From Alphaproteobacteria bacterium (lineage in GTDB: Bacteria > Pseudomonadota > Alphaproteobacteria > SP197): a DNA stretch of 64,000 nucleotides. Of this stretch, positions 1 through 64,000 are shown one piece after another (the stretch's first letter is position 1; every line of letters starts with the position of its first letter). The notes under the pieces were generated by a model. That model ran no database searches, was not told the DNA's origin, and worked only from the letters and a program-made list of their open reading frames with translations. The translations under genes were made by a program, and so were the position numbers. Location of the stretch: NCBI GenBank assembly GCA_964291265.2, contig OZ219747.1:736001-800000 (forward strand), read 5' to 3'.

Positions 1-1
1 C

Positions 2-787
2 ATGATCAGGGCCCTGGCCCGCGCCGGCGCTGCCTTCGCGCAAACCGGGTGGATCGCGATGGCACGACGCGCCTTCGATCATGTTTCGGGTGCCATGGCC
101 TCGGGGGACCGCCTTGGACACAGTGCGCGGGCCGGCGCCACCCTCGATGTCGCGATGATCGACGACTACAGCCACATGGCCGAGGCGGCGCTCGTTCTTC
201 ATGACGTGACCGGCGACATGGCCTGCCTTGAACGGGCCCGCACATGGGTCCGCGTGGCGGACCGCTTCTATCGCGACAGCGATGGCGGCGGCTATTTCTT
301 CACGGCAGACGATGCGGACGCCCTCATCGTGCGCACCAAGACGGCAATCGACAATGCCACGCCATCGGGCAACGGCACCATGGTCGGCGTCCTTGCCCGG
401 CTCTGGCACCTGACAGGAGAGGCGGAGTACCGGCAAAGGGCCGAAGAGACCGTGGCCGCCTTCGCCCGGGACCTGGCGAAGAATCCCGCCGGCCATGCGG
501 TCATGATTCTCAACCTCGATCTCCTGATGAGGGCGCTTGACGTCACCATCATCGGAACGCGGGGCGAGAAGGCAACGGATTCGCTCATTGCCGAGGTGTG
601 GAAGTCTGCACACGTGCATGTGGTGCTTCGTGTCATCACGCCCGGAGAGTCCCTGCCCGCCACCCACCCGGCCGCCGGCAAGGGCCCGGTCGATGGACGG
701 CCGACGGCCTACGTCTGCCGTGGCCAAACCTGCTCTCTGCCGGTGACCGAGGTTGAGAGTCTCGCACAACTACTCCATCAACCATGA
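2..787 (+). CDS. Thioredoxin-domain / YyaL (SSP411)-like protein, C-terminal part (5' end outside window)
   Basis: Motifs MIDDY, GGYFFT, DNATPSGN and AYVCRGQTCSLP are typical of the YyaL family. Confidence 0.85.
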   Translation: MIRALARAGAAFAQTGWIAMARRAFDHVSGAMASGDRLGHSARAGATLDVAMIDDYSHMAEAALVLHDVTGDMACLERARTWVRVADRFYRDSDGGGYFFTADDADALIVRTKTAIDNATPSGNGTMVGVLARLWHLTGEAEYRQRAEETVAAFARDLAKNPAGHAVMILNLDLLMRALDVTIIGTRGEKATDSLIAEVWKSAHVHVVLRVITPGESLPATHPAAGKGPVDGRPTAYVCRGQTCSLPVTEVESLAQLLHQP

Positions 788-815
788 CACAACATGCTGG
801 ATTCAGGGATTTTAC

Positions 816-2807
816 ATGACAGAGACACCGTTTCCCAGTGTATTCCGCCCGGTGACGCTGCGCGGGCATGAACTGAAGAACCGCATCGTTTTCGGCGCCC
901 ATACCGCCAACATGTCCGAAGATGGCCTGCCACGCGACAGGCACTTCGGATACTACCGGGAGCGCGCCCGGGGCGGGGCGGCGATGATCGTTGTCGAACC
1001 GTCGCCACCGCACCCGACCGCCATCCTCACCCGGGGCAACTTCCTTGCCGAGGACGTCATCATTCCGCATTTCCGCAAGGTGACCGATGCCTGCCACGAA
1101 CACGGCACCGTCATGTGCCACCAGATCTACCATGTCGGAGCCCACGGTGATCAGGACAATTCCTGGTCCGCCTACTGGTCCCCCTCGGGCCAGGTGAGTC
1201 ATCACGACCCCTGGGGCAGCCACGTGATGACGGATCAGGAGATCGAGGAACTTGTCGACGCCTTCGTCCGGCAGGCCGAGCGCGACCAGGCCTGCGGTTT
1301 CGATGGCGTCGATCTCTTCGCCGGCTACTCCTGCCTGATCGATCAGTTCTGGTCGCCCCTCACCAACCGCCGCGACGACCGCTGGGGCGGCAGCCTGGAG
1401 AACCGCCTGCGTTTCGTGACACGCATCGTCGAGGGCATCCGGCGAACCTGTGGAGAGGACTTCATCGTCGGCATGACCGTTTCGGGCGGCGAGCCCTATC
1501 CGGGCGGCCTGACCATGGCCGACAAGCAGGAGATCTTCGCGTGGCTCGATCAACGGGGTCTGTGCGACTACCTGTCCTGCGGGGCAGGAAGCTATCTCAA
1601 CCAGTTCTCGAAGATCGTGCCGAGCTTCCATTTCGCCACGCCCCTCGGCCCGGACGAGGCCGGAGAGATCAGGAGCGTTGTGACACACGCCCTGGTCACC
1701 GCCGAGGCGCGCGTGAAGACGCCGCAGCGCGCCGAGGAGGCGCTCGCCGCCGGCAAGTGCGATCTGGTCTCGATCGTCCGCGGCCAGATTGCCGACCCCC
1801 ACCTTGCCAACAAGGCCGCCAGCGGGCGGACGCAGGACATCCGTCCGTGCATCTCGTGCAACCAGCTGTGCATCGGCCGGCGCCTGCGCGACTACTGGAT
1901 CTCGTGCCTCGTCAATCCCTCGGTGGGACGCGAAACCCTGTGGGGTGGCGACACCGCGTCACCGGCGTCCAGCCCCCGCCACATCCTGATCGTCGGGGGC
2001 GGCCCGGCCGGTCTCGAGACGGCGAGGGTGGCGGCGATGCGCGGTCATCGCGTCACGCTTGTCGAGAAGGATGCCGAACTTGGCGGCCAGTTCCGCCTTG
2101 CGGCGGGTCAGCCTGAGAGGGGAGAGATCGGCGAGTTCCTGACCTGGTGCAGCCACCAGCTCGAGAAGCTCCAGGTGTGCGTCATTCTCAACACCGACAT
2201 GTCGGCCGAGGCCATCCGGGCGTTCGGGGCGGACGACGTGATCCTTGCGACAGGATCGGTCCCCACGCGAACGGGTTTCCAGCGCGCCTTTCCGCATGTC
2301 GAACGCCTGGAAGGGGTCGAGCAGGACAACGTCATGACGGTCCACGACATTCTTGAGGGCAAGGCGGTGCCGGGCGCCCGTGTTCTCCTGCTCGACGACA
2401 TCAACGGCTGGTGGCCCGCCTCCGGAACGGCTCTGCACCTCGCCCTGGCGCGCCACATGGTGACCGTGGTCACCGCGGCCGAGAAGGCAGCCGAGCAGCT
2501 CGACCTCTCGCGGACCGGAGACACCACCCGCGAGCGGTTCTGGAATCTCGGTGTCGAGGTCATCTGCGGTCATGCCCTGAGCGCATGGAGAGGCAGCACC
2601 GCCACGCTCATGAACCTCTACACCGGAGACACCGAGGAACGCGACTTCGACAGCCTTGTTCTCGCCACCACCAACACGGTGGAAGACAGCCTGCGCCGCG
2701 CACTGGCGGAGGACGATCTGCGGATTCACGACCTCGGCGATGCCGTCGCCGCCCGCACGGCCTCGATGGCCATCTTCGAGGCCCGCACCCTGGCCATGAA
2801 CCTGTAG
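816..2807 (+). CDS. NADH:flavin oxidoreductase (old yellow enzyme / trimethylamine-dehydrogenase-like, Fe-S cluster)
   Basis: LKNRIVFGAH, NRRDDRWGGSLENR, CISCNQLC, GGGPAGLE; ATG at 816 chosen over the ORF-track start. Confidence 0.9.
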   Translation: MTETPFPSVFRPVTLRGHELKNRIVFGAHTANMSEDGLPRDRHFGYYRERARGGAAMIVVEPSPPHPTAILTRGNFLAEDVIIPHFRKVTDACHEHGTVMCHQIYHVGAHGDQDNSWSAYWSPSGQVSHHDPWGSHVMTDQEIEELVDAFVRQAERDQACGFDGVDLFAGYSCLIDQFWSPLTNRRDDRWGGSLENRLRFVTRIVEGIRRTCGEDFIVGMTVSGGEPYPGGLTMADKQEIFAWLDQRGLCDYLSCGAGSYLNQFSKIVPSFHFATPLGPDEAGEIRSVVTHALVTAEARVKTPQRAEEALAAGKCDLVSIVRGQIADPHLANKAASGRTQDIRPCISCNQLCIGRRLRDYWISCLVNPSVGRETLWGGDTASPASSPRHILIVGGGPAGLETARVAAMRGHRVTLVEKDAELGGQFRLAAGQPERGEIGEFLTWCSHQLEKLQVCVILNTDMSAEAIRAFGADDVILATGSVPTRTGFQRAFPHVERLEGVEQDNVMTVHDILEGKAVPGARVLLLDDINGWWPASGTALHLALARHMVTVVTAAEKAAEQLDLSRTGDTTRERFWNLGVEVICGHALSAWRGSTATLMNLYTGDTEERDFDSLVLATTNTVEDSLRRALAEDDLRIHDLGDAVAARTASMAIFEARTLAMNL

Positions 2808-2914
2808 GTCTGCTTGCATCACCGATCTCTGAGTACCCTGTGACGACACCTGCCGCCGGAGACGGTCTTCCATGACGACCCTGCAAGCGGGGTCCGCTGA
2901 AGGCCGCCTGCGAC

Positions 2915-5261
2915 CTTTCAAAGGGTCGGACTTGTATAGGTGATTCGTTTCGTGCATGCTGCGTGCATGCAGGTTGGTCTCCGCCATTTCGATTCGCAGA
3001 CGCTTGACTGGTTTGCCGGCGCGTTGCGCTCCGCCGACGCCACCCGTCACGGTCTGGCACGCGAGCTTTGCGAGCGCACCGGCTGGCGCAACGCGCTCGG
3101 CCGTCCGTGCCTGTCGGCGGCGGCGAAGGTGCTGCCGGCGCTCGCCGAGCGCGTGGGGTTGGAGCTTCCGCCGCCGCGGAGCGTGCCCGATCCGACCGTC
3201 GTGCCCGCCGTCCCGGCCGGTGACGTCCCCGACACCAAGCTGGTCTGCCTGCTGGAGGATCTCGGCCCGGTCTCGCTCGAACCGGTGGGCGACGCCGACG
3301 ATCGCCGTCTCTGGGAGGCGATGATGGCGACGCACCACCCGCTGGGATGGACGCGCTCGCCCGGCGGCCAGGTGCGCTACTGGATCCGCTCGCAGCGCCA
3401 CGGCACCCTCGGCGGGATCGGCTTCGGGTCCGCGACCTGGCAGTTGCGGGCGCGGGATGAGTGGATCGCATGGTCCGCCGACGCCCGTGCCGCCAACATC
3501 GAGCGTGTGATCTGCGGTCATCGGTTTCTCCTGCTTCCCGGCGTTCGGGTCTACGGACTGGCCTCCCGGGTCCTGCGCATGGCGGCGGAGCGCATCGCCG
3601 ACGATTGGGAGGCCCGCTACGCGGTGCGCCCGGTGGCGGCCTACACTCATGTCGGTGCGGAGCACAGCGGCTATTGCTACCACTGCGCCGGCTGGACCGT
3701 GGCCGGGCGGACCAGCGGGCGCCGCGGCGAGGTTGGCACGGTGCGGGTCCTGGCCCTGGAGAGCAGCTGGCGGACGGTGCTCCACGGGACACAGCGCCGT
3801 CCACTCGGCGCCCTCGCGGGCGTCTATGACGGCACTGACGCGGACTGGGCGGAGCGGGAGTACGGACGCACGCGCCATACCGACGGTCGGGTGCGGCGAC
3901 GCATCGTTGACATGGGCCGGGCCTGGATGAAGAACATGGGGGAGGACCTGCCGATCATCTTTCCCGAGAAGGCGGAGCAGAAGGCCGCTTATCGGTTGCT
4001 GTTGAACCCGAGGGTATCCATGGAGCACGTTCTGGAAGCGCATGTTGAGGCGACCGTGGAGCGTTGTCGGACAGAGCCTCTTGTCCTGGCGATACAGGAC
4101 ACGACGGCGATCAACTACAGCGGCCTGGAGGCCACGAAGGGTCTGGACAAGCTCGGCGGCGGCGGCAAGGGGAGCGTCGGCATCCTCGCCCACGCCGGTC
4201 TGGCGGTGACGTCGGAGGGCCGGCCGCTGGGCCTGTTCACGATGGATGCGGCCTTTCGGCAGGAGCCTGGGGAGGACAGTCAGCGCTGGGTCACCGGGCT
4301 CGAGCGGGCCCGGGAGCTCGCGGCGGCCTGCCCGGACACGCGTGTCGTCTCGGTCTGCGACCGCGAGGGCGACTTCTGGGAACTGCTCGCCCATGCCGCG
4401 GACGCCGGGGCCGCGCTGCTGGTGCGTGCGAGCCGTTCGGCGAAACAGCGCGTGCGGACGCCCGACGGCAAAAAGAAGTGCCTGTGGAAGCATGTCGCGG
4501 CCCGGCCGCTGGTCGCGGTGACGGAGCTGACGATCCCGGCCGCTGGCGGCCCGCGCGCCCGCAAGGAGCGCGTCGCCCGTCTCGAGATCCGCACGGCACA
4601 GGTCGAGGTGGCGCCGCCGCAAAAAGAGCGCGACGCGGAGCCTGTGTCCATGTTCGCGGTCTCGGCCAGCGAGGCCGGAACCGGTGACGGCGACGAGGCC
4701 CTGCACTGGCTGCTGATGACCACCGAGCGCCCGGCACCAGGGGAGGCCGAGGCCGTGCACGCGGCGACCGTCCTGGGCTGGTACCGGACGCGATGGAGCA
4801 TCGAGACCTGGTTCCGCACGCTGAAGACCGGGACCCGGATCAAGGACCGCCGGCTCGACAGGGCCGACGACCTGAAGACGTGCCTTGCCTTCGACGCCGT
4901 CACCGCCGTCCATGTTGCCGACCTGACCGTGCTTGCGCGCGAGCGTCCCTTGACCCCGGCGAGCGAGGTGTTTGCCGAGGAGGACATCGACCTGCTCCGC
5001 ACGCTGCTGGAATCCCAGGGTCACCGGGAGGTCCGGGCGATGGGCGATGTCCGTGCCGTCGTCATCGGCCTTGGGCGCCTCGTCGGGTGGCATCCCACGC
5101 CGCGCCAGACGCTCCCGGGAGCGAAGAAGCTCTGGCAGGGTCTCGAAAGGCTGAACTGGGCGATCCAGGTGCGTGACGCACTTGGCGCAAGAAGGCGGCG
5201 CGAAGCACTCGGTGAGAGAAGGCGGGAGTAACATCCCTATACACGCGTGGGTGATTGAAAG
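2915..5261 (+). mobile_element. IS4-family insertion sequence (copy A)
   Basis: Imperfect TIRs CTTTCAA...TGTATA at both ends; 9-bp target duplication GCCTGCGAC at 2906-2914 and 5262-5270. Confidence 0.85.
2967..5231 (+). CDS. IS4-family DDE transposase with N-terminal DUF4338 (DruA-like) domain
   Basis: LAIQDTT, CDREGD and YRTRWSIE..RTLK (YREK) motifs; N-terminal ARDEWIAW, RFLLLP, LASRVL. Confidence 0.9.
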   Translation: MQVGLRHFDSQTLDWFAGALRSADATRHGLARELCERTGWRNALGRPCLSAAAKVLPALAERVGLELPPPRSVPDPTVVPAVPAGDVPDTKLVCLLEDLGPVSLEPVGDADDRRLWEAMMATHHPLGWTRSPGGQVRYWIRSQRHGTLGGIGFGSATWQLRARDEWIAWSADARAANIERVICGHRFLLLPGVRVYGLASRVLRMAAERIADDWEARYAVRPVAAYTHVGAEHSGYCYHCAGWTVAGRTSGRRGEVGTVRVLALESSWRTVLHGTQRRPLGALAGVYDGTDADWAEREYGRTRHTDGRVRRRIVDMGRAWMKNMGEDLPIIFPEKAEQKAAYRLLLNPRVSMEHVLEAHVEATVERCRTEPLVLAIQDTTAINYSGLEATKGLDKLGGGGKGSVGILAHAGLAVTSEGRPLGLFTMDAAFRQEPGEDSQRWVTGLERARELAAACPDTRVVSVCDREGDFWELLAHAADAGAALLVRASRSAKQRVRTPDGKKKCLWKHVAARPLVAVTELTIPAAGGPRARKERVARLEIRTAQVEVAPPQKERDAEPVSMFAVSASEAGTGDGDEALHWLLMTTERPAPGEAEAVHAATVLGWYRTRWSIETWFRTLKTGTRIKDRRLDRADDLKTCLAFDAVTAVHVADLTVLARERPLTPASEVFAEEDIDLLRTLLESQGHREVRAMGDVRAVVIGLGRLVGWHPTPRQTLPGAKKLWQGLERLNWAIQVRDALGARRRREALGERRRE

Positions 5262-5289
5262 GCCTGCGACCTCGCCAACCGGTCCGGAT

Positions 5290-6121
5290 GCGGACATCTC
5301 CGGCGAGGCGAGGTCGGCCGAGGTCCATCGCGGCAGGGACGCAAGCAGGCCGCCCTGCCTCGTCACCGAAGCCGTGCCGAGTGTCTTGAAGATGCGCCGG
5401 TAGAGTGCGATGTCGTGCGTGATCACGGGTTTCCCGAGCATGGCCCCGAGTTCGGGCGCCGGCCCCGCAGAACCTCCTCGTCACACCGTCCGATGCCCGC
5501 GGGCACTGGGCCGTGCCATGGGCGAGGCGGGCGCCAACGAGGGGCGCCTTGTCAGCCACGAAGGCCTTGGCTCGCTCGTCGAGGCGGATCACCTGGGCGT
5601 TGAGCTCCTCCTGGCTGGCGAACCAGCCCTGGTCGACGAAGTTGCCGGCCCACACGACATCGAAGCCCGCCTCGCGCAAGAAGCCCACGGTCCCCTGCCG
5701 CCAATCGGACCGGTGGCAGGCGGCATGGAGCACCACCTTCTCGACGTTGGCCGCGCACCCCGACATGTGGAACGCCGTCGCAGAGGCCTCGCTCAGCCGC
5801 TCGATCCAACGGCGGATGCCTTCGACCCCCAGGTTCGGGGCCTGAACCCAGTTCGAGCCGACCTGGGCGCAGATGTCGGCGCCGGCGCTCGCCGCGCACT
5901 CGACCTCCTCCTCCAGAAAGCGCGAAGTTCCGCAGGCGCCAGGTCGAGACGGTGTTCGTAGTCAGGTATGTGCAGCACGCGGCCATGGACTCCAACCGTG
6001 TCGGGCCTTGGCGAATGAAGTCCGTGGGCGGACAGGTGAAGACGATCTGGCGGGTATGGAGCTTGTTGCACGGGCTTCGTGTACCTTGGCAACCCCGTAC
6101 CTCCTTCACCCGATGAGCCAT
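5290..6121 (-). pseudogene. Degenerate maleate cis-trans isomerase / Asp-Glu racemase-like gene
   Basis: Fragments in different frames: VGFLREAGFDVVWAGNF and LGKPVITHDIALY; boundaries approximate. Confidence 0.5.
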
Positions 6122-6599
6122 ACGGATCCGGCGGGGCCCACGAGGAGCATGGCCGGCCGGCACCGGGCCGCCACCTCATGCGGTGTCCGCAGGCCGTTGC
6201 GCACCGGGCCGATTGACGCTGCAGGATGGTGACGATCAGTGACGGGTCGGGTGCAGCAGCGTGATTCGTGCTGTTCAGCCCGCTCCTTCCTGACACCATG
6301 GCGTCGGCATGTGCCATCTTGAAGAGACGAGGAAGAACGCCACGACATTCGCCAGAGGATGTGCCTCAGGACTGCTCGCCGCAGGAACCGGCCGTTCATT
6401 GTCGCGTCGCGCCTGACCAGGCGATGCTCCGCGATCACACATATGGACGAAACGCCCTTCAGCGGCGCCTCGACGATCACGACTTCCATTGTCAGAAGCA
6501 GCAGTGGGCCCGTCGCCCGAGGGACGATCCTCAGCAGACAAGAGCTTCTGTGTCCTGAGAGAGCTCGGCCGCCGGCACTGACTGAACTCGGACGGGATC

Positions 6600-6935
6600 C
6601 GTACTTCCGCAAGTCCCTCGGGTGACACGCTGTTCTCGACTTCGAGGAGACGTGTGGATGGTGCCATCGAGGAAGGTGGTGTCGGGAATTCCCTCGAGGC
6701 CGAAACGGGCGCCAGGCACAGCACCTGCAATGGCGCCGCTGGTATCGATATCACCACCCGCCTCGATCACCTGACACAGCTCCTGTTCGAAGTTCTCCCC
6801 CTGCCAACAGGAAATCAGCGGTGCCAGGAGAGACAACAGCGTGTACCCCATGTCGCAACCGTCAAATCCCGGGTCATCCAGGGCTGTGATCGACGCCTCG
6901 TCAACCGCCTCCACCACACTCGCCTCCACCACACT
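6600..6935 (-). pseudogene. ADP-ribosylglycohydrolase, C-terminal fragment
   Basis: MGYTL...VIEAGGDIDTSGAIAGAVPGARFGLEGIP matches the GGDxDT..AIAGA..GA..G...IP motif. Confidence 0.8.
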
Positions 6936-7042
6936 GTGTGTTGCGGCCCGCCTGCGGATGGGTTACGGATTGCACTGACGGGTTCGCTGCGGTCGTGCGG
7001 GCGCGGCGGCCCGGATTTCGTGACGAACGGGAGGGTGCGGTC

Positions 7043-10000
7043 ATGACGCGGACGCCAGGCGATGTCGGGGTGCATGACCTGCGGCTCTGCGGGCGGGGCG
7101 TGAGCACCTCACGCACGCGCGAACCCCAGAACTTCGTACCCCCCCCCCCCCTCAAGACTCCGGGCGCGGGGCTGAGCCGGTGGGCGCCTTCGGGAGACCC
7201 GCCCGCCGCCTGAAGGCGGGACTCGCCGCCCTCTTCCTCATTACGCTGGCCGCTGCCCTCGCGCCACAAGTCGCGCAGGCGCAAGTGACCGTTACCCTCA
7301 CCGCCACGCCGGGGCCGGGGCAGGTGACACTCACATGGACCACTTCTTCGCCGACGCCAGCCGGGTTCCTTGTTACAAGACTCTCTCATAGACCCGCCGG
7401 TGGAAGCTACCAGAGTAAGACACTGACTAGCGCGAACTCCGGCAGCTACACGCTGACCGGGTTGACACCTGGCACGTCCTACGACTTCTTTCTCAGCAAT
7501 AACTGGTCCGGTCATGGCCAGGTGGATTCGAATACAGTTTCCGCGACCCCGACGGCGGTCACGACGCTCGCCGCGCCGACGAGCCTGACGGCGACGCCCG
7601 GCGGCCCCGCGCAGGTGTTGCTGACGTGGACCAAGCCGACTGGCACGATCACCGGCTACAAGCTGCGCTACGCCAAGACGCCGTCAAAGGCCAGCGCCAC
7701 CTGGGGTACCATGACGGGTTCGGGCGCGAACACCGTGAGGCACATGGTGACGGGCCTGGACAATGGCAGCGAATACAGTTTCATGATCCGTGCGGTGAAC
7801 GCCTCCGGCGACGGCGCCGCCACGGACTGGGTGACGGCGACGCCTGCGAACAGCTGCCCTGGCGTGGGAGCACCGACGAACCTGAGCCTTGCGCCGCGTT
7901 CGGACGGGTTTGCCGTCACCTGGACGGCGCCGACCGATGTACTCCGCAACGGCTGGGAATTGTCTTACAAGAAGACCGGGGGCAGTTCGACCTCTGTCAC
8001 GATCTCGAATGCCGCCGCGACCAGCCACACGCTGACCGGCCTGGAGGCCGGCACCGAATACGAGATCGCTCTTCAAGCAACGCATCCTTTCAATCCCGAT
8101 CCTACTGCGTCATGTCCTCCAGGCTCCCGCGCAAAAGCCACCGGCACGACCACGGCCGCTGCCACCGCCGGGGTGACGATCTCGCCGACATCGCTGACGG
8201 TGGAAGAGGGGAGCAGCGAGACCTACACGGTGAAGCTGGACAAGGCGCCCTCGGCGAACGTGACGATCACGGTGGGCGGCGCATCGGGCGAGGTGACGGT
8301 GGCGGGTTCACCGTTGACCTTCACGCCAAGCAACTTCAGCACCGCGCAGACGATCACGGTGCGTGCCGCAGCCGACGACGACACGCTGGACGACACGGCG
8401 ACGCTGACGCACGCGGCGTCGAGCACCGACACGGACTACGGCGCCTCGCTCGACATCGACGATGTGGACGTGACGGTGACGGACACGACGCCGATCCTGC
8501 AGCTTCTGACCGACCCGGCGGCGGTGACCGAGGGGACGGCGATCAGCCTGACGGTGACCTCCGACAAGGCGCAGACGGGGGACCTGACGGTGAGCATGGT
8601 GCTGTCGGACCGTGGTTCGAGCGGTTTCGATGCGGACGACATTACCGGCACGCTGGGCCCGCGCGCCTTCATCGTGGCTTTTGGCAACACTGCCAGCACG
8701 ACGGGCACGGTGACCATCCCGACCAGCACCGATTCGACTGTGGAGGGCGCGGAGACCTACCGCATCACGCTGGAAGGCGGTGCCGGCACCTACAAGGTCG
8801 GCACCGATGCGACCGCCGACGGCACGCTGAACGACGGCACGACCGCTTCCGTTCCAGCCGCACCGGCGGGCCTGTCGGCGGAGGCGGGCAACGCGCAGGT
8901 GAAGCTGACGTGGACCGATCCGGACGACGATTCGATCACGCGGTATCGGGTGCAGCAGAGGAAGGGGACCGCCGCCTGGGGCAGTTGGACCGCGATTCCC
9001 GGTTCGGACGCCGACACGGTGAGCTACACGGTGACGGGTCTGACGAACGACAGCGAGTACCGCTTCCGCATCCGGGCGCGGAACAGCGGCGGCAACGGCG
9101 CCGCGTCGGCGGTGGTGGAGGCGACGCCGTCGGCGTCGGCGGCGGTTCCCAAGCCGGTGCTGAGCGCCGAAGCGGGTTACGCCAGGGTCACCCTGAGCTG
9201 GAGCGCGCTGTCGGGTGTGACGGTAGCGAGCTGGGGCTATCAGTACAAGCCCGCGGGCGGCAGCTGGATCAGGACCCGGACGGTCACGGGCGGCAGCACG
9301 ACGAGCACCACGGTGACGGGACTGACGATCGGCACGGAATACACGTTCCGGCTGTTTGCGGCAGTCAGTCCCGGGGTGCAGTCGGTGTGGTCGGACCAGG
9401 TGAAGGCGACGCCGACGAATACGGTTCCCAAGCCGGTTCTGACGGCGGCAGGGGGCGATGCCTCGGTCACCCTGAGCTGGAGCGCCTTGACGGGCATTCC
9501 GATCACGAGCTGGGGCTATCAGTACAAGAGCACGGGCGGCTGGAGCACGACCACGACGCTCACGGGCGCAAGCAGGACGAGCGTCCGGGTGACGGGTCTG
9601 ACGAAGGGCACGGACTACACGTTCCGCCTGTTCGCGGCGGTCCGTCCCGGGGAGCAGTCGGTGTGGTCGGATCAGGTGACGGCTAAGACCGATCCGGCGG
9701 CCCCGGTGCTGACGGCGGCGACTTCGACGACGAACGGGCAGATCGACCTGACCTGGACCCATGCCGGCGGCTCGAACGAGTTATCGGATGCGGACGACTA
9801 TGTGAAAGACGCGGCCAAGTTCCATTGGTGGAGAGCGCAGACCCGGCTGAAGGGGGCAAGCACCTGGACGGATCACAGTCTCAACCAGGCGAGTGCCAGA
9901 CAGAATCCGGGCTCTCGCAACAATCGGCTTCTGCTGAACTATCCTGACGGGGCATCGGTCGAGGTCCGGGTTCGGGCGACGGGCTATCGCATGGCGGGGG

Positions 10001-13000
10001 TCGCCGGGGGAACGGGTAACCTTCAGGGTCCCTGGTCGAACATCCGTACGGTGACCTTCAAGGACGACACCACGGCGGCGCTCACGCTGACCGGGACGCC
10101 GGTGACGGTGGCGCCCGGTTCCACGGCGACCTACACGGTGGCGCTGACGAAGGCCTATGCGGGGACACTGCGGGTGACGAGCGACGACACGGCGGCGGCG
10201 CGGGTCAGTCCGGCGAGCCTGACCTTCACCACCAGCAACTACAGCACGGCGCGGACGGTGACGGTGACCGGGGTGGCGAACGGCACGGCGGTGATCAACC
10301 ACGCCTTCCGTCTGACGGGAGCTTCTGCGGATGCGATTCCCGACGCGGGCACGGTGGACGTGACGGTGGCCGATACGCCGGGGGTGACGGTGTCGACGGC
10401 GGCGCTGACGGTGGCGGAAGGCGGCAGCAGGACGTACACGATGCGGCTGAACACGCCGCCGACATCGGATGTGACGATCACGGTGGCGGGCGCGTCGGGG
10501 GACGTGACGGTGACGGGCGCGTCGCTGACCTTCACCAGAGCCAACTGGAACCAGCCGCAGACGGTGACGGTGAACGCAGGCACGGACACGGACACGACGA
10601 CGGACGCCGCCGTAACGCTGACCCACAGCGCGTCTGGCGGCGGCTACGCCTCGGTGACCATCGCCTCTGTGGTGGTGAGCGTGGCGGAGAAGGATGTGGC
10701 GCCCGGGAAGCCGGCCGGCCTTGCCGGCGCGGCGGGCAACGCTTCGGTGACGCTGAGCTGGACCGACCCGGACAATCCGACCATCACCAAGTGGCAGGTG
10801 CGGCGGAAGGCCGGCAGCGACGACTGGGGCGCGTGGGAGGACATTCCCGGCTCCGCTGCGGGCACCACCAGCTACGAGGTGAGCGGTCTGACGAACGGCA
10901 CTGCCTACCAGTTCGAGGTGCGCGCGGTGAACGGGGCCGGCAACGGCGCCGGTCCGGATGCGCCGGTGACGGCGACGCCGGCGGCGCCGGTGGCGCCCGG
11001 CGGAGGCGGCGGTGGCGGTGGCGGAGGCGGCACGACGCCCACCGCAGACGCAAGCGTGACGGTGACACCGACCGCGCTGACGGTGGCGGAGGGGAGCAGT
11101 GCGGCCTACACGGTGGTGCTGGACACGGAACCCTCGGGCGAGGTCACGGTGACGGTGGGCGGCGCTTCGGGCGAGGTGACGGTGGAACCGGCGAGCCTGA
11201 CCTTCACCACGGCCAACTGGGACACGGCGCAACGGGTGACGGTGCGCGCGGCCCGTGACGAGGACACGACCGACGACACGGCGACGCTGACCCATGGTGC
11301 GAGCGGCGGGGGCTACGCTTCGGTGACCATCGATTCGGTGGCGGTGACGGTGACGGACACGACGCTCTTGCCGGTGCTGACCCTGGCGCAGGATCCGGCG
11401 GCGGTGACCGAGGGCGAGGCCATCCGCCTCGTGGTGAGCGCCGACCGGGCGCTGACGGGCAGTCTGCGGGTGAGCCTGACCCTGGCGTCCCGGGACGGCG
11501 GCGGCTTCGATGCCGGTGACGTTCCGGGCGGTCTGGGTCCGCGTTCGTTCGATGCGGTGTTCGGCGCCGCGGGGCGGCGAACGGGCGTGGTGACGATCCC
11601 GACGGCGGCCGATGCGGATGCGGAAGGCGCGGAAGCCTACCGCATCACGCTGAACGATGCGGCGGACTACGTGGTGGGGAACGACGCCACGGCGCTTGGC
11701 GTTCTGCGCGACCGGGCGGCGGGGTCCATGGCAAGGTCGAACCGGGTGAATGCGGCGGTGCTGCCGCACGTGGCGGCGGCGGCGATGTCGCAGACCCTGG
11801 GGGCGGTGACGGGTCGCATCGAGGCGGTGGCCTCCGGCGAGGGGGGCGGCACGGTGCAGTTCGGCGCCCTGCCGTCACCGGTGGAGGACGCGTGGGCGTC
11901 GCCGCACCCGGAGGAGCCCGGCCCGAGCATGGCCGAGGTGCTGGACGGCGCCTCCTTCACCCTGGCGGCGGGCGCCGAGGGCGAGGCCTCCGCGCCGCCG
12001 CTGGCCGTGTGGGGCCGGGGCGCGTGGCTGTCGCTGTCGGGTTCGCAAGGCGGCGTGTCGTGGGACGGCGGCCTGTGGTCGGCGCAGCTGGGGGCGGACG
12101 TGCGCCTGCGCCCCGACCTTCTGGCCGGGGCGGCGCTCTCCCATGTGCGGGGCGAGCTGGACACGCAGACGGACCAGGTGAAGGGCGTCCACGAGACCAC
12201 GATCACGTCGGTGCATCCCTATGCGGCGTGGTTGCTGGCGGACGGCTCGACCCTGTGGGCGAGCCTCGGCTACGGGACCGGCGAGGTGCGGATTGCCGAG
12301 GAGGGGGCGCCGGTGCGCAGCACGGACCTGGCGCAGTGGAGCGCGGCGGCGGGCGCCCGCAGCGTCCTCATCGAGCATGCGGACCTCATCGAGGGCGGCA
12401 TGACGCGCCTTGCGGTCAAGGGCGAGGGCGCGCTGGCGCGCCTGCGCACGGGGTCCGATGACGGCCTGGCGGGGCTGACGGCGAGGACGACCCGCCTGCG
12501 GCTGCTGCTGGAGGGGTCGCACGAGCACGCGCTGGCAAGCGGTGCGACGCTGACCCCGGCCCTGGAGGCGGGGGTGCGCCATGACGCGGGCGACGCCGCC
12601 GAGGGGGCGGGCATCGAGGCCGGGGCGAGCGTGACATGGCGGGACCCGGCGGAGGGTCTGACGGCGGAGCTGCGCACGCGGCTCCTGGCGGCCCACGAGG
12701 CGGACCGTGACGAGTGGGGTGTGAGCGCCCTGGTGCGCCTCGACCCCGGGGCCGACGGGCTTGGAACCTTCCTCGCCTTCGGTCCCGCGCACGGGCGCAC
12801 GGAGAGTGATCTGGGAGAACTGTTCGACCACGGCCTGCCCGCGGCCGTCTCCGACACGACATCGGCAGAGGGCCGCCTGGAGGCGGAGGCGGGCCACGGC
12901 TTCGGCCTCGCCGGTCCGGGGCCTCTCGTGGTGCTCACCCCCTGGGCGGGCTTGAGCCTGGCGGAGACCGGCGGGCGCACCCTGCGGCTCGGCGCCCGCT

Positions 13001-13101
13001 ACCGCATGGGCGCGGGACTCTCCCTCGGCCTCGAGGGCGCGCACCGGCCGGGGCCGGTCAGCGAAGACAGCCTCATGCTGCGCGGCGCCCTCAACTGGTA
13101 G
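7043..13101 (+). CDS. Giant autotransporter adhesin (FN3 and Ig/Calx-like repeats, C-terminal beta-barrel); leader out of frame at a poly-C tract
   Basis: 1973-aa ORF 7180-13101 with signal-like LAALFLITLAAALAPQVAQAQ, FN3 motifs and terminal W; the RBS-preceded ATG at 7043 is in another frame. Confidence 0.85.
7139..7151 (+). repeat. C13 homopolymer, candidate phase-variation tract
   Basis: 13 consecutive C between ATG 7043 and the main ORF. Confidence 0.8.
9145..9690 (+). repeat. Tandem duplicated FN3 module (about 275 bp x 2) in the autotransporter
   Basis: VPKPVL..VTLSWSAL..SWGYQYK..YTFRLFAAV..QSVWSDQV occurs twice with high DNA identity. Confidence 0.85.
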
Positions 13102-13223
13102 GAGAGCGAAACCGACCCTCCTCCCGGCAGCACGGCGCCCGTCGGATACCGCCGCGTCACGGCATCCGAGCCGTGTCTCGCGCCCATCGAAACGTTCAGT
13201 TCCGGACTCCCTGAACCGTCGGA

Positions 13224-13421
13224 TCACGGATCAGACAGATCACAGGGCCGGGCAACGGCGGCTCCTGTCCGCTTGGCGGCGGCTTCCATGTCCCTGTCCC
13301 GGACATGCGCACAGCGCAGTGTCATGGAACAGCGGCTGTGATCCGGGAGCTTGGCGACGATCGGCAATGGAATGCCGCTCGTGACTGCGTGCGAGGCAAG
13401 AGTGTGGTGCCTGCGCGCCAT
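13224..13421 (-). pseudogene. Tyrosine recombinase/integrase C-terminal remnant
   Basis: HTLASHAVTSGIPLPIVAKLPDHSRCSMTLRCAHV is a decayed RH..AS...LLGH....T.RY motif. Confidence 0.75.
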
Positions 13422-13454
13422 GACCAGACGCCTCGGGTCCCGTCAACGACGCCA

Positions 13455-13688
13455 CCTAAGCGTGCCTCGGCCTCCCTGCATCAGCGTGTCTGGACCGAGG
13501 GTGGCGCCGTTGAGAACCGCGGCGGTAACGAGACTTGCGACGACGCACGATCAGCCACACCTCATGCCCCGGGGAAAGGCTTCGGCGACCGCCCGGGCTC
13601 GCCGCTCTTCTGTCGTGATGTCCAGGAGATTGCCGACAGCCAGTCCCGACCATGAGGCCACGCTCGACGAGCATCAACAATCAATCAT
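13455..13688 (-). pseudogene. ADP-ribosylglycohydrolase, N-terminal fragment (frameshifted, internally deleted)
   Basis: Manual translation RGLMVG/LAVGNLLDITTEE and CG*SCVVASLVTAAVLNG; ATG overlaps the stop of the upstream gene. Confidence 0.65.
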
Positions 13689-14601
13689 GGTGTGCGCTTC
13701 GACCTGTGTCGTACGAGAACGAGGCGTGGATCAGCGCACCGTCCAGGACCAGTGCCTGGCCCGTCAGGCGACGCCCGCTCACGCGGTGTTCGCAACCGAG
13801 TCCGACACCAGGTGCGGTCTCGGCCGGTGACGCTCCCAGCCGCCTCATCCTCTTCAGGGCACTGGTGGCCGACGGGCGGCCCCTGGACGGCCTCGTTTCG
13901 AGGAAGTGCGACCTCACCAGCGCTCCCCAGTGTTCACGGAGAAGGTGCGGTGCACCGAAAAGATCCATGGCCGTGACATCGCTGCCGTATGCCACGACAA
14001 TGCCGCACTGCCCGGGAAGCGGGCCCCGGTCGACGAGGGCCTCGACTGTCTCCCTGCGGGAGTGATGCCGCCGGTAGGACTCCTCCAGCTCTTCGGCGGC
14101 GCCCGTCGATGAAGCGACACCTTCACGAAGCATCATGGCTGAGATGTCGTTCCAGATGGCGTGCTGATCGCTCTTGTGGTCCCCACTGACGCAGAAGGAC
14201 CTGTTGACGCTTGCCCTCTTGCCCTTGCGGATGCCTTGGGGCGCGAAGGCCTCCGCACGGCGCCATGCCCGGTGGCGGCCCCATCGCCCCTGTTCCAGGC
14301 ACGATACGGGAACATCGAGCCTGGATCCGGCCGGAACGAGAATGGTGGCGTTGATGGTGCGATTCTGCTTGCCGCCGGTGAAGTGCTCACCCTCGACGAT
14401 CAGGACCGGCCTGTCGGTAGGATTGGTCACCTTCAGTGCTCCGACTGTCGCGACATCGAACTCACTGACGATCAGTCCCGATGACTCGCCGGTGTCGATG
14501 ACCGGGAGAGCGTTGTCCTGCAGATAGACGGGGAAGAACGAGACGCCAAGGCGCGTAATGGGGGAACCTATGGCGGCGTTTTCAAGGCTGGGTATGGTCA
14601 A
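13681..14601 (-). CDS. ARPP-1 / DUF6569-like protein
   Basis: VLIVEGEHFTGGKQNRTIN and VPVSCLEQGRW motifs; ADP-ribose gene context. Confidence 0.75.
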   Translation of the reverse strand: MTIPSLENAAIGSPITRLGVSFFPVYLQDNALPVIDTGESSGLIVSEFDVATVGALKVTNPTDRPVLIVEGEHFTGGKQNRTINATILVPAGSRLDVPVSCLEQGRWGRHRAWRRAEAFAPQGIRKGKRASVNRSFCVSGDHKSDQHAIWNDISAMMLREGVASSTGAAEELEESYRRHHSRRETVEALVDRGPLPGQCGIVVAYGSDVTAMDLFGAPHLLREHWGALVRSHFLETRPSRGRPSATSALKRMRRLGASPAETAPGVGLGCEHRVSGRRLTGQALVLDGALIHASFSYDTGRSAHHD

Positions 14602-14619
14602 GCTGGGCTCCTTGGGTTT

Positions 14620-14668
14620 ATTGTGACACTGACAATTACATGGTGTTCGTTGTTGTCATTGCAACAAT
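14620..14668. promoter_or_regulatory. Two NrtR-type operator palindromes (GT-N7-AC)
   Basis: ATTGTGACACTGACAAT (14620-14636) and GTTGTCATTGCAACAAT (14652-14668) in the AT-rich divergent intergenic region. Confidence 0.75.
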
Positions 14669-14702
14669 TATTGTTCTGCAGGCGAGTCAGTGAGGAAATA
14701 CA

Positions 14703-15608
14703 GTGAGTTATCCGTTGTGTGCCGTCACCGTCGACGTAGCGCTCTTCACCATTGAGGACGATGCATTCAAGATTCTGCTGATCGAGCGAGGCGGGGACCC
14801 CTATCGCGGGAAACTCGCCCTGCCGGGTGGTTTCGTGCATCGAGATGAGGGTCTCGACGCGGCAGCTGCCCGGGAGCTGGAGAAAGAAGCCGGTCTCGGC
14901 CGCGGCGCCCGGCACCTTGAACAACTCGCTGCCTACGGCGATCCGGCACGGGATCCACGCATGCGGACAGTGACCGTCGCCTTCTGGGCCATCACCGCCG
15001 ATCTCCCCGAACTCCGGGGCGGCCGCGACACGGCAGCGGCCCGACTCCTCCCCGTGGACTGGATCGAGGACGGTGATCTTCACCTCGCCTTCGATCATGA
15101 CCGGATTGTCCGGGATGCGGTGGAACGCGTCCGCTCGCGACTCGAGACGACGACGGTCGCCGCACGATTCTGTCAGCCGGCTTTCACGGTGGCAGAGTTG
15201 CGCAGGGTCTACGAAGCGATCTGGAACATTTCTCTCGATCCGGGAAACTTCCAGAGATTCGTGCGCGACAGCGGCGCCTTCACACCCGAGCCATCCGCCA
15301 GGTCGATGTCTCTCGCAGAACCACCCTGGGCTCGGCTCCATTCGGAATCGTCCTTGGGTCAGCGTCCGTCAGGATGGAATGAGATTGACGCACCCCGGCC
15401 GACCGTAAGTTATAGCATCCGCGAGATAGGCAAGCGCAAGGAGAGGAGGGCGCCTTCATCCGATTCGGCATCGTCCCCCGACCTACCGGGGCCACGCGAG
15501 GAGACGAGGCACAAAGGGCGCGGACGGCCAGCATCCAGATGGATGCTGCGGGAAGGGCGCCCCCGTATGTTTGCCAGACCCATGCGCCGAAAGGCGGACG
15601 ACGCATGA
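14703..15608 (+). CDS. nrtR: NUDIX + winged-helix transcriptional regulator (NrtR family)
   Basis: VTVDVALF, ALPGGFV..DEGLDAAAARELEKEAG, RDPR, LAFDH, FTVAELRRVYE, DPGNFQR, GRPA. Confidence 0.85.
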   Translation: MSYPLCAVTVDVALFTIEDDAFKILLIERGGDPYRGKLALPGGFVHRDEGLDAAAARELEKEAGLGRGARHLEQLAAYGDPARDPRMRTVTVAFWAITADLPELRGGRDTAAARLLPVDWIEDGDLHLAFDHDRIVRDAVERVRSRLETTTVAARFCQPAFTVAELRRVYEAIWNISLDPGNFQRFVRDSGAFTPEPSARSMSLAEPPWARLHSESSLGQRPSGWNEIDAPRPTVSYSIREIGKRKERRAPSSDSASSPDLPGPREETRHKGRGRPASRWMLREGRPRMFARPMRRKADDA

Positions 15609-15619
15609 CGCCTCGGGAC

Positions 15620-15960
15620 GGGTCGAGCGGCACCAGGTCAAGGATGTTGTCCTGCAAGAATGTCAGGGAGGTTTCGCCATGACCGGCCAGTTCACCGGTC
15701 TTCGTCATCGGTGAACACAGGGGCCTTGTGCCGACATTCCATGACCTGCATGTCCTCGATCTGGAAGCCGAGGGCCTCCATGGCGCGGCAGCCCGGTTCA
15801 TCGAGGGACATGCAGCGCCGGCCATCCTTCATGACGCGGCCATGGCCGCTGTTGCCTCTTCTCTTCCCCTCCTCCGCCCTTCTCCCGGGGCGCCGTTCGA
15901 CGTGGCAACGCTCCGCGCCGAAAGGAACACGGGGAGGAACCGGACAGGAACTGCCGCACC
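15620..15960 (-). pseudogene. Degenerate copy of the 3' end of the Rieske oxygenase gene at 38515-39699
   Basis: DNA similar to about 38522-38920; DGRR..SLDE.GC.AMEAL.FQIEDM and GELA.HGETSLTF with frameshifts. Confidence 0.85.
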
Positions 15961-16269
15961 GCAGTTCCCGCACACGCGCTTCGGCGACATCGGCCAGGCC
16001 TCGTGGAACACCCTCCGGCCAGGCACCTCGCATGACGAGGGCTCAAGGCGGCAGACACAAGCCCCGCCCTCTTCCGGTCAGCTGCCGTACCGGACGTTGT
16101 GTCTCGTCGAGAGACCCCACGGCCTCGACCATGAACGAGACCGGAATGCGTCACCGGCTTCCCGTCGGCATAGTGTCTTCAGGCCCTGGCGCCGTCCAGC
16201 ACCGGCCATCACTGCGTGACCGATCAATTGCCAGGGGACCTGTCGTGAAGTCCCTGGACGAACCGGTGC

Positions 16270-17775
16270 TCAGTCCGCGTCTCGTGCTGGCAGATATCTG
16301 AAAGCCCACTCGTTGTAACTCGTTTCGCCGCGGTACCAGACAACGTCCTGGCCCGGCTCCTCATCGTGGTTCCAGCGCGGACGCACGCCTTTCAGGCCGC
16401 TCGAAAGGACCAGGCGACGCCTCTTCTGGCTGAGGCGGATCCGCTCGGCCAGCCCCTTGCTGTCCCAACGCCGCATGACGATGCCAAGGAGGCGCTGTTC
16501 CACCTCGGCACACTCCTGGTTGCCCGCCAGATTGTGCCATTCGTTCGGGTCGTTCTCCAGATCGAAAAGAAGTGGCGGATCGTCGGTGGAGCAGACGAAC
16601 TTGTACTGGCCTTGCCTGACCATGAAGATCGGCGCCGTCGCCGCTTCGGCCAGGTATTCGGCATAGATGGGCCGGTCGGATTCCTCGTCAAGCCTAGCGC
16701 CGAGGTCCTCCCCGTCCAGCGCTTCCACCGGTGAAGTCCAGCCGACGCCTTCAGCAATCCCCATGAACGTTGGCAACAGATCCACCAACGATACCGGCGT
16801 CCTGGCGCGGCGCGCGCCGAACTTGCCGCCGACCATGACCAGCGGCACTTTCAGCGATGGTTCGTAGAAGTGCTTCTTGAACCACATGCCACGTTCCCCG
16901 AGCATGTCGCCGTGATCCGACGTAAAGACAATGACCGTGTTGTCCCGTTGCCCGATCCGCTCCAGCGTCTCGATCAGCTGGCCGATCAGCTGGTCGAGAT
17001 AGCTGATCGACCCGTAGTACGCGCGGCGCGCGGTTCGGATGTCCTCGTCGGTAAAGTGAACATTCAGCATGCCGAAGTCGGACAACAGACGAACAGCGTG
17101 GGCATCGTGCTGCTCTTCTGACAGAGCCGGCACTGCGGGCAATGAAATGTCGCGATCTTCGTAGAGTTCCCAGAATTCCCCCTGGCAGAGGTAGGGCTCG
17201 TGTGGATGGGTATAGGATACCTGAAGGAAGAACGGTCGCGTATCGTCGGATCGTGCCGTATCGAAGAGGTGCTGCACGGCGTGGAACGTGACGAGATCAT
17301 CGAAATCGATCTGCATCGAACGCTCGCAAACACCTGCAACCGTCACGGACCGCGGATCATTCGTATCCCGTTTCCCCTCATCACCCCAGTTCGGCACCCA
17401 TGAGAAATCCGCGGGATAGAGATCCGCGGTCAGGCGGCGTTCAAAGCCATGGTGCTGGTCCGGTCCGACAAAGTGCATCTTGCCTGAAAGCGCGGTCTGA
17501 TAACCCGCTGCACGCAAGTAATGGGCATAGGTCGGGATGCTGGCAGGCAGTTCCGCCGCGTTGTCGTAGGCGCCGATTTTCGAGCAGAGTTTCCCGGTCG
17601 CCATCGACGCGCGGGAGGGAGCGCAGAGCGGAAAATTGCAATAGGCGGTTTCGAACACGGTACCCTCTGCGGCGAGACGATCGAGGTTCGGAGCATGGCA
17701 GATCGCATCGCCGTAGAAGCGCAGAAATTGCGCCGCCAACTGATCCACCTGGATGAAAAGGATGTTCGGCTGCAT
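16270..17775 (-). CDS. betC: Choline sulfatase
   Basis: PNILFIQVDQL, CNFPLCAPSRAS, YDNAAELPASIPTYAHYLR, GKMHFVGPDQ.HGFE.RLT.D.YPADF. Confidence 0.9.
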   Translation of the reverse strand: MQPNILFIQVDQLAAQFLRFYGDAICHAPNLDRLAAEGTVFETAYCNFPLCAPSRASMATGKLCSKIGAYDNAAELPASIPTYAHYLRAAGYQTALSGKMHFVGPDQHHGFERRLTADLYPADFSWVPNWGDEGKRDTNDPRSVTVAGVCERSMQIDFDDLVTFHAVQHLFDTARSDDTRPFFLQVSYTHPHEPYLCQGEFWELYEDRDISLPAVPALSEEQHDAHAVRLLSDFGMLNVHFTDEDIRTARRAYYGSISYLDQLIGQLIETLERIGQRDNTVIVFTSDHGDMLGERGMWFKKHFYEPSLKVPLVMVGGKFGARRARTPVSLVDLLPTFMGIAEGVGWTSPVEALDGEDLGARLDEESDRPIYAEYLAEAATAPIFMVRQGQYKFVCSTDDPPLLFDLENDPNEWHNLAGNQECAEVEQRLLGIVMRRWDSKGLAERIRLSQKRRRLVLSSGLKGVRPRWNHDEEPGQDVVWYRGETSYNEWAFRYLPARDAD

Positions 17776-17866
17776 CGTGTCACCGCCAACAAGATCGTGG
17801 ACAATCATACTATCCCAGGCCTACGCTGTGGCAAGGCGGAATAGCCCGAGATGAGGGAAAGCGCGG

Positions 17867-18541
17867 ATGGAGTGGAACTTTCTGGCGGTTCTGAGCGACG
17901 TCGATCTGCTGATGCTGGGACTTCTGAACACGCTGAAGGTCACCGCTCTCGCGCTTCTCTTCGGCGTGCCCCTGGGTCTCGTTCTCGCGCTGTTGCGGTT
18001 GTCAGGATTCCGCCCTCTCTCGGGCGTTGCGGGCTTCATCGTCGAGTTCTTCCGTACGACGCCGCCCCTTGTTCAGCTCTTCTGGTTCTTCTTTGCGCTC
18101 CCGCTCCTTGTCGATGTGCGGATGACACCGTTGATCGCAGCGGTTGTGACGTTCTCAATCCAGTCCTCGGCGTTCTTTGCAGAGATTTTTCGCGGAGGCA
18201 TCCTTTCTGTCGAAAAAGGCCAATGGGAAGGCGCCAGGGCCATCGGCATGACCTATTCGCAAAGCCTGCGCCGCATCGTCCTGCCGCAAGCCGTCAAGCG
18301 CATGATCCCGGCCTTCATGGAGCGATCGATCGAGCTCCTGAAGACCACGACGCTGGTTTCGACCGTGGCCTATACCGACCTCATGTTCCAGGCCAACGAG
18401 CTGGCGCAGAAGATCTTCCGGCCGCTTGAAGTCTACACCATTGTCGCGGTGATCTATTTCCTTCTGATCTTTGTTTTCAGCCAGGCGTCGATCTGGGTCG
18501 AGCGCCGTCTGGCCAAGTCCGGCGAAGGGACGGTCCGGTGA
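17867..18541 (+). CDS. Polar amino acid ABC transporter permease
   Basis: VEFFRTTP and AEIFRGGI..V.KGQWE (EAA loop). Confidence 0.92.
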   Translation: MEWNFLAVLSDVDLLMLGLLNTLKVTALALLFGVPLGLVLALLRLSGFRPLSGVAGFIVEFFRTTPPLVQLFWFFFALPLLVDVRMTPLIAAVVTFSIQSSAFFAEIFRGGILSVEKGQWEGARAIGMTYSQSLRRIVLPQAVKRMIPAFMERSIELLKTTTLVSTVAYTDLMFQANELAQKIFRPLEVYTIVAVIYFLLIFVFSQASIWVERRLAKSGEGTVR

Positions 18542-18553
18542 CCGGCAGCACTG

Positions 18554-19216
18554 ATGTATAACTGGGACTTCGCCACGATCCTGCAGAACTGGCCGGTCCT
18601 TTGGGTCGGCATCAAGGGCACGGTGTTCATCTTCGTGATCACCGTGATCCTGGGTCTTGGCGGCGGACTGGTCGTGGGCGTTGCCAGGTACGCAAGGTCG
18701 CCTCTTGTTTCCTGGCCCGCCCGAGCCTTTGTCGAGGTCTTCCGCAACACGCCGGTTCTCGTCCAGATCATCTGGTTCTTTTACGCCTTCCCGATACTGA
18801 CGGGGATTGAAACCGACCCGTTCCTGGCCGCTGTCCTTGGTATCTCACTCAACACGATGGCGTTCTCAGCCGAAATCTATCGCGCCGGCATCCAGTCGAT
18901 CGACAGGGGACAATGGGAAGCCGGCAAAGCCATCGGCATGACGTACAGCCAGACGATCCGGCGCATCATCCTTCCCGTCGCCGTCAAACGCGTCCTCCCC
19001 GCACTCACCAACCGGGGTATCGAGGTCTTCAAGATGTCAACCCTCGCCTCGGTCGTTGGCTACGTGGAAACGCTGAATCAGGCCAAGCTGATCGCGGACC
19101 TGAACTTCAACCCCATCGAAAGCTACACCGCTGTGGCGATCATCTTCTTTGTCGTTCTCTATCCCGTGGTCCAGGCAACCTATGTGCTTGAGCGCATGCT
19201 GAGAAGGGCCGACTGA
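18554..19216 (+). CDS. Polar amino acid ABC transporter permease
   Basis: VEVFRNTP and AEIYRAGIQSIDRGQWEA. Confidence 0.92.
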   Translation: MYNWDFATILQNWPVLWVGIKGTVFIFVITVILGLGGGLVVGVARYARSPLVSWPARAFVEVFRNTPVLVQIIWFFYAFPILTGIETDPFLAAVLGISLNTMAFSAEIYRAGIQSIDRGQWEAGKAIGMTYSQTIRRIILPVAVKRVLPALTNRGIEVFKMSTLASVVGYVETLNQAKLIADLNFNPIESYTAVAIIFFVVLYPVVQATYVLERMLRRAD

Positions 19217-19989
19217 TGTCCGAGATTCTCCGCATTGAAAACCTGCACAAGTCCTTCGGCGACCTGGAAGTGCTGAAGGGTCTCGACCTGACCGTGCAAT
19301 CGGGCGAGACCGTGGTGATCCTCGGTTCCTCCGGGTCGGGAAAGTCCACCTTGTTGCGCTGCGTCAATTTCATGGAAAACCCGACCGAGGGGAAGATCTT
19401 CGTGAAGGGCGGGTTGATCGGCACTGAGCGCAACGGCCGTATGCACTACAGGGAAGCCGAGCTGTGCGCACTGCGCGCGCGTATCGGCATGGTGTTCCAG
19501 CATTTCAACCTTTTCCCGCACATGACCGTCCTGGAAAACGTCATGGAGGGACAAGTGATCGTCCTGGGCCGGAACAAGGCGGAAGCCCGCGACAAGGCCA
19601 TGGCGCAATTGGACCGCGTCGGGTTGACCGAGAAGGCCGAGGAGTATCCCGCACGCCTTTCCGGCGGACAGAAACAGCGCGTCGCCATCGCGCGCGCCCT
19701 GGCGATGGATCCCGAGGTGATGCTGTTCGACGAAGTGACTTCGGCGCTGGACCCCGAGTTGGTGGGCGAGGTGTTGAAGACCATGCGCCAACTGGCCGAG
19801 GAAGACATGACCATGCTCTGCGTCACCCACGAACTGGGCTTTGCCTATCACGTCGCCAACCGCGTGCTTTTCCTGGACGAGGGCATGATCCTTGAACAGG
19901 GCGAACCACAACGTATCCTCAGGGACCCGGAAACCGACCGCATGCGCGAATTCCTCGACGGGCATTCGCTCTTCAGGCTGCCGGATTGA
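19216..19989 (+). CDS. Polar amino acid ABC transporter ATP-binding protein
   Basis: GSSGSGKST, LSGGQKQR, LFDEVTSALDPE. Confidence 0.95.
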   Translation: MSEILRIENLHKSFGDLEVLKGLDLTVQSGETVVILGSSGSGKSTLLRCVNFMENPTEGKIFVKGGLIGTERNGRMHYREAELCALRARIGMVFQHFNLFPHMTVLENVMEGQVIVLGRNKAEARDKAMAQLDRVGLTEKAEEYPARLSGGQKQRVAIARALAMDPEVMLFDEVTSALDPELVGEVLKTMRQLAEEDMTMLCVTHELGFAYHVANRVLFLDEGMILEQGEPQRILRDPETDRMREFLDGHSLFRLPD

Positions 19990-20023
19990 CGGCGGATCAC
20001 ACTCAACAAGAGAAGGAAAGACG

Positions 20024-20863
20024 ATGAAACTGTTGCAACGACTGGGGGCCACGCTGATTGCCGCCCTCGCCCTGCTGTCGCTCACACCTGACGCGGCACA
20101 GGCGCAATCGACCTGGGAGAAGATCCAGGAAACCGGCAAGCTGCGCATGGGCGTGACACAGGCTCCGCCGTGGTATTCGAAGAACCCGGCGAACGGCGAA
20201 TGGGAGAGCGGTTTGATCGTCTCCATCGGCAAGGCCATGGCCGAGGAACTGGACGTCGAGCTGGAAATGGTCGAAGTCACCTGGGCCACCGCCATCGCGG
20301 CACTGCAAGCCGACAAGATCGACATGATGTTCCTCGACGCCACGCCAAAGCGGGCGATGGTGGTCGACTATCCGAAGCAGCCGCTGCTTTACATCTCGCT
20401 GGCCGTTCTGGCGGATGACGACCTCAGCGTCAGCACATGGGAAGACCTGAACAAGCCGGAAGTGACCGTGGGCGTGCCGCAGGCGACCTCGATGGATGCC
20501 TTCCTGACGCGCACCATCCCGAACGCCGACATCCAGCGCTTCCCGGACAACGGCGCCGCGATCGCGGCTTTCCAGTCGGGTCGGGTTGATGCGGTTTCGC
20601 TGTTCCATCCGCCCCTGCTCGCCGCCCGTCAGAAACTGGGCCGGGGCCAGCTGGTGATCCCGACCCCGGCCTTTTCGTCGCCGTCCTCCATCGCGGTCCG
20701 CCGCGAGGCTGACAAGACCTTCCGCGACTGGGTCGATCACACGATCTTCTATTACTACGAAACGGGTCGCACCCAGCGGTGGTACGAGGAGTTCCTGACC
20801 GACTTTGGCCTGGACCCGAAGGCCTCGCCGGTCATCCAGCGCGAACTCCTGTTCAACAACTGA
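20024..20863 (+). CDS. Amino acid ABC transporter substrate-binding protein
   Basis: Signal peptide MKLLQRLG..AQAQ, family-3 SBP pattern; purine-rich RBS upstream. Confidence 0.9.
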   Translation: MKLLQRLGATLIAALALLSLTPDAAQAQSTWEKIQETGKLRMGVTQAPPWYSKNPANGEWESGLIVSIGKAMAEELDVELEMVEVTWATAIAALQADKIDMMFLDATPKRAMVVDYPKQPLLYISLAVLADDDLSVSTWEDLNKPEVTVGVPQATSMDAFLTRTIPNADIQRFPDNGAAIAAFQSGRVDAVSLFHPPLLAARQKLGRGQLVIPTPAFSSPSSIAVRREADKTFRDWVDHTIFYYYETGRTQRWYEEFLTDFGLDPKASPVIQRELLFNN

Positions 20864-20913
20864 GCGACAACGAGCGGCGGCGCCTGCCGCCGCCCGCTTT
20901 CAGGGATGCCTTG

Positions 20914-21837
20914 ATGAACCAGGATACCCACGTTTCCTCCCATGACGCGGCTCAGGATGACCGCAACGCCAACATCAGGATCTACGTCAATGGCGAGATC
21001 GTACATCGCGACGAGGCCAGGGTCTCGGTCTACGATTCCGGCTTCATGCTGGGCGATGGTGTCTGGGAGGGATTGAGGCTTCATGACGGACGCATCCCGT
21101 TTCTCGCCGAGCATCTCGACCGGCTCTACGAGGGGGCGCTTTTCATAGATCTCGACATCGGCATGAGCCGCGAAGAACTGATCCGGGCCATCCGCGACAC
21201 GCTCGACGCCAACGAGATGGTGACGGACGTGCATATCCGCCTCATGGTCACACGCGGGCGCAAGAAGAAGCCCTTCCAGCACCCGCATCTGTCGGTCTAC
21301 GGCCCGACCATTGTCATCATCGCAGAACACTCGAAGTCCGACGAGAGCCTGATCGAGCGCGGCATCCGGTTGGCCTCGGTTCCGCATCATCGCGGCCTGC
21401 CGCTGACGCAGGACGCCAGGCTGAATTCTCATTCCAAGCTGAACTGCATCATTCCTCTGACCCACGCCGTGCGACAGGGCGCGGACGAGGCGCTGATGCT
21501 CGATCCTTTCGGTTTTGTGAACACCACCAATGCCTGCAACTTCTTCATCGTCCGCAAGGGCGAGGTCTGGACCTCGATCGGCGACTATTGCCTGAACGGA
21601 ATCACGCGGCGGAAGGTGATCGACCTCTGTCGCGCCCATGACATTCCGGTTTACGAGCGCAACTACTCCCTGATCGACGCCTACGGCGCCGACGAAGCCT
21701 TCCTGACAGGCACGTTCGGCGCGCAGGTCCCCGTGTTTGAAATCGATGGCAGAATGATCGGAGACGGCGCTGCCGGGCCTTTCTTCCAGAGAATCCGTGC
21801 GCTCTACAGAAGCGCCATCGCCCGTGACGCGACATGA
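20914..21837 (+). CDS. Class IV PLP-dependent aminotransferase
   Basis: SVYDSGFMLGDGVWEG, HSKLN, GADEALMLD, LNGITR, EAFLTGT. Confidence 0.9.
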   Translation: MNQDTHVSSHDAAQDDRNANIRIYVNGEIVHRDEARVSVYDSGFMLGDGVWEGLRLHDGRIPFLAEHLDRLYEGALFIDLDIGMSREELIRAIRDTLDANEMVTDVHIRLMVTRGRKKKPFQHPHLSVYGPTIVIIAEHSKSDESLIERGIRLASVPHHRGLPLTQDARLNSHSKLNCIIPLTHAVRQGADEALMLDPFGFVNTTNACNFFIVRKGEVWTSIGDYCLNGITRRKVIDLCRAHDIPVYERNYSLIDAYGADEAFLTGTFGAQVPVFEIDGRMIGDGAAGPFFQRIRALYRSAIARDAT

Positions 21838-21865
21838 ACTGACCGGCTGCAGAACCCGGACCGAC

Positions 21866-22867
21866 CTTTCAACCGGACGCTGTCAACTCTGCCCATTCCA
21901 GCATATCGAGTTCGCACGCCATCCAGTCGATTCAGACATCCTGACCCTGGTCACGGGCGTACTCCCTCATCGCCCAGTCGGTCCTGTCATCACCGACAAG
22001 GGGCGCCGCCCGGCCCATGACACGCTCGGGCTCCCGGCACAGCACGGCGCGCCAGTCAGACGACAGGGGATTCTTCCATACGGCGCGCTTGACACCCTGG
22101 ACCCGGGAGGCCGACCCGAGGTCATCTTCTCACAACGCTCCCAGCCCGCCGCCCGGTAGCTCGCGCCACTGTGCTCGGGACCCACATACGTGTAGGCCAG
22201 AACCGGCGTCACGCCGTACTTCTTATGCCAGTCCGCGGCCAGACGCCGGCAGGCACAGCCCAGGGCATGGGAGGCCAACTCCTTCACATCCACCGATGGA
22301 AGAATCAGGAAGCGATCATTGTTGACGATCTCGCCGAGGTGGGCGACACGGGCTCCCTGGGACCAGCCGATGAAGTCGTCGCTCAGCCTTCTGGTGCCAA
22401 CTCGCCGCACCAAACACCAGGCCGCCGAGGCGACCGTGGCGCGACGAGGTGATCCAGTAGCTCACCCGGGCTCCGGGTGCGCACGCCTCGCCTTCGGGAT
22501 GCCAGGTCGCCATCATCGAACGGGCCAGGCGCTTGTCCTCGCCCTCGCCCACAGGCTCCAAGGTGACCTCTCCAAGGTCCTCCAGAGAACAGGCGAGGAG
22601 CTTGTCGGGATAGTCCCGCTCAAGGGTGTCGGCGCCGGTGCCGAAGGCATCAGGCCTTGGTGCAGGAAGGGCGATGTCGAGCGACGCAGCAAGGTCAGGC
22701 AGGGCCGCACGCGCCGAGGCAAGACAGAGCTCGCCCTTCGCGTTGCGCCACTCCTCGCGCTCGCACAATCCCCGCGCCAGAGACGAGCGTGTGCTGCCCT
22801 CGGCAGCCGACGCCGCCTTCAGCCAGTCAACCGTCGTCGCAGACAGATGTCGAAAGCCGATCCTCAT
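21866..22867 (-). pseudogene. Truncated, frameshifted DUF4338-IS4 transposase related to copy A
   Basis: MRIGFRHLS..LARGLCEREEWRN..CLASA homologous to the 2967 N-terminus; VNNDRFLILP..LASHAL; DDE part missing. Confidence 0.8.
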
Positions 22868-23070
22868 GGACCACTATGCAAGGTCTCATGAAACGAGATT
22901 CAACAACGTCAAGAAGAAAGCGCAGGGAAGGGGGAAGTGTATGCCTTGCGGTTCCGGTTCGAGAACAGTTCGCCCTGAGATCACGGTTCACTGCCAACTT
23001 CCCGGTTGCAGTCATGCCGACCAGCTTTCCGACGATAGGCAGTCAGGCACGACTCTTCCTATTGTCATGA

Positions 23071-24041
23071 TCAAGGTCCTGGTGCCGTGCGCACATTCTG
23101 ACATTTCCAGGCGAGCATCGGCATTGCGGAAATGCGGGCTTGCAGGTCTGAACTTGCATCGAGAAGGTCACTGTTTACTTCGCCGCGTTCCAGGACGCCG
23201 TCGAGGAAATCGCGTTCGGCTTCCGTCAAGTCCAACAAAAACTCACATCGCTCACGACACAGCGCTACCGTCTTCTCGACCCATGCATCGACAGCCGCCT
23301 TGCCGCCGAAATACTCGCGCGGCAGACATATCATCAATTTCTGGCGAAGCTCGCGTGGATCGCCCCTAATCGCATCAATCGAAACCGTTCGCCAATCACG
23401 GCGTGCGCAGGCACCGAACGCGAGAAATGCGGCTTTGATGCCCTTCCAGTCAAGCCCGCCAAGCGACAGGATGCGGCGCGCATCAAAGAGATCGCGCGCG
23501 GCGTGACGATCAAAAAGAGCAACGAGCTTGCCGGCGACAACCTCCTCAAGATTGAGTACCAGCACGTCCTTCGCACGCATGTCCCCGAGCGGGACCACGA
23601 CACACGGGCGGCGCCAAACAAGGGCTGACGCGCCATGTAGTTCACATCGAGTTCCAATGTCGTATTGCCGCCGAGCGCCGCGGCGAAGCGCATGACCCAC
23701 TTGCCGCCGGCATGCTCATCCGGCTTTCGGCGAATATCGTATCCTTGGTAGGCAAGGAGCCGGTTGAGTGCGGCCTCGACATCCTGCCGCTCAGTCTCCA
23801 TGGCCGCACGGTCGAGCGCACCGACATAGTTGAGGTCGATGTCGACCGACAGACGATCGAGGCCGAGATGAAAGACATTGAGCGCCGTGCCGCCCTTGAG
23901 CACGAGCCGCTCATTCAGAACTCGATCGCCAGTGATTTCCTGAAGAATGTCGAGGAGGCGCATCACCTTTTCGAGGGAGCTTGCCTGATAGCCAGTCTCA
24001 CCGGCAATGCGCTGTAGGGTCTGGATCGACAGCGCTGCCAT
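23071..24041 (-). pseudogene. AbiEii-family nucleotidyltransferase toxin, frameshifted near 23600
   Basis: LVLKGGTALN..RLSVDIDL in one frame; AGKLVALFDR.AARDLFD in another. Confidence 0.85.
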
Positions 24042-24078
24042 TGTAAGCGTTCGGTCGCGCAGTGATTGTTGGTGATAT

Positions 24079-24422
24079 TCACCGGTTGAGGATGAGTTTC
24101 CAGTCTTTGCGGAGAGGCCTCAGCCAGATGTCCTTTTTTTGGTTTGTCGAGTTTCCTGTGCGTATCGTAGCGTCCGCGCCCCTTGGTGGTGCCGACATGG
24201 ATCCAACCCGACGCCTTGTAGACGGCGCCTGTGTAGCGCGGTGCATGGCCAGAAAGGCGACACTCGCCATCATGTTCTTGAGGCCCCGTCGGGCTTGTAT
24301 CAGCCGGTCTCGCGGCAGAAGGCGCGGGCGATGGCCGCACGGGTGGGGTGCTGGGTGATCAGGGAGCGCAGCTCCATCTCGTGCGCGGTGAAGTCACGGC
24401 CGTCGTAACGGCACTCGATCAC
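24079..24422 (-). pseudogene. Stand-alone DUF4338-like passenger gene of the outer IS66, internally deleted
   Basis: RYDGRDFTAHE..TRAAIARAFCRETG* joined to YTGAVYKASGWIHVGTTKGRGRYD..K.IWLRPLRKDW; GTG overlaps the transposase stop. Confidence 0.75.
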
Positions 24423-24502
24423 CCCGGTTCCATGAGGTCCCTTCGACGCTCCGGGGTCATCGACCATGGCAGCCACGGGTCGAGGTCATCCGGCGGCTTG
24501 CC

Positions 24503-26931
24503 CTACCTATTAGTCACAAATCGTGCAGGGCGCGGTCATGTCCTTCCGACGTCGGATCCAGATCGAGGGCCTCGAGCAGGCATTCATAGGCCAGGGCAGC
24601 GGTGGCCAGTCGCGGATAGCCATGCCACATCGTCTGGTTGCCCGGCGCCGGATCATGCTTGCGGTCCAGATACCCGCCGAGGATCGCCACCAGCTTCACC
24701 GCCGCCCCCAGCGTGTCGGGCGGGTCCAGCCGGTATCGCCGGGCATAGTCGCCGAGGAAGCGGAGTTCCAGGTCCGAGAACAGGCAGTCGGGCTTCATCG
24801 TCGGCACATCCCGCCCGAGCAGGGTCATCAGGGCAAGACGCCAGGCGATCACGGCGTGGATGGTGATCTGCCGTTCCAGGCGGCAGGCCTTGCGCGTCGC
24901 CAGGTGCTCCACCCGGCAGCCGGACTTCAGCACCCGGAACCAGCATTCGATCCGCCAGCGCAGCGCGTACCAGCCGACGATCTCCTGGGCCGCTTCGGCG
25001 TGGTCCACAGGAAGGTCGGTCAACAGGAACCATTCCACCGGAGCTTCCCCGGCCGGCGGGGCCGTCTCGAGGAGATGCAGCGCGGTCACGGCCACGGGCG
25101 CGGCATCGGGGCAGCCAGCGGTCGCCGGCAGCGTGGTCGACAACCAGCGCAACTCCAGCACCGCGTTCCGCCGGGCAGTGCGGCCGGGCTGCTTCTTGCG
25201 CCCCGAGGACTTCGGCCGGGCCGTCAGGCGGGGTATGTCGATCTGCATGGTGCCGCGGCAGGCAGACGTACGTAGTCGGGTGAACAGCTTCGCAGCCCCG
25301 CGCTTGAGAACCCGGTCATGTCGAGCCCGCACCAGCATCGACAGACGGCGATGCTGCCGGCACCGGTCGAACAGTTCGAAGAAGTCCGCTTCCCGGTCCA
25401 TCACGCACACGACCTTCACCCCGGTCGTCCGGGCCGCGAGGTCCGCGATGTCGTCGAGACCGTCGAGCCAGCGCTGCGACGTGCGCCGGGACATCTCGAC
25501 ATCCTCGCCCGAACCGGTCTTTGCCCGGGGGCGGGGAGGAGCGTCGAAGGCAAGACGCGCCACCCCCAGCGGCAGGCCTTCGCCGCTGACAACGTAGCTG
25601 GCGTGCAGGTGCAGGCCCAGGGTCTGCGAGGCCGTCTGGTTCGTGCCGATGATGCCCAGACCGTCGCAGCCCGGACGGGTCGCGAAGTTCAGGTCCGTCC
25701 CGTCCTGAATGCACAACGCCACCCGCTGGCCGCACATCCGCTGCACCGTTCGTTGACGGTGCGGCGCCAGGATGTTCGCCGGGGTCACCGCCGACGTCTC
25801 CGGCTGATCCAGGAACCGATAATAGGCCCGGACACCGGCAGGATCCGGGCGCGCCAGACCGCTGTAGGACGACATCGGACTCTCTCCCTGTCTTCGTGCA
25901 ATCTCCACCAGGCGCGCACTCAGACGCCGGTCGCCGATCGGCGCTCCCCCGAACTCGTGGTGCGCCCACGCCGAGGCGTCCAGACCCTCCCCCGGGGACA
26001 GGGCCGGCATCGGCTCCGCCACCCCCAGCTTGTGCCGCCAGTCCCGGTCCAGAACGTACATGTACACGGCCTTGACGCTCTCGGCCATCTCGCGCGCGCG
26101 GTCCTGACGGCCTCGGCCCCGGGTGAACCCCACGAGCTGCCAGTTCGCCGCCCGCAGGCTCGCACCGTCGCGCGTCGGGTCGACATAGGTCTCGACCAGC
26201 CATGGCAGGAACCCGTAGCGCTGCGCAACATCGGCGCCCAGGCGAGACAGGCACATCGACAGCGTCTTCGACGCAAGGTTCGCAACCGGCACCCGGATCA
26301 GAAACCGGCTCATCGACAGCACCCGGTGTCGCTCCGCACGACGCCGGTCGGCATCCCAGCCGATCCAGGCATCCCGATCCGCCACCTTCAGCGCCGCTGC
26401 GGCAAAGCCGAAACCGCCGAGACAGCCGTGAGCGGAATCCACCAGATAGCGCAGCTGATGACCGGCCAGAATGGGAGCGCCGAGAAAGTGCTCCCGCGCC
26501 ATCAGTTCGTTCCAGAGCGCCCGTTCGGCATCCGTGCGCACCAGCAGGATCCGCAGACCCTGGATCGCCGCCACGCTCGCCGGCACATCACGCGGCTTCT
26601 CCACCGCCTCGCCGAGCCGGCGGGGCGTTGCCCGACGCCGCTGACCGGAGGGCTCCGGCAAGCCCTCGATCCTGCCCTGCGATGCCAGCTGCTTCAGGGC
26701 CACGACACAGCTCGATACCCGCTCGCGTCCCCGTGCGTCCCGCAGGCCGAAGTGCCGGCACACTTCCAGCGCCAGGCGGTTTTGACTACTATCGCCGCTC
26801 TCGGTGACGATCGACTGCAGGCGATCGAGCTGGTCCTCAAGGACGCGTTTGATCGGAATGTGTGCTTCCATGCAGGGCAGGGTGCACCATCCGAATCATC
26901 TTGTCCAGCACGATTTATGACTAAAGGGCAG
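24503..26931 (-). mobile_element. IS4-family insertion sequence (copy B)
   Basis: TIRs CTACCTATTAGTCACAAATCGTGC / CTGCCCTTTAGTCATAAATCGTGC; 8-bp TSD GGCTTGCC at 24495-24502 and 26932-26939. Confidence 0.92.
24514..26871 (-). CDS. IS4-family transposase with N-terminal DUF4338 (DruA-like) domain
   Basis: RDAWIGW, SRFLIR..NLAS, VETYVD, AANWQLVG.TRGRGR; IQDGT, MDREAD, YALRWRIE..RVLK. Confidence 0.9.
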   Translation of the reverse strand: MEAHIPIKRVLEDQLDRLQSIVTESGDSSQNRLALEVCRHFGLRDARGRERVSSCVVALKQLASQGRIEGLPEPSGQRRRATPRRLGEAVEKPRDVPASVAAIQGLRILLVRTDAERALWNELMAREHFLGAPILAGHQLRYLVDSAHGCLGGFGFAAAALKVADRDAWIGWDADRRRAERHRVLSMSRFLIRVPVANLASKTLSMCLSRLGADVAQRYGFLPWLVETYVDPTRDGASLRAANWQLVGFTRGRGRQDRAREMAESVKAVYMYVLDRDWRHKLGVAEPMPALSPGEGLDASAWAHHEFGGAPIGDRRLSARLVEIARRQGESPMSSYSGLARPDPAGVRAYYRFLDQPETSAVTPANILAPHRQRTVQRMCGQRVALCIQDGTDLNFATRPGCDGLGIIGTNQTASQTLGLHLHASYVVSGEGLPLGVARLAFDAPPRPRAKTGSGEDVEMSRRTSQRWLDGLDDIADLAARTTGVKVVCVMDREADFFELFDRCRQHRRLSMLVRARHDRVLKRGAAKLFTRLRTSACRGTMQIDIPRLTARPKSSGRKKQPGRTARRNAVLELRWLSTTLPATAGCPDAAPVAVTALHLLETAPPAGEAPVEWFLLTDLPVDHAEAAQEIVGWYALRWRIECWFRVLKSGCRVEHLATRKACRLERQITIHAVIAWRLALMTLLGRDVPTMKPDCLFSDLELRFLGDYARRYRLDPPDTLGAAVKLVAILGGYLDRKHDPAPGNQTMWHGYPRLATAALAYECLLEALDLDPTSEGHDRALHDL

Positions 26932-27549
26932 GGCTTGCCGCCGTTCTGCGCGCAGGCCTCAAGCCACTCATGAAGCCAGCGCCGAACATTGATGTTGTTC
27001 ATGGCAAGGGTGCCGATGACCGAGTACATGATGGCGGTGAAGGCGGCGCCTTCCTCGCTGTCGGAGCCGAAGCTCAGCTTTCTCGCGGTCACCGCACCCC
27101 GGAGGGTTCTCTCGGCAAAGTTGTTGTCCATGGGCACCTGGGGGTGGTCGACAAAGACGCACAGTCCCTCGCGGTGACGGATCAGGGAACGCAAGGGCTT
27201 CGCTTCGCGTGCACCCTCGGGCAAGGCGTCGAGTTCCTCCTGAGCCTGCCTGAACAGCGCCTCGACAGCCGCACGAAGGTCCTTCTGCAGGGCATTGAAC
27301 CTCGCTGACTGACGCTTGCGTGCGGGATCGTAGTGCTTCAGCCGTTGCCCATTCAGTGTGTAGATCAGCGCGATCCTGTCGAGCCACCTGTCGCACCACT
27401 CTTCCAGCCCCTCTTGGCCTGCCGCAGCCTCGATCACATCGCGCCTGGAGTGCGCCCAGCAAAGGCAGAGGATCACCTTGCCATCAAGCTCGCGCTCCAG
27501 TTTCCTGTAGACCACGTAGCGGTCGCAAACAAGGAAGACGAGTAACTAC

Positions 27550-29028
27550 TCACCCCTTGTTAGGGTCTGGTTGTCCGTAGTGCTGGTTGAGGATGTCTAC
27601 GGCCTTTCCGTCGAGGGCGATGTGGATGGCGACGTGAGGGTTGTAGCCGAGTGCGTCCATGGTGGTGAGGTAGCTTGAGCCGCGGCACCATGCCTTGGCG
27701 TGGGGCATGGTGCGGAAACATCCGGACACCTTGATCTTGACCTTTGTCATCCTGATCTTCTGCTCTCCGGTATTATTTGTGAAACTGACATTGGGGTCCT
27801 TCATGAAGCGCAGGACGGACTTCTCGTGTTTCACGAGACGTTCATGCAGGTTGTGCGCGTCGGACTTTGCGATGCGTCCACGTTTTCCTTTCGTCCGTGG
27901 CGGGATGTCGGGCAGTTCCTTGGCGCCCTGGGTGAGGATGGTGCGGTAGCGCTTGCGCACGGCCCGGCGGTCGGCCTCGTTCAAGGTCTTGGATGCGCTC
28001 TTGTTGACCCTGCGGGAGACCTCGCGCAGTAGGCTTTTCATCAGTCGCGCCCAGCGGTAGCCGTTGGACTCGACGACGAAGGTCAGTTCGCGCAGGAGAT
28101 GGCTGCCGCACAGTTGGTGGCGGCATTGATCGTAGCCCATGTAGGCCGCCCAGCAGTCGTGGATCAGGACGCCCTTGTAGCGCGGGATGATGCCGATCTC
28201 TTCGATCGCCTCCCGGCCGCGCTTGGGGTGCGGGAACTTGCACGTCAGGGTGCCGTCGGTGACGACATGGAGCCATTGGGTCTTGCCGGCGACCCGGAAG
28301 CCGGTCTCGTCGACATGCAGGGCCGGTTGTTGCAGGAGATGGGCCACGGCGGCCTCCTCCCATGATGCGAGGGCATCGTGAAAGCGCCGGACATAGCCGA
28401 GGCAGGTCGCCTCGGAGAGCTTGATGCCGGAGATCGCGTGCACGAGCGAGACGGCACGACGCAGGGACAGCATCTGGGCGATCAGCAGGTTGATGACGAG
28501 GGCCTGGATGCTGACGCCGTACTGCAGGGGGCCCGGCATGTTGTCTGGGAACCGGCCCTTGGTCCGGGCCCGGCACTTCGGACATTCCTTGATCTCGGCT
28601 TCGACGCGGCGCTCGACGACTTCGAATACGATGTCGTAGAGGACGCGGCACTCCCGGTCGACGGGGTCGACGTCGTGGAGGTCGGCGCCGCAGGCGTCGC
28701 AGGCATCGACGACGATCGTCTCCTCGACGGTGGTCGTGCGCAGGTTGTCGCCCGTCTGCTGGTTCGGCTTCGGGCCCTTGCCGTGGCTCCCGGTGCGCCT
28801 CGCGCTCTCGTCCTTGTCAGTCTGCGATGGCGGCAGACCGGAGTTCCGGCTTGTCTTGCGTGTGATCTTCTCCATGAGCACGGTCAGCAACAGCTTTATC
28901 AGCATCAGCATGCCGCGGAAGAGCTCCTCGCACTCCTGGTTGACCTTGCCCTGCTTGCGGAGATCCTGGAACTGCTTCTGGAAGACGTCGGCCTCCTGGC
29001 GCACAGACGTGCCGTTCACGCTCGCCAT
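27550..29028 (-). CDS. IS66-family transposase
   Basis: TSRNSGLPPS, CDACG..CPKC, LHVDETGFR, IHDCW, CGSHLLREL, FTNN.GEQ.IR..K...K.SGCFR. Confidence 0.92.
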   Translation of the reverse strand: MASVNGTSVRQEADVFQKQFQDLRKQGKVNQECEELFRGMLMLIKLLLTVLMEKITRKTSRNSGLPPSQTDKDESARRTGSHGKGPKPNQQTGDNLRTTTVEETIVVDACDACGADLHDVDPVDRECRVLYDIVFEVVERRVEAEIKECPKCRARTKGRFPDNMPGPLQYGVSIQALVINLLIAQMLSLRRAVSLVHAISGIKLSEATCLGYVRRFHDALASWEEAAVAHLLQQPALHVDETGFRVAGKTQWLHVVTDGTLTCKFPHPKRGREAIEEIGIIPRYKGVLIHDCWAAYMGYDQCRHQLCGSHLLRELTFVVESNGYRWARLMKSLLREVSRRVNKSASKTLNEADRRAVRKRYRTILTQGAKELPDIPPRTKGKRGRIAKSDAHNLHERLVKHEKSVLRFMKDPNVSFTNNTGEQKIRMTKVKIKVSGCFRTMPHAKAWCRGSSYLTTMDALGYNPHVAIHIALDGKAVDILNQHYGQPDPNKG

Positions 29029-29693
29029 GACGACGCCTCCACCGCCATGACTGCCGCCAGCACGGCGAGCCGCTCGCCTTCGGGCATCGTCCGGTAGCGC
29101 CGCGCCCAGCTCTCTGCGAGGCGCTTGATGCGCTGGCGGTCGATCGAGTTCCTGCCCGCACACGTATGCCAGTGCGGCCGGCCCGGTGCGAAGTTGAACC
29201 ACAGCTTCTCGGTGACAACGCAGGCCTGGTTGTTGACCTGGATCTCGGCCGAGCGCCAGCCGGCGAGGTGCGTGTCGTAGAGCCGCGAGGGATAGCCGGA
29301 GATCATCACCTGGCAGGGCAGCGACGTCAGGATGTCAAGGAGCGCAACATGGTCGTCGTCCGTGCAGTCGAAGCGGTAGCGGCGCTGCGACCGGCGCGTC
29401 GACTGCACGTAAGGCGGGTCGCAGTAGACCAGCTCGCGGCCCTGGAAGGCGAAGGTCTCGAGAAAACGCAGGGCGCAGCCTTGGTGAAGCTCCACCGGAT
29501 AGTCACAGCGGAAGGTGTCGATCGCCCGTCGGTTGAGGTCGATGCCGATGCTGCGTAGCGCCGGAGGCTTGCGCTTCATGATCGCGCCGCCCCCAAGGAA
29601 CGCCTCGATGTACACGTCATGCGGCGGCATGGCCGCGACGATCGCCTGGCTCAGACCCGTCGTCGCCTTCGATCCGTACCATGCCGCCATCAA
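29016..29693 (-). CDS. Small DNA adenine methyltransferase (Dam/D12-like)
   Basis: YGSK, YIEAFLGGGA (SAM binding), YCDPPY (catalytic), VMISGY, TE.LW.N. Confidence 0.9.
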   Translation of the reverse strand: MMAAWYGSKATTGLSQAIVAAMPPHDVYIEAFLGGGAIMKRKPPALRSIGIDLNRRAIDTFRCDYPVELHQGCALRFLETFAFQGRELVYCDPPYVQSTRRSQRRYRFDCTDDDHVALLDILTSLPCQVMISGYPSRLYDTHLAGWRSAEIQVNNQACVVTEKLWFNFAPGRPHWHTCAGRNSIDRQRIKRLAESWARRYRTMPEGERLAVLAAVMAVEASSWRA

Positions 29694-30931
29694 TATCTCC
29701 GACGCAAACCGCCCCGATGGCCAGCATGTAGAGTGCCCCTCCTACAATGTCAAGCGCATATCTCCAGAGGATTGGAAAGGCAGCCAACCGCTGTGGATGA
29801 TTGCATCATCACGGGGACAAAACCTGGTCATACAAGGCCGGAACGTGGAGCTGAAGCCGAAGATCGATCCGCTTCTTGTCAGTCGGAACACGCACATCCG
29901 ATCATCGGCAGCGAGCAAGTGAAGGCGGCAAGAGAAAATGCCGGATCCGAACCCGTCAGGAAAAACGATCCGTCATCAGTAGGGGGTGAGTAGTTACGAA
30001 GACGACACCTTTGGTGGAGGCGAACAGCACCATGGCCACCCGGGTGCTGCGTGACGGGTCGATGAGGAAGAAGACGGAGTCGGCGCTGACCGCGGTCCAC
30101 AGCCAGGCCTTCTGCGAGCGCCCCGAGGCCTTGAGGGACTGGATGCGCCAGCTGGTCTCGTCGCCGTGGCGCACCGTCAGCCGGTTCTGATGATCGAGGA
30201 TGGCCTGAGCGAGAGGCGCGAACATCGGCGTCATCTTCTTCATGCCGCCAGCGATCGTTCCCGGCGCCATCGGCAGTCCCTGGTCTTCCAGCCATCGCGA
30301 GACCCGGCGCAGGGGACGCAAGCAGGCGAAGCGCTCATAGAGCACGCATGCCCAGACACTGATGCCGAAGGGGGTATTCGCAAGCAAGCGCAAAGGTGGC
30401 GGCGCGATGATCTCCGCAGGCGCCGACGAACACTGACAACCACGGCGCCAACGCCCACGTTCAATCCGCCGGATATGAGCCTTGACATGGACCTCCATGA
30501 TCGAGGTCTCGTGGCTGCCGTTGGCCACATAGGGCTCGCCGCAACACGGGCACGTGCGCTGCGATGCCGGTGGATCATGGCGTTCGTGCTTCTCCTTGAG
30601 CTTCGGACGCGGAGTGCGCCCGTGGCCGCTCTTGCCGGGTTGCTGACCCCGCTTGTTCCCGGTGCCTTCCTTCTTCTTCCGTTTCTCGCTCTTCGACCCG
30701 AAGCGCGCCGTCGCGTGCTTGGCACGCGTCCCGCGGAGATTCCTCAGCTCGCTCGCCTGTTCAGCGTTCTTGAGCTTCAGAGCGTCCCTTTCCTGCTCCA
30801 GCGCCTCCGCTCGGACCTGTCCACGCTTCACCTCCCGGCGAGCCTCCTTGAGCTGATCACGAGTGCGGTCGAGATGAAACTTGAATGTGCCCGCACGGGC
30901 ACGGGCAGAATTCTTCGCACGGCGCAGGTCA

Positions 30932-31591
30932 GACGCGGTAGGGATGCGCATTGCTGCGCACCCCCCGCGCAGATCCGGACGTGGACGTTAATCCATCCGG
31001 CTCCTACCTCGGGTACTGGACGGCAAACCACTGGACTAGCCTGCGGCTTCCCGTATCCGATCCGCCGCCTGTGGCACGCTTGCCCGACACTGCGTTCGGT
31101 GCGTGCTTTAGCGTCCCGGATTCCCCTTGGTTGAGGCCCTTTCCTCCAGCGACTCCGCAGAAGCTAACGCTTCCTTGTTCGCCGCCTTCACAGGTACTAC
31201 GGCCTCATCCGACTTCTTCAAACCGTACATCATAGGCTTCGGTTTTCTCCTTCCCCATGCGGTCCCGCCACAACCGGCGGGACGGTTTGAAGATCTCCCA
31301 GGGTCCCAACAGAAGGCGTGCGGACGTGCATGGGTTCTCTGACACCGCGGGGCTCGCCGACATCTCACCAAATCGATGCCTGCGATGTTGCCTTCGACCA
31401 ATGCGAAAGCCTCGGCACCCCGGATGATAGCTTTTTCGGTGCTCATTAGCCCTGCCCATCCGTACCGCTACCGACGCTTCGCCTGCCCCCTCGCGGGAAC
31501 CGACGCACGGCTCGCGGAGAAACGTGGTTTGGTTACTCCTTCGTTCCAGGGGACTTTCACCCCCTACCTTCCGCCAGTTCGCCTGGCACAC
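30932..31591 (-). ncRNA. ORF-less group II intron (IIB-like), 660 nt
   Basis: 5' GTGTG; domain V GAGCCGGATG...CACGTCCGGATCTG; domain VI ending CCCTACCGCGTC; only the ends of the RT ORF remain (..FAVQYPR*). Confidence 0.88.
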
Positions 31592-31869
31592 CGCATGCTC
31601 GCTTCCGCCGCATCCGCACGAACCCGCTCCGCCTCATAGAGCGCACGCCAGTCAGGCGCCTCGCATGACAAGGCCACTGACGCCCGACATAGGCCGTCAC
31701 CACCTCCCGTCAGCTGCTGTGTCGCTCCGCGCGTCTCGGCAAAAGTCTTCATGGCCTCGACCATAATCGAGACCAAACGAGTTTACCAGCTCTTTCTCAG
31801 ACGATAGTCAGCAAGACCCAAACCAACCAAAATCAGCCATCACCGAACGGCCGAACGCTTACCTGCCAT

Positions 31870-32685
31870 TTACACGCCCTCGAACTGAGGTTCTGCGACA
31901 TCAAGGGGCAGGATCACGTTCCAACCCGTGGCCGTTCGGCCTTCACCCGGTTTGGCGGCCAAGGCGTATCGCGCTTGTCGCGGGGCGAGCGCGTGCAGCT
32001 TTTTGAGCGCGGCGCTTTCTACACCGAGCCGGCCCTGCTCGCGCTCCAGCCAATATCCCAGTGCGCCAGCCGCCGTCGCGTTGCCGAGTGCGCGCGCGTG
32101 GCGGACCAAGACGGCGGCGTCGACGCGCGCCACCAAATCAAGCGAATTGAAAAGCTCCTCCGCACCGCCTGCGAGATCATAGCGATCAAAGAGATCCGCG
32201 ATTGTCCGTTCGATCGTCGTCACACGGACATCGAGTCCCATGCGGTCAACGACCGTAACGCCATCAGCCAGGCTTCCATTCTTGTGGGTCAAGCCCCTCG
32301 GCGGCTTCACGAACCGGCACGAGAAATCTGCGGTCTCGACGACGCCCGGCCCGCCGGGTGCGATGACCTGCACCTCATGGCCTTCCGTATAGGCGCAGCC
32401 GTGAAGCTCAAGGGCCGAGTGATAGGCGATGACGCCGCCGCGCCGCAGGCGGGACGCCGCCAGGAAGCGGTCGACCGACCATGTGGCGGAATTGGCATGC
32501 TTGGGGACGGAGGCGAAGACGCCCCGCGCGATGCGCTTGATATTGCCGGCCTGAAGGTGCTGGGCGAGCATCGCCGTGACCACCTTGTCATCGGAGCGAC
32601 GGCCGACCGCGGCAGCATACTCGGCCCGGTTGAAGACCGGCCTGGCGCTGAATAACGGGGCTGAAACGAGCCTGGACATGATCAT
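31870..32685 (-). CDS. AbiEi-family antitoxin / transcriptional regulator (type IV TA)
   Basis: IKRIARGVF, IAYHSALELHG, VRVTTIERTIAD; stop abuts the original toxin ATG. Confidence 0.85.
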   Translation of the reverse strand: MIMSRLVSAPLFSARPVFNRAEYAAAVGRRSDDKVVTAMLAQHLQAGNIKRIARGVFASVPKHANSATWSVDRFLAASRLRRGGVIAYHSALELHGCAYTEGHEVQVIAPGGPGVVETADFSCRFVKPPRGLTHKNGSLADGVTVVDRMGLDVRVTTIERTIADLFDRYDLAGGAEELFNSLDLVARVDAAVLVRHARALGNATAAGALGYWLEREQGRLGVESAALKKLHALAPRQARYALAAKPGEGRTATGWNVILPLDVAEPQFEGV

Positions 32686-33088
32686 GCTTCAATGGAATTG
32701 GTGAAGGCAATATATCACATATGGTTCCACCACCAGTGGACCCAAGTTTGACGAGAGATTCTACACAACACTGTTCCATAGGGGATCAGGGGGATGCAAA
32801 GCCCTCCAGGCACTGCGTTTGCAAGCGTTCGGTCACGCAGTGGACAGGGACACGGTGGAACAGAGCGCATGCGTGCGAGATCCGGGACGGTGCGTGGGTG
32901 CCACCGTCACCCTCATCATCGTCACCCTTGTGACCGAGCGCTTACATGCCCGGTCCCTGCCACGTCGGCACCCCAGACCCGACAACACGATGGGCCTTGC
33001 ACGGATTTGCGGTGTTGACACTTGCCAGCTGCGCGAGGTACGGTGTGGCTGAGTAGGGTTCCTGCGTGGCAGGGAGATCGAGGTCGGC

Positions 33089-33505
33089 ATGAAGGCGTCA
33101 GGCGCCATTGCGATTGAGGATCGGTCTCGTTCATCCGGACGGGACAGGACTACTTCGCACATGCGAGCCGACGTCGTACCCCTCCCCCCCCCCCCCGAAA
33201 TCCAGGCGCGAGGTTGGGCCGCCGGCCCTCTTGAGAGACCCGCTCCTAAGCAGCGCCTTCCTCGCCCGTGCGCCCTCTCGGGGGAACATCGGCGCAGGCA
33301 GATGAACACGACGCCGGGTCGTGCGCGAGAGCGCGGGCGCCGTGGCGGCGGCGCGACCACATCGAGACCGGGCCGAATGACTCCTGCCACGACCTCCCCG
33401 AGGCCGTGGCTCCATTCCTTGTCCTCTGTGCCCCATCGCCCCGCCGTGCGCCCGTTCCGGCGACCGTCGGTCGATAGGCGCCGCGGATGGGCATGTTCCA
33501 CCTGA
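33089..33505 (+). other. Poly-C leader ORF (C13 at 33184-33196) ending at the RBS of the RTX-like gene
   Basis: Homologous to the autotransporter leader; TGA overlaps AAGGAG 13 nt before ATG 33519. Confidence 0.5.
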
Positions 33506-33518
33506 AGGAGACGAAACG

Positions 33519-34823
33519 ATGGCACTGTTATGGGGTACCTCCTTGGCCGAAACGCTTACAGGCGGGTCGGGAGCAGACGAGATCTGGGGCTGGGGCGGCG
33601 ACGACATCCTGAGAGGCGGCGGCGGCAACGACGAGCTCTACGGTGGCGACGGCGACGACACGCTGGAAGGCGGCGACGGCAACGACGATCTCTACGGCGA
33701 GGCCGGCGGCGACACGCTGAAGGGCGGCGCCGGCAATGACCTCATGTACGGCGACGAAGGCGACGACACGCTGGAAGGCGAAGCCGGCAATGACACGATG
33801 TTCGGCGGCGCCGGCGACGACACGATGTCAGGCGGCGCCGGCAACGACATCTTGGCTGGCCGTGAAGGCGACGACACGCTGAAAGGCGGCGCCGGCGTTG
33901 ACTACGTGCACGGCGAAGCCGGCAACGACACGGTGGAGGGCGGCGCCGGCAACGACTTCCTGACGGGCGGTGCCGGTAACGACACGTTCGTCTTCAACTC
34001 CGGCGACGGCGACGACACCATTTGTTGTGGTTTCGAGAAGGGTAAGGACAAGATCAAGTTCGTCGGCGTGAGCGGCGCGACCCAATTCAGTGATCTGGCG
34101 ACCCCCACTGCATCCAATGTTCTCAACGATGATAACGAAAAGATCGGCACCAAGTTCGTTGTGGCCTACGGCAGCGGCGCCAACGCGGGCACGATCACGT
34201 TAACGGTAGCCGGCTCGGGGACGGTAACCCTCGAAGCGACCGACTTCGAATTTGACACCACGGGTTTGCAGAGATTCGGCAATCCACACAAGGCGCAGAC
34301 GCTGACGGGCAGCGACGGCAACGACAAGCTCCGCGGCGGCGCGGGCGAAGACAAGCTGACGGGCGGCGCGGGCGACGACACGCTCCGCGGCGGCGCCGGC
34401 GACGACACGCTGTCGGGGGGCGACGGCGACGACAAGCTCCGCGGCGGTGCGGGCCACGACACGCTGACGGGCGGCGCGGGCGACGACACGCTCCGCGGCG
34501 GCGCGGGCCACGACACGCTGTCGGGGGGCGACGGCGACGACACACTCCGTGGCGGCGCGGGTGACGACACGCTGTCGGGGGGCGACGGCGACGACACCTT
34601 CGTCTATCGCGGCCAGGTGGGTAACGACACCATTGCAGACTTCGAGGCGGGGGACATCATCCGGCTGAAGTCCATTGACGGAGTGGACGCGTTCTCTGAT
34701 CTCGCCATTGATCATCTGACGATCGGGGCGGGAGACGGGTTCACGATCGCCTTCGGCGACGATGTGCTCACCATCATGACCGACCTGGACACGCTGACGG
34801 CCGAGCACTTCGACTTCGCCTGA
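33519..34823 (+). CDS. RTX/hemolysin-type calcium-binding repeat protein
   Basis: Two blocks of GGxGxDxLx nonapeptides (27-bp tandem units); AGGAG RBS; no N-terminal signal peptide. Confidence 0.9.
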   Translation: MALLWGTSLAETLTGGSGADEIWGWGGDDILRGGGGNDELYGGDGDDTLEGGDGNDDLYGEAGGDTLKGGAGNDLMYGDEGDDTLEGEAGNDTMFGGAGDDTMSGGAGNDILAGREGDDTLKGGAGVDYVHGEAGNDTVEGGAGNDFLTGGAGNDTFVFNSGDGDDTICCGFEKGKDKIKFVGVSGATQFSDLATPTASNVLNDDNEKIGTKFVVAYGSGANAGTITLTVAGSGTVTLEATDFEFDTTGLQRFGNPHKAQTLTGSDGNDKLRGGAGEDKLTGGAGDDTLRGGAGDDTLSGGDGDDKLRGGAGHDTLTGGAGDDTLRGGAGHDTLSGGDGDDTLRGGAGDDTLSGGDGDDTFVYRGQVGNDTIADFEAGDIIRLKSIDGVDAFSDLAIDHLTIGAGDGFTIAFGDDVLTIMTDLDTLTAEHFDFA

Positions 34824-35483
34824 TGCGTTGCGCTGCCTCCGCAGGGGTTGCGGTGTTCGGCCCGGCATCCGGAGAGGCCGTCGGCAGTGCCGCCCCGCGG
34901 GTGGCGTCCAAGAGTTTGTTCCTTACGTCGTCGCGATGCCTGTATTTCTCTTGGGTGGCCTCAGCCCAAGCCATGGTACCCACCACATGTGGTGTTGTGT
35001 GCCTAACGAAATGCCATGATTCGTGATCATACGCGACTTAAGCAACAAACTCCAGGGTCGCCGCCCCTGTGCACCGTCGACCGCAGTCTGATCACCGGTT
35101 GAAGCATCCCTGAGGATGGTCGCGCGCCATCCCCCTCAGACATGCACATGTTCGTGGTCGGTCTCGCCCGTGGTGCCGGCTTCCGGCCCCGCGACATGTG
35201 TAGACCGCTTCCGGGAACCGGCGAGCGTTGAGGACCGGAGACGGCGTGAACAGGACTCTTCCATTGTCGTCCCGGCGGTCGGCACATGCTGAACCTGGGG
35301 TGACGGTCGAGCTCGACCCGTGGCGCATGTTGAGCACCGCTCCGGGACCGCCTGGTGGAGGAGCGTCACGACCTGAAATGACACGGCGTCATCGCAAGGG
35401 GTTGAGCGCCATGTCGCCCTGGCGGGCGAGACCCAAGGTTGTGCGCTGGTCGGCCCGGCAACCGGGCCGAGTTCAGGCTTGCC

Positions 35484-37899
35484 CTGCCATGTCATGAAAA
35501 TTAGGTCTGGACGTGCCACTCGGTCTGCGCTAGCTTGCCGCCATGATGGCACGATCCAGCATTCTCCACACTCTGCGCGAGGACGGGGCCCGGGCGCGCG
35601 TTGCTGCCATCCTGTCGCGGGAGCAGCACTCTGGCCGTCGGGCTGCGAGCCGCCGGGTATGCGAGGAGTTTTCGTTCCGGGACGCGGCCGGGCGTTGGCA
35701 GCTGTCGAGTTGTCTGAAGGCCCTGACCACGTTGGCATTGTCGTATCCGGAGATCCGACTTCCGGCGGCGCAGGCTGCTGCCGTGGACAACTCTCCGCGT
35801 CTTCTTGACGGAGAAGTGCCGCTGCCGGTCGGGGTGCCGTCCCGTCTGTCCGGGATTGCGCAGGTGCAACTGTCGGTGGTGACCGAGGTTTCGGAGCGAA
35901 CGGTATGGAACACGTTGATGGCGCGCGAGCATCCTCATGGCATGACGACGTTTGCCGGCTGTCAGGTGCGCTATCTTGTGACGTCGGAGCACGGGATCCT
36001 GGGTGCGGTCGGGATCTCGGCGGCGGCGTTGACGGGCGAGGCCCGCGATCGCTGGATGGCATGGACGCCGTCCCAGCGGCGGGATCATCTCCAGCGGGTG
36101 GTCTGTCTGAGTCGGTTTCTGCTTCGGGTGCGGTGCCGGCACCTGGCGAGCCATGTTCTGGGGCGACTTCTCCGGCGCCTACCGAGGGATTTCGAGGCCC
36201 GGTATGGGTTCCGTCCCCTGGTGGTGGAAACCTATGCGGACGAGGGCTATGCCGGGACCTGCCTGCGGGCTGCGAACTTCGTGTGTGCGGGGCGGACGAA
36301 GGGTCGGGGTCGTCAGGATCGTCACCATCGCGCTGCCAAGACCGTCAAGACGGTCTGGATGCGCGGTCTGGATCGGCGCTGGCGACGCAAGCTGGGAGTG
36401 GGTCCGGTCGACCCTGCCTGGTCGCTGGGACCCGGAGACGGTCTGGATGGTGCGGTGTGGGCGGCGAACGAATTCGGAGGGGCTCCCTTGGGTGACAAGC
36501 GACTGTCGGCACGCCTGGTGAAGAGTGCGGCTCTTCTGGCCTCCTGTCCCGGTTCCAAGATTCACGCGAGCACGGATGCCGACAACACGGCGATCAGTGC
36601 TTTCTACCGCCTGATCGAGAAGCCGGTGGAGAGTGCGGTGACGGTGGCGAACATTCTTGCTCCGCATCGGGAGCGCACGATCCGGCGCATCCAGGGTCAA
36701 ACGACCGTGCTGGCGATTCAGGACGGGAGCGACCTCAATTTCTCCCGGCGGCCGGGATGCGAAGGTCTTCAGGTCATCGGCAAGAACCAGACCTCCTCGT
36801 CGGCCCGGGGTTTGCACCTGCATGCGACGCTGGCGGTGAGCGAGACGGGGTTGCCGCTCGGGGTTCTGCGTCTGGGGTTCGATGCGGTGAAGCAGCGCTC
36901 CCCGGCGGCCGAGGAGCGGTTGAAGAGCCGACGCTGGATGGAAGGCTTCAAGGACATCGACGAAGCGGTTCGCGACATCGCAAGCACGACGCGCGTGATC
37001 TCGGTCTGTGATCGGGAAGCGGACTTCTTCGAGCTGTTCGATCATCAACGTCTCAACCCACGGGTCGGGCTTCTGGTCCGAGCCCGACATGACCGGGTTC
37101 TCGGCAAGGGGCGCGCAAAGCTGTTTGCAACCTTGAGCGCAGGCTCGCCCGACGGCGGCATCACCGTCGAGGTCGACGGCCTGAGCGAGCGTCCGAAGGC
37201 GAGCCGAACGAAGGCGCGTGCGGCCCGACGCAAACGCGTGGCTCAGTGCGCACTGCGGTTCCGCCGCGTGACCTTGCCCTCCACCCTCGAAGGCCGGGCG
37301 CCGCTCGCCCTTTCCGGTGTCCACATCATCGAAACCGATCCTCCCGAAGGCGAGAACCCGGTGCAGTGGTTCCTGCTCACCACGCTCAAGGTGCGCAGCG
37401 CCGAGGACGCCGCCAGGATGGTTGGCTTCTACCTCCAGAGGTGGAAGGTCGAAGACTTCTTCCGCGTCCTCAAGTCAGGCTGCCGCACCGAGTTCCTGCT
37501 GTTCCGGACCGCAGAACGACTGCAGCGGGCCATCGCCATCAACGCCGTCATCGCCTGGCGCATCATGGTCATGACCCTGCTCGGACGGCAGGTTCCCGAC
37601 TGTGAGCCCGAGCTGATGTTCACCGATCAAGAGCTGAGCTTCCTGCGCGACTACGCCGCCGAGAAGCGCATGACGCCGCCCGACCGCCTCGGGGATGCCG
37701 TCCGCCTGGTGGCCCATCTCGGCGGGTACCAGGATCGCAAGCATGATCCCGAGCCCGGACACCAGATCATGTGGCACGGCGCGACCCGCCTGACCAGCGC
37801 CGTTCTTGGCCATCAAGTCGGCTTCCGGGCCGGACAGCGGCAACCCTTGCAACACATTCAGACCCTTGACGTCACGTCGTAATTGTCATTACTCGGCAG
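35484..37899 (+). mobile_element. IS4-family insertion sequence (copy C)
   Basis: TIRs CTGCCATGTCATGAAAATTA / CTGCCGAGTAATGACAATTA; flanks GGCTTGCC (35476-35483) and TGCTTGCC (37900-37907). Confidence 0.88.
35543..37882 (+). CDS. IS4-family transposase with N-terminal DUF4338 (DruA-like) domain
   Basis: RDRWMAW, LSRFLLR..HLASHVL, VETYAD.GYAGTCLRAANF; IQDGS, CDREAD, YLQRWKVE..RVLK. Confidence 0.9.
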   Translation: MMARSSILHTLREDGARARVAAILSREQHSGRRAASRRVCEEFSFRDAAGRWQLSSCLKALTTLALSYPEIRLPAAQAAAVDNSPRLLDGEVPLPVGVPSRLSGIAQVQLSVVTEVSERTVWNTLMAREHPHGMTTFAGCQVRYLVTSEHGILGAVGISAAALTGEARDRWMAWTPSQRRDHLQRVVCLSRFLLRVRCRHLASHVLGRLLRRLPRDFEARYGFRPLVVETYADEGYAGTCLRAANFVCAGRTKGRGRQDRHHRAAKTVKTVWMRGLDRRWRRKLGVGPVDPAWSLGPGDGLDGAVWAANEFGGAPLGDKRLSARLVKSAALLASCPGSKIHASTDADNTAISAFYRLIEKPVESAVTVANILAPHRERTIRRIQGQTTVLAIQDGSDLNFSRRPGCEGLQVIGKNQTSSSARGLHLHATLAVSETGLPLGVLRLGFDAVKQRSPAAEERLKSRRWMEGFKDIDEAVRDIASTTRVISVCDREADFFELFDHQRLNPRVGLLVRARHDRVLGKGRAKLFATLSAGSPDGGITVEVDGLSERPKASRTKARAARRKRVAQCALRFRRVTLPSTLEGRAPLALSGVHIIETDPPEGENPVQWFLLTTLKVRSAEDAARMVGFYLQRWKVEDFFRVLKSGCRTEFLLFRTAERLQRAIAINAVIAWRIMVMTLLGRQVPDCEPELMFTDQELSFLRDYAAEKRMTPPDRLGDAVRLVAHLGGYQDRKHDPEPGHQIMWHGATRLTSAVLGHQVGFRAGQRQPLQHIQTLDVTS

Positions 37900-38514
37900 T
37901 GCTTGCCGCCCGTGCGTGACCGCTGAATCGGCTGGTTGAGCTCAAGCAGCAGTTCCGGCGCCCGCGTCCGATGGCGAAGCAATCCCGGTTCGTCCTTCCC
38001 GGCGCAAGGAGGATGCCGACCTCGGCGACTGTCCGCTCAACATCGAGGCCGTGCACGGATATCCGGTCCTTCTCGGCGGACATTCGCCGATGTTGCGTGC
38101 TTCTCCGGGACTTGACGCTTGAGGCTTCGGCCGCGCGCTCACCGCGCTTGCATCGCCAGGGCCAGTCCGGGGAGTTCGTCATGGAGGACCTGACCGACGA
38201 TCCTTGCCGTGGCGCCGAACCGGAACGCGATCCCGGAGAGCCGGGCCGATGGCCACATCCGGGCTGACGCAGTCTGTTCGCCTGACCGAGGCGCCCGAGC
38301 GCCGCACCGCCGACAGACGCTGGCGCCGTGGTGGCCGGTGTCCGTCGGCGCCTCGCAGGATCAGCGGCCCGCCGCCGCACCCTGGTTCAGCTCGATCAGC
38401 CGGATGTTGTCCCCGTCTCCTCGACGCATCGCACGGGCGCCACCCCGACCAAGCTCGACACGCGCTTGGTTCGCCGCCTCAGCGCCAGGCTGCCATGGCG
38501 GGTACCCTTGTCCC

Positions 38515-39699
38515 TCAGGGCGGGTCGAGCGGCACCAGGTCGAGGATGTTGGCCTGGAAGAACGTCAGGGAGGTTTCGCCATGATCGGCCAGCTCGCCTG
38601 TCTTCATCATCGGTGAACGCAGGGCCTTCTGCTGTTGTTCGACGACCCACATGTCCTCGATCTGGAAGTCGAGGGCCTCCATCGCGTGACAGCCCAGTTC
38701 ATCGAGGGAGATATAGCGCCGGCCATCCTTCATGATGTGGCCATGACCGCTGGTGGCGCTTCTGCGCCCCTCCTTCTCCGGCTCCCCGTCCTTCTCCCGG
38801 GACGCCATCCAGGTGCGCAGGTCGAGGTAACAACGTTCCGGGCCGACCGGAACGATCACGTAGGCCGAAAAGAATATGGAGGTGGCCAGGACCCCGGAAT
38901 TGGGAAAGAACTGCCACACCACCGGGCGCCGTCCCGACATCGAGGTTCCCGGTATGGCGGCATGGTGCGAATTCTCCCGGGACGGATTTTCGCCGAAGCC
39001 AATGAAGACCCAGTGACGATGAACCGCGTCCCAGTCCTGATCCTCCACGTCGGGACCCATGAGAGTCCTGTCGTGGAGATAGCTCAGGTGATAGCCATCC
39101 ATCGCGTTCTCGCAGAACACCTTCCAGTTGCAGTGGATGTCGTAGCGTATCGGGCGTTTCTCGGACAGTCCTTCCAGTGAGTGGGGCCACATGTGGGTCC
39201 TGGGCATGGAGCCGATCCAGGTATCGAAGTCCTCGTCGGGCCGGGCCAGCGGATTGACAAACACGAGGTCACCGATGATCCCGACGCTGCCGGAGTGCAG
39301 GGGCCAGTCCGCCAGGTTCATGCCGGAAAAGCAGAGGTCCTTCTTCGGCAGTCCACGCAGACTTCCGTCATCGATGTTGTAGGTCCAGGCGTGATAGGGG
39401 CAGACGATGCCGTGGCGGCAGTTGCCCGCCCCCTCCTCGAAGATCTGTGTTCCCCGGTGTCGGCACGTGTTGTGGTAGGTGCGCAGGGAACCACCCCTCG
39501 TGCGCACTACGATCATGGGATAGCGGTTGATCTGAACCGCCTTGTAGTCCCCGGCATGCGGCACGTCCTGAACCGTGCAGGCGAAGGTCCAGGACCGGCT
39601 GAACAGCTCCTCGTGTTCCCGTTCGAACCAGGTGCTGGAATGGTAGCACTGCTTCGGCAGCAACTGCCGGGCTTCGCTCGGTTTCAGGGGAACGGTCAT
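38515..39699 (-). CDS. Rieske non-heme iron oxygenase alpha subunit
   Basis: CRH..CPYH Rieske motif; NWKVFCENAMDGYHLSYLH. Confidence 0.92.
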   Translation of the reverse strand: MTVPLKPSEARQLLPKQCYHSSTWFEREHEELFSRSWTFACTVQDVPHAGDYKAVQINRYPMIVVRTRGGSLRTYHNTCRHRGTQIFEEGAGNCRHGIVCPYHAWTYNIDDGSLRGLPKKDLCFSGMNLADWPLHSGSVGIIGDLVFVNPLARPDEDFDTWIGSMPRTHMWPHSLEGLSEKRPIRYDIHCNWKVFCENAMDGYHLSYLHDRTLMGPDVEDQDWDAVHRHWVFIGFGENPSRENSHHAAIPGTSMSGRRPVVWQFFPNSGVLATSIFFSAYVIVPVGPERCYLDLRTWMASREKDGEPEKEGRRSATSGHGHIMKDGRRYISLDELGCHAMEALDFQIEDMWVVEQQQKALRSPMMKTGELADHGETSLTFFQANILDLVPLDPP

Positions 39700-39754
39700 G
39701 TCCTGCATCTCCCTTGCTGGTGGCCTGCGGTGCGCGATCCGCCAAGGCCTGCCT

Positions 39755-41515
39755 TCACTCGATCGATGGCCGCGACCCCGAAGTCCCCTCCTCGGGGCGC
39801 TCGACACGCACGGTCAGGACGTCGGCGTTGGTGAAGCTCTGGTGGTGGACCGACGAGGTGTAGTGCCGCAGCAGCCTGAGCGACAGCTCCCTTTCGATCA
39901 TGGTCCGGTCAGGCTGCTCGCCGAGCACCATGATCTGGTCCTCGATGTTGCCCTCGCTTCCCGACGTGACGAATTCAAGCTCGATGGAGGAGCCCTCGCC
40001 GCGCGCCTTGACCACAAGACGCCTGGCCTCGCTGCCATCGTCGGCTGCGATCAGTGTCGCAGCCATCTCGTCGCCGACAAGGATGAGGCGATCTGTCTGG
40101 ACCTCCGTCCAGCCGTGTGCCGCGGCGGTCTTCTTGAGGAAGCCGGAAATCTCCTGGAGCGTACCGGTTTCCAGTGTCGTCTTCAGGACCGCGCTCCTCG
40201 GCGACATCAGGTTGAGACAGACCGTCAGCACGACGGCCGTGACACCGCCTGCCGTCATGCCGTTGCCGACGAGACTGCCCACCCAGGGGCCCAGCAGGTC
40301 CGGAAAGATGGCGCCGTGCTGAAAACCGGCACCGATCCAGAAGGCCGTGCCGACCATCAGGCTCTTGCGATAGTCCATGCCGTCGCCGATCACGAGGCGC
40401 ATGCCGGCGACAAAGAGGAGGCCGAGAAGGACAACCAGGTAGGCGGCCGCCACCGCCGCCGGAATCGCCAGCACGAGAGCCGCGAACTTCGGCACGAAGG
40501 CGGCGGCGAGGAGAACCAGGCCGACACAGACCCCGACCCTTCGTGAAGCGATACCGGTCAGTTCGACGACCGCAATGCTCGTCGAATAGGTCGTGTTGGG
40601 AATCGTCCCGGCGAGTCCCGAAAGAAAGTTCCCCACACCGTCGGCCGAAACCGCGCCCTGAACCACCCTGTAGTCGATGGCTCGACGGTTCTTCCACGAA
40701 ACCGACTGGATGGCCACGGCATCGCCCACGGTCTCGATGGCCCCGACGTAGGTCACGAATATGAAGGCCGGCAGCAAGATCCAGAATGTCGGTCCAAAAT
40801 CGAGATCGAACCCCGGCCAGCCACCGTCCGGAATGCCGATCCAGCCGGCCGCGGCAACCCGGGACGTGTCGTAGAGACCGAACCACGCAGCGGCGAGACA
40901 ACCGATGACAATGCCGATGATGGGCGCCCACAGGCGCAGGGTGGACCGCGAGCCAAAGGCTATCGCAAGGATGACGACGAGCGTCGTGCCGGCAACGAGC
41001 GGGGACGCGTGTGGCTCCGCGCCGTCGGGAACATTCGCCAGCATGTCGAACACGATGGGCATGACGGTCACCGGAATCATCATGATGACGGTCCCGGTCA
41101 CAGCCGGTGTCAGGATTCGCCGCAGGATCGACAGACGCCTAGCCAGCGTGAACTGGACCAGGGATGACAGAAAGACGAGTGTCGCCAGCATGCCCGGTCC
41201 GCCTTCGGCCAGAGCGGTGACACACACGGCGATGAAGGCGCCGGACGTCCCCATGATGAGAATGTAGCCAGCGCCGAACGGCCCGATCCTGCGGGCCTGG
41301 AGAATGGTCGTCAGACCGCTCACGACGAGGGCGGCAAAGGCAGCCCAGACAAGAAAGACCTCGCTGCCCCCTCCAGCCCTGACCACGATTGCCGGCGTCA
41401 GGACGATGCCGGTGACCACGAGGATCGCGAACTGGGTTCCAAGGCCGATGGTCAGAAGGAGCGGAGGCCTGTCATCGGGCTCGTAACGAACCTGGGTGTC
41501 ACGGGTTTTGCCCAT
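39755..41515 (-). CDS. NCS2 (xanthine/uracil) family permease with a C-terminal soluble extension
   Basis: IMGTSGAF, IETVGD, PNTTYS..ELTG..SRRVG; about 130-aa hydrophilic tail. Confidence 0.85.
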   Translation of the reverse strand: MGKTRDTQVRYEPDDRPPLLLTIGLGTQFAILVVTGIVLTPAIVVRAGGGSEVFLVWAAFAALVVSGLTTILQARRIGPFGAGYILIMGTSGAFIAVCVTALAEGGPGMLATLVFLSSLVQFTLARRLSILRRILTPAVTGTVIMMIPVTVMPIVFDMLANVPDGAEPHASPLVAGTTLVVILAIAFGSRSTLRLWAPIIGIVIGCLAAAWFGLYDTSRVAAAGWIGIPDGGWPGFDLDFGPTFWILLPAFIFVTYVGAIETVGDAVAIQSVSWKNRRAIDYRVVQGAVSADGVGNFLSGLAGTIPNTTYSTSIAVVELTGIASRRVGVCVGLVLLAAAFVPKFAALVLAIPAAVAAAYLVVLLGLLFVAGMRLVIGDGMDYRKSLMVGTAFWIGAGFQHGAIFPDLLGPWVGSLVGNGMTAGGVTAVVLTVCLNLMSPRSAVLKTTLETGTLQEISGFLKKTAAAHGWTEVQTDRLILVGDEMAATLIAADDGSEARRLVVKARGEGSSIELEFVTSGSEGNIEDQIMVLGEQPDRTMIERELSLRLLRHYTSSVHHQSFTNADVLTVRVERPEEGTSGSRPSIE

Positions 41516-41516
41516 G

Positions 41517-42590
41517 TCACACGCCGCGTCCCAGCTTGCGCAGGGCAAGACCCGCGGCCAGGTAGACAATGACGTAGACGATGACCCTGTAGACGGCGGC
41601 CGAGCCTGGCGGGATGCAGATGAAGCTGAAACCCGTCACACCGCGCCGGCCGATCTCGTGGGCAATGCGAATGACCTCGTAGTCGGTCATGGCGATGGGT
41701 TCCACCAGTTCGCCGAGGATGTCCCCGGGCGCCGGGCCGGCGCCACCCATGACGTCCATGTCGAAATGGGCATAGACGCCCCGGGTGCCGTCCCAGGCGC
41801 GGCCGAGGTCGCGGACGCATCCCTCGATCCCGAGGCTCGTGCGCAGTTCCCACGACGAGATGAAGCGGGCGCCGTCATCGAGATAGCGGCGAACGACCTT
41901 GCTTGTCTCCAGCATCCCGCGCTCGCCGATCTCGACAAGATTGCGGGGATGCATGTTGTCGAGAAACTCGTACATCTTGTGCTTCCACGACGCAGCGCCT
42001 GCAATCCGCGGATCACCGGTCAGATAATCGACCGGCTGGGCATCCCAGTGCGTATCGAGACTGACACAACCCACCGCACCTTGTGTATGCTCGGCGCAGG
42101 CCTTGGCGATGGCAAAGCTGCCGCAGGGGCTGTTCTGCCCGATCACCACCGGAACCGCCCCGGCTCGCAAGGCGTCCCGGCACTTCGCCTCCACGACCTC
42201 CTGGGCGGCGAGGATGCGCTCCGGCGTCTGGTTCTCCATGACGTCTGGGGGAATGTCCGCATCACCGTAGTCGACCATGGTGATGTGATCGAAGAGTTCC
42301 AGGTCGAAATCCTGGACATAGCCACCCGGGTAGCGGGCGGACTGCTGCCGGACCCGCTTGGGCGCCTCGATCCATTCCTCCATGGCGACACCGGCATACT
42401 TGCCATCCTCGGCAGCGACATAGGGCGCACCGATGATGACCACATCGGCACCCTTGAGATCGTCCGGCGTCCTCGCGACGGGACGCGACATGAACGAGGG
42501 TGTCTCCGGTGCAACAAGCGGGAACTCTCGCCTGCCGGCGAAACTTGTCGCCATGAAGGTCTCCCAGTCCGGATAGTCAGTGTTGCTCAT
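41517..42590 (-). CDS. Arginase/agmatinase (ureohydrolase) family protein
   Basis: VDYGDA, LDTHWD, VEIGER, HFDMDV. Confidence 0.85.
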   Translation of the reverse strand: MSNTDYPDWETFMATSFAGRREFPLVAPETPSFMSRPVARTPDDLKGADVVIIGAPYVAAEDGKYAGVAMEEWIEAPKRVRQQSARYPGGYVQDFDLELFDHITMVDYGDADIPPDVMENQTPERILAAQEVVEAKCRDALRAGAVPVVIGQNSPCGSFAIAKACAEHTQGAVGCVSLDTHWDAQPVDYLTGDPRIAGAASWKHKMYEFLDNMHPRNLVEIGERGMLETSKVVRRYLDDGARFISSWELRTSLGIEGCVRDLGRAWDGTRGVYAHFDMDVMGGAGPAPGDILGELVEPIAMTDYEVIRIAHEIGRRGVTGFSFICIPPGSAAVYRVIVYVIVYLAAGLALRKLGRGV

Positions 42591-42732
42591 CGAGTGTCAT
42601 CCCCGTTGCACCGTCCGCCGCCAGCGTCGTGGTCCGCACAGACAAATGCAAGATGGCAGACACGAAATACCGGGCTTGTCCTGTTGACGCACTTCATGGC
42701 ATGTCCCTGGCGAGATAGGGGCTCTGGAAACG

Positions 42733-43923
42733 ATGCCGGGTGCATTGCACGGGGTGCGCATCATTGATCTGACCGGCATGGTGTCGGGACCTTCCGCCAC
42801 CATGCTGCTCGCCGATCAGGGCGCCGATGTCGTCAAGGTCGAGAACCCCGCTCGCGGTGGAGATACCACGCGCGGCGTGTCGGTCAATGAACACGGACTC
42901 GCATCGTCCTACCTCAACAACAACCGCAACAAGCGATCCATCGCCATCGATCTCAAGCACTCCCGCGGCATCGAGGTGCTGATGCGCCTTGTCGCGGGCA
43001 GCGATGTCCTGGTCCAGAACTTCCGGCCCGGCGTTGCCGAACGCATCGGGATCGGCGATGACGACGTGAGGAAACACGCTCCGACCATCATTCACGTGTC
43101 GATTTCGGGATTCGGCCCGACCGGTCCCTATGCGGCAAAGCCGGTCTATGACCCCCTCGTGCAGGCCCTTTCCGGACTGACAACCGTGCAGGCGGGATCG
43201 GACGAGGCGCGGCCGCGCCTCGTGAGAACCATCATCCCTGACAAGCTCACCGGCATCGTCGCCGCCCAGGCGATCACGGCGGCACTCTTCAACCGGGAGA
43301 GAACCGGAGAGGGCCAGGCGATCCACGTCTCCATGCTCGATTCGGTCATCGCCTTCCTGTGGGGATCGGACATGGAATCCCAGACCATGGTCGATCACGG
43401 GATCCGCCAGCAACATGCCCAGAGCTTCATCGATCTCATCTACGAGACGCGCGACGGCTACATTTCGGTGGCCGTCCAGCAGGACAAGGAATGGGAAGCT
43501 CTCACGCGCGCCCTGAAGAAGCCCGAGTGGCTCAGCGACGAGCGCTTTCGCACTCCGGCCGGTCGCCAGCGTCACATCGACGCAAGGCTTGCGCTGACCC
43601 AGGAGGTCCTGCGAACGGCCACCAGCGCCGAATGGCTGGAACGGCTCGAGGCCGAGGACGTCCCCTGCGCCCCCGTGCTCAACCGCAACGACATGATCCG
43701 TCACCCGCAGGTCTCCGCCAACGGTATCGTCACCGAACATGATCATCCTCTCGTCGGCAGGATACGCCAAGCGCGTCCTGCCGCGCGGTTCTCGAAGACC
43801 GATTTCGAGTTGCGCGAATCCGGTGCACAGCTCGGCGAGAACACGGACGAGATCCTGAAGGAGGCCGGCTACGACTCCGGCACCATCGCCACACTGCGCC
43901 GCAGCGGGATTTTCGAGACCTGA
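42733..43923 (+). CDS. CoA-transferase family III (CaiB/BaiF)
   Basis: LADQGADVVKVE, NRNKRSI, DVLVQNFRPG, ISGFG. Confidence 0.93.
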   Translation: MPGALHGVRIIDLTGMVSGPSATMLLADQGADVVKVENPARGGDTTRGVSVNEHGLASSYLNNNRNKRSIAIDLKHSRGIEVLMRLVAGSDVLVQNFRPGVAERIGIGDDDVRKHAPTIIHVSISGFGPTGPYAAKPVYDPLVQALSGLTTVQAGSDEARPRLVRTIIPDKLTGIVAAQAITAALFNRERTGEGQAIHVSMLDSVIAFLWGSDMESQTMVDHGIRQQHAQSFIDLIYETRDGYISVAVQQDKEWEALTRALKKPEWLSDERFRTPAGRQRHIDARLALTQEVLRTATSAEWLERLEAEDVPCAPVLNRNDMIRHPQVSANGIVTEHDHPLVGRIRQARPAARFSKTDFELRESGAQLGENTDEILKEAGYDSGTIATLRRSGIFET

Positions 43924-43926
43924 TCG

Positions 43927-44631
43927 ATGATCGAATTCTACTATTGGCCGACGCCCAACGGCTGGAAGGTCGCCATCCTTCTCGAGGAACTCGGCGTGGA
44001 CTACACGCTGATCCCTGTTGATATTTCAAGGGGCGAACAGTTCGCCCCCGACTTCCTCGAGACGAGCCCGAACAACCGCATTCCCGCCATCGTCGACCAC
44101 GATCATCCAGGAGGGCCGCTCCCTGTCTTTGAATCGGGCGCCATCATGCTCCATCTCGCCCGCAGGCACAGGCGCTTTGTGCCCAGCGACCCTGTCGGCC
44201 AGAAGGAGACTCTTGAGTGGCTGTTCTGGCAGGTTGGCAACCAGGGACCAATGGCAGGTCAGCTTTCGCACTTCGTCAACTACGCGCCTGATGATCAGCC
44301 CTATGCCCGCGAACGCTACGCGCGGGAGTACGACCGATGCCTGGGCGTTCTGGAACGCCGTCTTGCCGGGCGCACTTGGCTGGTCGGGGACTCCTATTCC
44401 ATCGCCGACATGATCTGCTGGCCATGGGTTCTGATTGCAAGACCGCTCACGGCAAGCCTTGACGAGGTCCCGAACGTTCGGGAATGGCGCCAGCGGATCA
44501 AGGAACGCCCGGCGGTGCAGCGGGCGGTCGATCTCGGCAAGGAGTTCCGGCGTTCCGTCGCCCCGTCGAAGGAGGAGCACGACATTCTCTTCAACCAGAC
44601 CGCCGCCACGGCCGATCACTGGCGGGCGTGA
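43927..44631 (+). CDS. Glutathione S-transferase (YfcG/nu-class-like)
   Basis: [29 protein letters not shown]. Confidence 0.92.
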
Positions 44632-46182
44632 TCAGTGGCGGAAGTGGCGGACGCCCGTCATCACCATGGCCATGTCGTGTGCATCAGCAGCGGCAATCAC
44701 CTCCTCGTCCCGCACGCTGCCGCCCGGCTGAATGACGGCAGTCGCCCCGCCTTCGGCGGCTTCGAGCAGGCCGTCGGCAAAGGGAAAGAAGGCATCCGAA
44801 GCGACCACCGATCCGGAGATCGAAAGGCCGGCGCGGCCGGCCTTCTGTCGGGCGATCATGGCGCTGTCGACACGACTCATCTGTCCCGCTCCGATTCCGA
44901 GGGTCTGTCCGTTCCGGGCATAGACGATGGCATTGGAACGCACGTGCTTGACGACACGAAAGGCAAACAGCATGTCGTCGAGTTCACCGGGGTCCGGCTG
45001 ACGCCTCGTCACGACCCTCATGTCGCCGGCTGTCAGGCAGCGCCGATCGGGGATCTGTGCCAGAAACCCCGATCCTGCAGACCGGATCATCAGGGATCCC
45101 TCTCCTGATCGCGGATCACTGGCAAGAAGCAGTCTCGGGCTCCTTCTCTTCTCCAGGACGTCACGCGCCGCACGGCTGGCGCCGGGAGCAATGACCACTT
45201 CCGTGAAGATCCCGGTGATGGCCTCCGCCGTCTCGCGGTCAAGGGACCGGTTGGTCGCAACCACGCCGCCGAATGCGCTCAACCGATCACAGGCAAGCGT
45301 TCTCCGGTAGGCATCGACCAGAGAATCCCCGATCGCCACACCGCAGGGATTGGTGTGCTTGACGATCACGACGGCAGGTCTTTCACGGTCGAATTCCGCA
45401 ATGGCCTCGAGGGCGGCATCGGCGTCGTTGAGGTTGTTGTAGGACAGGTCCCTGGCGCCATCCTGACGCAGAGGCGTCACCCCCGGATCACTGCTCCCGA
45501 CATGGTAGAAAGCGGCGGATTGATGAGGGTTTTCTCCGTAGCGCAAGCGGCGCTCGAGCCTGCCCGAGACGGTGAGCCGGCGGGGAAAGGTCTCCTTCGT
45601 CTCTCCCAGGAACCGAGTCGCCACGGCCGCATCGTAGGCAGCCGTCATCTGGTAGGCGATGCCGGCCATCCGCAGGCGAAAGGCGTCGGAGGTCGTACCT
45701 TCGCGTTGTTCCATCTCGCCAACCAGGACGGGGTAGTCTTCGGGATCGGTCACCACGGTGACGAAGGCATGGTTCTTGGCAGCCGCCCGGACAAGCGCCA
45801 CTCCGCCGATGTCGATGGCCTCGATCGTCCCCGTCCAGTCGGCGCCCCTTGCGACCACATCCTCGAAGGCATAGAGATTGACCACCACGAGATCGATGCT
45901 CCCGATGTCGTGTTCGGACATCTCCTGGACGTGATTCGCGGCGTCGCGGCATCCCAGGATTCCCCCGTGAATGGCCGGATGGAGTGTTTTCACGCGACCG
46001 TCCAGGATCTCGGGAAACCCTGTGACCTGGCTGACGGGGGTAACCGGCAGGCCCGCAGCGGCGAGGGCCGCGGAGGTGCCACCCGTTGATATCAGTTCAA
46101 CGCCTCGGGAATCGAGAAATCGGGCTAGATCAACGAGACCGGTCTTGTCCGTGACGGAGAGAAGCGCTCGCCTGATGATCAT
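44632..46182 (-). CDS. purH: Bifunctional AICAR transformylase / IMP cyclohydrolase
   Basis: [49 protein letters not shown]. Confidence 0.97.
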
Positions 46183-46189
46183 CCCGGGA

Positions 46190-47461
<1,272 letters not shown>

Positions 47462-48039
47462 GGCTGCAAACCCGGTCTGCACATCTTCATTGCCCGTCAA
47501 GGTCATGATGAACCTGCTGAATAGCGATGGGAGAGAACGAAACGACGCTTTTTCTGTCACGTCTGGAAAGGTGTCAAACGGCGTCCCGCAAGAGCGGGTG
47601 ATTCGACAGGACCGGTGAATCACGAAGAACGAAGGCGACCCTAGTGCAGGTTGTCCGGGCATGTCAAACCCGTTTGGCCGATCGACTCATGCATTCCGAC
47701 CTCGACCCGATGTCAGGGGAGACGATTGCTGCGTGCTGCGCCGTCGATGTCGCAGACATGGTGGAGGCCTGTTCCCGGATGGACGGTCCCGCCGGTCCGG
47801 TTGAGTTCGTTGTCGATCGGCGCCAGCAGTGCTCTTGATCGTTGCGTTGCCGGCCGGACCGAGGATGCTGATCCTGATGATGTCGCTCCTGTGGTTCGGA
47901 TCGGTGCTGGCGTCGGCGGTCATCGGTGGCGGCGATGAGCCTGTCACCGGATCACGGAGCCATCATGCGGACGAGATCGACGAGGAGGCGCCTCAGCCCA
48001 TGGCAGGGTGTCGGGCTTGTCGCGGTCGGCAAGCTCGCC

Positions 48040-48320
48040 GACACGGACATGGCTGGCGTAGCGACGCTCCATACCTGGAACCAGAAGATGGAGTGGCATC
48101 CCCACCTCCACTGCCTCGTTCCCAACGGCGGCTTCGATATCAACTCCGGAGCGTGGAAGGCGGGGTCCTCCCACTTCTTCGCACCAGTCCGCGTCCTCGC
48201 ATGCTTCTTCCGCAACCGCTTCCTCGAAGAACTGGCCAAGGCCAAGCTCACCTTCCACGGCTCCATCGCCCACCTCGCCGACCGCAAGGCCTTCGAGAAG
48301 GTGCTGCAGGAAGCACGCAC
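48040..48320 (+). pseudogene. IS91-family (HUH) transposase fragment
   Basis: LHTWNQKMEWHPHLHCLVPNGG. Confidence 0.75.
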
Positions 48321-48329
48321 GATCGCTGG

Positions 48330-48507
48330 CACACCGCACCATGCTCCACGCAAGAGCATGGTGCTGGGGCTCAAACTACCTCACCACCATGGACGCACTC
48401 GGCTACAACCCTCTCGTCGCCATCCACATCGCCCTCGACGGAAAGGCCGTAGACATCCTCAACGAGCACTACGGACAACCAGACCCCAACAAGTGGTGAG
48501 TAGTTAC
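48330..48507 (+). mobile_element. Right-end remnant of the methyltransferase-carrying IS66
   Basis: Near-identical to the reverse complement of about 27542-27720, ending GGTGAGTAGTTAC. Confidence 0.88.
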
Positions 48508-48586
48508 ATCGTCTCACTGACGTTGGACGAGGTCAGGATGTCTGGAACTTGGCTCATCTGTTCACTATCGGCTTCATTCAAGGAAT

Positions 48587-49036
48587 CTAGAACGGCCTGA
48601 CGATAACCATGATGACGATGATGATCAGCAGAACTGTCGGCGCCTCGTTGATCAGCCGATAGAAGCGGCTGGAATGGCGGTTGCGATCCTCGCCAAAGGC
48701 CCGCCACAACGCCACGAACCACCCGTGTACGGCAGACATGGCGATGAAGGCAGCAGCCTTCACGAGCCACCAGCCCTCGCTCCACAGCGCCCAGCCTGCA
48801 TCGAGCATCAGCAGGATGCCGAAGGCGAAGGCGGCCAACATCGCCGGATTGATGATTCCCTTGAGCAGGCGGCGTTCCATGACCTTGAAGGTCTCGGACT
48901 GGCGTGAACCGGGCTCGCAGTCGACATGATAGACGAAGAGCCTGGGGAGATAGAGCATGCCGGCCATCCAGGCGATCACCGCAAGGAAGTGGAAGGCCTT
49001 GACGACGTCATGCCAGGCGCCGAGGAACCCGTCCAT
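48587..49036 (-). CDS. hemJ: Protoporphyrinogen oxidase HemJ
   Basis: KAFH..AVIAWMAGMLYLPRLFVYH, MERRL, NEAPT. Confidence 0.95.
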   Translation of the reverse strand: MDGFLGAWHDVVKAFHFLAVIAWMAGMLYLPRLFVYHVDCEPGSRQSETFKVMERRLLKGIINPAMLAAFAFGILLMLDAGWALWSEGWWLVKAAAFIAMSAVHGWFVALWRAFGEDRNRHSSRFYRLINEAPTVLLIIIVIMVIVRPF

Positions 49037-49037
49037 A

Positions 49038-50069
49038 TCACGCTGTCCTCAAGGGGCACCTGGTGAACGACGCCGGACAGATCCTGCCGCCATGTTCGGA
49101 CGCCGGTTCCGGCCTGTCATCCTCGAGAACGGACCTGACGAGCACCGCCAGACCGTCGATGAAGGCGTCGTCGCACGACACGGCCGGTACGCGCCTGTAG
49201 AACGGACATCCCGCCTCCCGAGCCCGTCGGCGATACTCGATGTCGAGCTCGACAAGGGTCTCGCTGTGCTCACTCACAAAGGCGACTGGCACGACAATGA
49301 CACCGGTTCCGGACCTGCCGGCCCGCTCGATTTCCTCCTCCGTCGACGGGCCGATCCACTCGAACGGTCCGACGCGCGACTGATAGCACACCGTCCAGTC
49401 GAGACCGCTGCGTGCGATGTCATCGACAATGGCCTCCGCCGTCTGCTCGACCTGCCACTGGTAGGGGTCGCCGCGTCGGATGATCTTCTTCGGCAGACCG
49501 TGAGCCGAAAACAGGACCCTTGACGACTGTCCCGCGGTATCGTCGAGGGCGCTCTTCACAGCCGCTGCATAACTGCCGACAAGGCCGGAAGAACGCGGCC
49601 AGCAACATACGGTCCTGGTTGTCACCTCACCGCCGTGACGCTTCCAGAACCGTGTCCACTCCTTCATCGACGATGCCGTCGTCGTCGTCGAGAACTGGGG
49701 ATAGAGCGGAAGCAGCACAATCCTCCGCGGCGCGAACTCGGCCACCTCGAGTGCCGCATCCTCGCTCATCGGATGCCAGTAGCGCATGGCAATGAAAACC
49801 CTGATCGCGTCATCGTCCAGGGTCGCCTCGAGCGCCCGAGCCTGCCGGCGCGTGTTCTCGAGGAGTGGTGAACAGCCGCCGATCTCTTCATAGATCCTCT
49901 TCGCTTCACGCTCGCGGCGGCGCGAAATCACCGACGCAAGAACGGGACGCAGCGGCCAGGGAATGGAGATGATGGCCGGATCATTGAAGAGGTTGTTGAG
50001 GAAGGGCTGCACGGCCGCCGGAGAATCGGGACCACCCAGGTTGAAGAGCACGACCGCCGTTCTGTCCAT
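49038..50069 (-). CDS. hemH: Ferrochelatase
   Basis: LFNLGGP, AMRYWHP, LPLYPQFS, FSAHGLP, YQSRVGP, FVSEHSETL. Confidence 0.96.
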   Translation of the reverse strand: MDRTAVVLFNLGGPDSPAAVQPFLNNLFNDPAIISIPWPLRPVLASVISRRREREAKRIYEEIGGCSPLLENTRRQARALEATLDDDAIRVFIAMRYWHPMSEDAALEVAEFAPRRIVLLPLYPQFSTTTTASSMKEWTRFWKRHGGEVTTRTVCCWPRSSGLVGSYAAAVKSALDDTAGQSSRVLFSAHGLPKKIIRRGDPYQWQVEQTAEAIVDDIARSGLDWTVCYQSRVGPFEWIGPSTEEEIERAGRSGTGVIVVPVAFVSEHSETLVELDIEYRRRAREAGCPFYRRVPAVSCDDAFIDGLAVLVRSVLEDDRPEPASEHGGRICPASFTRCPLRTA

Positions 50070-50073
50070 GGAC

Positions 50074-51117
50074 CTACGCTCCGCAGGCACGCACGGTATC
50101 CACCAGGTCCGCGACATGCGACGGTGGCGTTTCCTTGAGGATTCCGTGCCCGAGATTGAAGATGTGACTCTTGCCGGAAAGTCCCGTCACGATGGATCGT
50201 GCCCGGCGCTTCATCACGTGACCGCCGACGAGCAGAACTTCCGGATCGAGATTGCCCTGAACCGGACAGATCGATTGAAGGGCCTTCATGGCTCCAAGAG
50301 GCACGTCCTGATCAACCTGCAGGGCCTGGATACCTGTCTCGCGGGCAAACTCCTCGTAGCGTGCGCCCGCTCCGCGTGGAAAGCCGATCACGGGGATCCG
50401 GGGATGCGCCTCGCTCACACGGGCGACGATGCGTCGCGTCGGGCCGATGCACCACCGGTCAAAGCCTGCGCTGTCGTCAACGAGACCGGCCCAGCTGTCG
50501 AAGATCTGAACGGCATCGGCGCCAGCATCGATCTGGGTCAGCAACAGTTCGCTGACGGCATCGACGAGTCGCGCCACGAGACGGTCAACCAGGTTCGGAT
50601 CGTCCTTCATCAGCCGCTTCGTTGCGGGGAACTCTCCGCCTGATCCGTCGATCATGTAGGCAGCGATCGTGATCGCACCGCCGGCAAATCCTATGAGAGC
50701 GGTCCGCTCGTCGAGTTCCCGCCTCACCAGGCGCAGGGTATCCATGAGAGGACGGTTGTTTTCGACGGCGCCTTCCGGATCGAGGGCCTCGATATCGGCC
50801 TGGCATCGAAGAGGCTTGAGGCATGGACCTTCGCCCTCGAGGAAACGCACCGCACGACCCATGCCATGGGGAACGATGAGGATGTCGGAAAAGACAATGG
50901 CCGCATCGACGGCGAAACGGTCGACCGGCTGCAGCGTGATCCTCGCGGCAAGTTCCGGAGTGTTGCACAGGGAAAGGAAGTCGGCACTGTCCCGGCGCAG
51001 TTCCCTGTACTCCGGAAGATACCGTCCGGCCTGGCGCAGGAACCAGACGGGGGGCGGGCTGTGCGCGGATCCCTGGAGGACGGCAACCAGGGGTTTCTTG
51101 ACGGAGGGAAGGGACAT
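50074..51117 (-). CDS. hemE: Uroporphyrinogen decarboxylase (start uncertain, 51117-51144)
   Basis: PVWFLRQAGRYLPEY, FSDIL, QIFDSW, QGNLDP, FNLGHG. Confidence 0.96.
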   Translation of the reverse strand: MSLPSVKKPLVAVLQGSAHSPPPVWFLRQAGRYLPEYRELRRDSADFLSLCNTPELAARITLQPVDRFAVDAAIVFSDILIVPHGMGRAVRFLEGEGPCLKPLRCQADIEALDPEGAVENNRPLMDTLRLVRRELDERTALIGFAGGAITIAAYMIDGSGGEFPATKRLMKDDPNLVDRLVARLVDAVSELLLTQIDAGADAVQIFDSWAGLVDDSAGFDRWCIGPTRRIVARVSEAHPRIPVIGFPRGAGARYEEFARETGIQALQVDQDVPLGAMKALQSICPVQGNLDPEVLLVGGHVMKRRARSIVTGLSGKSHIFNLGHGILKETPPSHVADLVDTVRACGA

Positions 51118-51144
51118 GACCGGCATGATCCGCCGAATGGGCAC

Positions 51145-51516
51145 CGCAATGCCACATCAAAAGATTCAATTAATGTTACATGTAGTAGTGATGAACCCTG
51201 TGCATCATGTGGACGCAAGACTGTCATGCTGTCTGTGAACAGCCCCTGCTGTCAGGGACGTTGCGATTCAGGCGCCTGTGCATGGTTGGACGGGAATCGC
51301 CGGAGTGCCGCCGGTGGGTCTGAAACGGACGATGTGGACTGGTTGGCGGATGAGTGTGGATTTCTGCCTTGCGTGCACGATATCCACGATGCACACGGTT
51401 GCGTTTGTCCCCGGGCAAGAATGGTCTGACGCTTGTTGATCAGGAGTGTGATAGTCTGCGCCGGCCATTCCGGGAGCCGGTCGTACACAGGCGATCAGCC
51501 ATTCTTCCCCATATCC
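51145..51516. other. Probable chromosomal replication origin (oriC)
   Basis: Lies between divergent hemE and DUF299 genes; AT-rich stretch about 51158-51192; several degenerate DnaA boxes (TGTGCATCA, TGTGGATTT, ATATCCACG); GANTC sites. Confidence 0.7.
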
Positions 51517-52335
51517 ATGACCAGGTTTCATGTGCATCTCATCTCCGACGCAACGGGCGAGACGGTCCTTGCGGTGGGTCGTGCCGCGATTGCCCAGTTC
51601 GAGAACGTCGATGTGATCGAGCATGTGTGGACGCTGGTCCGAACATCACGGCAGATCGACAGGATCCTGAAGACTCTCGAATCCAGTCCTGGAATCGTCA
51701 TCTTCACGCTGGTCAGTCCGGAACGCCGCGACCAGTTGATCAGGGGATGCCAGAGTCTCGGGATCGTCTCGGTGCCGCTTCTCGATCCGGTCCTTGCAGC
51801 GCTGTCGGGTGTTCTCGATCAGCCGGTCAAGGGGCAGCCCGGAGAGCAGCACGCACTCAATGCCGATTACTTCGACAGGGTCGAAGCCATACAGTTCGTT
51901 GTCCGCCATGACGATGGACAGTCACCACACGATCTCGACGATGCCGACGTCATCGTCGTCGGCGTGTCACGCACCTCCAAGACGCCGACCTGCTTCTACC
52001 TCGCCAACCGAGGCGTCAAGGCGGCCAACGTGCCCATCGTTCCGGGCGTGGCGCCGCCGGTGGAGCTTCTCGAGGCCACCAGACCGCTCATCGTGGCTCT
52101 CAGTCAGAACATGGAACGACTGGTCCAGGTCCGGCGCAACCGCATGAAGCTCCTTCACCAGGACGAGGACAGCGACTATGTCGAACCGGACGCCGTCAGG
52201 CGCGAGATGGCAGAGGCCCGCAGGCTCTACGACGAGAGGGGCTGGACCGTGATCGACGTGACACGACGTTCCATCGAGGAAACAGCCGCGACCATTCTGC
52301 AGTTCTACAGGGAGCGGTTCGGCTCGCTTCCCTGA
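51517..52335 (+). CDS. Pyruvate phosphate dikinase / PEP synthase regulatory kinase-phosphorylase (DUF299)
   Basis: HLISDATGET, HDDG, GVSRTSKTP, IDVTRRSIEETA. Confidence 0.95.
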   Translation: MTRFHVHLISDATGETVLAVGRAAIAQFENVDVIEHVWTLVRTSRQIDRILKTLESSPGIVIFTLVSPERRDQLIRGCQSLGIVSVPLLDPVLAALSGVLDQPVKGQPGEQHALNADYFDRVEAIQFVVRHDDGQSPHDLDDADVIVVGVSRTSKTPTCFYLANRGVKAANVPIVPGVAPPVELLEATRPLIVALSQNMERLVQVRRNRMKLLHQDEDSDYVEPDAVRREMAEARRLYDERGWTVIDVTRRSIEETAATILQFYRERFGSLP

Positions 52336-53459
52336 TCGTCGAGGGCGTCGCGCACCATCTTGTGGAAGTGATGAACGACATGTTCGCCCACGCCGCTTTC
52401 CTCGCTGTCGACGATGAACCGGCCCTGATCGTAACCGCGCGAGAACAGTCCTCGTTGAACCGATTCACACAGCAGCATGTCTTCCGTACCGAGCACGTTC
52501 TCCAGGTAGTTGCGCCGGTCTTGTCTGTCAGGCGCGCCGTCGGGAGAGAACCGATAACTGATGAACCGCGTGGCGAGGTGGTTGATCGGCACCGCGGTGG
52601 TGATCAGGAGATCCCCGTCCCCGGGCATGACGTTGATGGTCGTTGTCGGCCAAACATACCAGAAGAGCGAATGAGGCATGGGGGCGTTTCTGGCGAGGTG
52701 ATAGGCGCTGTTGTCATGATGGACGTCCCAGCCCTTCTGACGCGCCGTGATGCCATCGATGGTGTTCTCGTAGGTGGGCATGGAGATGATGTCGCAGAAC
52801 TGCGGGTGCGCCACTTCGCAGTGATAGCATTCGACGTAGTTGTCGATGACCACCTTCCAGCCGGCTTCCATGGCTCGGCCACCAAAGTCATAGGTCTCCG
52901 CGAGGGTGAGATCGTTCCAGTAGGGAAGTTCCCGACGGATGTCGGCTTCGAGATTGGGCGCCTGTCTGGCAAGGGACATGGCCTCGTCATCGAGATTGAC
53001 GAAGACAAGGTTGCACATGACCTCGACACGGACGGGCTTGAGGGAAAACCGGGACTTGTCGAAGCCCTCCACGCCATCGCTGTTGCGGGCCGTGCGGAGC
53101 TGACCGTCGAGAGCATAGGCCCATGCGTGGTAGGGACAGGTGATGGCCGCCTTGATCGTGCCCGTGCCCTCCACGAGACGGTGCGCCCGATGCTGACAGA
53201 CATTGTAGTAGGCGCGCAACTGATCCGAGCGATCACGCACCACGAAGATGTCCTGATCGAGAATGCTGCCGGCGAGGTAGTCTCCAGGACGGGCCACTTC
53301 GCTGACATGGCAGAGATACATCCAGGAACGGAAGAAGATCCTTTCGCGTTCCAGTTCGAAAATCGCCGGATCCGTGTAGTAGCGCGACGGCAATGTGTAG
53401 GAACGGCGAGGATCAGGCCCGAGTGGACGGGCAAATTCGACCTGAAGAACCTCAGCCAT
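52305..53459 (-). CDS. Rieske oxygenase alpha subunit (CntA/choline monooxygenase-like)
   Basis: NVCQHR..CPYHAW; WKVVIDNYVECYHC..AHP. Confidence 0.92.
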   Translation of the reverse strand: MAEVLQVEFARPLGPDPRRSYTLPSRYYTDPAIFELERERIFFRSWMYLCHVSEVARPGDYLAGSILDQDIFVVRDRSDQLRAYYNVCQHRAHRLVEGTGTIKAAITCPYHAWAYALDGQLRTARNSDGVEGFDKSRFSLKPVRVEVMCNLVFVNLDDEAMSLARQAPNLEADIRRELPYWNDLTLAETYDFGGRAMEAGWKVVIDNYVECYHCEVAHPQFCDIISMPTYENTIDGITARQKGWDVHHDNSAYHLARNAPMPHSLFWYVWPTTTINVMPGDGDLLITTAVPINHLATRFISYRFSPDGAPDRQDRRNYLENVLGTEDMLLCESVQRGLFSRGYDQGRFIVDSEESGVGEHVVHHFHKMVRDALDDQGSEPNRSL

Positions 53460-53527
53460 GACGCTCGGCCTCCGTTTCGGCATCCCATGATCATAGCACG
53501 TGAGCCCATCGGGAACGATATCCGTCG

Positions 53528-54126
53528 TCAGGCCTGCCAGGAGGCGATGATTTTGGCGGTCGTGCCGATCTCGATCTGGTCCTCGAATCTCCGGTAGACG
53601 AGATCGAGCATCGCCCTGTGGGCGTCTTCATCGGAACTCGTGACTGCGTCTTCGGCTATGATCACGCGGTATCCCTGGTCCACACCGGTCATCACGGTGG
53701 CAAGGACGCAGACGTCCGTCTCGACGCCGGTCACAACGAGGGTCCGACAGGCCATGGCGTCGAGAAGCCTGACGAATGTGTCGCTTTCGAAGGCCGAGTA
53801 GGTGGTCTTGTCGATGACACGGGCCGGTGGAATGAAGGACCGGAACTCGCTCATGACGTGAAGCATGGCGGGATCCATCCGTGACGTGGTGACGCGCGTC
53901 CAGCGCCGGTAGTAGGTCCGCCAGGCGCCGTCGGACTCGTCCGCCGCGCGGGGCGTCATGAAACGGGTGAAGACGGTGCGGCCGCTGCGATGGGCCACGA
54001 GACGACGGATGGCGGGGGTGATGGCAGGTATGGATGGCGTGTGCCATACGGTCCTGCCTGCGAAGAGATCCTGCATGTCGACGACGACATGGACCGCATC
54101 CCGGCCAATCGGACGGATGTCCTGCA

Positions 54127-54127
<1 letters not shown>
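53528..54127 (-). CDS. Isochorismatase-family cysteine hydrolase
   Basis: VVDMQ, DKTTYSAF, TGVETDVCV. Confidence 0.92.
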
Positions 54128-55169
<1,042 letters not shown>

Positions 55170-55173
<4 letters not shown>

Positions 55174-55970
55174 CGCTCGCCACCGAACTTCGAGAGGCGG
55201 GCAAACAACAACAGCACCGTCATCGAGATCACGATCATGATCGTGGAGATGGCGTTGACCTCGGGCGTGAATCCCTTGCGGATGGAAGAGAAGATCTCGA
55301 CGGGGAGGACCGAAACCCCAGGCGGCGCCAGGAAGTAGGAGATGACGAACTGGTCGAACGACACGGCAAACGCGAAGAGGGCGGCAGCGACGATCCCGGG
55401 CGCCATGACGGGAAGCTGCACGCGCACCAGGGACTGGATCGGTGTGGCGCCGAGGCTGGCCGCAGCCTCTTCGAGATCCGGTCCGATGCTCGCCAGGCGG
55501 GCTCCCACAACGATGATGACATAGGGCAGCGAGAGAGCCACGTGTCCCAGGAGCATGGCGTGAAGTCCCCGGCCGATGCCCGTCCAGAAGAAGAGCACCA
55601 GCATCGAGGTGCCGATGATGAGCCAGGGTATGGTGATGGGAGGAAACAGAAGAAGCTGCAACGCCGTGCGTCCACGGAACCTGTATCGGCCGAAGGCAAG
55701 GGCCGCCATGGTTCCCAGTGTGGTGGCGATGAGCGTGTTGGCGAGCGCCACCGCGACGCTGTTGACGCTGGCTTGAAGAAGCCGTTCGTTGTCCGCCAGG
55801 TCCTCGTACCAGCGCGTCGTGAACGTGAACGGCAGGGTGTAGTGCACCGAATCGTTCAGCCCCATCGCCGTCAGCACGAGAACGGGAAGGTAGAGGAAGA
55901 GCAGGACCAGAAAGAGCCAGAATCGCCCCGCTCCCTCGCTCAACAGCACCAGCCAGCGCGCCTGGCTCAT
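55170..55970 (-). CDS. Polyamine-type ABC permease (PotC-like)
   Basis: LEEAAASLGA, SFDQFVI; ATG overlaps the upstream stop. Confidence 0.9.
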
Positions 55971-56830
55971 GTCGTTCTCATGTAGTTCTTCAGAACCGGC
56001 GCCGACACGGCGAGGATGAGGAGCACGATGGCCAGCAGGATGAACGAGAGGGCGCCCCCCAGCGGCCAGTTGGAGACCACGGTGAACTGTTCCTCGATCA
56101 CCGTACCGATCACCGTTCCCTTGGGTCCGCCCAGCAGGCGCGGTTCGAAGAAGGCGCCGATGACCGGAACGAAGATCAGGATGGATCCTGCGGCAAGACC
56201 GGGAACGGCAAGCGGCAGGATGATTCTCCCCAGGATTGTCCATGATCGTGCGCCAAGGCTGCGTGCCGCCTCGAGGAGCGATTCGTCGATGGCCTGCAGG
56301 GACAGGAAGCATGTGAGAATCATGTAGGGAAGGTAGGAATGAACGAGCCCGATGATGACGGCGGCATAGGAATCCGCAAGATCGATGGTTGGCAGTCCGG
56401 GGACCGCAAGGTGCACGACGCGGTCCAGGACACCGTCGGGCCGGAGCACGATCGTCCAGGAAAAGACGCGAACGAGCGCGTTTGACCAGAACGGCAGGAC
56501 GATGAGCAGGAACAGGGCCTCACGCCAGCGCCCGCGGATACGCCGGGCCAGCCAGTAGGCGGCCGGAAAGCCGATGAGGATGCACAGGCCGGTGACGTGG
56601 AGACCCATTTCCAGTGACCGCCACATGAGATCCTGGAGATAGCCCTTGGTGAAGAAGGCCTCGTAGTGCTTCAGCGAGAACTCACTGGCCTGCCTGCCGA
56701 AGGGACCCCTTGTCCGAAAGCTGAAGTAGAGCATCGCCGACAGCGGCAGGAAGATCGTCACCGCCAGCCAGAGATAGGCAGGGCCCGTCAACCATGTGAT
56801 CGCCCAGCGCCGCCGGGTCTCGATACGCAT
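55967..56830 (-). CDS. Polyamine-type ABC permease (PotB-like)
   Basis: LPFWSNALVR, LLEAARSLGA, NWPLG. Confidence 0.9.
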   Translation of the reverse strand: MRIETRRRWAITWLTGPAYLWLAVTIFLPLSAMLYFSFRTRGPFGRQASEFSLKHYEAFFTKGYLQDLMWRSLEMGLHVTGLCILIGFPAAYWLARRIRGRWREALFLLIVLPFWSNALVRVFSWTIVLRPDGVLDRVVHLAVPGLPTIDLADSYAAVIIGLVHSYLPYMILTCFLSLQAIDESLLEAARSLGARSWTILGRIILPLAVPGLAAGSILIFVPVIGAFFEPRLLGGPKGTVIGTVIEEQFTVVSNWPLGGALSFILLAIVLLILAVSAPVLKNYMRTT

Positions 56831-56903
56831 GGTCAGCGGATGTGCCGGGGTGCCGGACCGCCCTCGCGGAGAACGGGACTGTCCGGAGAAACCCGGAGAT
56901 GGG

Positions 56904-57956
56904 TTAGTCGGCGTACCAGGCCTTCGTTTCCTCCCAGATCTCCAGGAAGGTCTCCCGCGTCTCGTCAGACAGCGGAGCCATGAACTGGAGATTGGCCGTG
57001 GCGGCCGGATCGCCGAGCACCTGCCGGTTGAAGGCGTCTTCGGGCAGCTGGTTCATGGCCACGCTGTTGGCCGAAGCGGGTGCCCCGACCTCGGTATCCC
57101 AGCGCACGAAGTGATCCGGACTGATCATGTAGTCGATGAACTGGAGCGCTCCTTCCGGATTGGCAGAGCCGGCGGCAAGGGAGAGACCATCGAGCCAGGC
57201 GATGGCGCCCTCCTCGGGAATGAGATAGCCGACCGGCAGCCCGAAGGCCTTGGCGCTGCGCGACGCCGAGCCCGACCAGTAGACGGCCACATCGAAGGTA
57301 TCGGCGGCGAACTCCTTGTTCCATTCGTCCTCGGATGACCAGAACGTGCGGATCTGCGGCTTGAGATCGCGCAGTTTCTGGCGGATGACCTCGAGGTCCT
57401 CCGGCGCGTTCATGTTCTGACCGGTGGCCAGTGCGGCAAGGTAGACATTCTCGACGGAATCGTCCCTGACGGCCACGTTGCCGGCATGGGCGGGATCCCA
57501 CAGGATGTCGATGGTGTTGCCGGGATCGACCTCCTCGGTGTCATAGGCGATCGAGGTCAGGCCCCACGTCCAGGCGACCCCGTAGAGGTTTCCGTCGAGC
57601 CTGAACTCCGCGGCATCCCTCAAGCCCGGCGAAAGGTCGCCGAAATGGGAGATGGCCGTGCTGTCGATGGGCTGGATGAGGTCCTCCTCGGCAGCCTGGA
57701 TGGTGAAGGCGGAGTTGATCAGCACGACATCGTAGGCGCCGGGACTGGTGCGCAGCTTGGTCAGCATTTCCTGTTCGGAATTGAAGTAGTCGTGGACCAC
57801 CGTGTGGCCCGTCGCCGCCTCGAAGGCCTCGACGCCCCAGGCTTCGTCGGTTCCGTATCCCTGCCAGTTCAGCACCCTGACTTCTCCGGCGGCCAGAGGC
57901 TGGGCTGCCAGGGCGGCGGCCAGCAAGGCAGCAACCATCACTCCTGATGTACGCAT
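56904..57956 (-). CDS. Polyamine-type ABC substrate-binding protein (PotD-like)
   Basis: Signal peptide; LNWQGY, SEQEML.KL, YDVV, PEEGA..W.D. Confidence 0.9.
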   Translation of the reverse strand: MRTSGVMVAALLAAALAAQPLAAGEVRVLNWQGYGTDEAWGVEAFEAATGHTVVHDYFNSEQEMLTKLRTSPGAYDVVLINSAFTIQAAEEDLIQPIDSTAISHFGDLSPGLRDAAEFRLDGNLYGVAWTWGLTSIAYDTEEVDPGNTIDILWDPAHAGNVAVRDDSVENVYLAALATGQNMNAPEDLEVIRQKLRDLKPQIRTFWSSEDEWNKEFAADTFDVAVYWSGSASRSAKAFGLPVGYLIPEEGAIAWLDGLSLAAGSANPEGALQFIDYMISPDHFVRWDTEVGAPASANSVAMNQLPEDAFNRQVLGDPAATANLQFMAPLSDETRETFLEIWEETKAWYAD

Positions 57957-58014
57957 CGTTCTCCGTTCTCCCTGCAGACATGTTGTCGAAGGAGACGCTG
58001 TCACAGCATTCCCC

Positions 58015-58171
58015 GGCCGTCAACGCGCCGTTCCTCATTCCATGCGGGCCTGGCAGGCCCTCCAGGGCACGTGCTAGACCGGGTGAAGACAGTGAAGACG
58101 CGCCTGATGAAGCAACGCCTGCGTCCCGGGCTCTACGAGGATCTCGTGACCACATCCCTGAAGCGGGAGAT
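58015..58171 (+). repeat. About 157-bp direct repeat, copy 1 (copy 2 at 62279-62436)
   Basis: GGCCGTCAACGCGCCGTTCCTC...AAGCGGGAGAT in both places with scattered mismatches. Confidence 0.92.
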
Positions 58172-61100
58172 CGAGATCCTGCGCGAGGACAGCTGGTCGG
58201 TCGAGACAGGCAGGGCCGACGACAGCCGGCTTGCAGGATTTCTGACCAGCCATGTCGCGGACCTGTTGTGCCGTGCCCTCGACGGGATGCCGGCAGAACG
58301 CCAGATCGCACTGGTGAACCGCGTGCTCGACATGCTCGGCGATCACGGGGTGCCCGACGATGCACATGTCACAGGGGCGGCAGACCTGCTGCTTGCCGTG
58401 GTCAGACGTCAGGGCCTTGAGGATTCGCCGACGGCGGCGGAACGGCCGATACGGTCCCTGCGCGACACCGGTCTTCTCGTCAACGGCCGGCGCGACGTGC
58501 AGGTCTCCGGCGAGATCGTCCGCGAGATTCCGAGCGCCGACGGCATCGATCTCCTCTGCGCCTTTGTCCGCTACTCGGGATTGCGGCTGTTTCGCCGGGA
58601 ACTCGAGGAGAGGGGTGCGGCCGGCATACCGGTGCGCGTCATCACCACGGTCTACACGGGATCGACGGAACGCCGGGCTCTCGATGCGCTTCACGATCTC
58701 GGGGCTCGCGTGAAGGTTTCGTATGATGTCGACCGCACCCGCCTCCATGCCAAGGCATGGCTCTTCCGCAGGGAGAGCGGTCTTGATACCGCCTACATCG
58801 GATCCTCGAACCTCACGCACACGGCCCAGGTGGACGGCCTCGAATGGAACGTACGGCTCAGTGCTGCCCGGAATCCGGAGGTGATCGGACAGTTCCGGGC
58901 GACCTTCGAGCAGTACTGGGAAGAGTCCGAGTTCGAGCCCTATGATCCGGAACGCGACGGCAGTCGTCTCGATGGCGCACTCAGGAATCAGCGCGGCCAT
59001 GCACCGGGGATCACGCTCCCCATCGATGCCGTCGCCAAACCGCACCAGGAAGAGGTTCTCGAAGCTCTTGAAAGCGAAAGAAGACGGGGTCATCAGCGCA
59101 ACCTCGTGGTCGCCGCCACGGGAACGGGAAAGACATGGGTCGCTGCCTTCGATTTCCGCCGGCTGCGCCGGAACCACCAGGTTCGCTCCCTCTTGTTCGT
59201 CGCCCATCGCAAGGAAATTCTTGAGCAGAGTCAGAGGGTTTTCCAGATCGTTCTGCGTGATCCCTCGTTTGGCGAGCGGCTGGTTGCCGGTGAGCGTCCG
59301 CGGCAGGGACGGCACGTCTTTGCCTCGGTGCAGTCCCTGCATAATCGGGTTGACGGCATCGATCCGTCAGGATTCGATGTCGTCATCATCGACGAGTTCC
59401 ATCACGCTGCGGCCAGCAGCTACGAGCGCCTGCTCAACCGTTTGCGGCCTCGGTTTCTCCTGGGTCTCACGGCTACCCCGGAACGGACCGACGGCCAGTC
59501 CATCCTCGGCTGGTTTGATGGCCGCATTGCCTCCGAATCCCGGCTCTGGGACGCCCTCGACCAGGGACTCCTGTGCCCCTTCCACTATTTCGGGATCAAC
59601 GACGGTACGGACCTCACGAATGTGCGCTTCCGGCAGGGACGCTATATGGCAGGCGATCTCGACAGGCTCTTCACGGGTGATCATGCGAGGGTGCGCCGGA
59701 TCATTCAGGCCGTCGGCGACCATGTTCCCGACCCGCAGGGGATGCGCGCCCTGGGCTTTTGCGCTGGTGTGAGCCATGCGCACTTCATGGCGGATGAGTT
59801 CTCCCGTTCGGGACTGAACGCCGCGGCTCTCGACAATGCGACACCGCATGCGGAGCGCACCAGGGCGCTCTCCAGCCTGCGCACCGGTGACCTCCATATC
59901 ATCTTCACCGTCGATCTCTTCAACGAGGGTGTCGATATCCGCGAAGTCGACACCATTCTCATGCTGCGTCCGACCGAGAGCGCCACGGTCTTTCTTCAGC
60001 AGCTGGGCCGAGGGTTGCGTTGGGCCGAGGGCAAGCAGGTGCTGACCGTTCTCGATTTCGTCGGTCAGGCCCGCCGCGAGTACCGCTTCGACATGCGCTA
60101 CCAGGCCCTCGTCGGCGGCACCAGGCAGCAGGTCAGGAAGGCTGTCGAAGAGAATTTTCCCTATCTTCCGCCCGGATGCGCGCTCAGGCTGGACCGTATC
60201 GCCAGGCAGACCGTGCTCGACAACCTGAGCCGCGCCCTGGGTGCAGCGCGCCACCATCTCGTGGAGCGCCTGCGTACCCTTGGTCCCTCGACCCGGCTTG
60301 GCACCTTCGTCAACGATGGGGACGCCGAACTCCTCGACATTTACCGACGACCCTCCGCCGACCATTGCTTCAACGAGCTTCGCGAGCGGGCGGGTTTCGC
60401 ATCGCCATCCTCGAAGGGACCGTTCCCGAAGGCGTTGGGCCGCATGCTTCACGTGAACGATCGCGAACGGTTCGAGACCTGGCGCGCCGTCCTGACGACG
60501 GACGAGTCCGTGGAACATCTTCCTCTTCGAAGGCGGCGCCTTGCGTGGATGTTCTTCGGCCTGCTTGCCGGTTCGAGGCCGCTCGGCGATGCCGATGAGG
60601 TCCTTTCGGCCGTCCGTGCCCGGCCCGAGGCGCGTGACGAGCTGATCGATCTCCTCGACATTCTCGAGGACCGCACCCGCACCCTTGCTCGACCGCTCGA
60701 AGACGGCGAAGCCAACCCACTGGCCAGCCATGCCACCTATTCGCTTGTGGAGATCACCGCCGCCTATGGCCTGACCGACGCCAGGAGGATCCTCAAGCGA
60801 CCACGCGAAGGCGTTCTCCGGGACAAGACGACAGGGACGGACCTGCTGTTCATCACCCTCGAGAAGTCGGAGAAGGACTATGCCCCTTCGGTCCGCTATG
60901 CCGACTACCCGATCTCGCCGCACCTTTTTCACTGGGAGACACAGAACACGACATCGCCGGATTCCCGCACCGGGCAGCGGTACATCGCGGGGACGGGGAA
61001 GGTTCTCCTCTTCGTGCGCGAACGCAAGCGCGATGACAGGAACGAGACCCGGCCCTATCACTGTCTCGGATACGCCAGCTGCCGGCGCCACGAGTCTTCG

Positions 61101-61181
61101 CGGCCGATGAAGATCGTCTGGGAACTCGAGCGCATGATGCCGGGATGGCTCTATCAGGCCGGCAAGGTGGTTGCCGGTTGA
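58107..61181 (+). CDS. PLD-nuclease + SF2 helicase + DUF3427 protein (putative restriction/defence)
   Basis: LHAKAW..GSSNL, ATGTGKT, DEFHH, TATP, QQLGRGLR, YADYPIS..LFHWETQN. Confidence 0.9.
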   Translation: MKQRLRPGLYEDLVTTSLKREIEILREDSWSVETGRADDSRLAGFLTSHVADLLCRALDGMPAERQIALVNRVLDMLGDHGVPDDAHVTGAADLLLAVVRRQGLEDSPTAAERPIRSLRDTGLLVNGRRDVQVSGEIVREIPSADGIDLLCAFVRYSGLRLFRRELEERGAAGIPVRVITTVYTGSTERRALDALHDLGARVKVSYDVDRTRLHAKAWLFRRESGLDTAYIGSSNLTHTAQVDGLEWNVRLSAARNPEVIGQFRATFEQYWEESEFEPYDPERDGSRLDGALRNQRGHAPGITLPIDAVAKPHQEEVLEALESERRRGHQRNLVVAATGTGKTWVAAFDFRRLRRNHQVRSLLFVAHRKEILEQSQRVFQIVLRDPSFGERLVAGERPRQGRHVFASVQSLHNRVDGIDPSGFDVVIIDEFHHAAASSYERLLNRLRPRFLLGLTATPERTDGQSILGWFDGRIASESRLWDALDQGLLCPFHYFGINDGTDLTNVRFRQGRYMAGDLDRLFTGDHARVRRIIQAVGDHVPDPQGMRALGFCAGVSHAHFMADEFSRSGLNAAALDNATPHAERTRALSSLRTGDLHIIFTVDLFNEGVDIREVDTILMLRPTESATVFLQQLGRGLRWAEGKQVLTVLDFVGQARREYRFDMRYQALVGGTRQQVRKAVEENFPYLPPGCALRLDRIARQTVLDNLSRALGAARHHLVERLRTLGPSTRLGTFVNDGDAELLDIYRRPSADHCFNELRERAGFASPSSKGPFPKALGRMLHVNDRERFETWRAVLTTDESVEHLPLRRRRLAWMFFGLLAGSRPLGDADEVLSAVRARPEARDELIDLLDILEDRTRTLARPLEDGEANPLASHATYSLVEITAAYGLTDARRILKRPREGVLRDKTTGTDLLFITLEKSEKDYAPSVRYADYPISPHLFHWETQNTTSPDSRTGQRYIAGTGKVLLFVRERKRDDRNETRPYHCLGYASCRRHESSRPMKIVWELERMMPGWLYQAGKVVAG

Positions 61182-61185
61182 CGAA

Positions 61186-61806
61186 TCACGCGAGACCGGG
61201 CACCAGATTCATGTAGACGACGCGCCACGTGGCCTCGTGGTCGGGTGTCGGCGTGTAGTGATCGATGCGGGTGACGGAGAGGTTCTCGGAGGCGAACATC
61301 AGCGATCCCTCGGGATCGAGTCCGAGAGCCAGGCCCAGGGCTGCGCGAATGGTGCCGCCGTGGGCGACTGCAATGATGTCCCTGCCGGCCCATTCCACGG
61401 TCAGCCGGCGGATCACCGGGGTCACGCGATCACAGAGGTCGGCGAAGCTCTCGCCATTGGGTGGCGTCGTGGTGGCCGGAGCAAGCCAGAAGCGATGGGC
61501 CGGCGCCGAGGCGCCGAGTTCGTCGTACCTCTTGCCGTGCCAGTCGCCGAAGTCCTGTTCACCAAGATCGGTTTCAACCTCGGGGCTGATCGTCCTCCTG
61601 CCGGCCGCGGCGATGCTCCGGGCCGTCTGTCGGGTGCGCCGGAGATGGCTCGTCACCCAGCGCGCCTCCTGCGGCAGCAGGGCCGCGAGAGCAAGGAAGC
61701 TCTCGAGGTCGCCGGTATCCGCGTTGGGATCGGTGGCGCCGTAGATTCGCCCGTCCGTTTCGGTGACCGGCGCATGGCGCACCCACCACCAGCGTGTCGG
61801 GGTCAT
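61186..61806 (-). CDS. Histidine phosphatase family protein (CobC-like)
   Basis: WVRHA, EQDFGDW, GESF, VAHGGTIR; downstream of cobS. Confidence 0.85.
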   Translation of the reverse strand: MTPTRWWWVRHAPVTETDGRIYGATDPNADTGDLESFLALAALLPQEARWVTSHLRRTRQTARSIAAAGRRTISPEVETDLGEQDFGDWHGKRYDELGASAPAHRFWLAPATTTPPNGESFADLCDRVTPVIRRLTVEWAGRDIIAVAHGGTIRAALGLALGLDPEGSLMFASENLSVTRIDHYTPTPDHEATWRVVYMNLVPGLA

Positions 61807-62287
61807 GTCATGGCCACGGCGCCGGCCAGGACGCCGATTTCCGAGGCCTGCTGGATGGCGCCCAGAACGTCGCCGGTCTTGCCCCCCAGGACCGTCATGG
61901 CCAGCCAGCCCACCACGCATGCAGCGATGCCGCCGCCGGCCAGGGCCGCGATCCACGCCCAGGGAAAGGGGAGCACGAGGGCAAGGGCGGCGCCGACGAG
62001 GAGAGCGATGAGGACCTGGTCGAACTCCGGCTGGCCCGCCCCGGCCGCCATTCCCTCCTTCCTGGCATCCGGCATCATGCGCATCGCCACCACCATGGAG
62101 ACCCGCGAGAGGGCGGCGGCGGCGATCAGCGCCGCCAGGACGTCCATGGTGTTCTCGATGTCCGCCACGGCGGCGATGCGGGCGCCGATGGCGATGATGA
62201 GGGCCATGGCGCCGAAAGCGCCGATACGGCTGTCGCGCATGACGGCAAGCCGCCCCTCCCGGTCCCTGTGCGCGCCGAGGCCGTCAA
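61803..62287 (-). pseudogene. cobS: Cobalamin synthase, 5'-truncated
   Basis: DGLG..RL.VMRDSRIGAFG and GG.TGDVLGA..Q; N-terminus replaced by the direct repeat. Confidence 0.85.
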
Positions 62288-62436
62288 CGCGCCGTTCCTC
62301 ATTCCATGCGGGCCTCAGCAGGCCCTCCAGTGCACGTGATAGACCGGATGAAGACAGCGAAGGCACGCCTGATGAAGCAACGCCTGCGTCCCGGGCTCTA
62401 CGAGGATCTCGTGACCACATCCCTCAAGCGGGAGAT
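62279..62436 (+). repeat. About 158-bp direct repeat, copy 2
   Basis: Matches 58015-58171, including the first codons of the DUF3427 gene. Confidence 0.92.
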
Positions 62437-62493
62437 TTCATGAGGCTATGCCTCGGACCGACGAGAGGCATCGCGTGAGAATGAGGACTTGAG

Positions 62494-62604
62494 CCTGACC
62501 AGCGCCGCTCCTGGCCATCAAGTCGGCTCCCGGGCCGGACAGCGGCAGGCCTTGCAACACATTCGGGCCCGCGACGTCACGTTGCAGTTGCCATTGCTCG
62601 GCAG
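62494..62604 (+). mobile_element. Right-end remnant of an IS4 copy-C-like element
   Basis: Similar to about 37789-37899, ending ..CTCGGCAG. Confidence 0.85.
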
Positions 62605-62810
62605 GTCCAATCAAAACCCCACCGACCGCACAGACAAACACGCAGCGTGGGACGGTCCTGCCCTCACCGAAGATCGCCGATCAGGGATATACTTGACGGA
62701 TGCCGAACCGAGAGCGAGGATTTGCGGTACCGCAACCTGATGCGGCGGGGATTCAGCGGGTGCGTACATGCGTGCCGTGGGTTTCATTGAAACATGGAGC
62801 AAAAACACAC

Positions 62811-63278
62811 ATGCAAGGCAATTCGAGCCCGAGGCTGACACTCTCCGTCTGGAAGGATTTCGTTCCCCCGCGCATCCTCGCCTTGCCTGATGAAGAGGGC
62901 GGGCGATTCCTGGATTCGAAGTCTGATTTGCAGGAAGAGATTTACTCTTGGCGACCACACGAGGATGTGTTCGCCGGAATCTCCGACAACAACATTCGAC
63001 TGGCGTTGCATCGTCAACTGATCGAAAGACTGGATGTTTCGAAATCACCGGGCGAAAGGCGCATGACGGCGCTCGAAGATTTCGTCACCGCAGCTGAAGA
63101 TGCCATAGTCTCTGGTGCTGTGGCCAGTGTACCGAGCGAGAGCGAGTCCGATGATGATTTCACTGGCGACAAGCAAATCCGGATTGACATCAATCCCTTG
63201 CTCGCGCTGACGTTACATTTGAGATGGCTTCTGTCATGCTTCGGAAATCGGCCTGGGATATCGGTATCGGTGCGATGA
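62811..63278 (+). CDS. Hypothetical protein (start uncertain, 62700-62811)
   Basis: Lower-GC ORF; stop overlaps the next ATG (ATGA). Confidence 0.65.
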   Translation: MQGNSSPRLTLSVWKDFVPPRILALPDEEGGRFLDSKSDLQEEIYSWRPHEDVFAGISDNNIRLALHRQLIERLDVSKSPGERRMTALEDFVTAAEDAIVSGAVASVPSESESDDDFTGDKQIRIDINPLLALTLHLRWLLSCFGNRPGISVSVR

Positions 63279-64000
63279 GCGCGCCCGTCCTGCTGTCGCC
63301 ATCCCAAGCTGAACCAGAGGTGGCGGAGGTTTTCGCAACCGGAAGCACGTGTGTTCTCTCCGTCAGTGAGGAACGCGCCTTTGACGGTGGGGATCTTCCT
63401 CTCGGCACCGTCTCGCTTCTGGCTGCAGTGTCCGAGGTCTCGACCTTGCCCAGGCTGATACGACGGGGAGCGTTTGAATGGCGGTTACCAAGTCTTGACG
63501 AGGCTGCTGATCAGGTTTCCAGGCTTTTGCATAGCGAGACAGACGATATGCGTCGGATGCATAGAGTGCTCGACGAGGTCGCGTCGATTGCCACCCGCGT
63601 GGGCCTCATCCATCCACGATTCGACCCCGTTGCTATCGAGCAAATGCCCTTTCGCCGGTCGACCACTATTGTGACAGACACATCGGGCGTACTTCAGGGT
63701 GCCCTCGATTTCGCCGCCCGCTTCTTGCATCCTGCCGCCCGCGTGAAGGTTCCTGCGATTGCGCAAATGGAGATCGCCAATCTCGCTGATCGCTTCCTGC
63801 GAATTCGCAGGGCAGCCAAAAGGAAGCGGCTCAGGGAACTGACGGAACATCTGACCAGCCAGGGTGGACAACGCGCCCTGTTGAGGATTGAGCTTCACAC
63901 CGACACCGAAGTCGAGCGAACTTACCTGCTCGGGGATCCGCTCCGCTCAGCATTCGAGAAGGATTCGGACCGCGACCTGAGGGATCTGGACATCAACTCA
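63275..64000 (+). CDS. Hypothetical protein, possibly PIN-like (3' end outside window)
   Basis: Manually translated open frame to the window end: TIVTDTSGVL...VKVPAIAQMEI; absent from the ORF track because it has no stop. Confidence 0.65.
   Translation, partial: MSAPVLLSPSQAEPEVAEVFATGSTCVLSVSEERAFDGGDLPLGTVSLLAAVSEVSTLPRLIRRGAFEWRLPSLDEAADQVSRLLHSETDDMRRMHRVLDEVASIATRVGLIHPRFDPVAIEQMPFRRSTTIVTDTSGVLQGALDFAARFLHPAARVKVPAIAQMEIANLADRFLRIRRAAKRKRLRELTEHLTSQGGQRALLRIELHTDTEVERTYLLGDPLRSAFEKDSDRDLRDLDINS

Follow-up and report, generated by a model that had tools for sequence, protein, structure and literature searches.

Transposable elements of the window

The window, that is, the whole stretch analysed here, comprises 64,000 nt of Alphaproteobacteria bacterium (SP197; GCA_964291265.2, contig OZ219747.1, forward strand 736,001-800,000). 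It contains three intact IS50-type elements, a relic of a fourth and two IS66 elements, one inside the other (Table 1). The three intact elements, described in the first-pass annotation as divergent IS4 elements with TIRs and TSDs, were recovered with ends and duplications at exactly the same coordinates. They are placed in the IS50 group of the IS4 family by their TIRs, 8-9 bp TSDs and Tn5-type DDE transposases with YREK. The ORF lengths also bear out the description of transposases of about 760-785 aa with an N-terminal extension, and the extension is, as proposed, DUF4338/DruA-like: PF14236 (DUF4338/"DruA") is matched in all three proteins at 79-91 bits against a cut-off of 27, with Tn5 DNA-binding and DDE domains C-terminal to it. 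P0001, P0002 and P0003 all pass NF033590 IS4, and DDE/YREK motifs were found in each. Judging from the related family f3, the true start of P0001 is probably the ATG at 2967. Family f5 shows its 9-bp TSD in 8 of the 9 genomic copies with paired ends. The relic, to which positions 21866-22867 had been given, does derive from a fourth IS50 family, frameshifted and internally deleted, but it reaches further, to about 22920.

Table 1. Features of the window, in order of position
Feature	Position	Strand	Remarks
IS50-type (IS4 family) element, family f5, intact	2915..5261	+	TIRs; 9-bp TSD GCCTGCGAC
Fusion ORF P0001, 763 aa	2940..5231	+	N-terminal helical domain, predicted Mom-like GNAT, Tn5-type transposase
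Predicted Mom-like GNAT of P0001	about 3252-3782	+	
Relic of a fourth IS50-type family (f3)	about 21866..22920	-	GNAT frameshifted, transposase deleted
Outer IS66, single-transposase type	24043..31862	-	ends GTAAGCGTTCGG; 8-bp TSD AATGGCAG
Pseudogene remnant of stand-alone, predicted Mom-like GNAT gene	about 24079..24422	-	
IS50-type element, family f4, intact	24503..26931	-	TIRs; 8-bp TSD GGCTTGCC
Fusion ORF P0002, 785 aa	24514..26871	-	helical domain (residues 7-64), GNAT, Tn5-type transposase
Predicted Mom-like GNAT of P0002	26023-26574	-	residues about 100-283
Inner IS66	27542..29997	-	ends GTAACTACTCACCCC; 8-bp TSD TCGTCTTC
Inner IS66 transposase	27550..29031	-	start overlaps end of Upf31-like gene
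Upf31-like Dam-fold protein, 225 aa	29016..29693	-	FxGxG-like and DPPY motifs
Predicted promoter of Upf31-like gene	29722..29753	-	TTGACA, 17-nt spacer, -10; overlapped by imperfect inverted repeat
Outer IS66 transposase, 5' part	29956..30951	-	remainder at about 26932-27541 and just below 24502
ORF-less group II intron within outer IS66	30931..31591	-	
IS50-type element, family f9, intact	35484..37899	+	TIRs; 8-bp TSD with one mismatch
Fusion ORF P0003, 779 aa	35543..37882	+	predicted Mom-like GNAT (about 35846-36394), then Tn5-type transposase

The outer IS66 is inserted at an abiEi/abiEii junction and contains three nested inserts, of which the f4 element sits in the final codons of its transposase. 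GTAA ends, an 8-bp TSD and a DDE_Tnp_IS66 transposase assign it to the single-ORF type of IS66, which we take to be group ISBst12. The stand-alone GNAT gene of this element begins with a GTG that overlaps the stop of the transposase. It had been annotated as a separate gene, and the window contains no intact version: this copy is a pseudogene that is interrupted by a premature stop, carries a 1-nt deletion and is missing 513 nt of the GNAT core. Two intact 288-aa genes lie elsewhere in the genome (G000:C2:1405072 and near C2:2127400). Amongst the 31 classifiable genomic copies of the outer IS66, 27 are without the GNAT core and four are full-length; one deleted type is present in at least nine copies that are about 99% identical. 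The GNAT is therefore not needed in cis. On plasmids the stand-alone gene is rare (2 of 72,556 records).

The inner IS66 shows an exact TSD in 14 of its 15 genomic copies with paired ends. It does encode the 225-aa DPPY protein that had been called a methyltransferase, but this protein is 42% identical over 220 aa to Upf31 of plasmid pBP136 and is assigned to the Upf31 family by full-length homology and by a promoter with an operator-like repeat. The FxGxG-like motif is found in 84 of 85 homologues and DPPY in all 85; upstream of them, TTGACA is present in 68 of 69 non-redundant regions, with a -10 at 16-18 nt in 58. In a shallow first-pass search of a large genome set, the query matched one of 300 other genomes of the phylum at 1e-20. 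As in Upf31 of the IncP-1beta plasmids, a Dam fold is accompanied by a promoter whose TTGACA runs into a CAGCAT-type repeat; unlike Upf31, the IS66 homologue heads a transposase operon, and its operator consensus is CAGCATAG...CTATGCTG, compared with CAGCATCG in Upf31. Upf31 is described as repressing its own promoter, and for this one tested family member the account reports no methylation detected by DpnI/MboI or SMRT (PMC11997246). Since that relative is autorepressing and gave no detectable methylation, the IS66 protein is probably a regulator, and motif conservation need not mean DNA modification, a point that counts against the GNAT as a DNA modifier as well. By this analogy it likely forms an accessory module distinct from the GNAT and, in the manner of Upf31, represses the transposase operon to which it belongs. 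A precedent for exchange between Mom and Dam folds on a transposable element is provided by Mu-like prophages, in which non-specific adenine methyltransferases are reported to replace mom (PMC3299994); those enzymes are proven methylases, whereas the IS66 protein is homologous to Upf31. A methyltransferase in place of the GNAT on IS50 elements was also considered and rejected; the downstream ORFs in question are IS66 transposases.

Distribution and transposase linkage of the PF14236 domain

PF14236 is matched 85 times in the 4.8-Mb genome and not once in 14 control genomes, so its abundance is not due to chance. The domain occupies 104 loci of the genome, which fall into 10 multi-copy families (IS50-like, IS4, ISAs1 and IS66), and the cross-family pattern noted in the first-pass annotation is thus wider than was described there. 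These elements resemble known IS50/Tn5, other IS4, ISAs1 and single-ORF IS66 elements in their TIRs, 8-9 bp TSDs, DDE/YREK motifs, Tn5 Pfam domains and NCBIfam matches. The domain adds about 300 N-terminal residues in IS50 and IS4 and about 250 in ISAs1, and forms a coupled downstream gene in IS66. As judged from their distinct TSDs the elements are mobile, and at the level of gene structure the domain is tied to the transposase by fusion or by stop-start overlap.

The PF14236 family as a whole comprises 10,095 clusters at 50% identity. Transposase domains from six lineages are found in 55 of the 72 long representatives scanned, and the closest stand-alone relatives are located directly behind an IS66 transposase in 76 of 76 cases. 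A quick tree of the domain requires 5 changes, the fewest possible with 6 partner groups, whereas shuffling gives 17.5; it sorts by transposase family, with one acquisition per IS family. The five IS50 families of this genome are about as similar to one another in the GNAT (34-51% identity) as in the transposase (30-54%), which was counted against the Mom-like reading. A programmed frameshift in ISAs1 family f0 was considered and rejected, the common frameshift having the look of an inherited mutation. Repeats occur at 40 of 107 flanks of GNAT elements and at 25 of 66 in six clean-ended controls, which gives no indication that nesting preferences differ; automatic ends were internal or composite in 9 of 16 control sets and one set duplicated a methyltransferase family, so that the pooled Fisher values are invalid. 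No adenine motif was found at the target sites of the elements, a result counted against the Mom-like reading, and no GATC sites common to their ends.

Mom-like proteins were reportedly linked to diverse bacterial transposases in the abstract of Iyer, Tahiliani, Rao and Aravind from 2009, a computational study that is said to have proposed transposon DNA modification. Our literature search, which covered titles and the starts of abstracts, listed no paper on either module on IS elements. The Mom/GNAT idea is not wholly new, and DUF4338 has already been named a GNAT (Rakesh et al. 2024, PMC10853773). The word "DruA" is absent from two Druantia/YprA preprints. Three DUF1998 loci are located elsewhere in the genome.

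Predicted fold and conserved residues

An AlphaFold model of P0002 residues 1-290 (pLDDT 89.5) was compared with known structures. Phage Mu Mom (8bv8) is the top match both in Foldseek (E 3.5e-6) and in VIA against 48,161 chains (Z 14.9, rmsd 3.1, 162 aligned), where the next GNAT follows at Z 12.5. The top structure matches listed for the predicted model are acetyltransferase-fold proteins, which places the domain in the GNAT superfamily; matches amongst viral structures include a Mom, and in the Atlas, with PF14236 clusters excluded, Mom-containing clusters appear at 0.86-0.89, as a lead only. In sequence the domain resembles Mom weakly (hhalign probability 65-75%), and this was counted against a Mom-like enzyme. 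The Mom family PF25680 has no match in the window proteins or the genome, and its cut-off is reached by 1 of 72 long PF14236 representatives (27.6 against 27.1); compared with PDB chains by sequence, the GNAT part has no match at E 10. The HTH-like insert (Mom 175-209), described as required for Mom activity (PMC13219725), is absent and replaced by a short G/R-rich loop, which was likewise counted against the Mom-like reading.

By hhalign, Mom H58, R111, S124, D149 and Y159 correspond to H128, R189, S201, D231 and position 239. These sites were surveyed in 159 sequences, consisting of the 150 best 50%-cluster representatives and nine families of this genome. The H58 equivalent is conserved in 158 of 158, that of R111 in 159 of 159 and that of S124 in 155 of 159; R111 and S124 are described as essential in Mom (PMC13219725). 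The D149 equivalent is D or E in 139 of 159, that of Y159 is Y in 124 and that of R151 is R in 101, the last with an offset of one residue. Whereas 121 Mom sequences all have D149, R151 and Y159, the PF14236 domain varies at these sites, which was counted against the Mom-like reading; the seven sites read H-P-R-S-G-E-Y, H-F-R-S-D-R-L and H-P-R-S-D-G-L in the window proteins, each lacking part of this set. The acyl-CoA loop is Mom-like, with N198 in 112 of 159 sequences and the canonical Q/RxxGxG/A in 11. All 52 uninterrupted domains of the genome keep H, R and S. Mom has been described as toxic, with which 52 intact domains fit badly unless expression is very low.

The earlier guess of a Mom/GNAT fold thus gains support from both structure searches and from the near-invariant H58, R111 and S124 equivalents, and the PF14236 domain is predicted to be a GNAT with phage Mu Mom as its nearest solved structure. 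It shares with Mom (PF25680) the GNAT fold, the N-x-x-S loop, the three residues and its place on a transposable element (PMC13219725); it differs in its 14-15% identity, in the missing insert, in the variable D149/R151/Y159 set and in an extra N-terminal helical domain. Mu Mom is furthermore a late phage gene, whereas the PF14236 domain is fused or coupled to an IS transposase. The helical domain is found in the IS50, IS4 and IS66 versions and is absent from those of ISAs1; modelled alone from a single sequence (pLDDT 68), it matched no known fold (best Z 5.5), and its Atlas matches are unnamed clusters.

Possible roles of the accessory modules

Mom carries out a Gly-tRNA-dependent modification of adenine in dsDNA. 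According to the Mom paper, neither substrate nor donor could be predicted from structure (PMC13219725), which was counted against the Mom-like reading. We tentatively favour the reading, to which we give slightly less than an even chance, that active IS of several DDE families carry a Mom-like GNAT acylating DNA bases and aiding survival of transfer. The GNAT domain would be made along with the transposase and would acylate DNA bases, probably adenine, with a charged tRNA as the probable acyl donor. It may act in trans, and the mark would favour survival of the element on its way from one host to another; it would not drive the individual transposition events. Possible, though rather doubtful, is a tRNA-dependent DNA hypermodification enzyme encoded by the elements themselves in at least five IS families, which would put an aminoacyl-derived mark on DNA while the transposase is made, as a private mark against restriction or for control. 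Of the earlier proposal that all the elements carry DNA modifiers, the part concerning the predicted Mom-like GNAT is retained; the IS66 "methyltransferase" is probably a regulator, and the IS66 GNAT of the window is degenerate.

An unlikely alternative is that the GNAT regulates its own element, binding or locally marking its ends or promoter and throttling transposition. In this it would resemble Dam, which controls the transposition of IS10 and IS50, and the Upf31-like protein in its likely role on the inner IS66. Fusion or coupling to the transposase and the helical domain of the IS50, IS4 and IS66 versions are in keeping with self-regulation, as is the excess of GNAT-deleted over full-length IS66 copies, expected if a brake is lost; the three multi-copy IS66 families of the genome, two with an Upf31-like gene and one with the GNAT or its remnant, suggest interchangeable accessory roles. 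On the other side, no operator common to the left ends of nine GNAT families was seen by eye, the IS66 gene lies downstream of the transposase, and the helical domain resembles no known fold in its low-confidence model and is missing from ISAs1. Loss of the GNAT in cis does not discriminate between protection and regulation, as each could be provided in trans by other copies. Acylation of a protein or RNA (transposase, host factor or charged tRNA, as in GNAT toxins) rather than DNA is less probable still. The majority of GNATs have proteins or small molecules as substrates, and members of that kind stand behind Mom at Z 11-12.5; a DndF-fused DUF4338 GNAT was suggested to target proteins (PMC10853773), and Mom's DNA-binding insert is absent. 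Yet Mom scores 2.4 Z above other GNATs, the invariant R111 equivalent is reported to be Mom-specific amongst GNATs, the canonical acyl-CoA loop is rare, no TacT/AtaT-type toxin appears amongst the top structure matches listed, and the elements contain no antitoxin gene.

That the domain serves in phage defence as a Druantia DruA-like subunit, carried for the benefit of the host, we regard as very improbable. Pfam names the family DruA, its cut-off is exceeded here, and long non-IS PF14236 proteins occur in 4 of 27 loci of the phylum, one with a STAND-like NTPase; but the PADLOC DruA model matches three of the six proteins tested, and these weakly (E 4e-6 to 1e-3), the domain tree follows the transposase, and, unlike in Druantia type I, the window copies lie alone inside IS ends that leave no room for other dru genes, with no druB-E or dnd operon. 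It is hardly credible that the domain is carried as an inert passenger or has a purely structural role as a linker, although the loss from most IS66 copies and a frameshift inside the domain common to three copies of family f6 could be cited for this. Against it stand the near-invariant active-site residues, the 10,095 clusters with one acquisition per IS family, and purifying selection, dN/dS being about 0.20 for the GNAT gene and 0.37 for the IS66 core in 17 pairs, which are biased in that they share one reference and were selected for likeness to the GNAT gene.

IS elements are usually seen as a transposase and its ends, and here a conserved domain is built into at least five IS families. 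With the chemistry of Mom described as solved in 2026 (PMC13219725), a direct test of the PF14236 domain has become possible. Whether or not that test is positive, Pfam "DruA" matches in such genomes cannot be taken as a sign of Druantia defence, and "Dam methylase" annotations in IS66 probably denote regulators. If the favoured reading of a DNA-acylating GNAT is true, about 10,000 clusters labelled "DruA" would mostly be transposon enzymes, and transposon-written DNA hypermodification would bear on horizontal transfer, restriction evasion and long-read modification calling.

GNAT-bearing insertion sequences and their surroundings

The three elements that the first-pass annotation had assigned to IS4 are located exactly where it had placed them, with inverted ends and target duplications. 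Their N-terminal extensions do correspond to DUF4338, as it had proposed, matching PF14236 at 79-91 bits (cut-off 27 bits) in all three ORFs, N-terminal to Tn5 DNA-binding and DDE domains; this module, called GNAT here, has a predicted Mom-like fold. All three fusion ORFs also pass the NCBIfam IS4 model NF033590. Paired sister copies elsewhere in the genome have distinct target site duplications (TSDs) in 8/9 (f5), 6/6 (f4) and 3/4 (f9) cases, and these families have therefore moved recently. The relic element it had described is a frameshifted and deleted copy of a fourth IS50-type family. Genome copies of f4 and f9 favour 8-bp targets that are nearly palindromic and conform to GGC(T/A)(A/T)GNC, and both window insertions are at GGCTTGCC (24495-24502 and 35476-35483); GC-rich 9-bp targets are used by f5.

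Features of the window
Feature	Position	Strand	Description
IS50-type element, f5	2915-5261	+	inverted ends, 9-bp target duplication, 763-aa ORF
Fibronectin type III protein	7180-13101	+	1973 aa, fibronectin type III repeats; 7 related ORFs in genome for a long protein from this region
AbiEi/AbiEii pair	23071-24041, 31870-32685	-	toxin-antitoxin; abiEii spread over two frames
Outer IS66	24043-31862	-	TSD AATGGCAG; at abiEi/abiEii junction
IS50-type element, f4	24503-26931	-	inverted ends, 8-bp target duplication, 785-aa ORF
Inner IS66	27542-29997	-	nested in outer IS66
Upf31-like gene	29016-29693	-	Dam-fold protein, 'METHYLTRANSFERASE'
Predicted promoter/inverted repeat	29722-29753		variant of upstream consensus of Upf31-like genes
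Group II intron	30931-31591	-	no ORF; RF02005, 170 bits; 5' part of outer IS66
RTX protein	33519-34823	+	434 aa, calcium-binding nonapeptide repeats (27-nt tandem repeats)
IS50-type element, f9	35484-37899	+	inverted ends, 8-bp target duplication with one mismatch, 779-aa ORF
Isolated IS-end fragments	48334-48507, 62493-62604		94% to inner IS66 end, 88% to right end of third IS50 element

The outer IS66 splits the AbiEi/AbiEii pair exactly at its stop/start junction and holds three inserts, namely the ORF-less intron, the inner IS66 and the second IS50 element. This intron is common to about 10 near-identical outer-IS66 copies; in other copies an insert of ~1.9 kb, apparently a full intron, occupies the position equivalent to 30147, and splicing might restore the transposase message. 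The downstream GNAT gene, previously read as a separate gene carrying the domain, is a pseudogene in this window, with a premature stop, a 1-nt deletion and a core lost by a 513-nt deletion. Among 31 classifiable outer-IS66 copies in the genome, a count excluding partial matches without the transposase end, the GNAT gene is intact in 2, full-length but broken in 2, reduced by the window's deletion in 7 and by another deletion in 20. At L013 (G000:C2:3295096-3298445), a full-length stand-alone GNAT gene is interrupted by a 3.3-kb element that carries a large serine recombinase.

Distribution of the GNAT module

The genome (4.83 Mb, two contigs; 20% made up of repeats present at least three times) contains 85 PF14236 matches, against none in 14 control genomes. 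An iterated profile identified 104 GNAT loci, comprising 10 multi-copy families and 7 singletons. Partner transposases belong to six IS50-like, one other IS4 and two ISAs1 families and to one IS66 family in which the gene is separate. Where the transposase N-end is present, the domain lies immediately upstream in 36/45 IS50-like, 24/26 ISAs1 and 4/4 IS4 loci. Of three multi-copy IS66 families, one carries a GNAT gene or remnant and two a DPPY gene; many other multi-copy repeat families, taken without formal annotation, gave no such locus. The same frameshift, within the GNAT domain and ahead of the transposase, occurs in three copies of f6, another IS50 family (G000:C2:1247100, 2548700 and 3687900). 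Two of three DUF1998/MZB helicase-type loci (G000:C2:1715853, 2122749 and 2714849) lie within ~5 kb of GNAT-bearing IS copies, a proximity that is probably coincidental with as many as 104 loci.

Beyond this genome, a nine-family profile matched 10,095 clusters at 50% identity (6,208 at 1e-10). The 72 longer representatives scanned among the best 150 clusters included 40 IS50-type, 5 ISAs1, 5 other IS4-like, 3 IS66 (C-terminal fusion), 1 IS630-like, 1 ISAzo13 and 1 other partner, and 16 without a second domain. The survey suggested by the first-pass annotation finds DUF4338 with both IS4 and IS66, and also with ISAs1, IS630-like and ISAzo13 elements. An IS66 transposase directly precedes each of the 76 closest stand-alone relatives (from about 20 GTDB genomes). 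Loci L222, L223, L226, L228 and L245 have the stand-alone gene upstream of ORFs of UPF0236, a transposase family, and ahead of IS66 transposases rather than behind them. The family is present in 10/18 same-genus and 20/300 phylum genomes; the 27 phylum loci comprise 23 of IS type (transposase seen in 12, the others being fragments, contig ends or incompletely scanned) and 4 long non-IS proteins. The latter (L235, L236, L237 and L247) range from 700 aa to more than 1100 aa and match PF14236 in split form; one has a STAND-like NTPase, and they are likely the family's defence-type branch. The domain tree (63 rows; quick search with SH-aLRT support only) requires 5 changes for 6 partner groups, the minimum, versus a shuffled mean of 17.5; this tree suggests a single acquisition per IS family, with the domain kept thereafter.

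The Upf31-like module of the inner IS66

The inner IS66 does carry a DPPY gene, as first described, but its reading as a DNA modifier fared less well. Plasmid homologues of the protein include Upf31.0, and identity to pBP136 Upf31 is 42% over 220 aa. According to PMC11997246, neither DpnI/MboI nor SMRT showed methylation by Upf31, which acts as a repressor of its own promoter. Upstream regions of non-redundant homologues contain TTGACA in 68/69 and a -10 box at 16-18 nt in 58/69, with the consensus TTGACAACATAG-N10-CTATGCTG containing an inverted repeat that spans both boxes. DPPY is kept in 85/85 homologues, so the protein may methylate the operator locally, but the evidence favours autorepression as its role. 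An inner-type IS66 transposase follows in 57/72 metagenome loci with room downstream; 12 of the remaining 15 were scanned, giving 6 other IS66, 2 IS701-like, 1 IS4 and 3 non-transposase or unassigned. The IS701-like and IS4 transposases follow the promoter-gene cassette at L142, L158 and L165.

Relation to Mom and possible role of GNAT

The earlier suggestion of a Mom/GNAT fold agrees with the AlphaFold model of residues 1-290 of the f4 fusion ORF (pLDDT 89.5), a small helical domain plus GNAT, for which Mom (8bv8) is the top Foldseek match (E 3.5e-6) and is ranked first by VIA (Z 14.9 versus 12.5 for the next GNAT). Mom moves glycine from Gly-tRNA to adenine N6; its essential residues are R111, S124 and R151, with H58, Y59, D149 and Y159 also of importance (PMC13219725). 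In the profile alignment H128, R189, S201, D231 and position 239 correspond to Mom H58, R111, S124, D149 and Y159, with H in 158/158, R in 159/159, S in 155/159, D/E in 139/159 and Y in 124/159 sequences; position 234 is R in 101/159. H, R and S are kept in all 52 uninterrupted domains of this genome, and the acyl-CoA loop is Mom-like, N-x-x-S, the canonical motif occurring in 11/159. Unlike Mom, which has an essential HTH-like insert, the module has a short G/R loop, and the window proteins vary at the D/R/Y sites. The profile-profile probability to Mom is 65-75%, and PF25680 (Mom) matches nowhere in this genome; the module resembles Mom in predicted fold and core residues while falling outside the family on two tests, the HTH-like insert and the PF25680 match.

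In 17 pairs, dN/dS is ~0.20 for the GNAT core versus 0.37 for the IS66 core, values biased by one common reference and by selection of pairs on GNAT similarity; GNAT identity approximates transposase identity among five IS50 families of this genome. Since 27/31 outer-IS66 copies have lost the GNAT core and a purifying signal exists across genomes, GNAT is dispensable in cis within one genome yet conserved between genomes. Such a pattern is consistent with a product that acts in trans or is required on entry into a host; that the module is inert appears very improbable. These elements are mobile, GNAT is coupled to transposases, Mom-equivalent residues are conserved and the gene is lost in cis, and the fold is predicted to be closest to Mom. 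We tentatively propose, at somewhat under an even chance for the whole, that GNAT would acylate DNA from charged tRNA, act in trans and benefit its element during transfer. Alternatively GNAT may regulate its own element, which is unlikely though far from negligible; the loss pattern in IS66 does not discriminate protection from a lost brake. Acylation of protein or RNA is rather less probable, and carriage as defence cargo is improbable.

DUF4338 has already been named a GNAT, in a Dnd context (PMC10853773). Titles and abstract beginnings of the literature searched contained no study of GNAT or DPPY modules on IS elements, and the GNAT association is experimentally uncharacterised as far as these searches reach. 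Iyer et al. 2009 reportedly described, in their abstract, a link between Mom-like proteins and a diverse range of bacterial transposases. New from this genome are the coexistence of four partner types, the 27/31 loss pattern, and a GNAT or DPPY module on all three IS66 families. The association of GNAT with insertion sequences is real and widespread, and the role proposed for it is open to direct testing.
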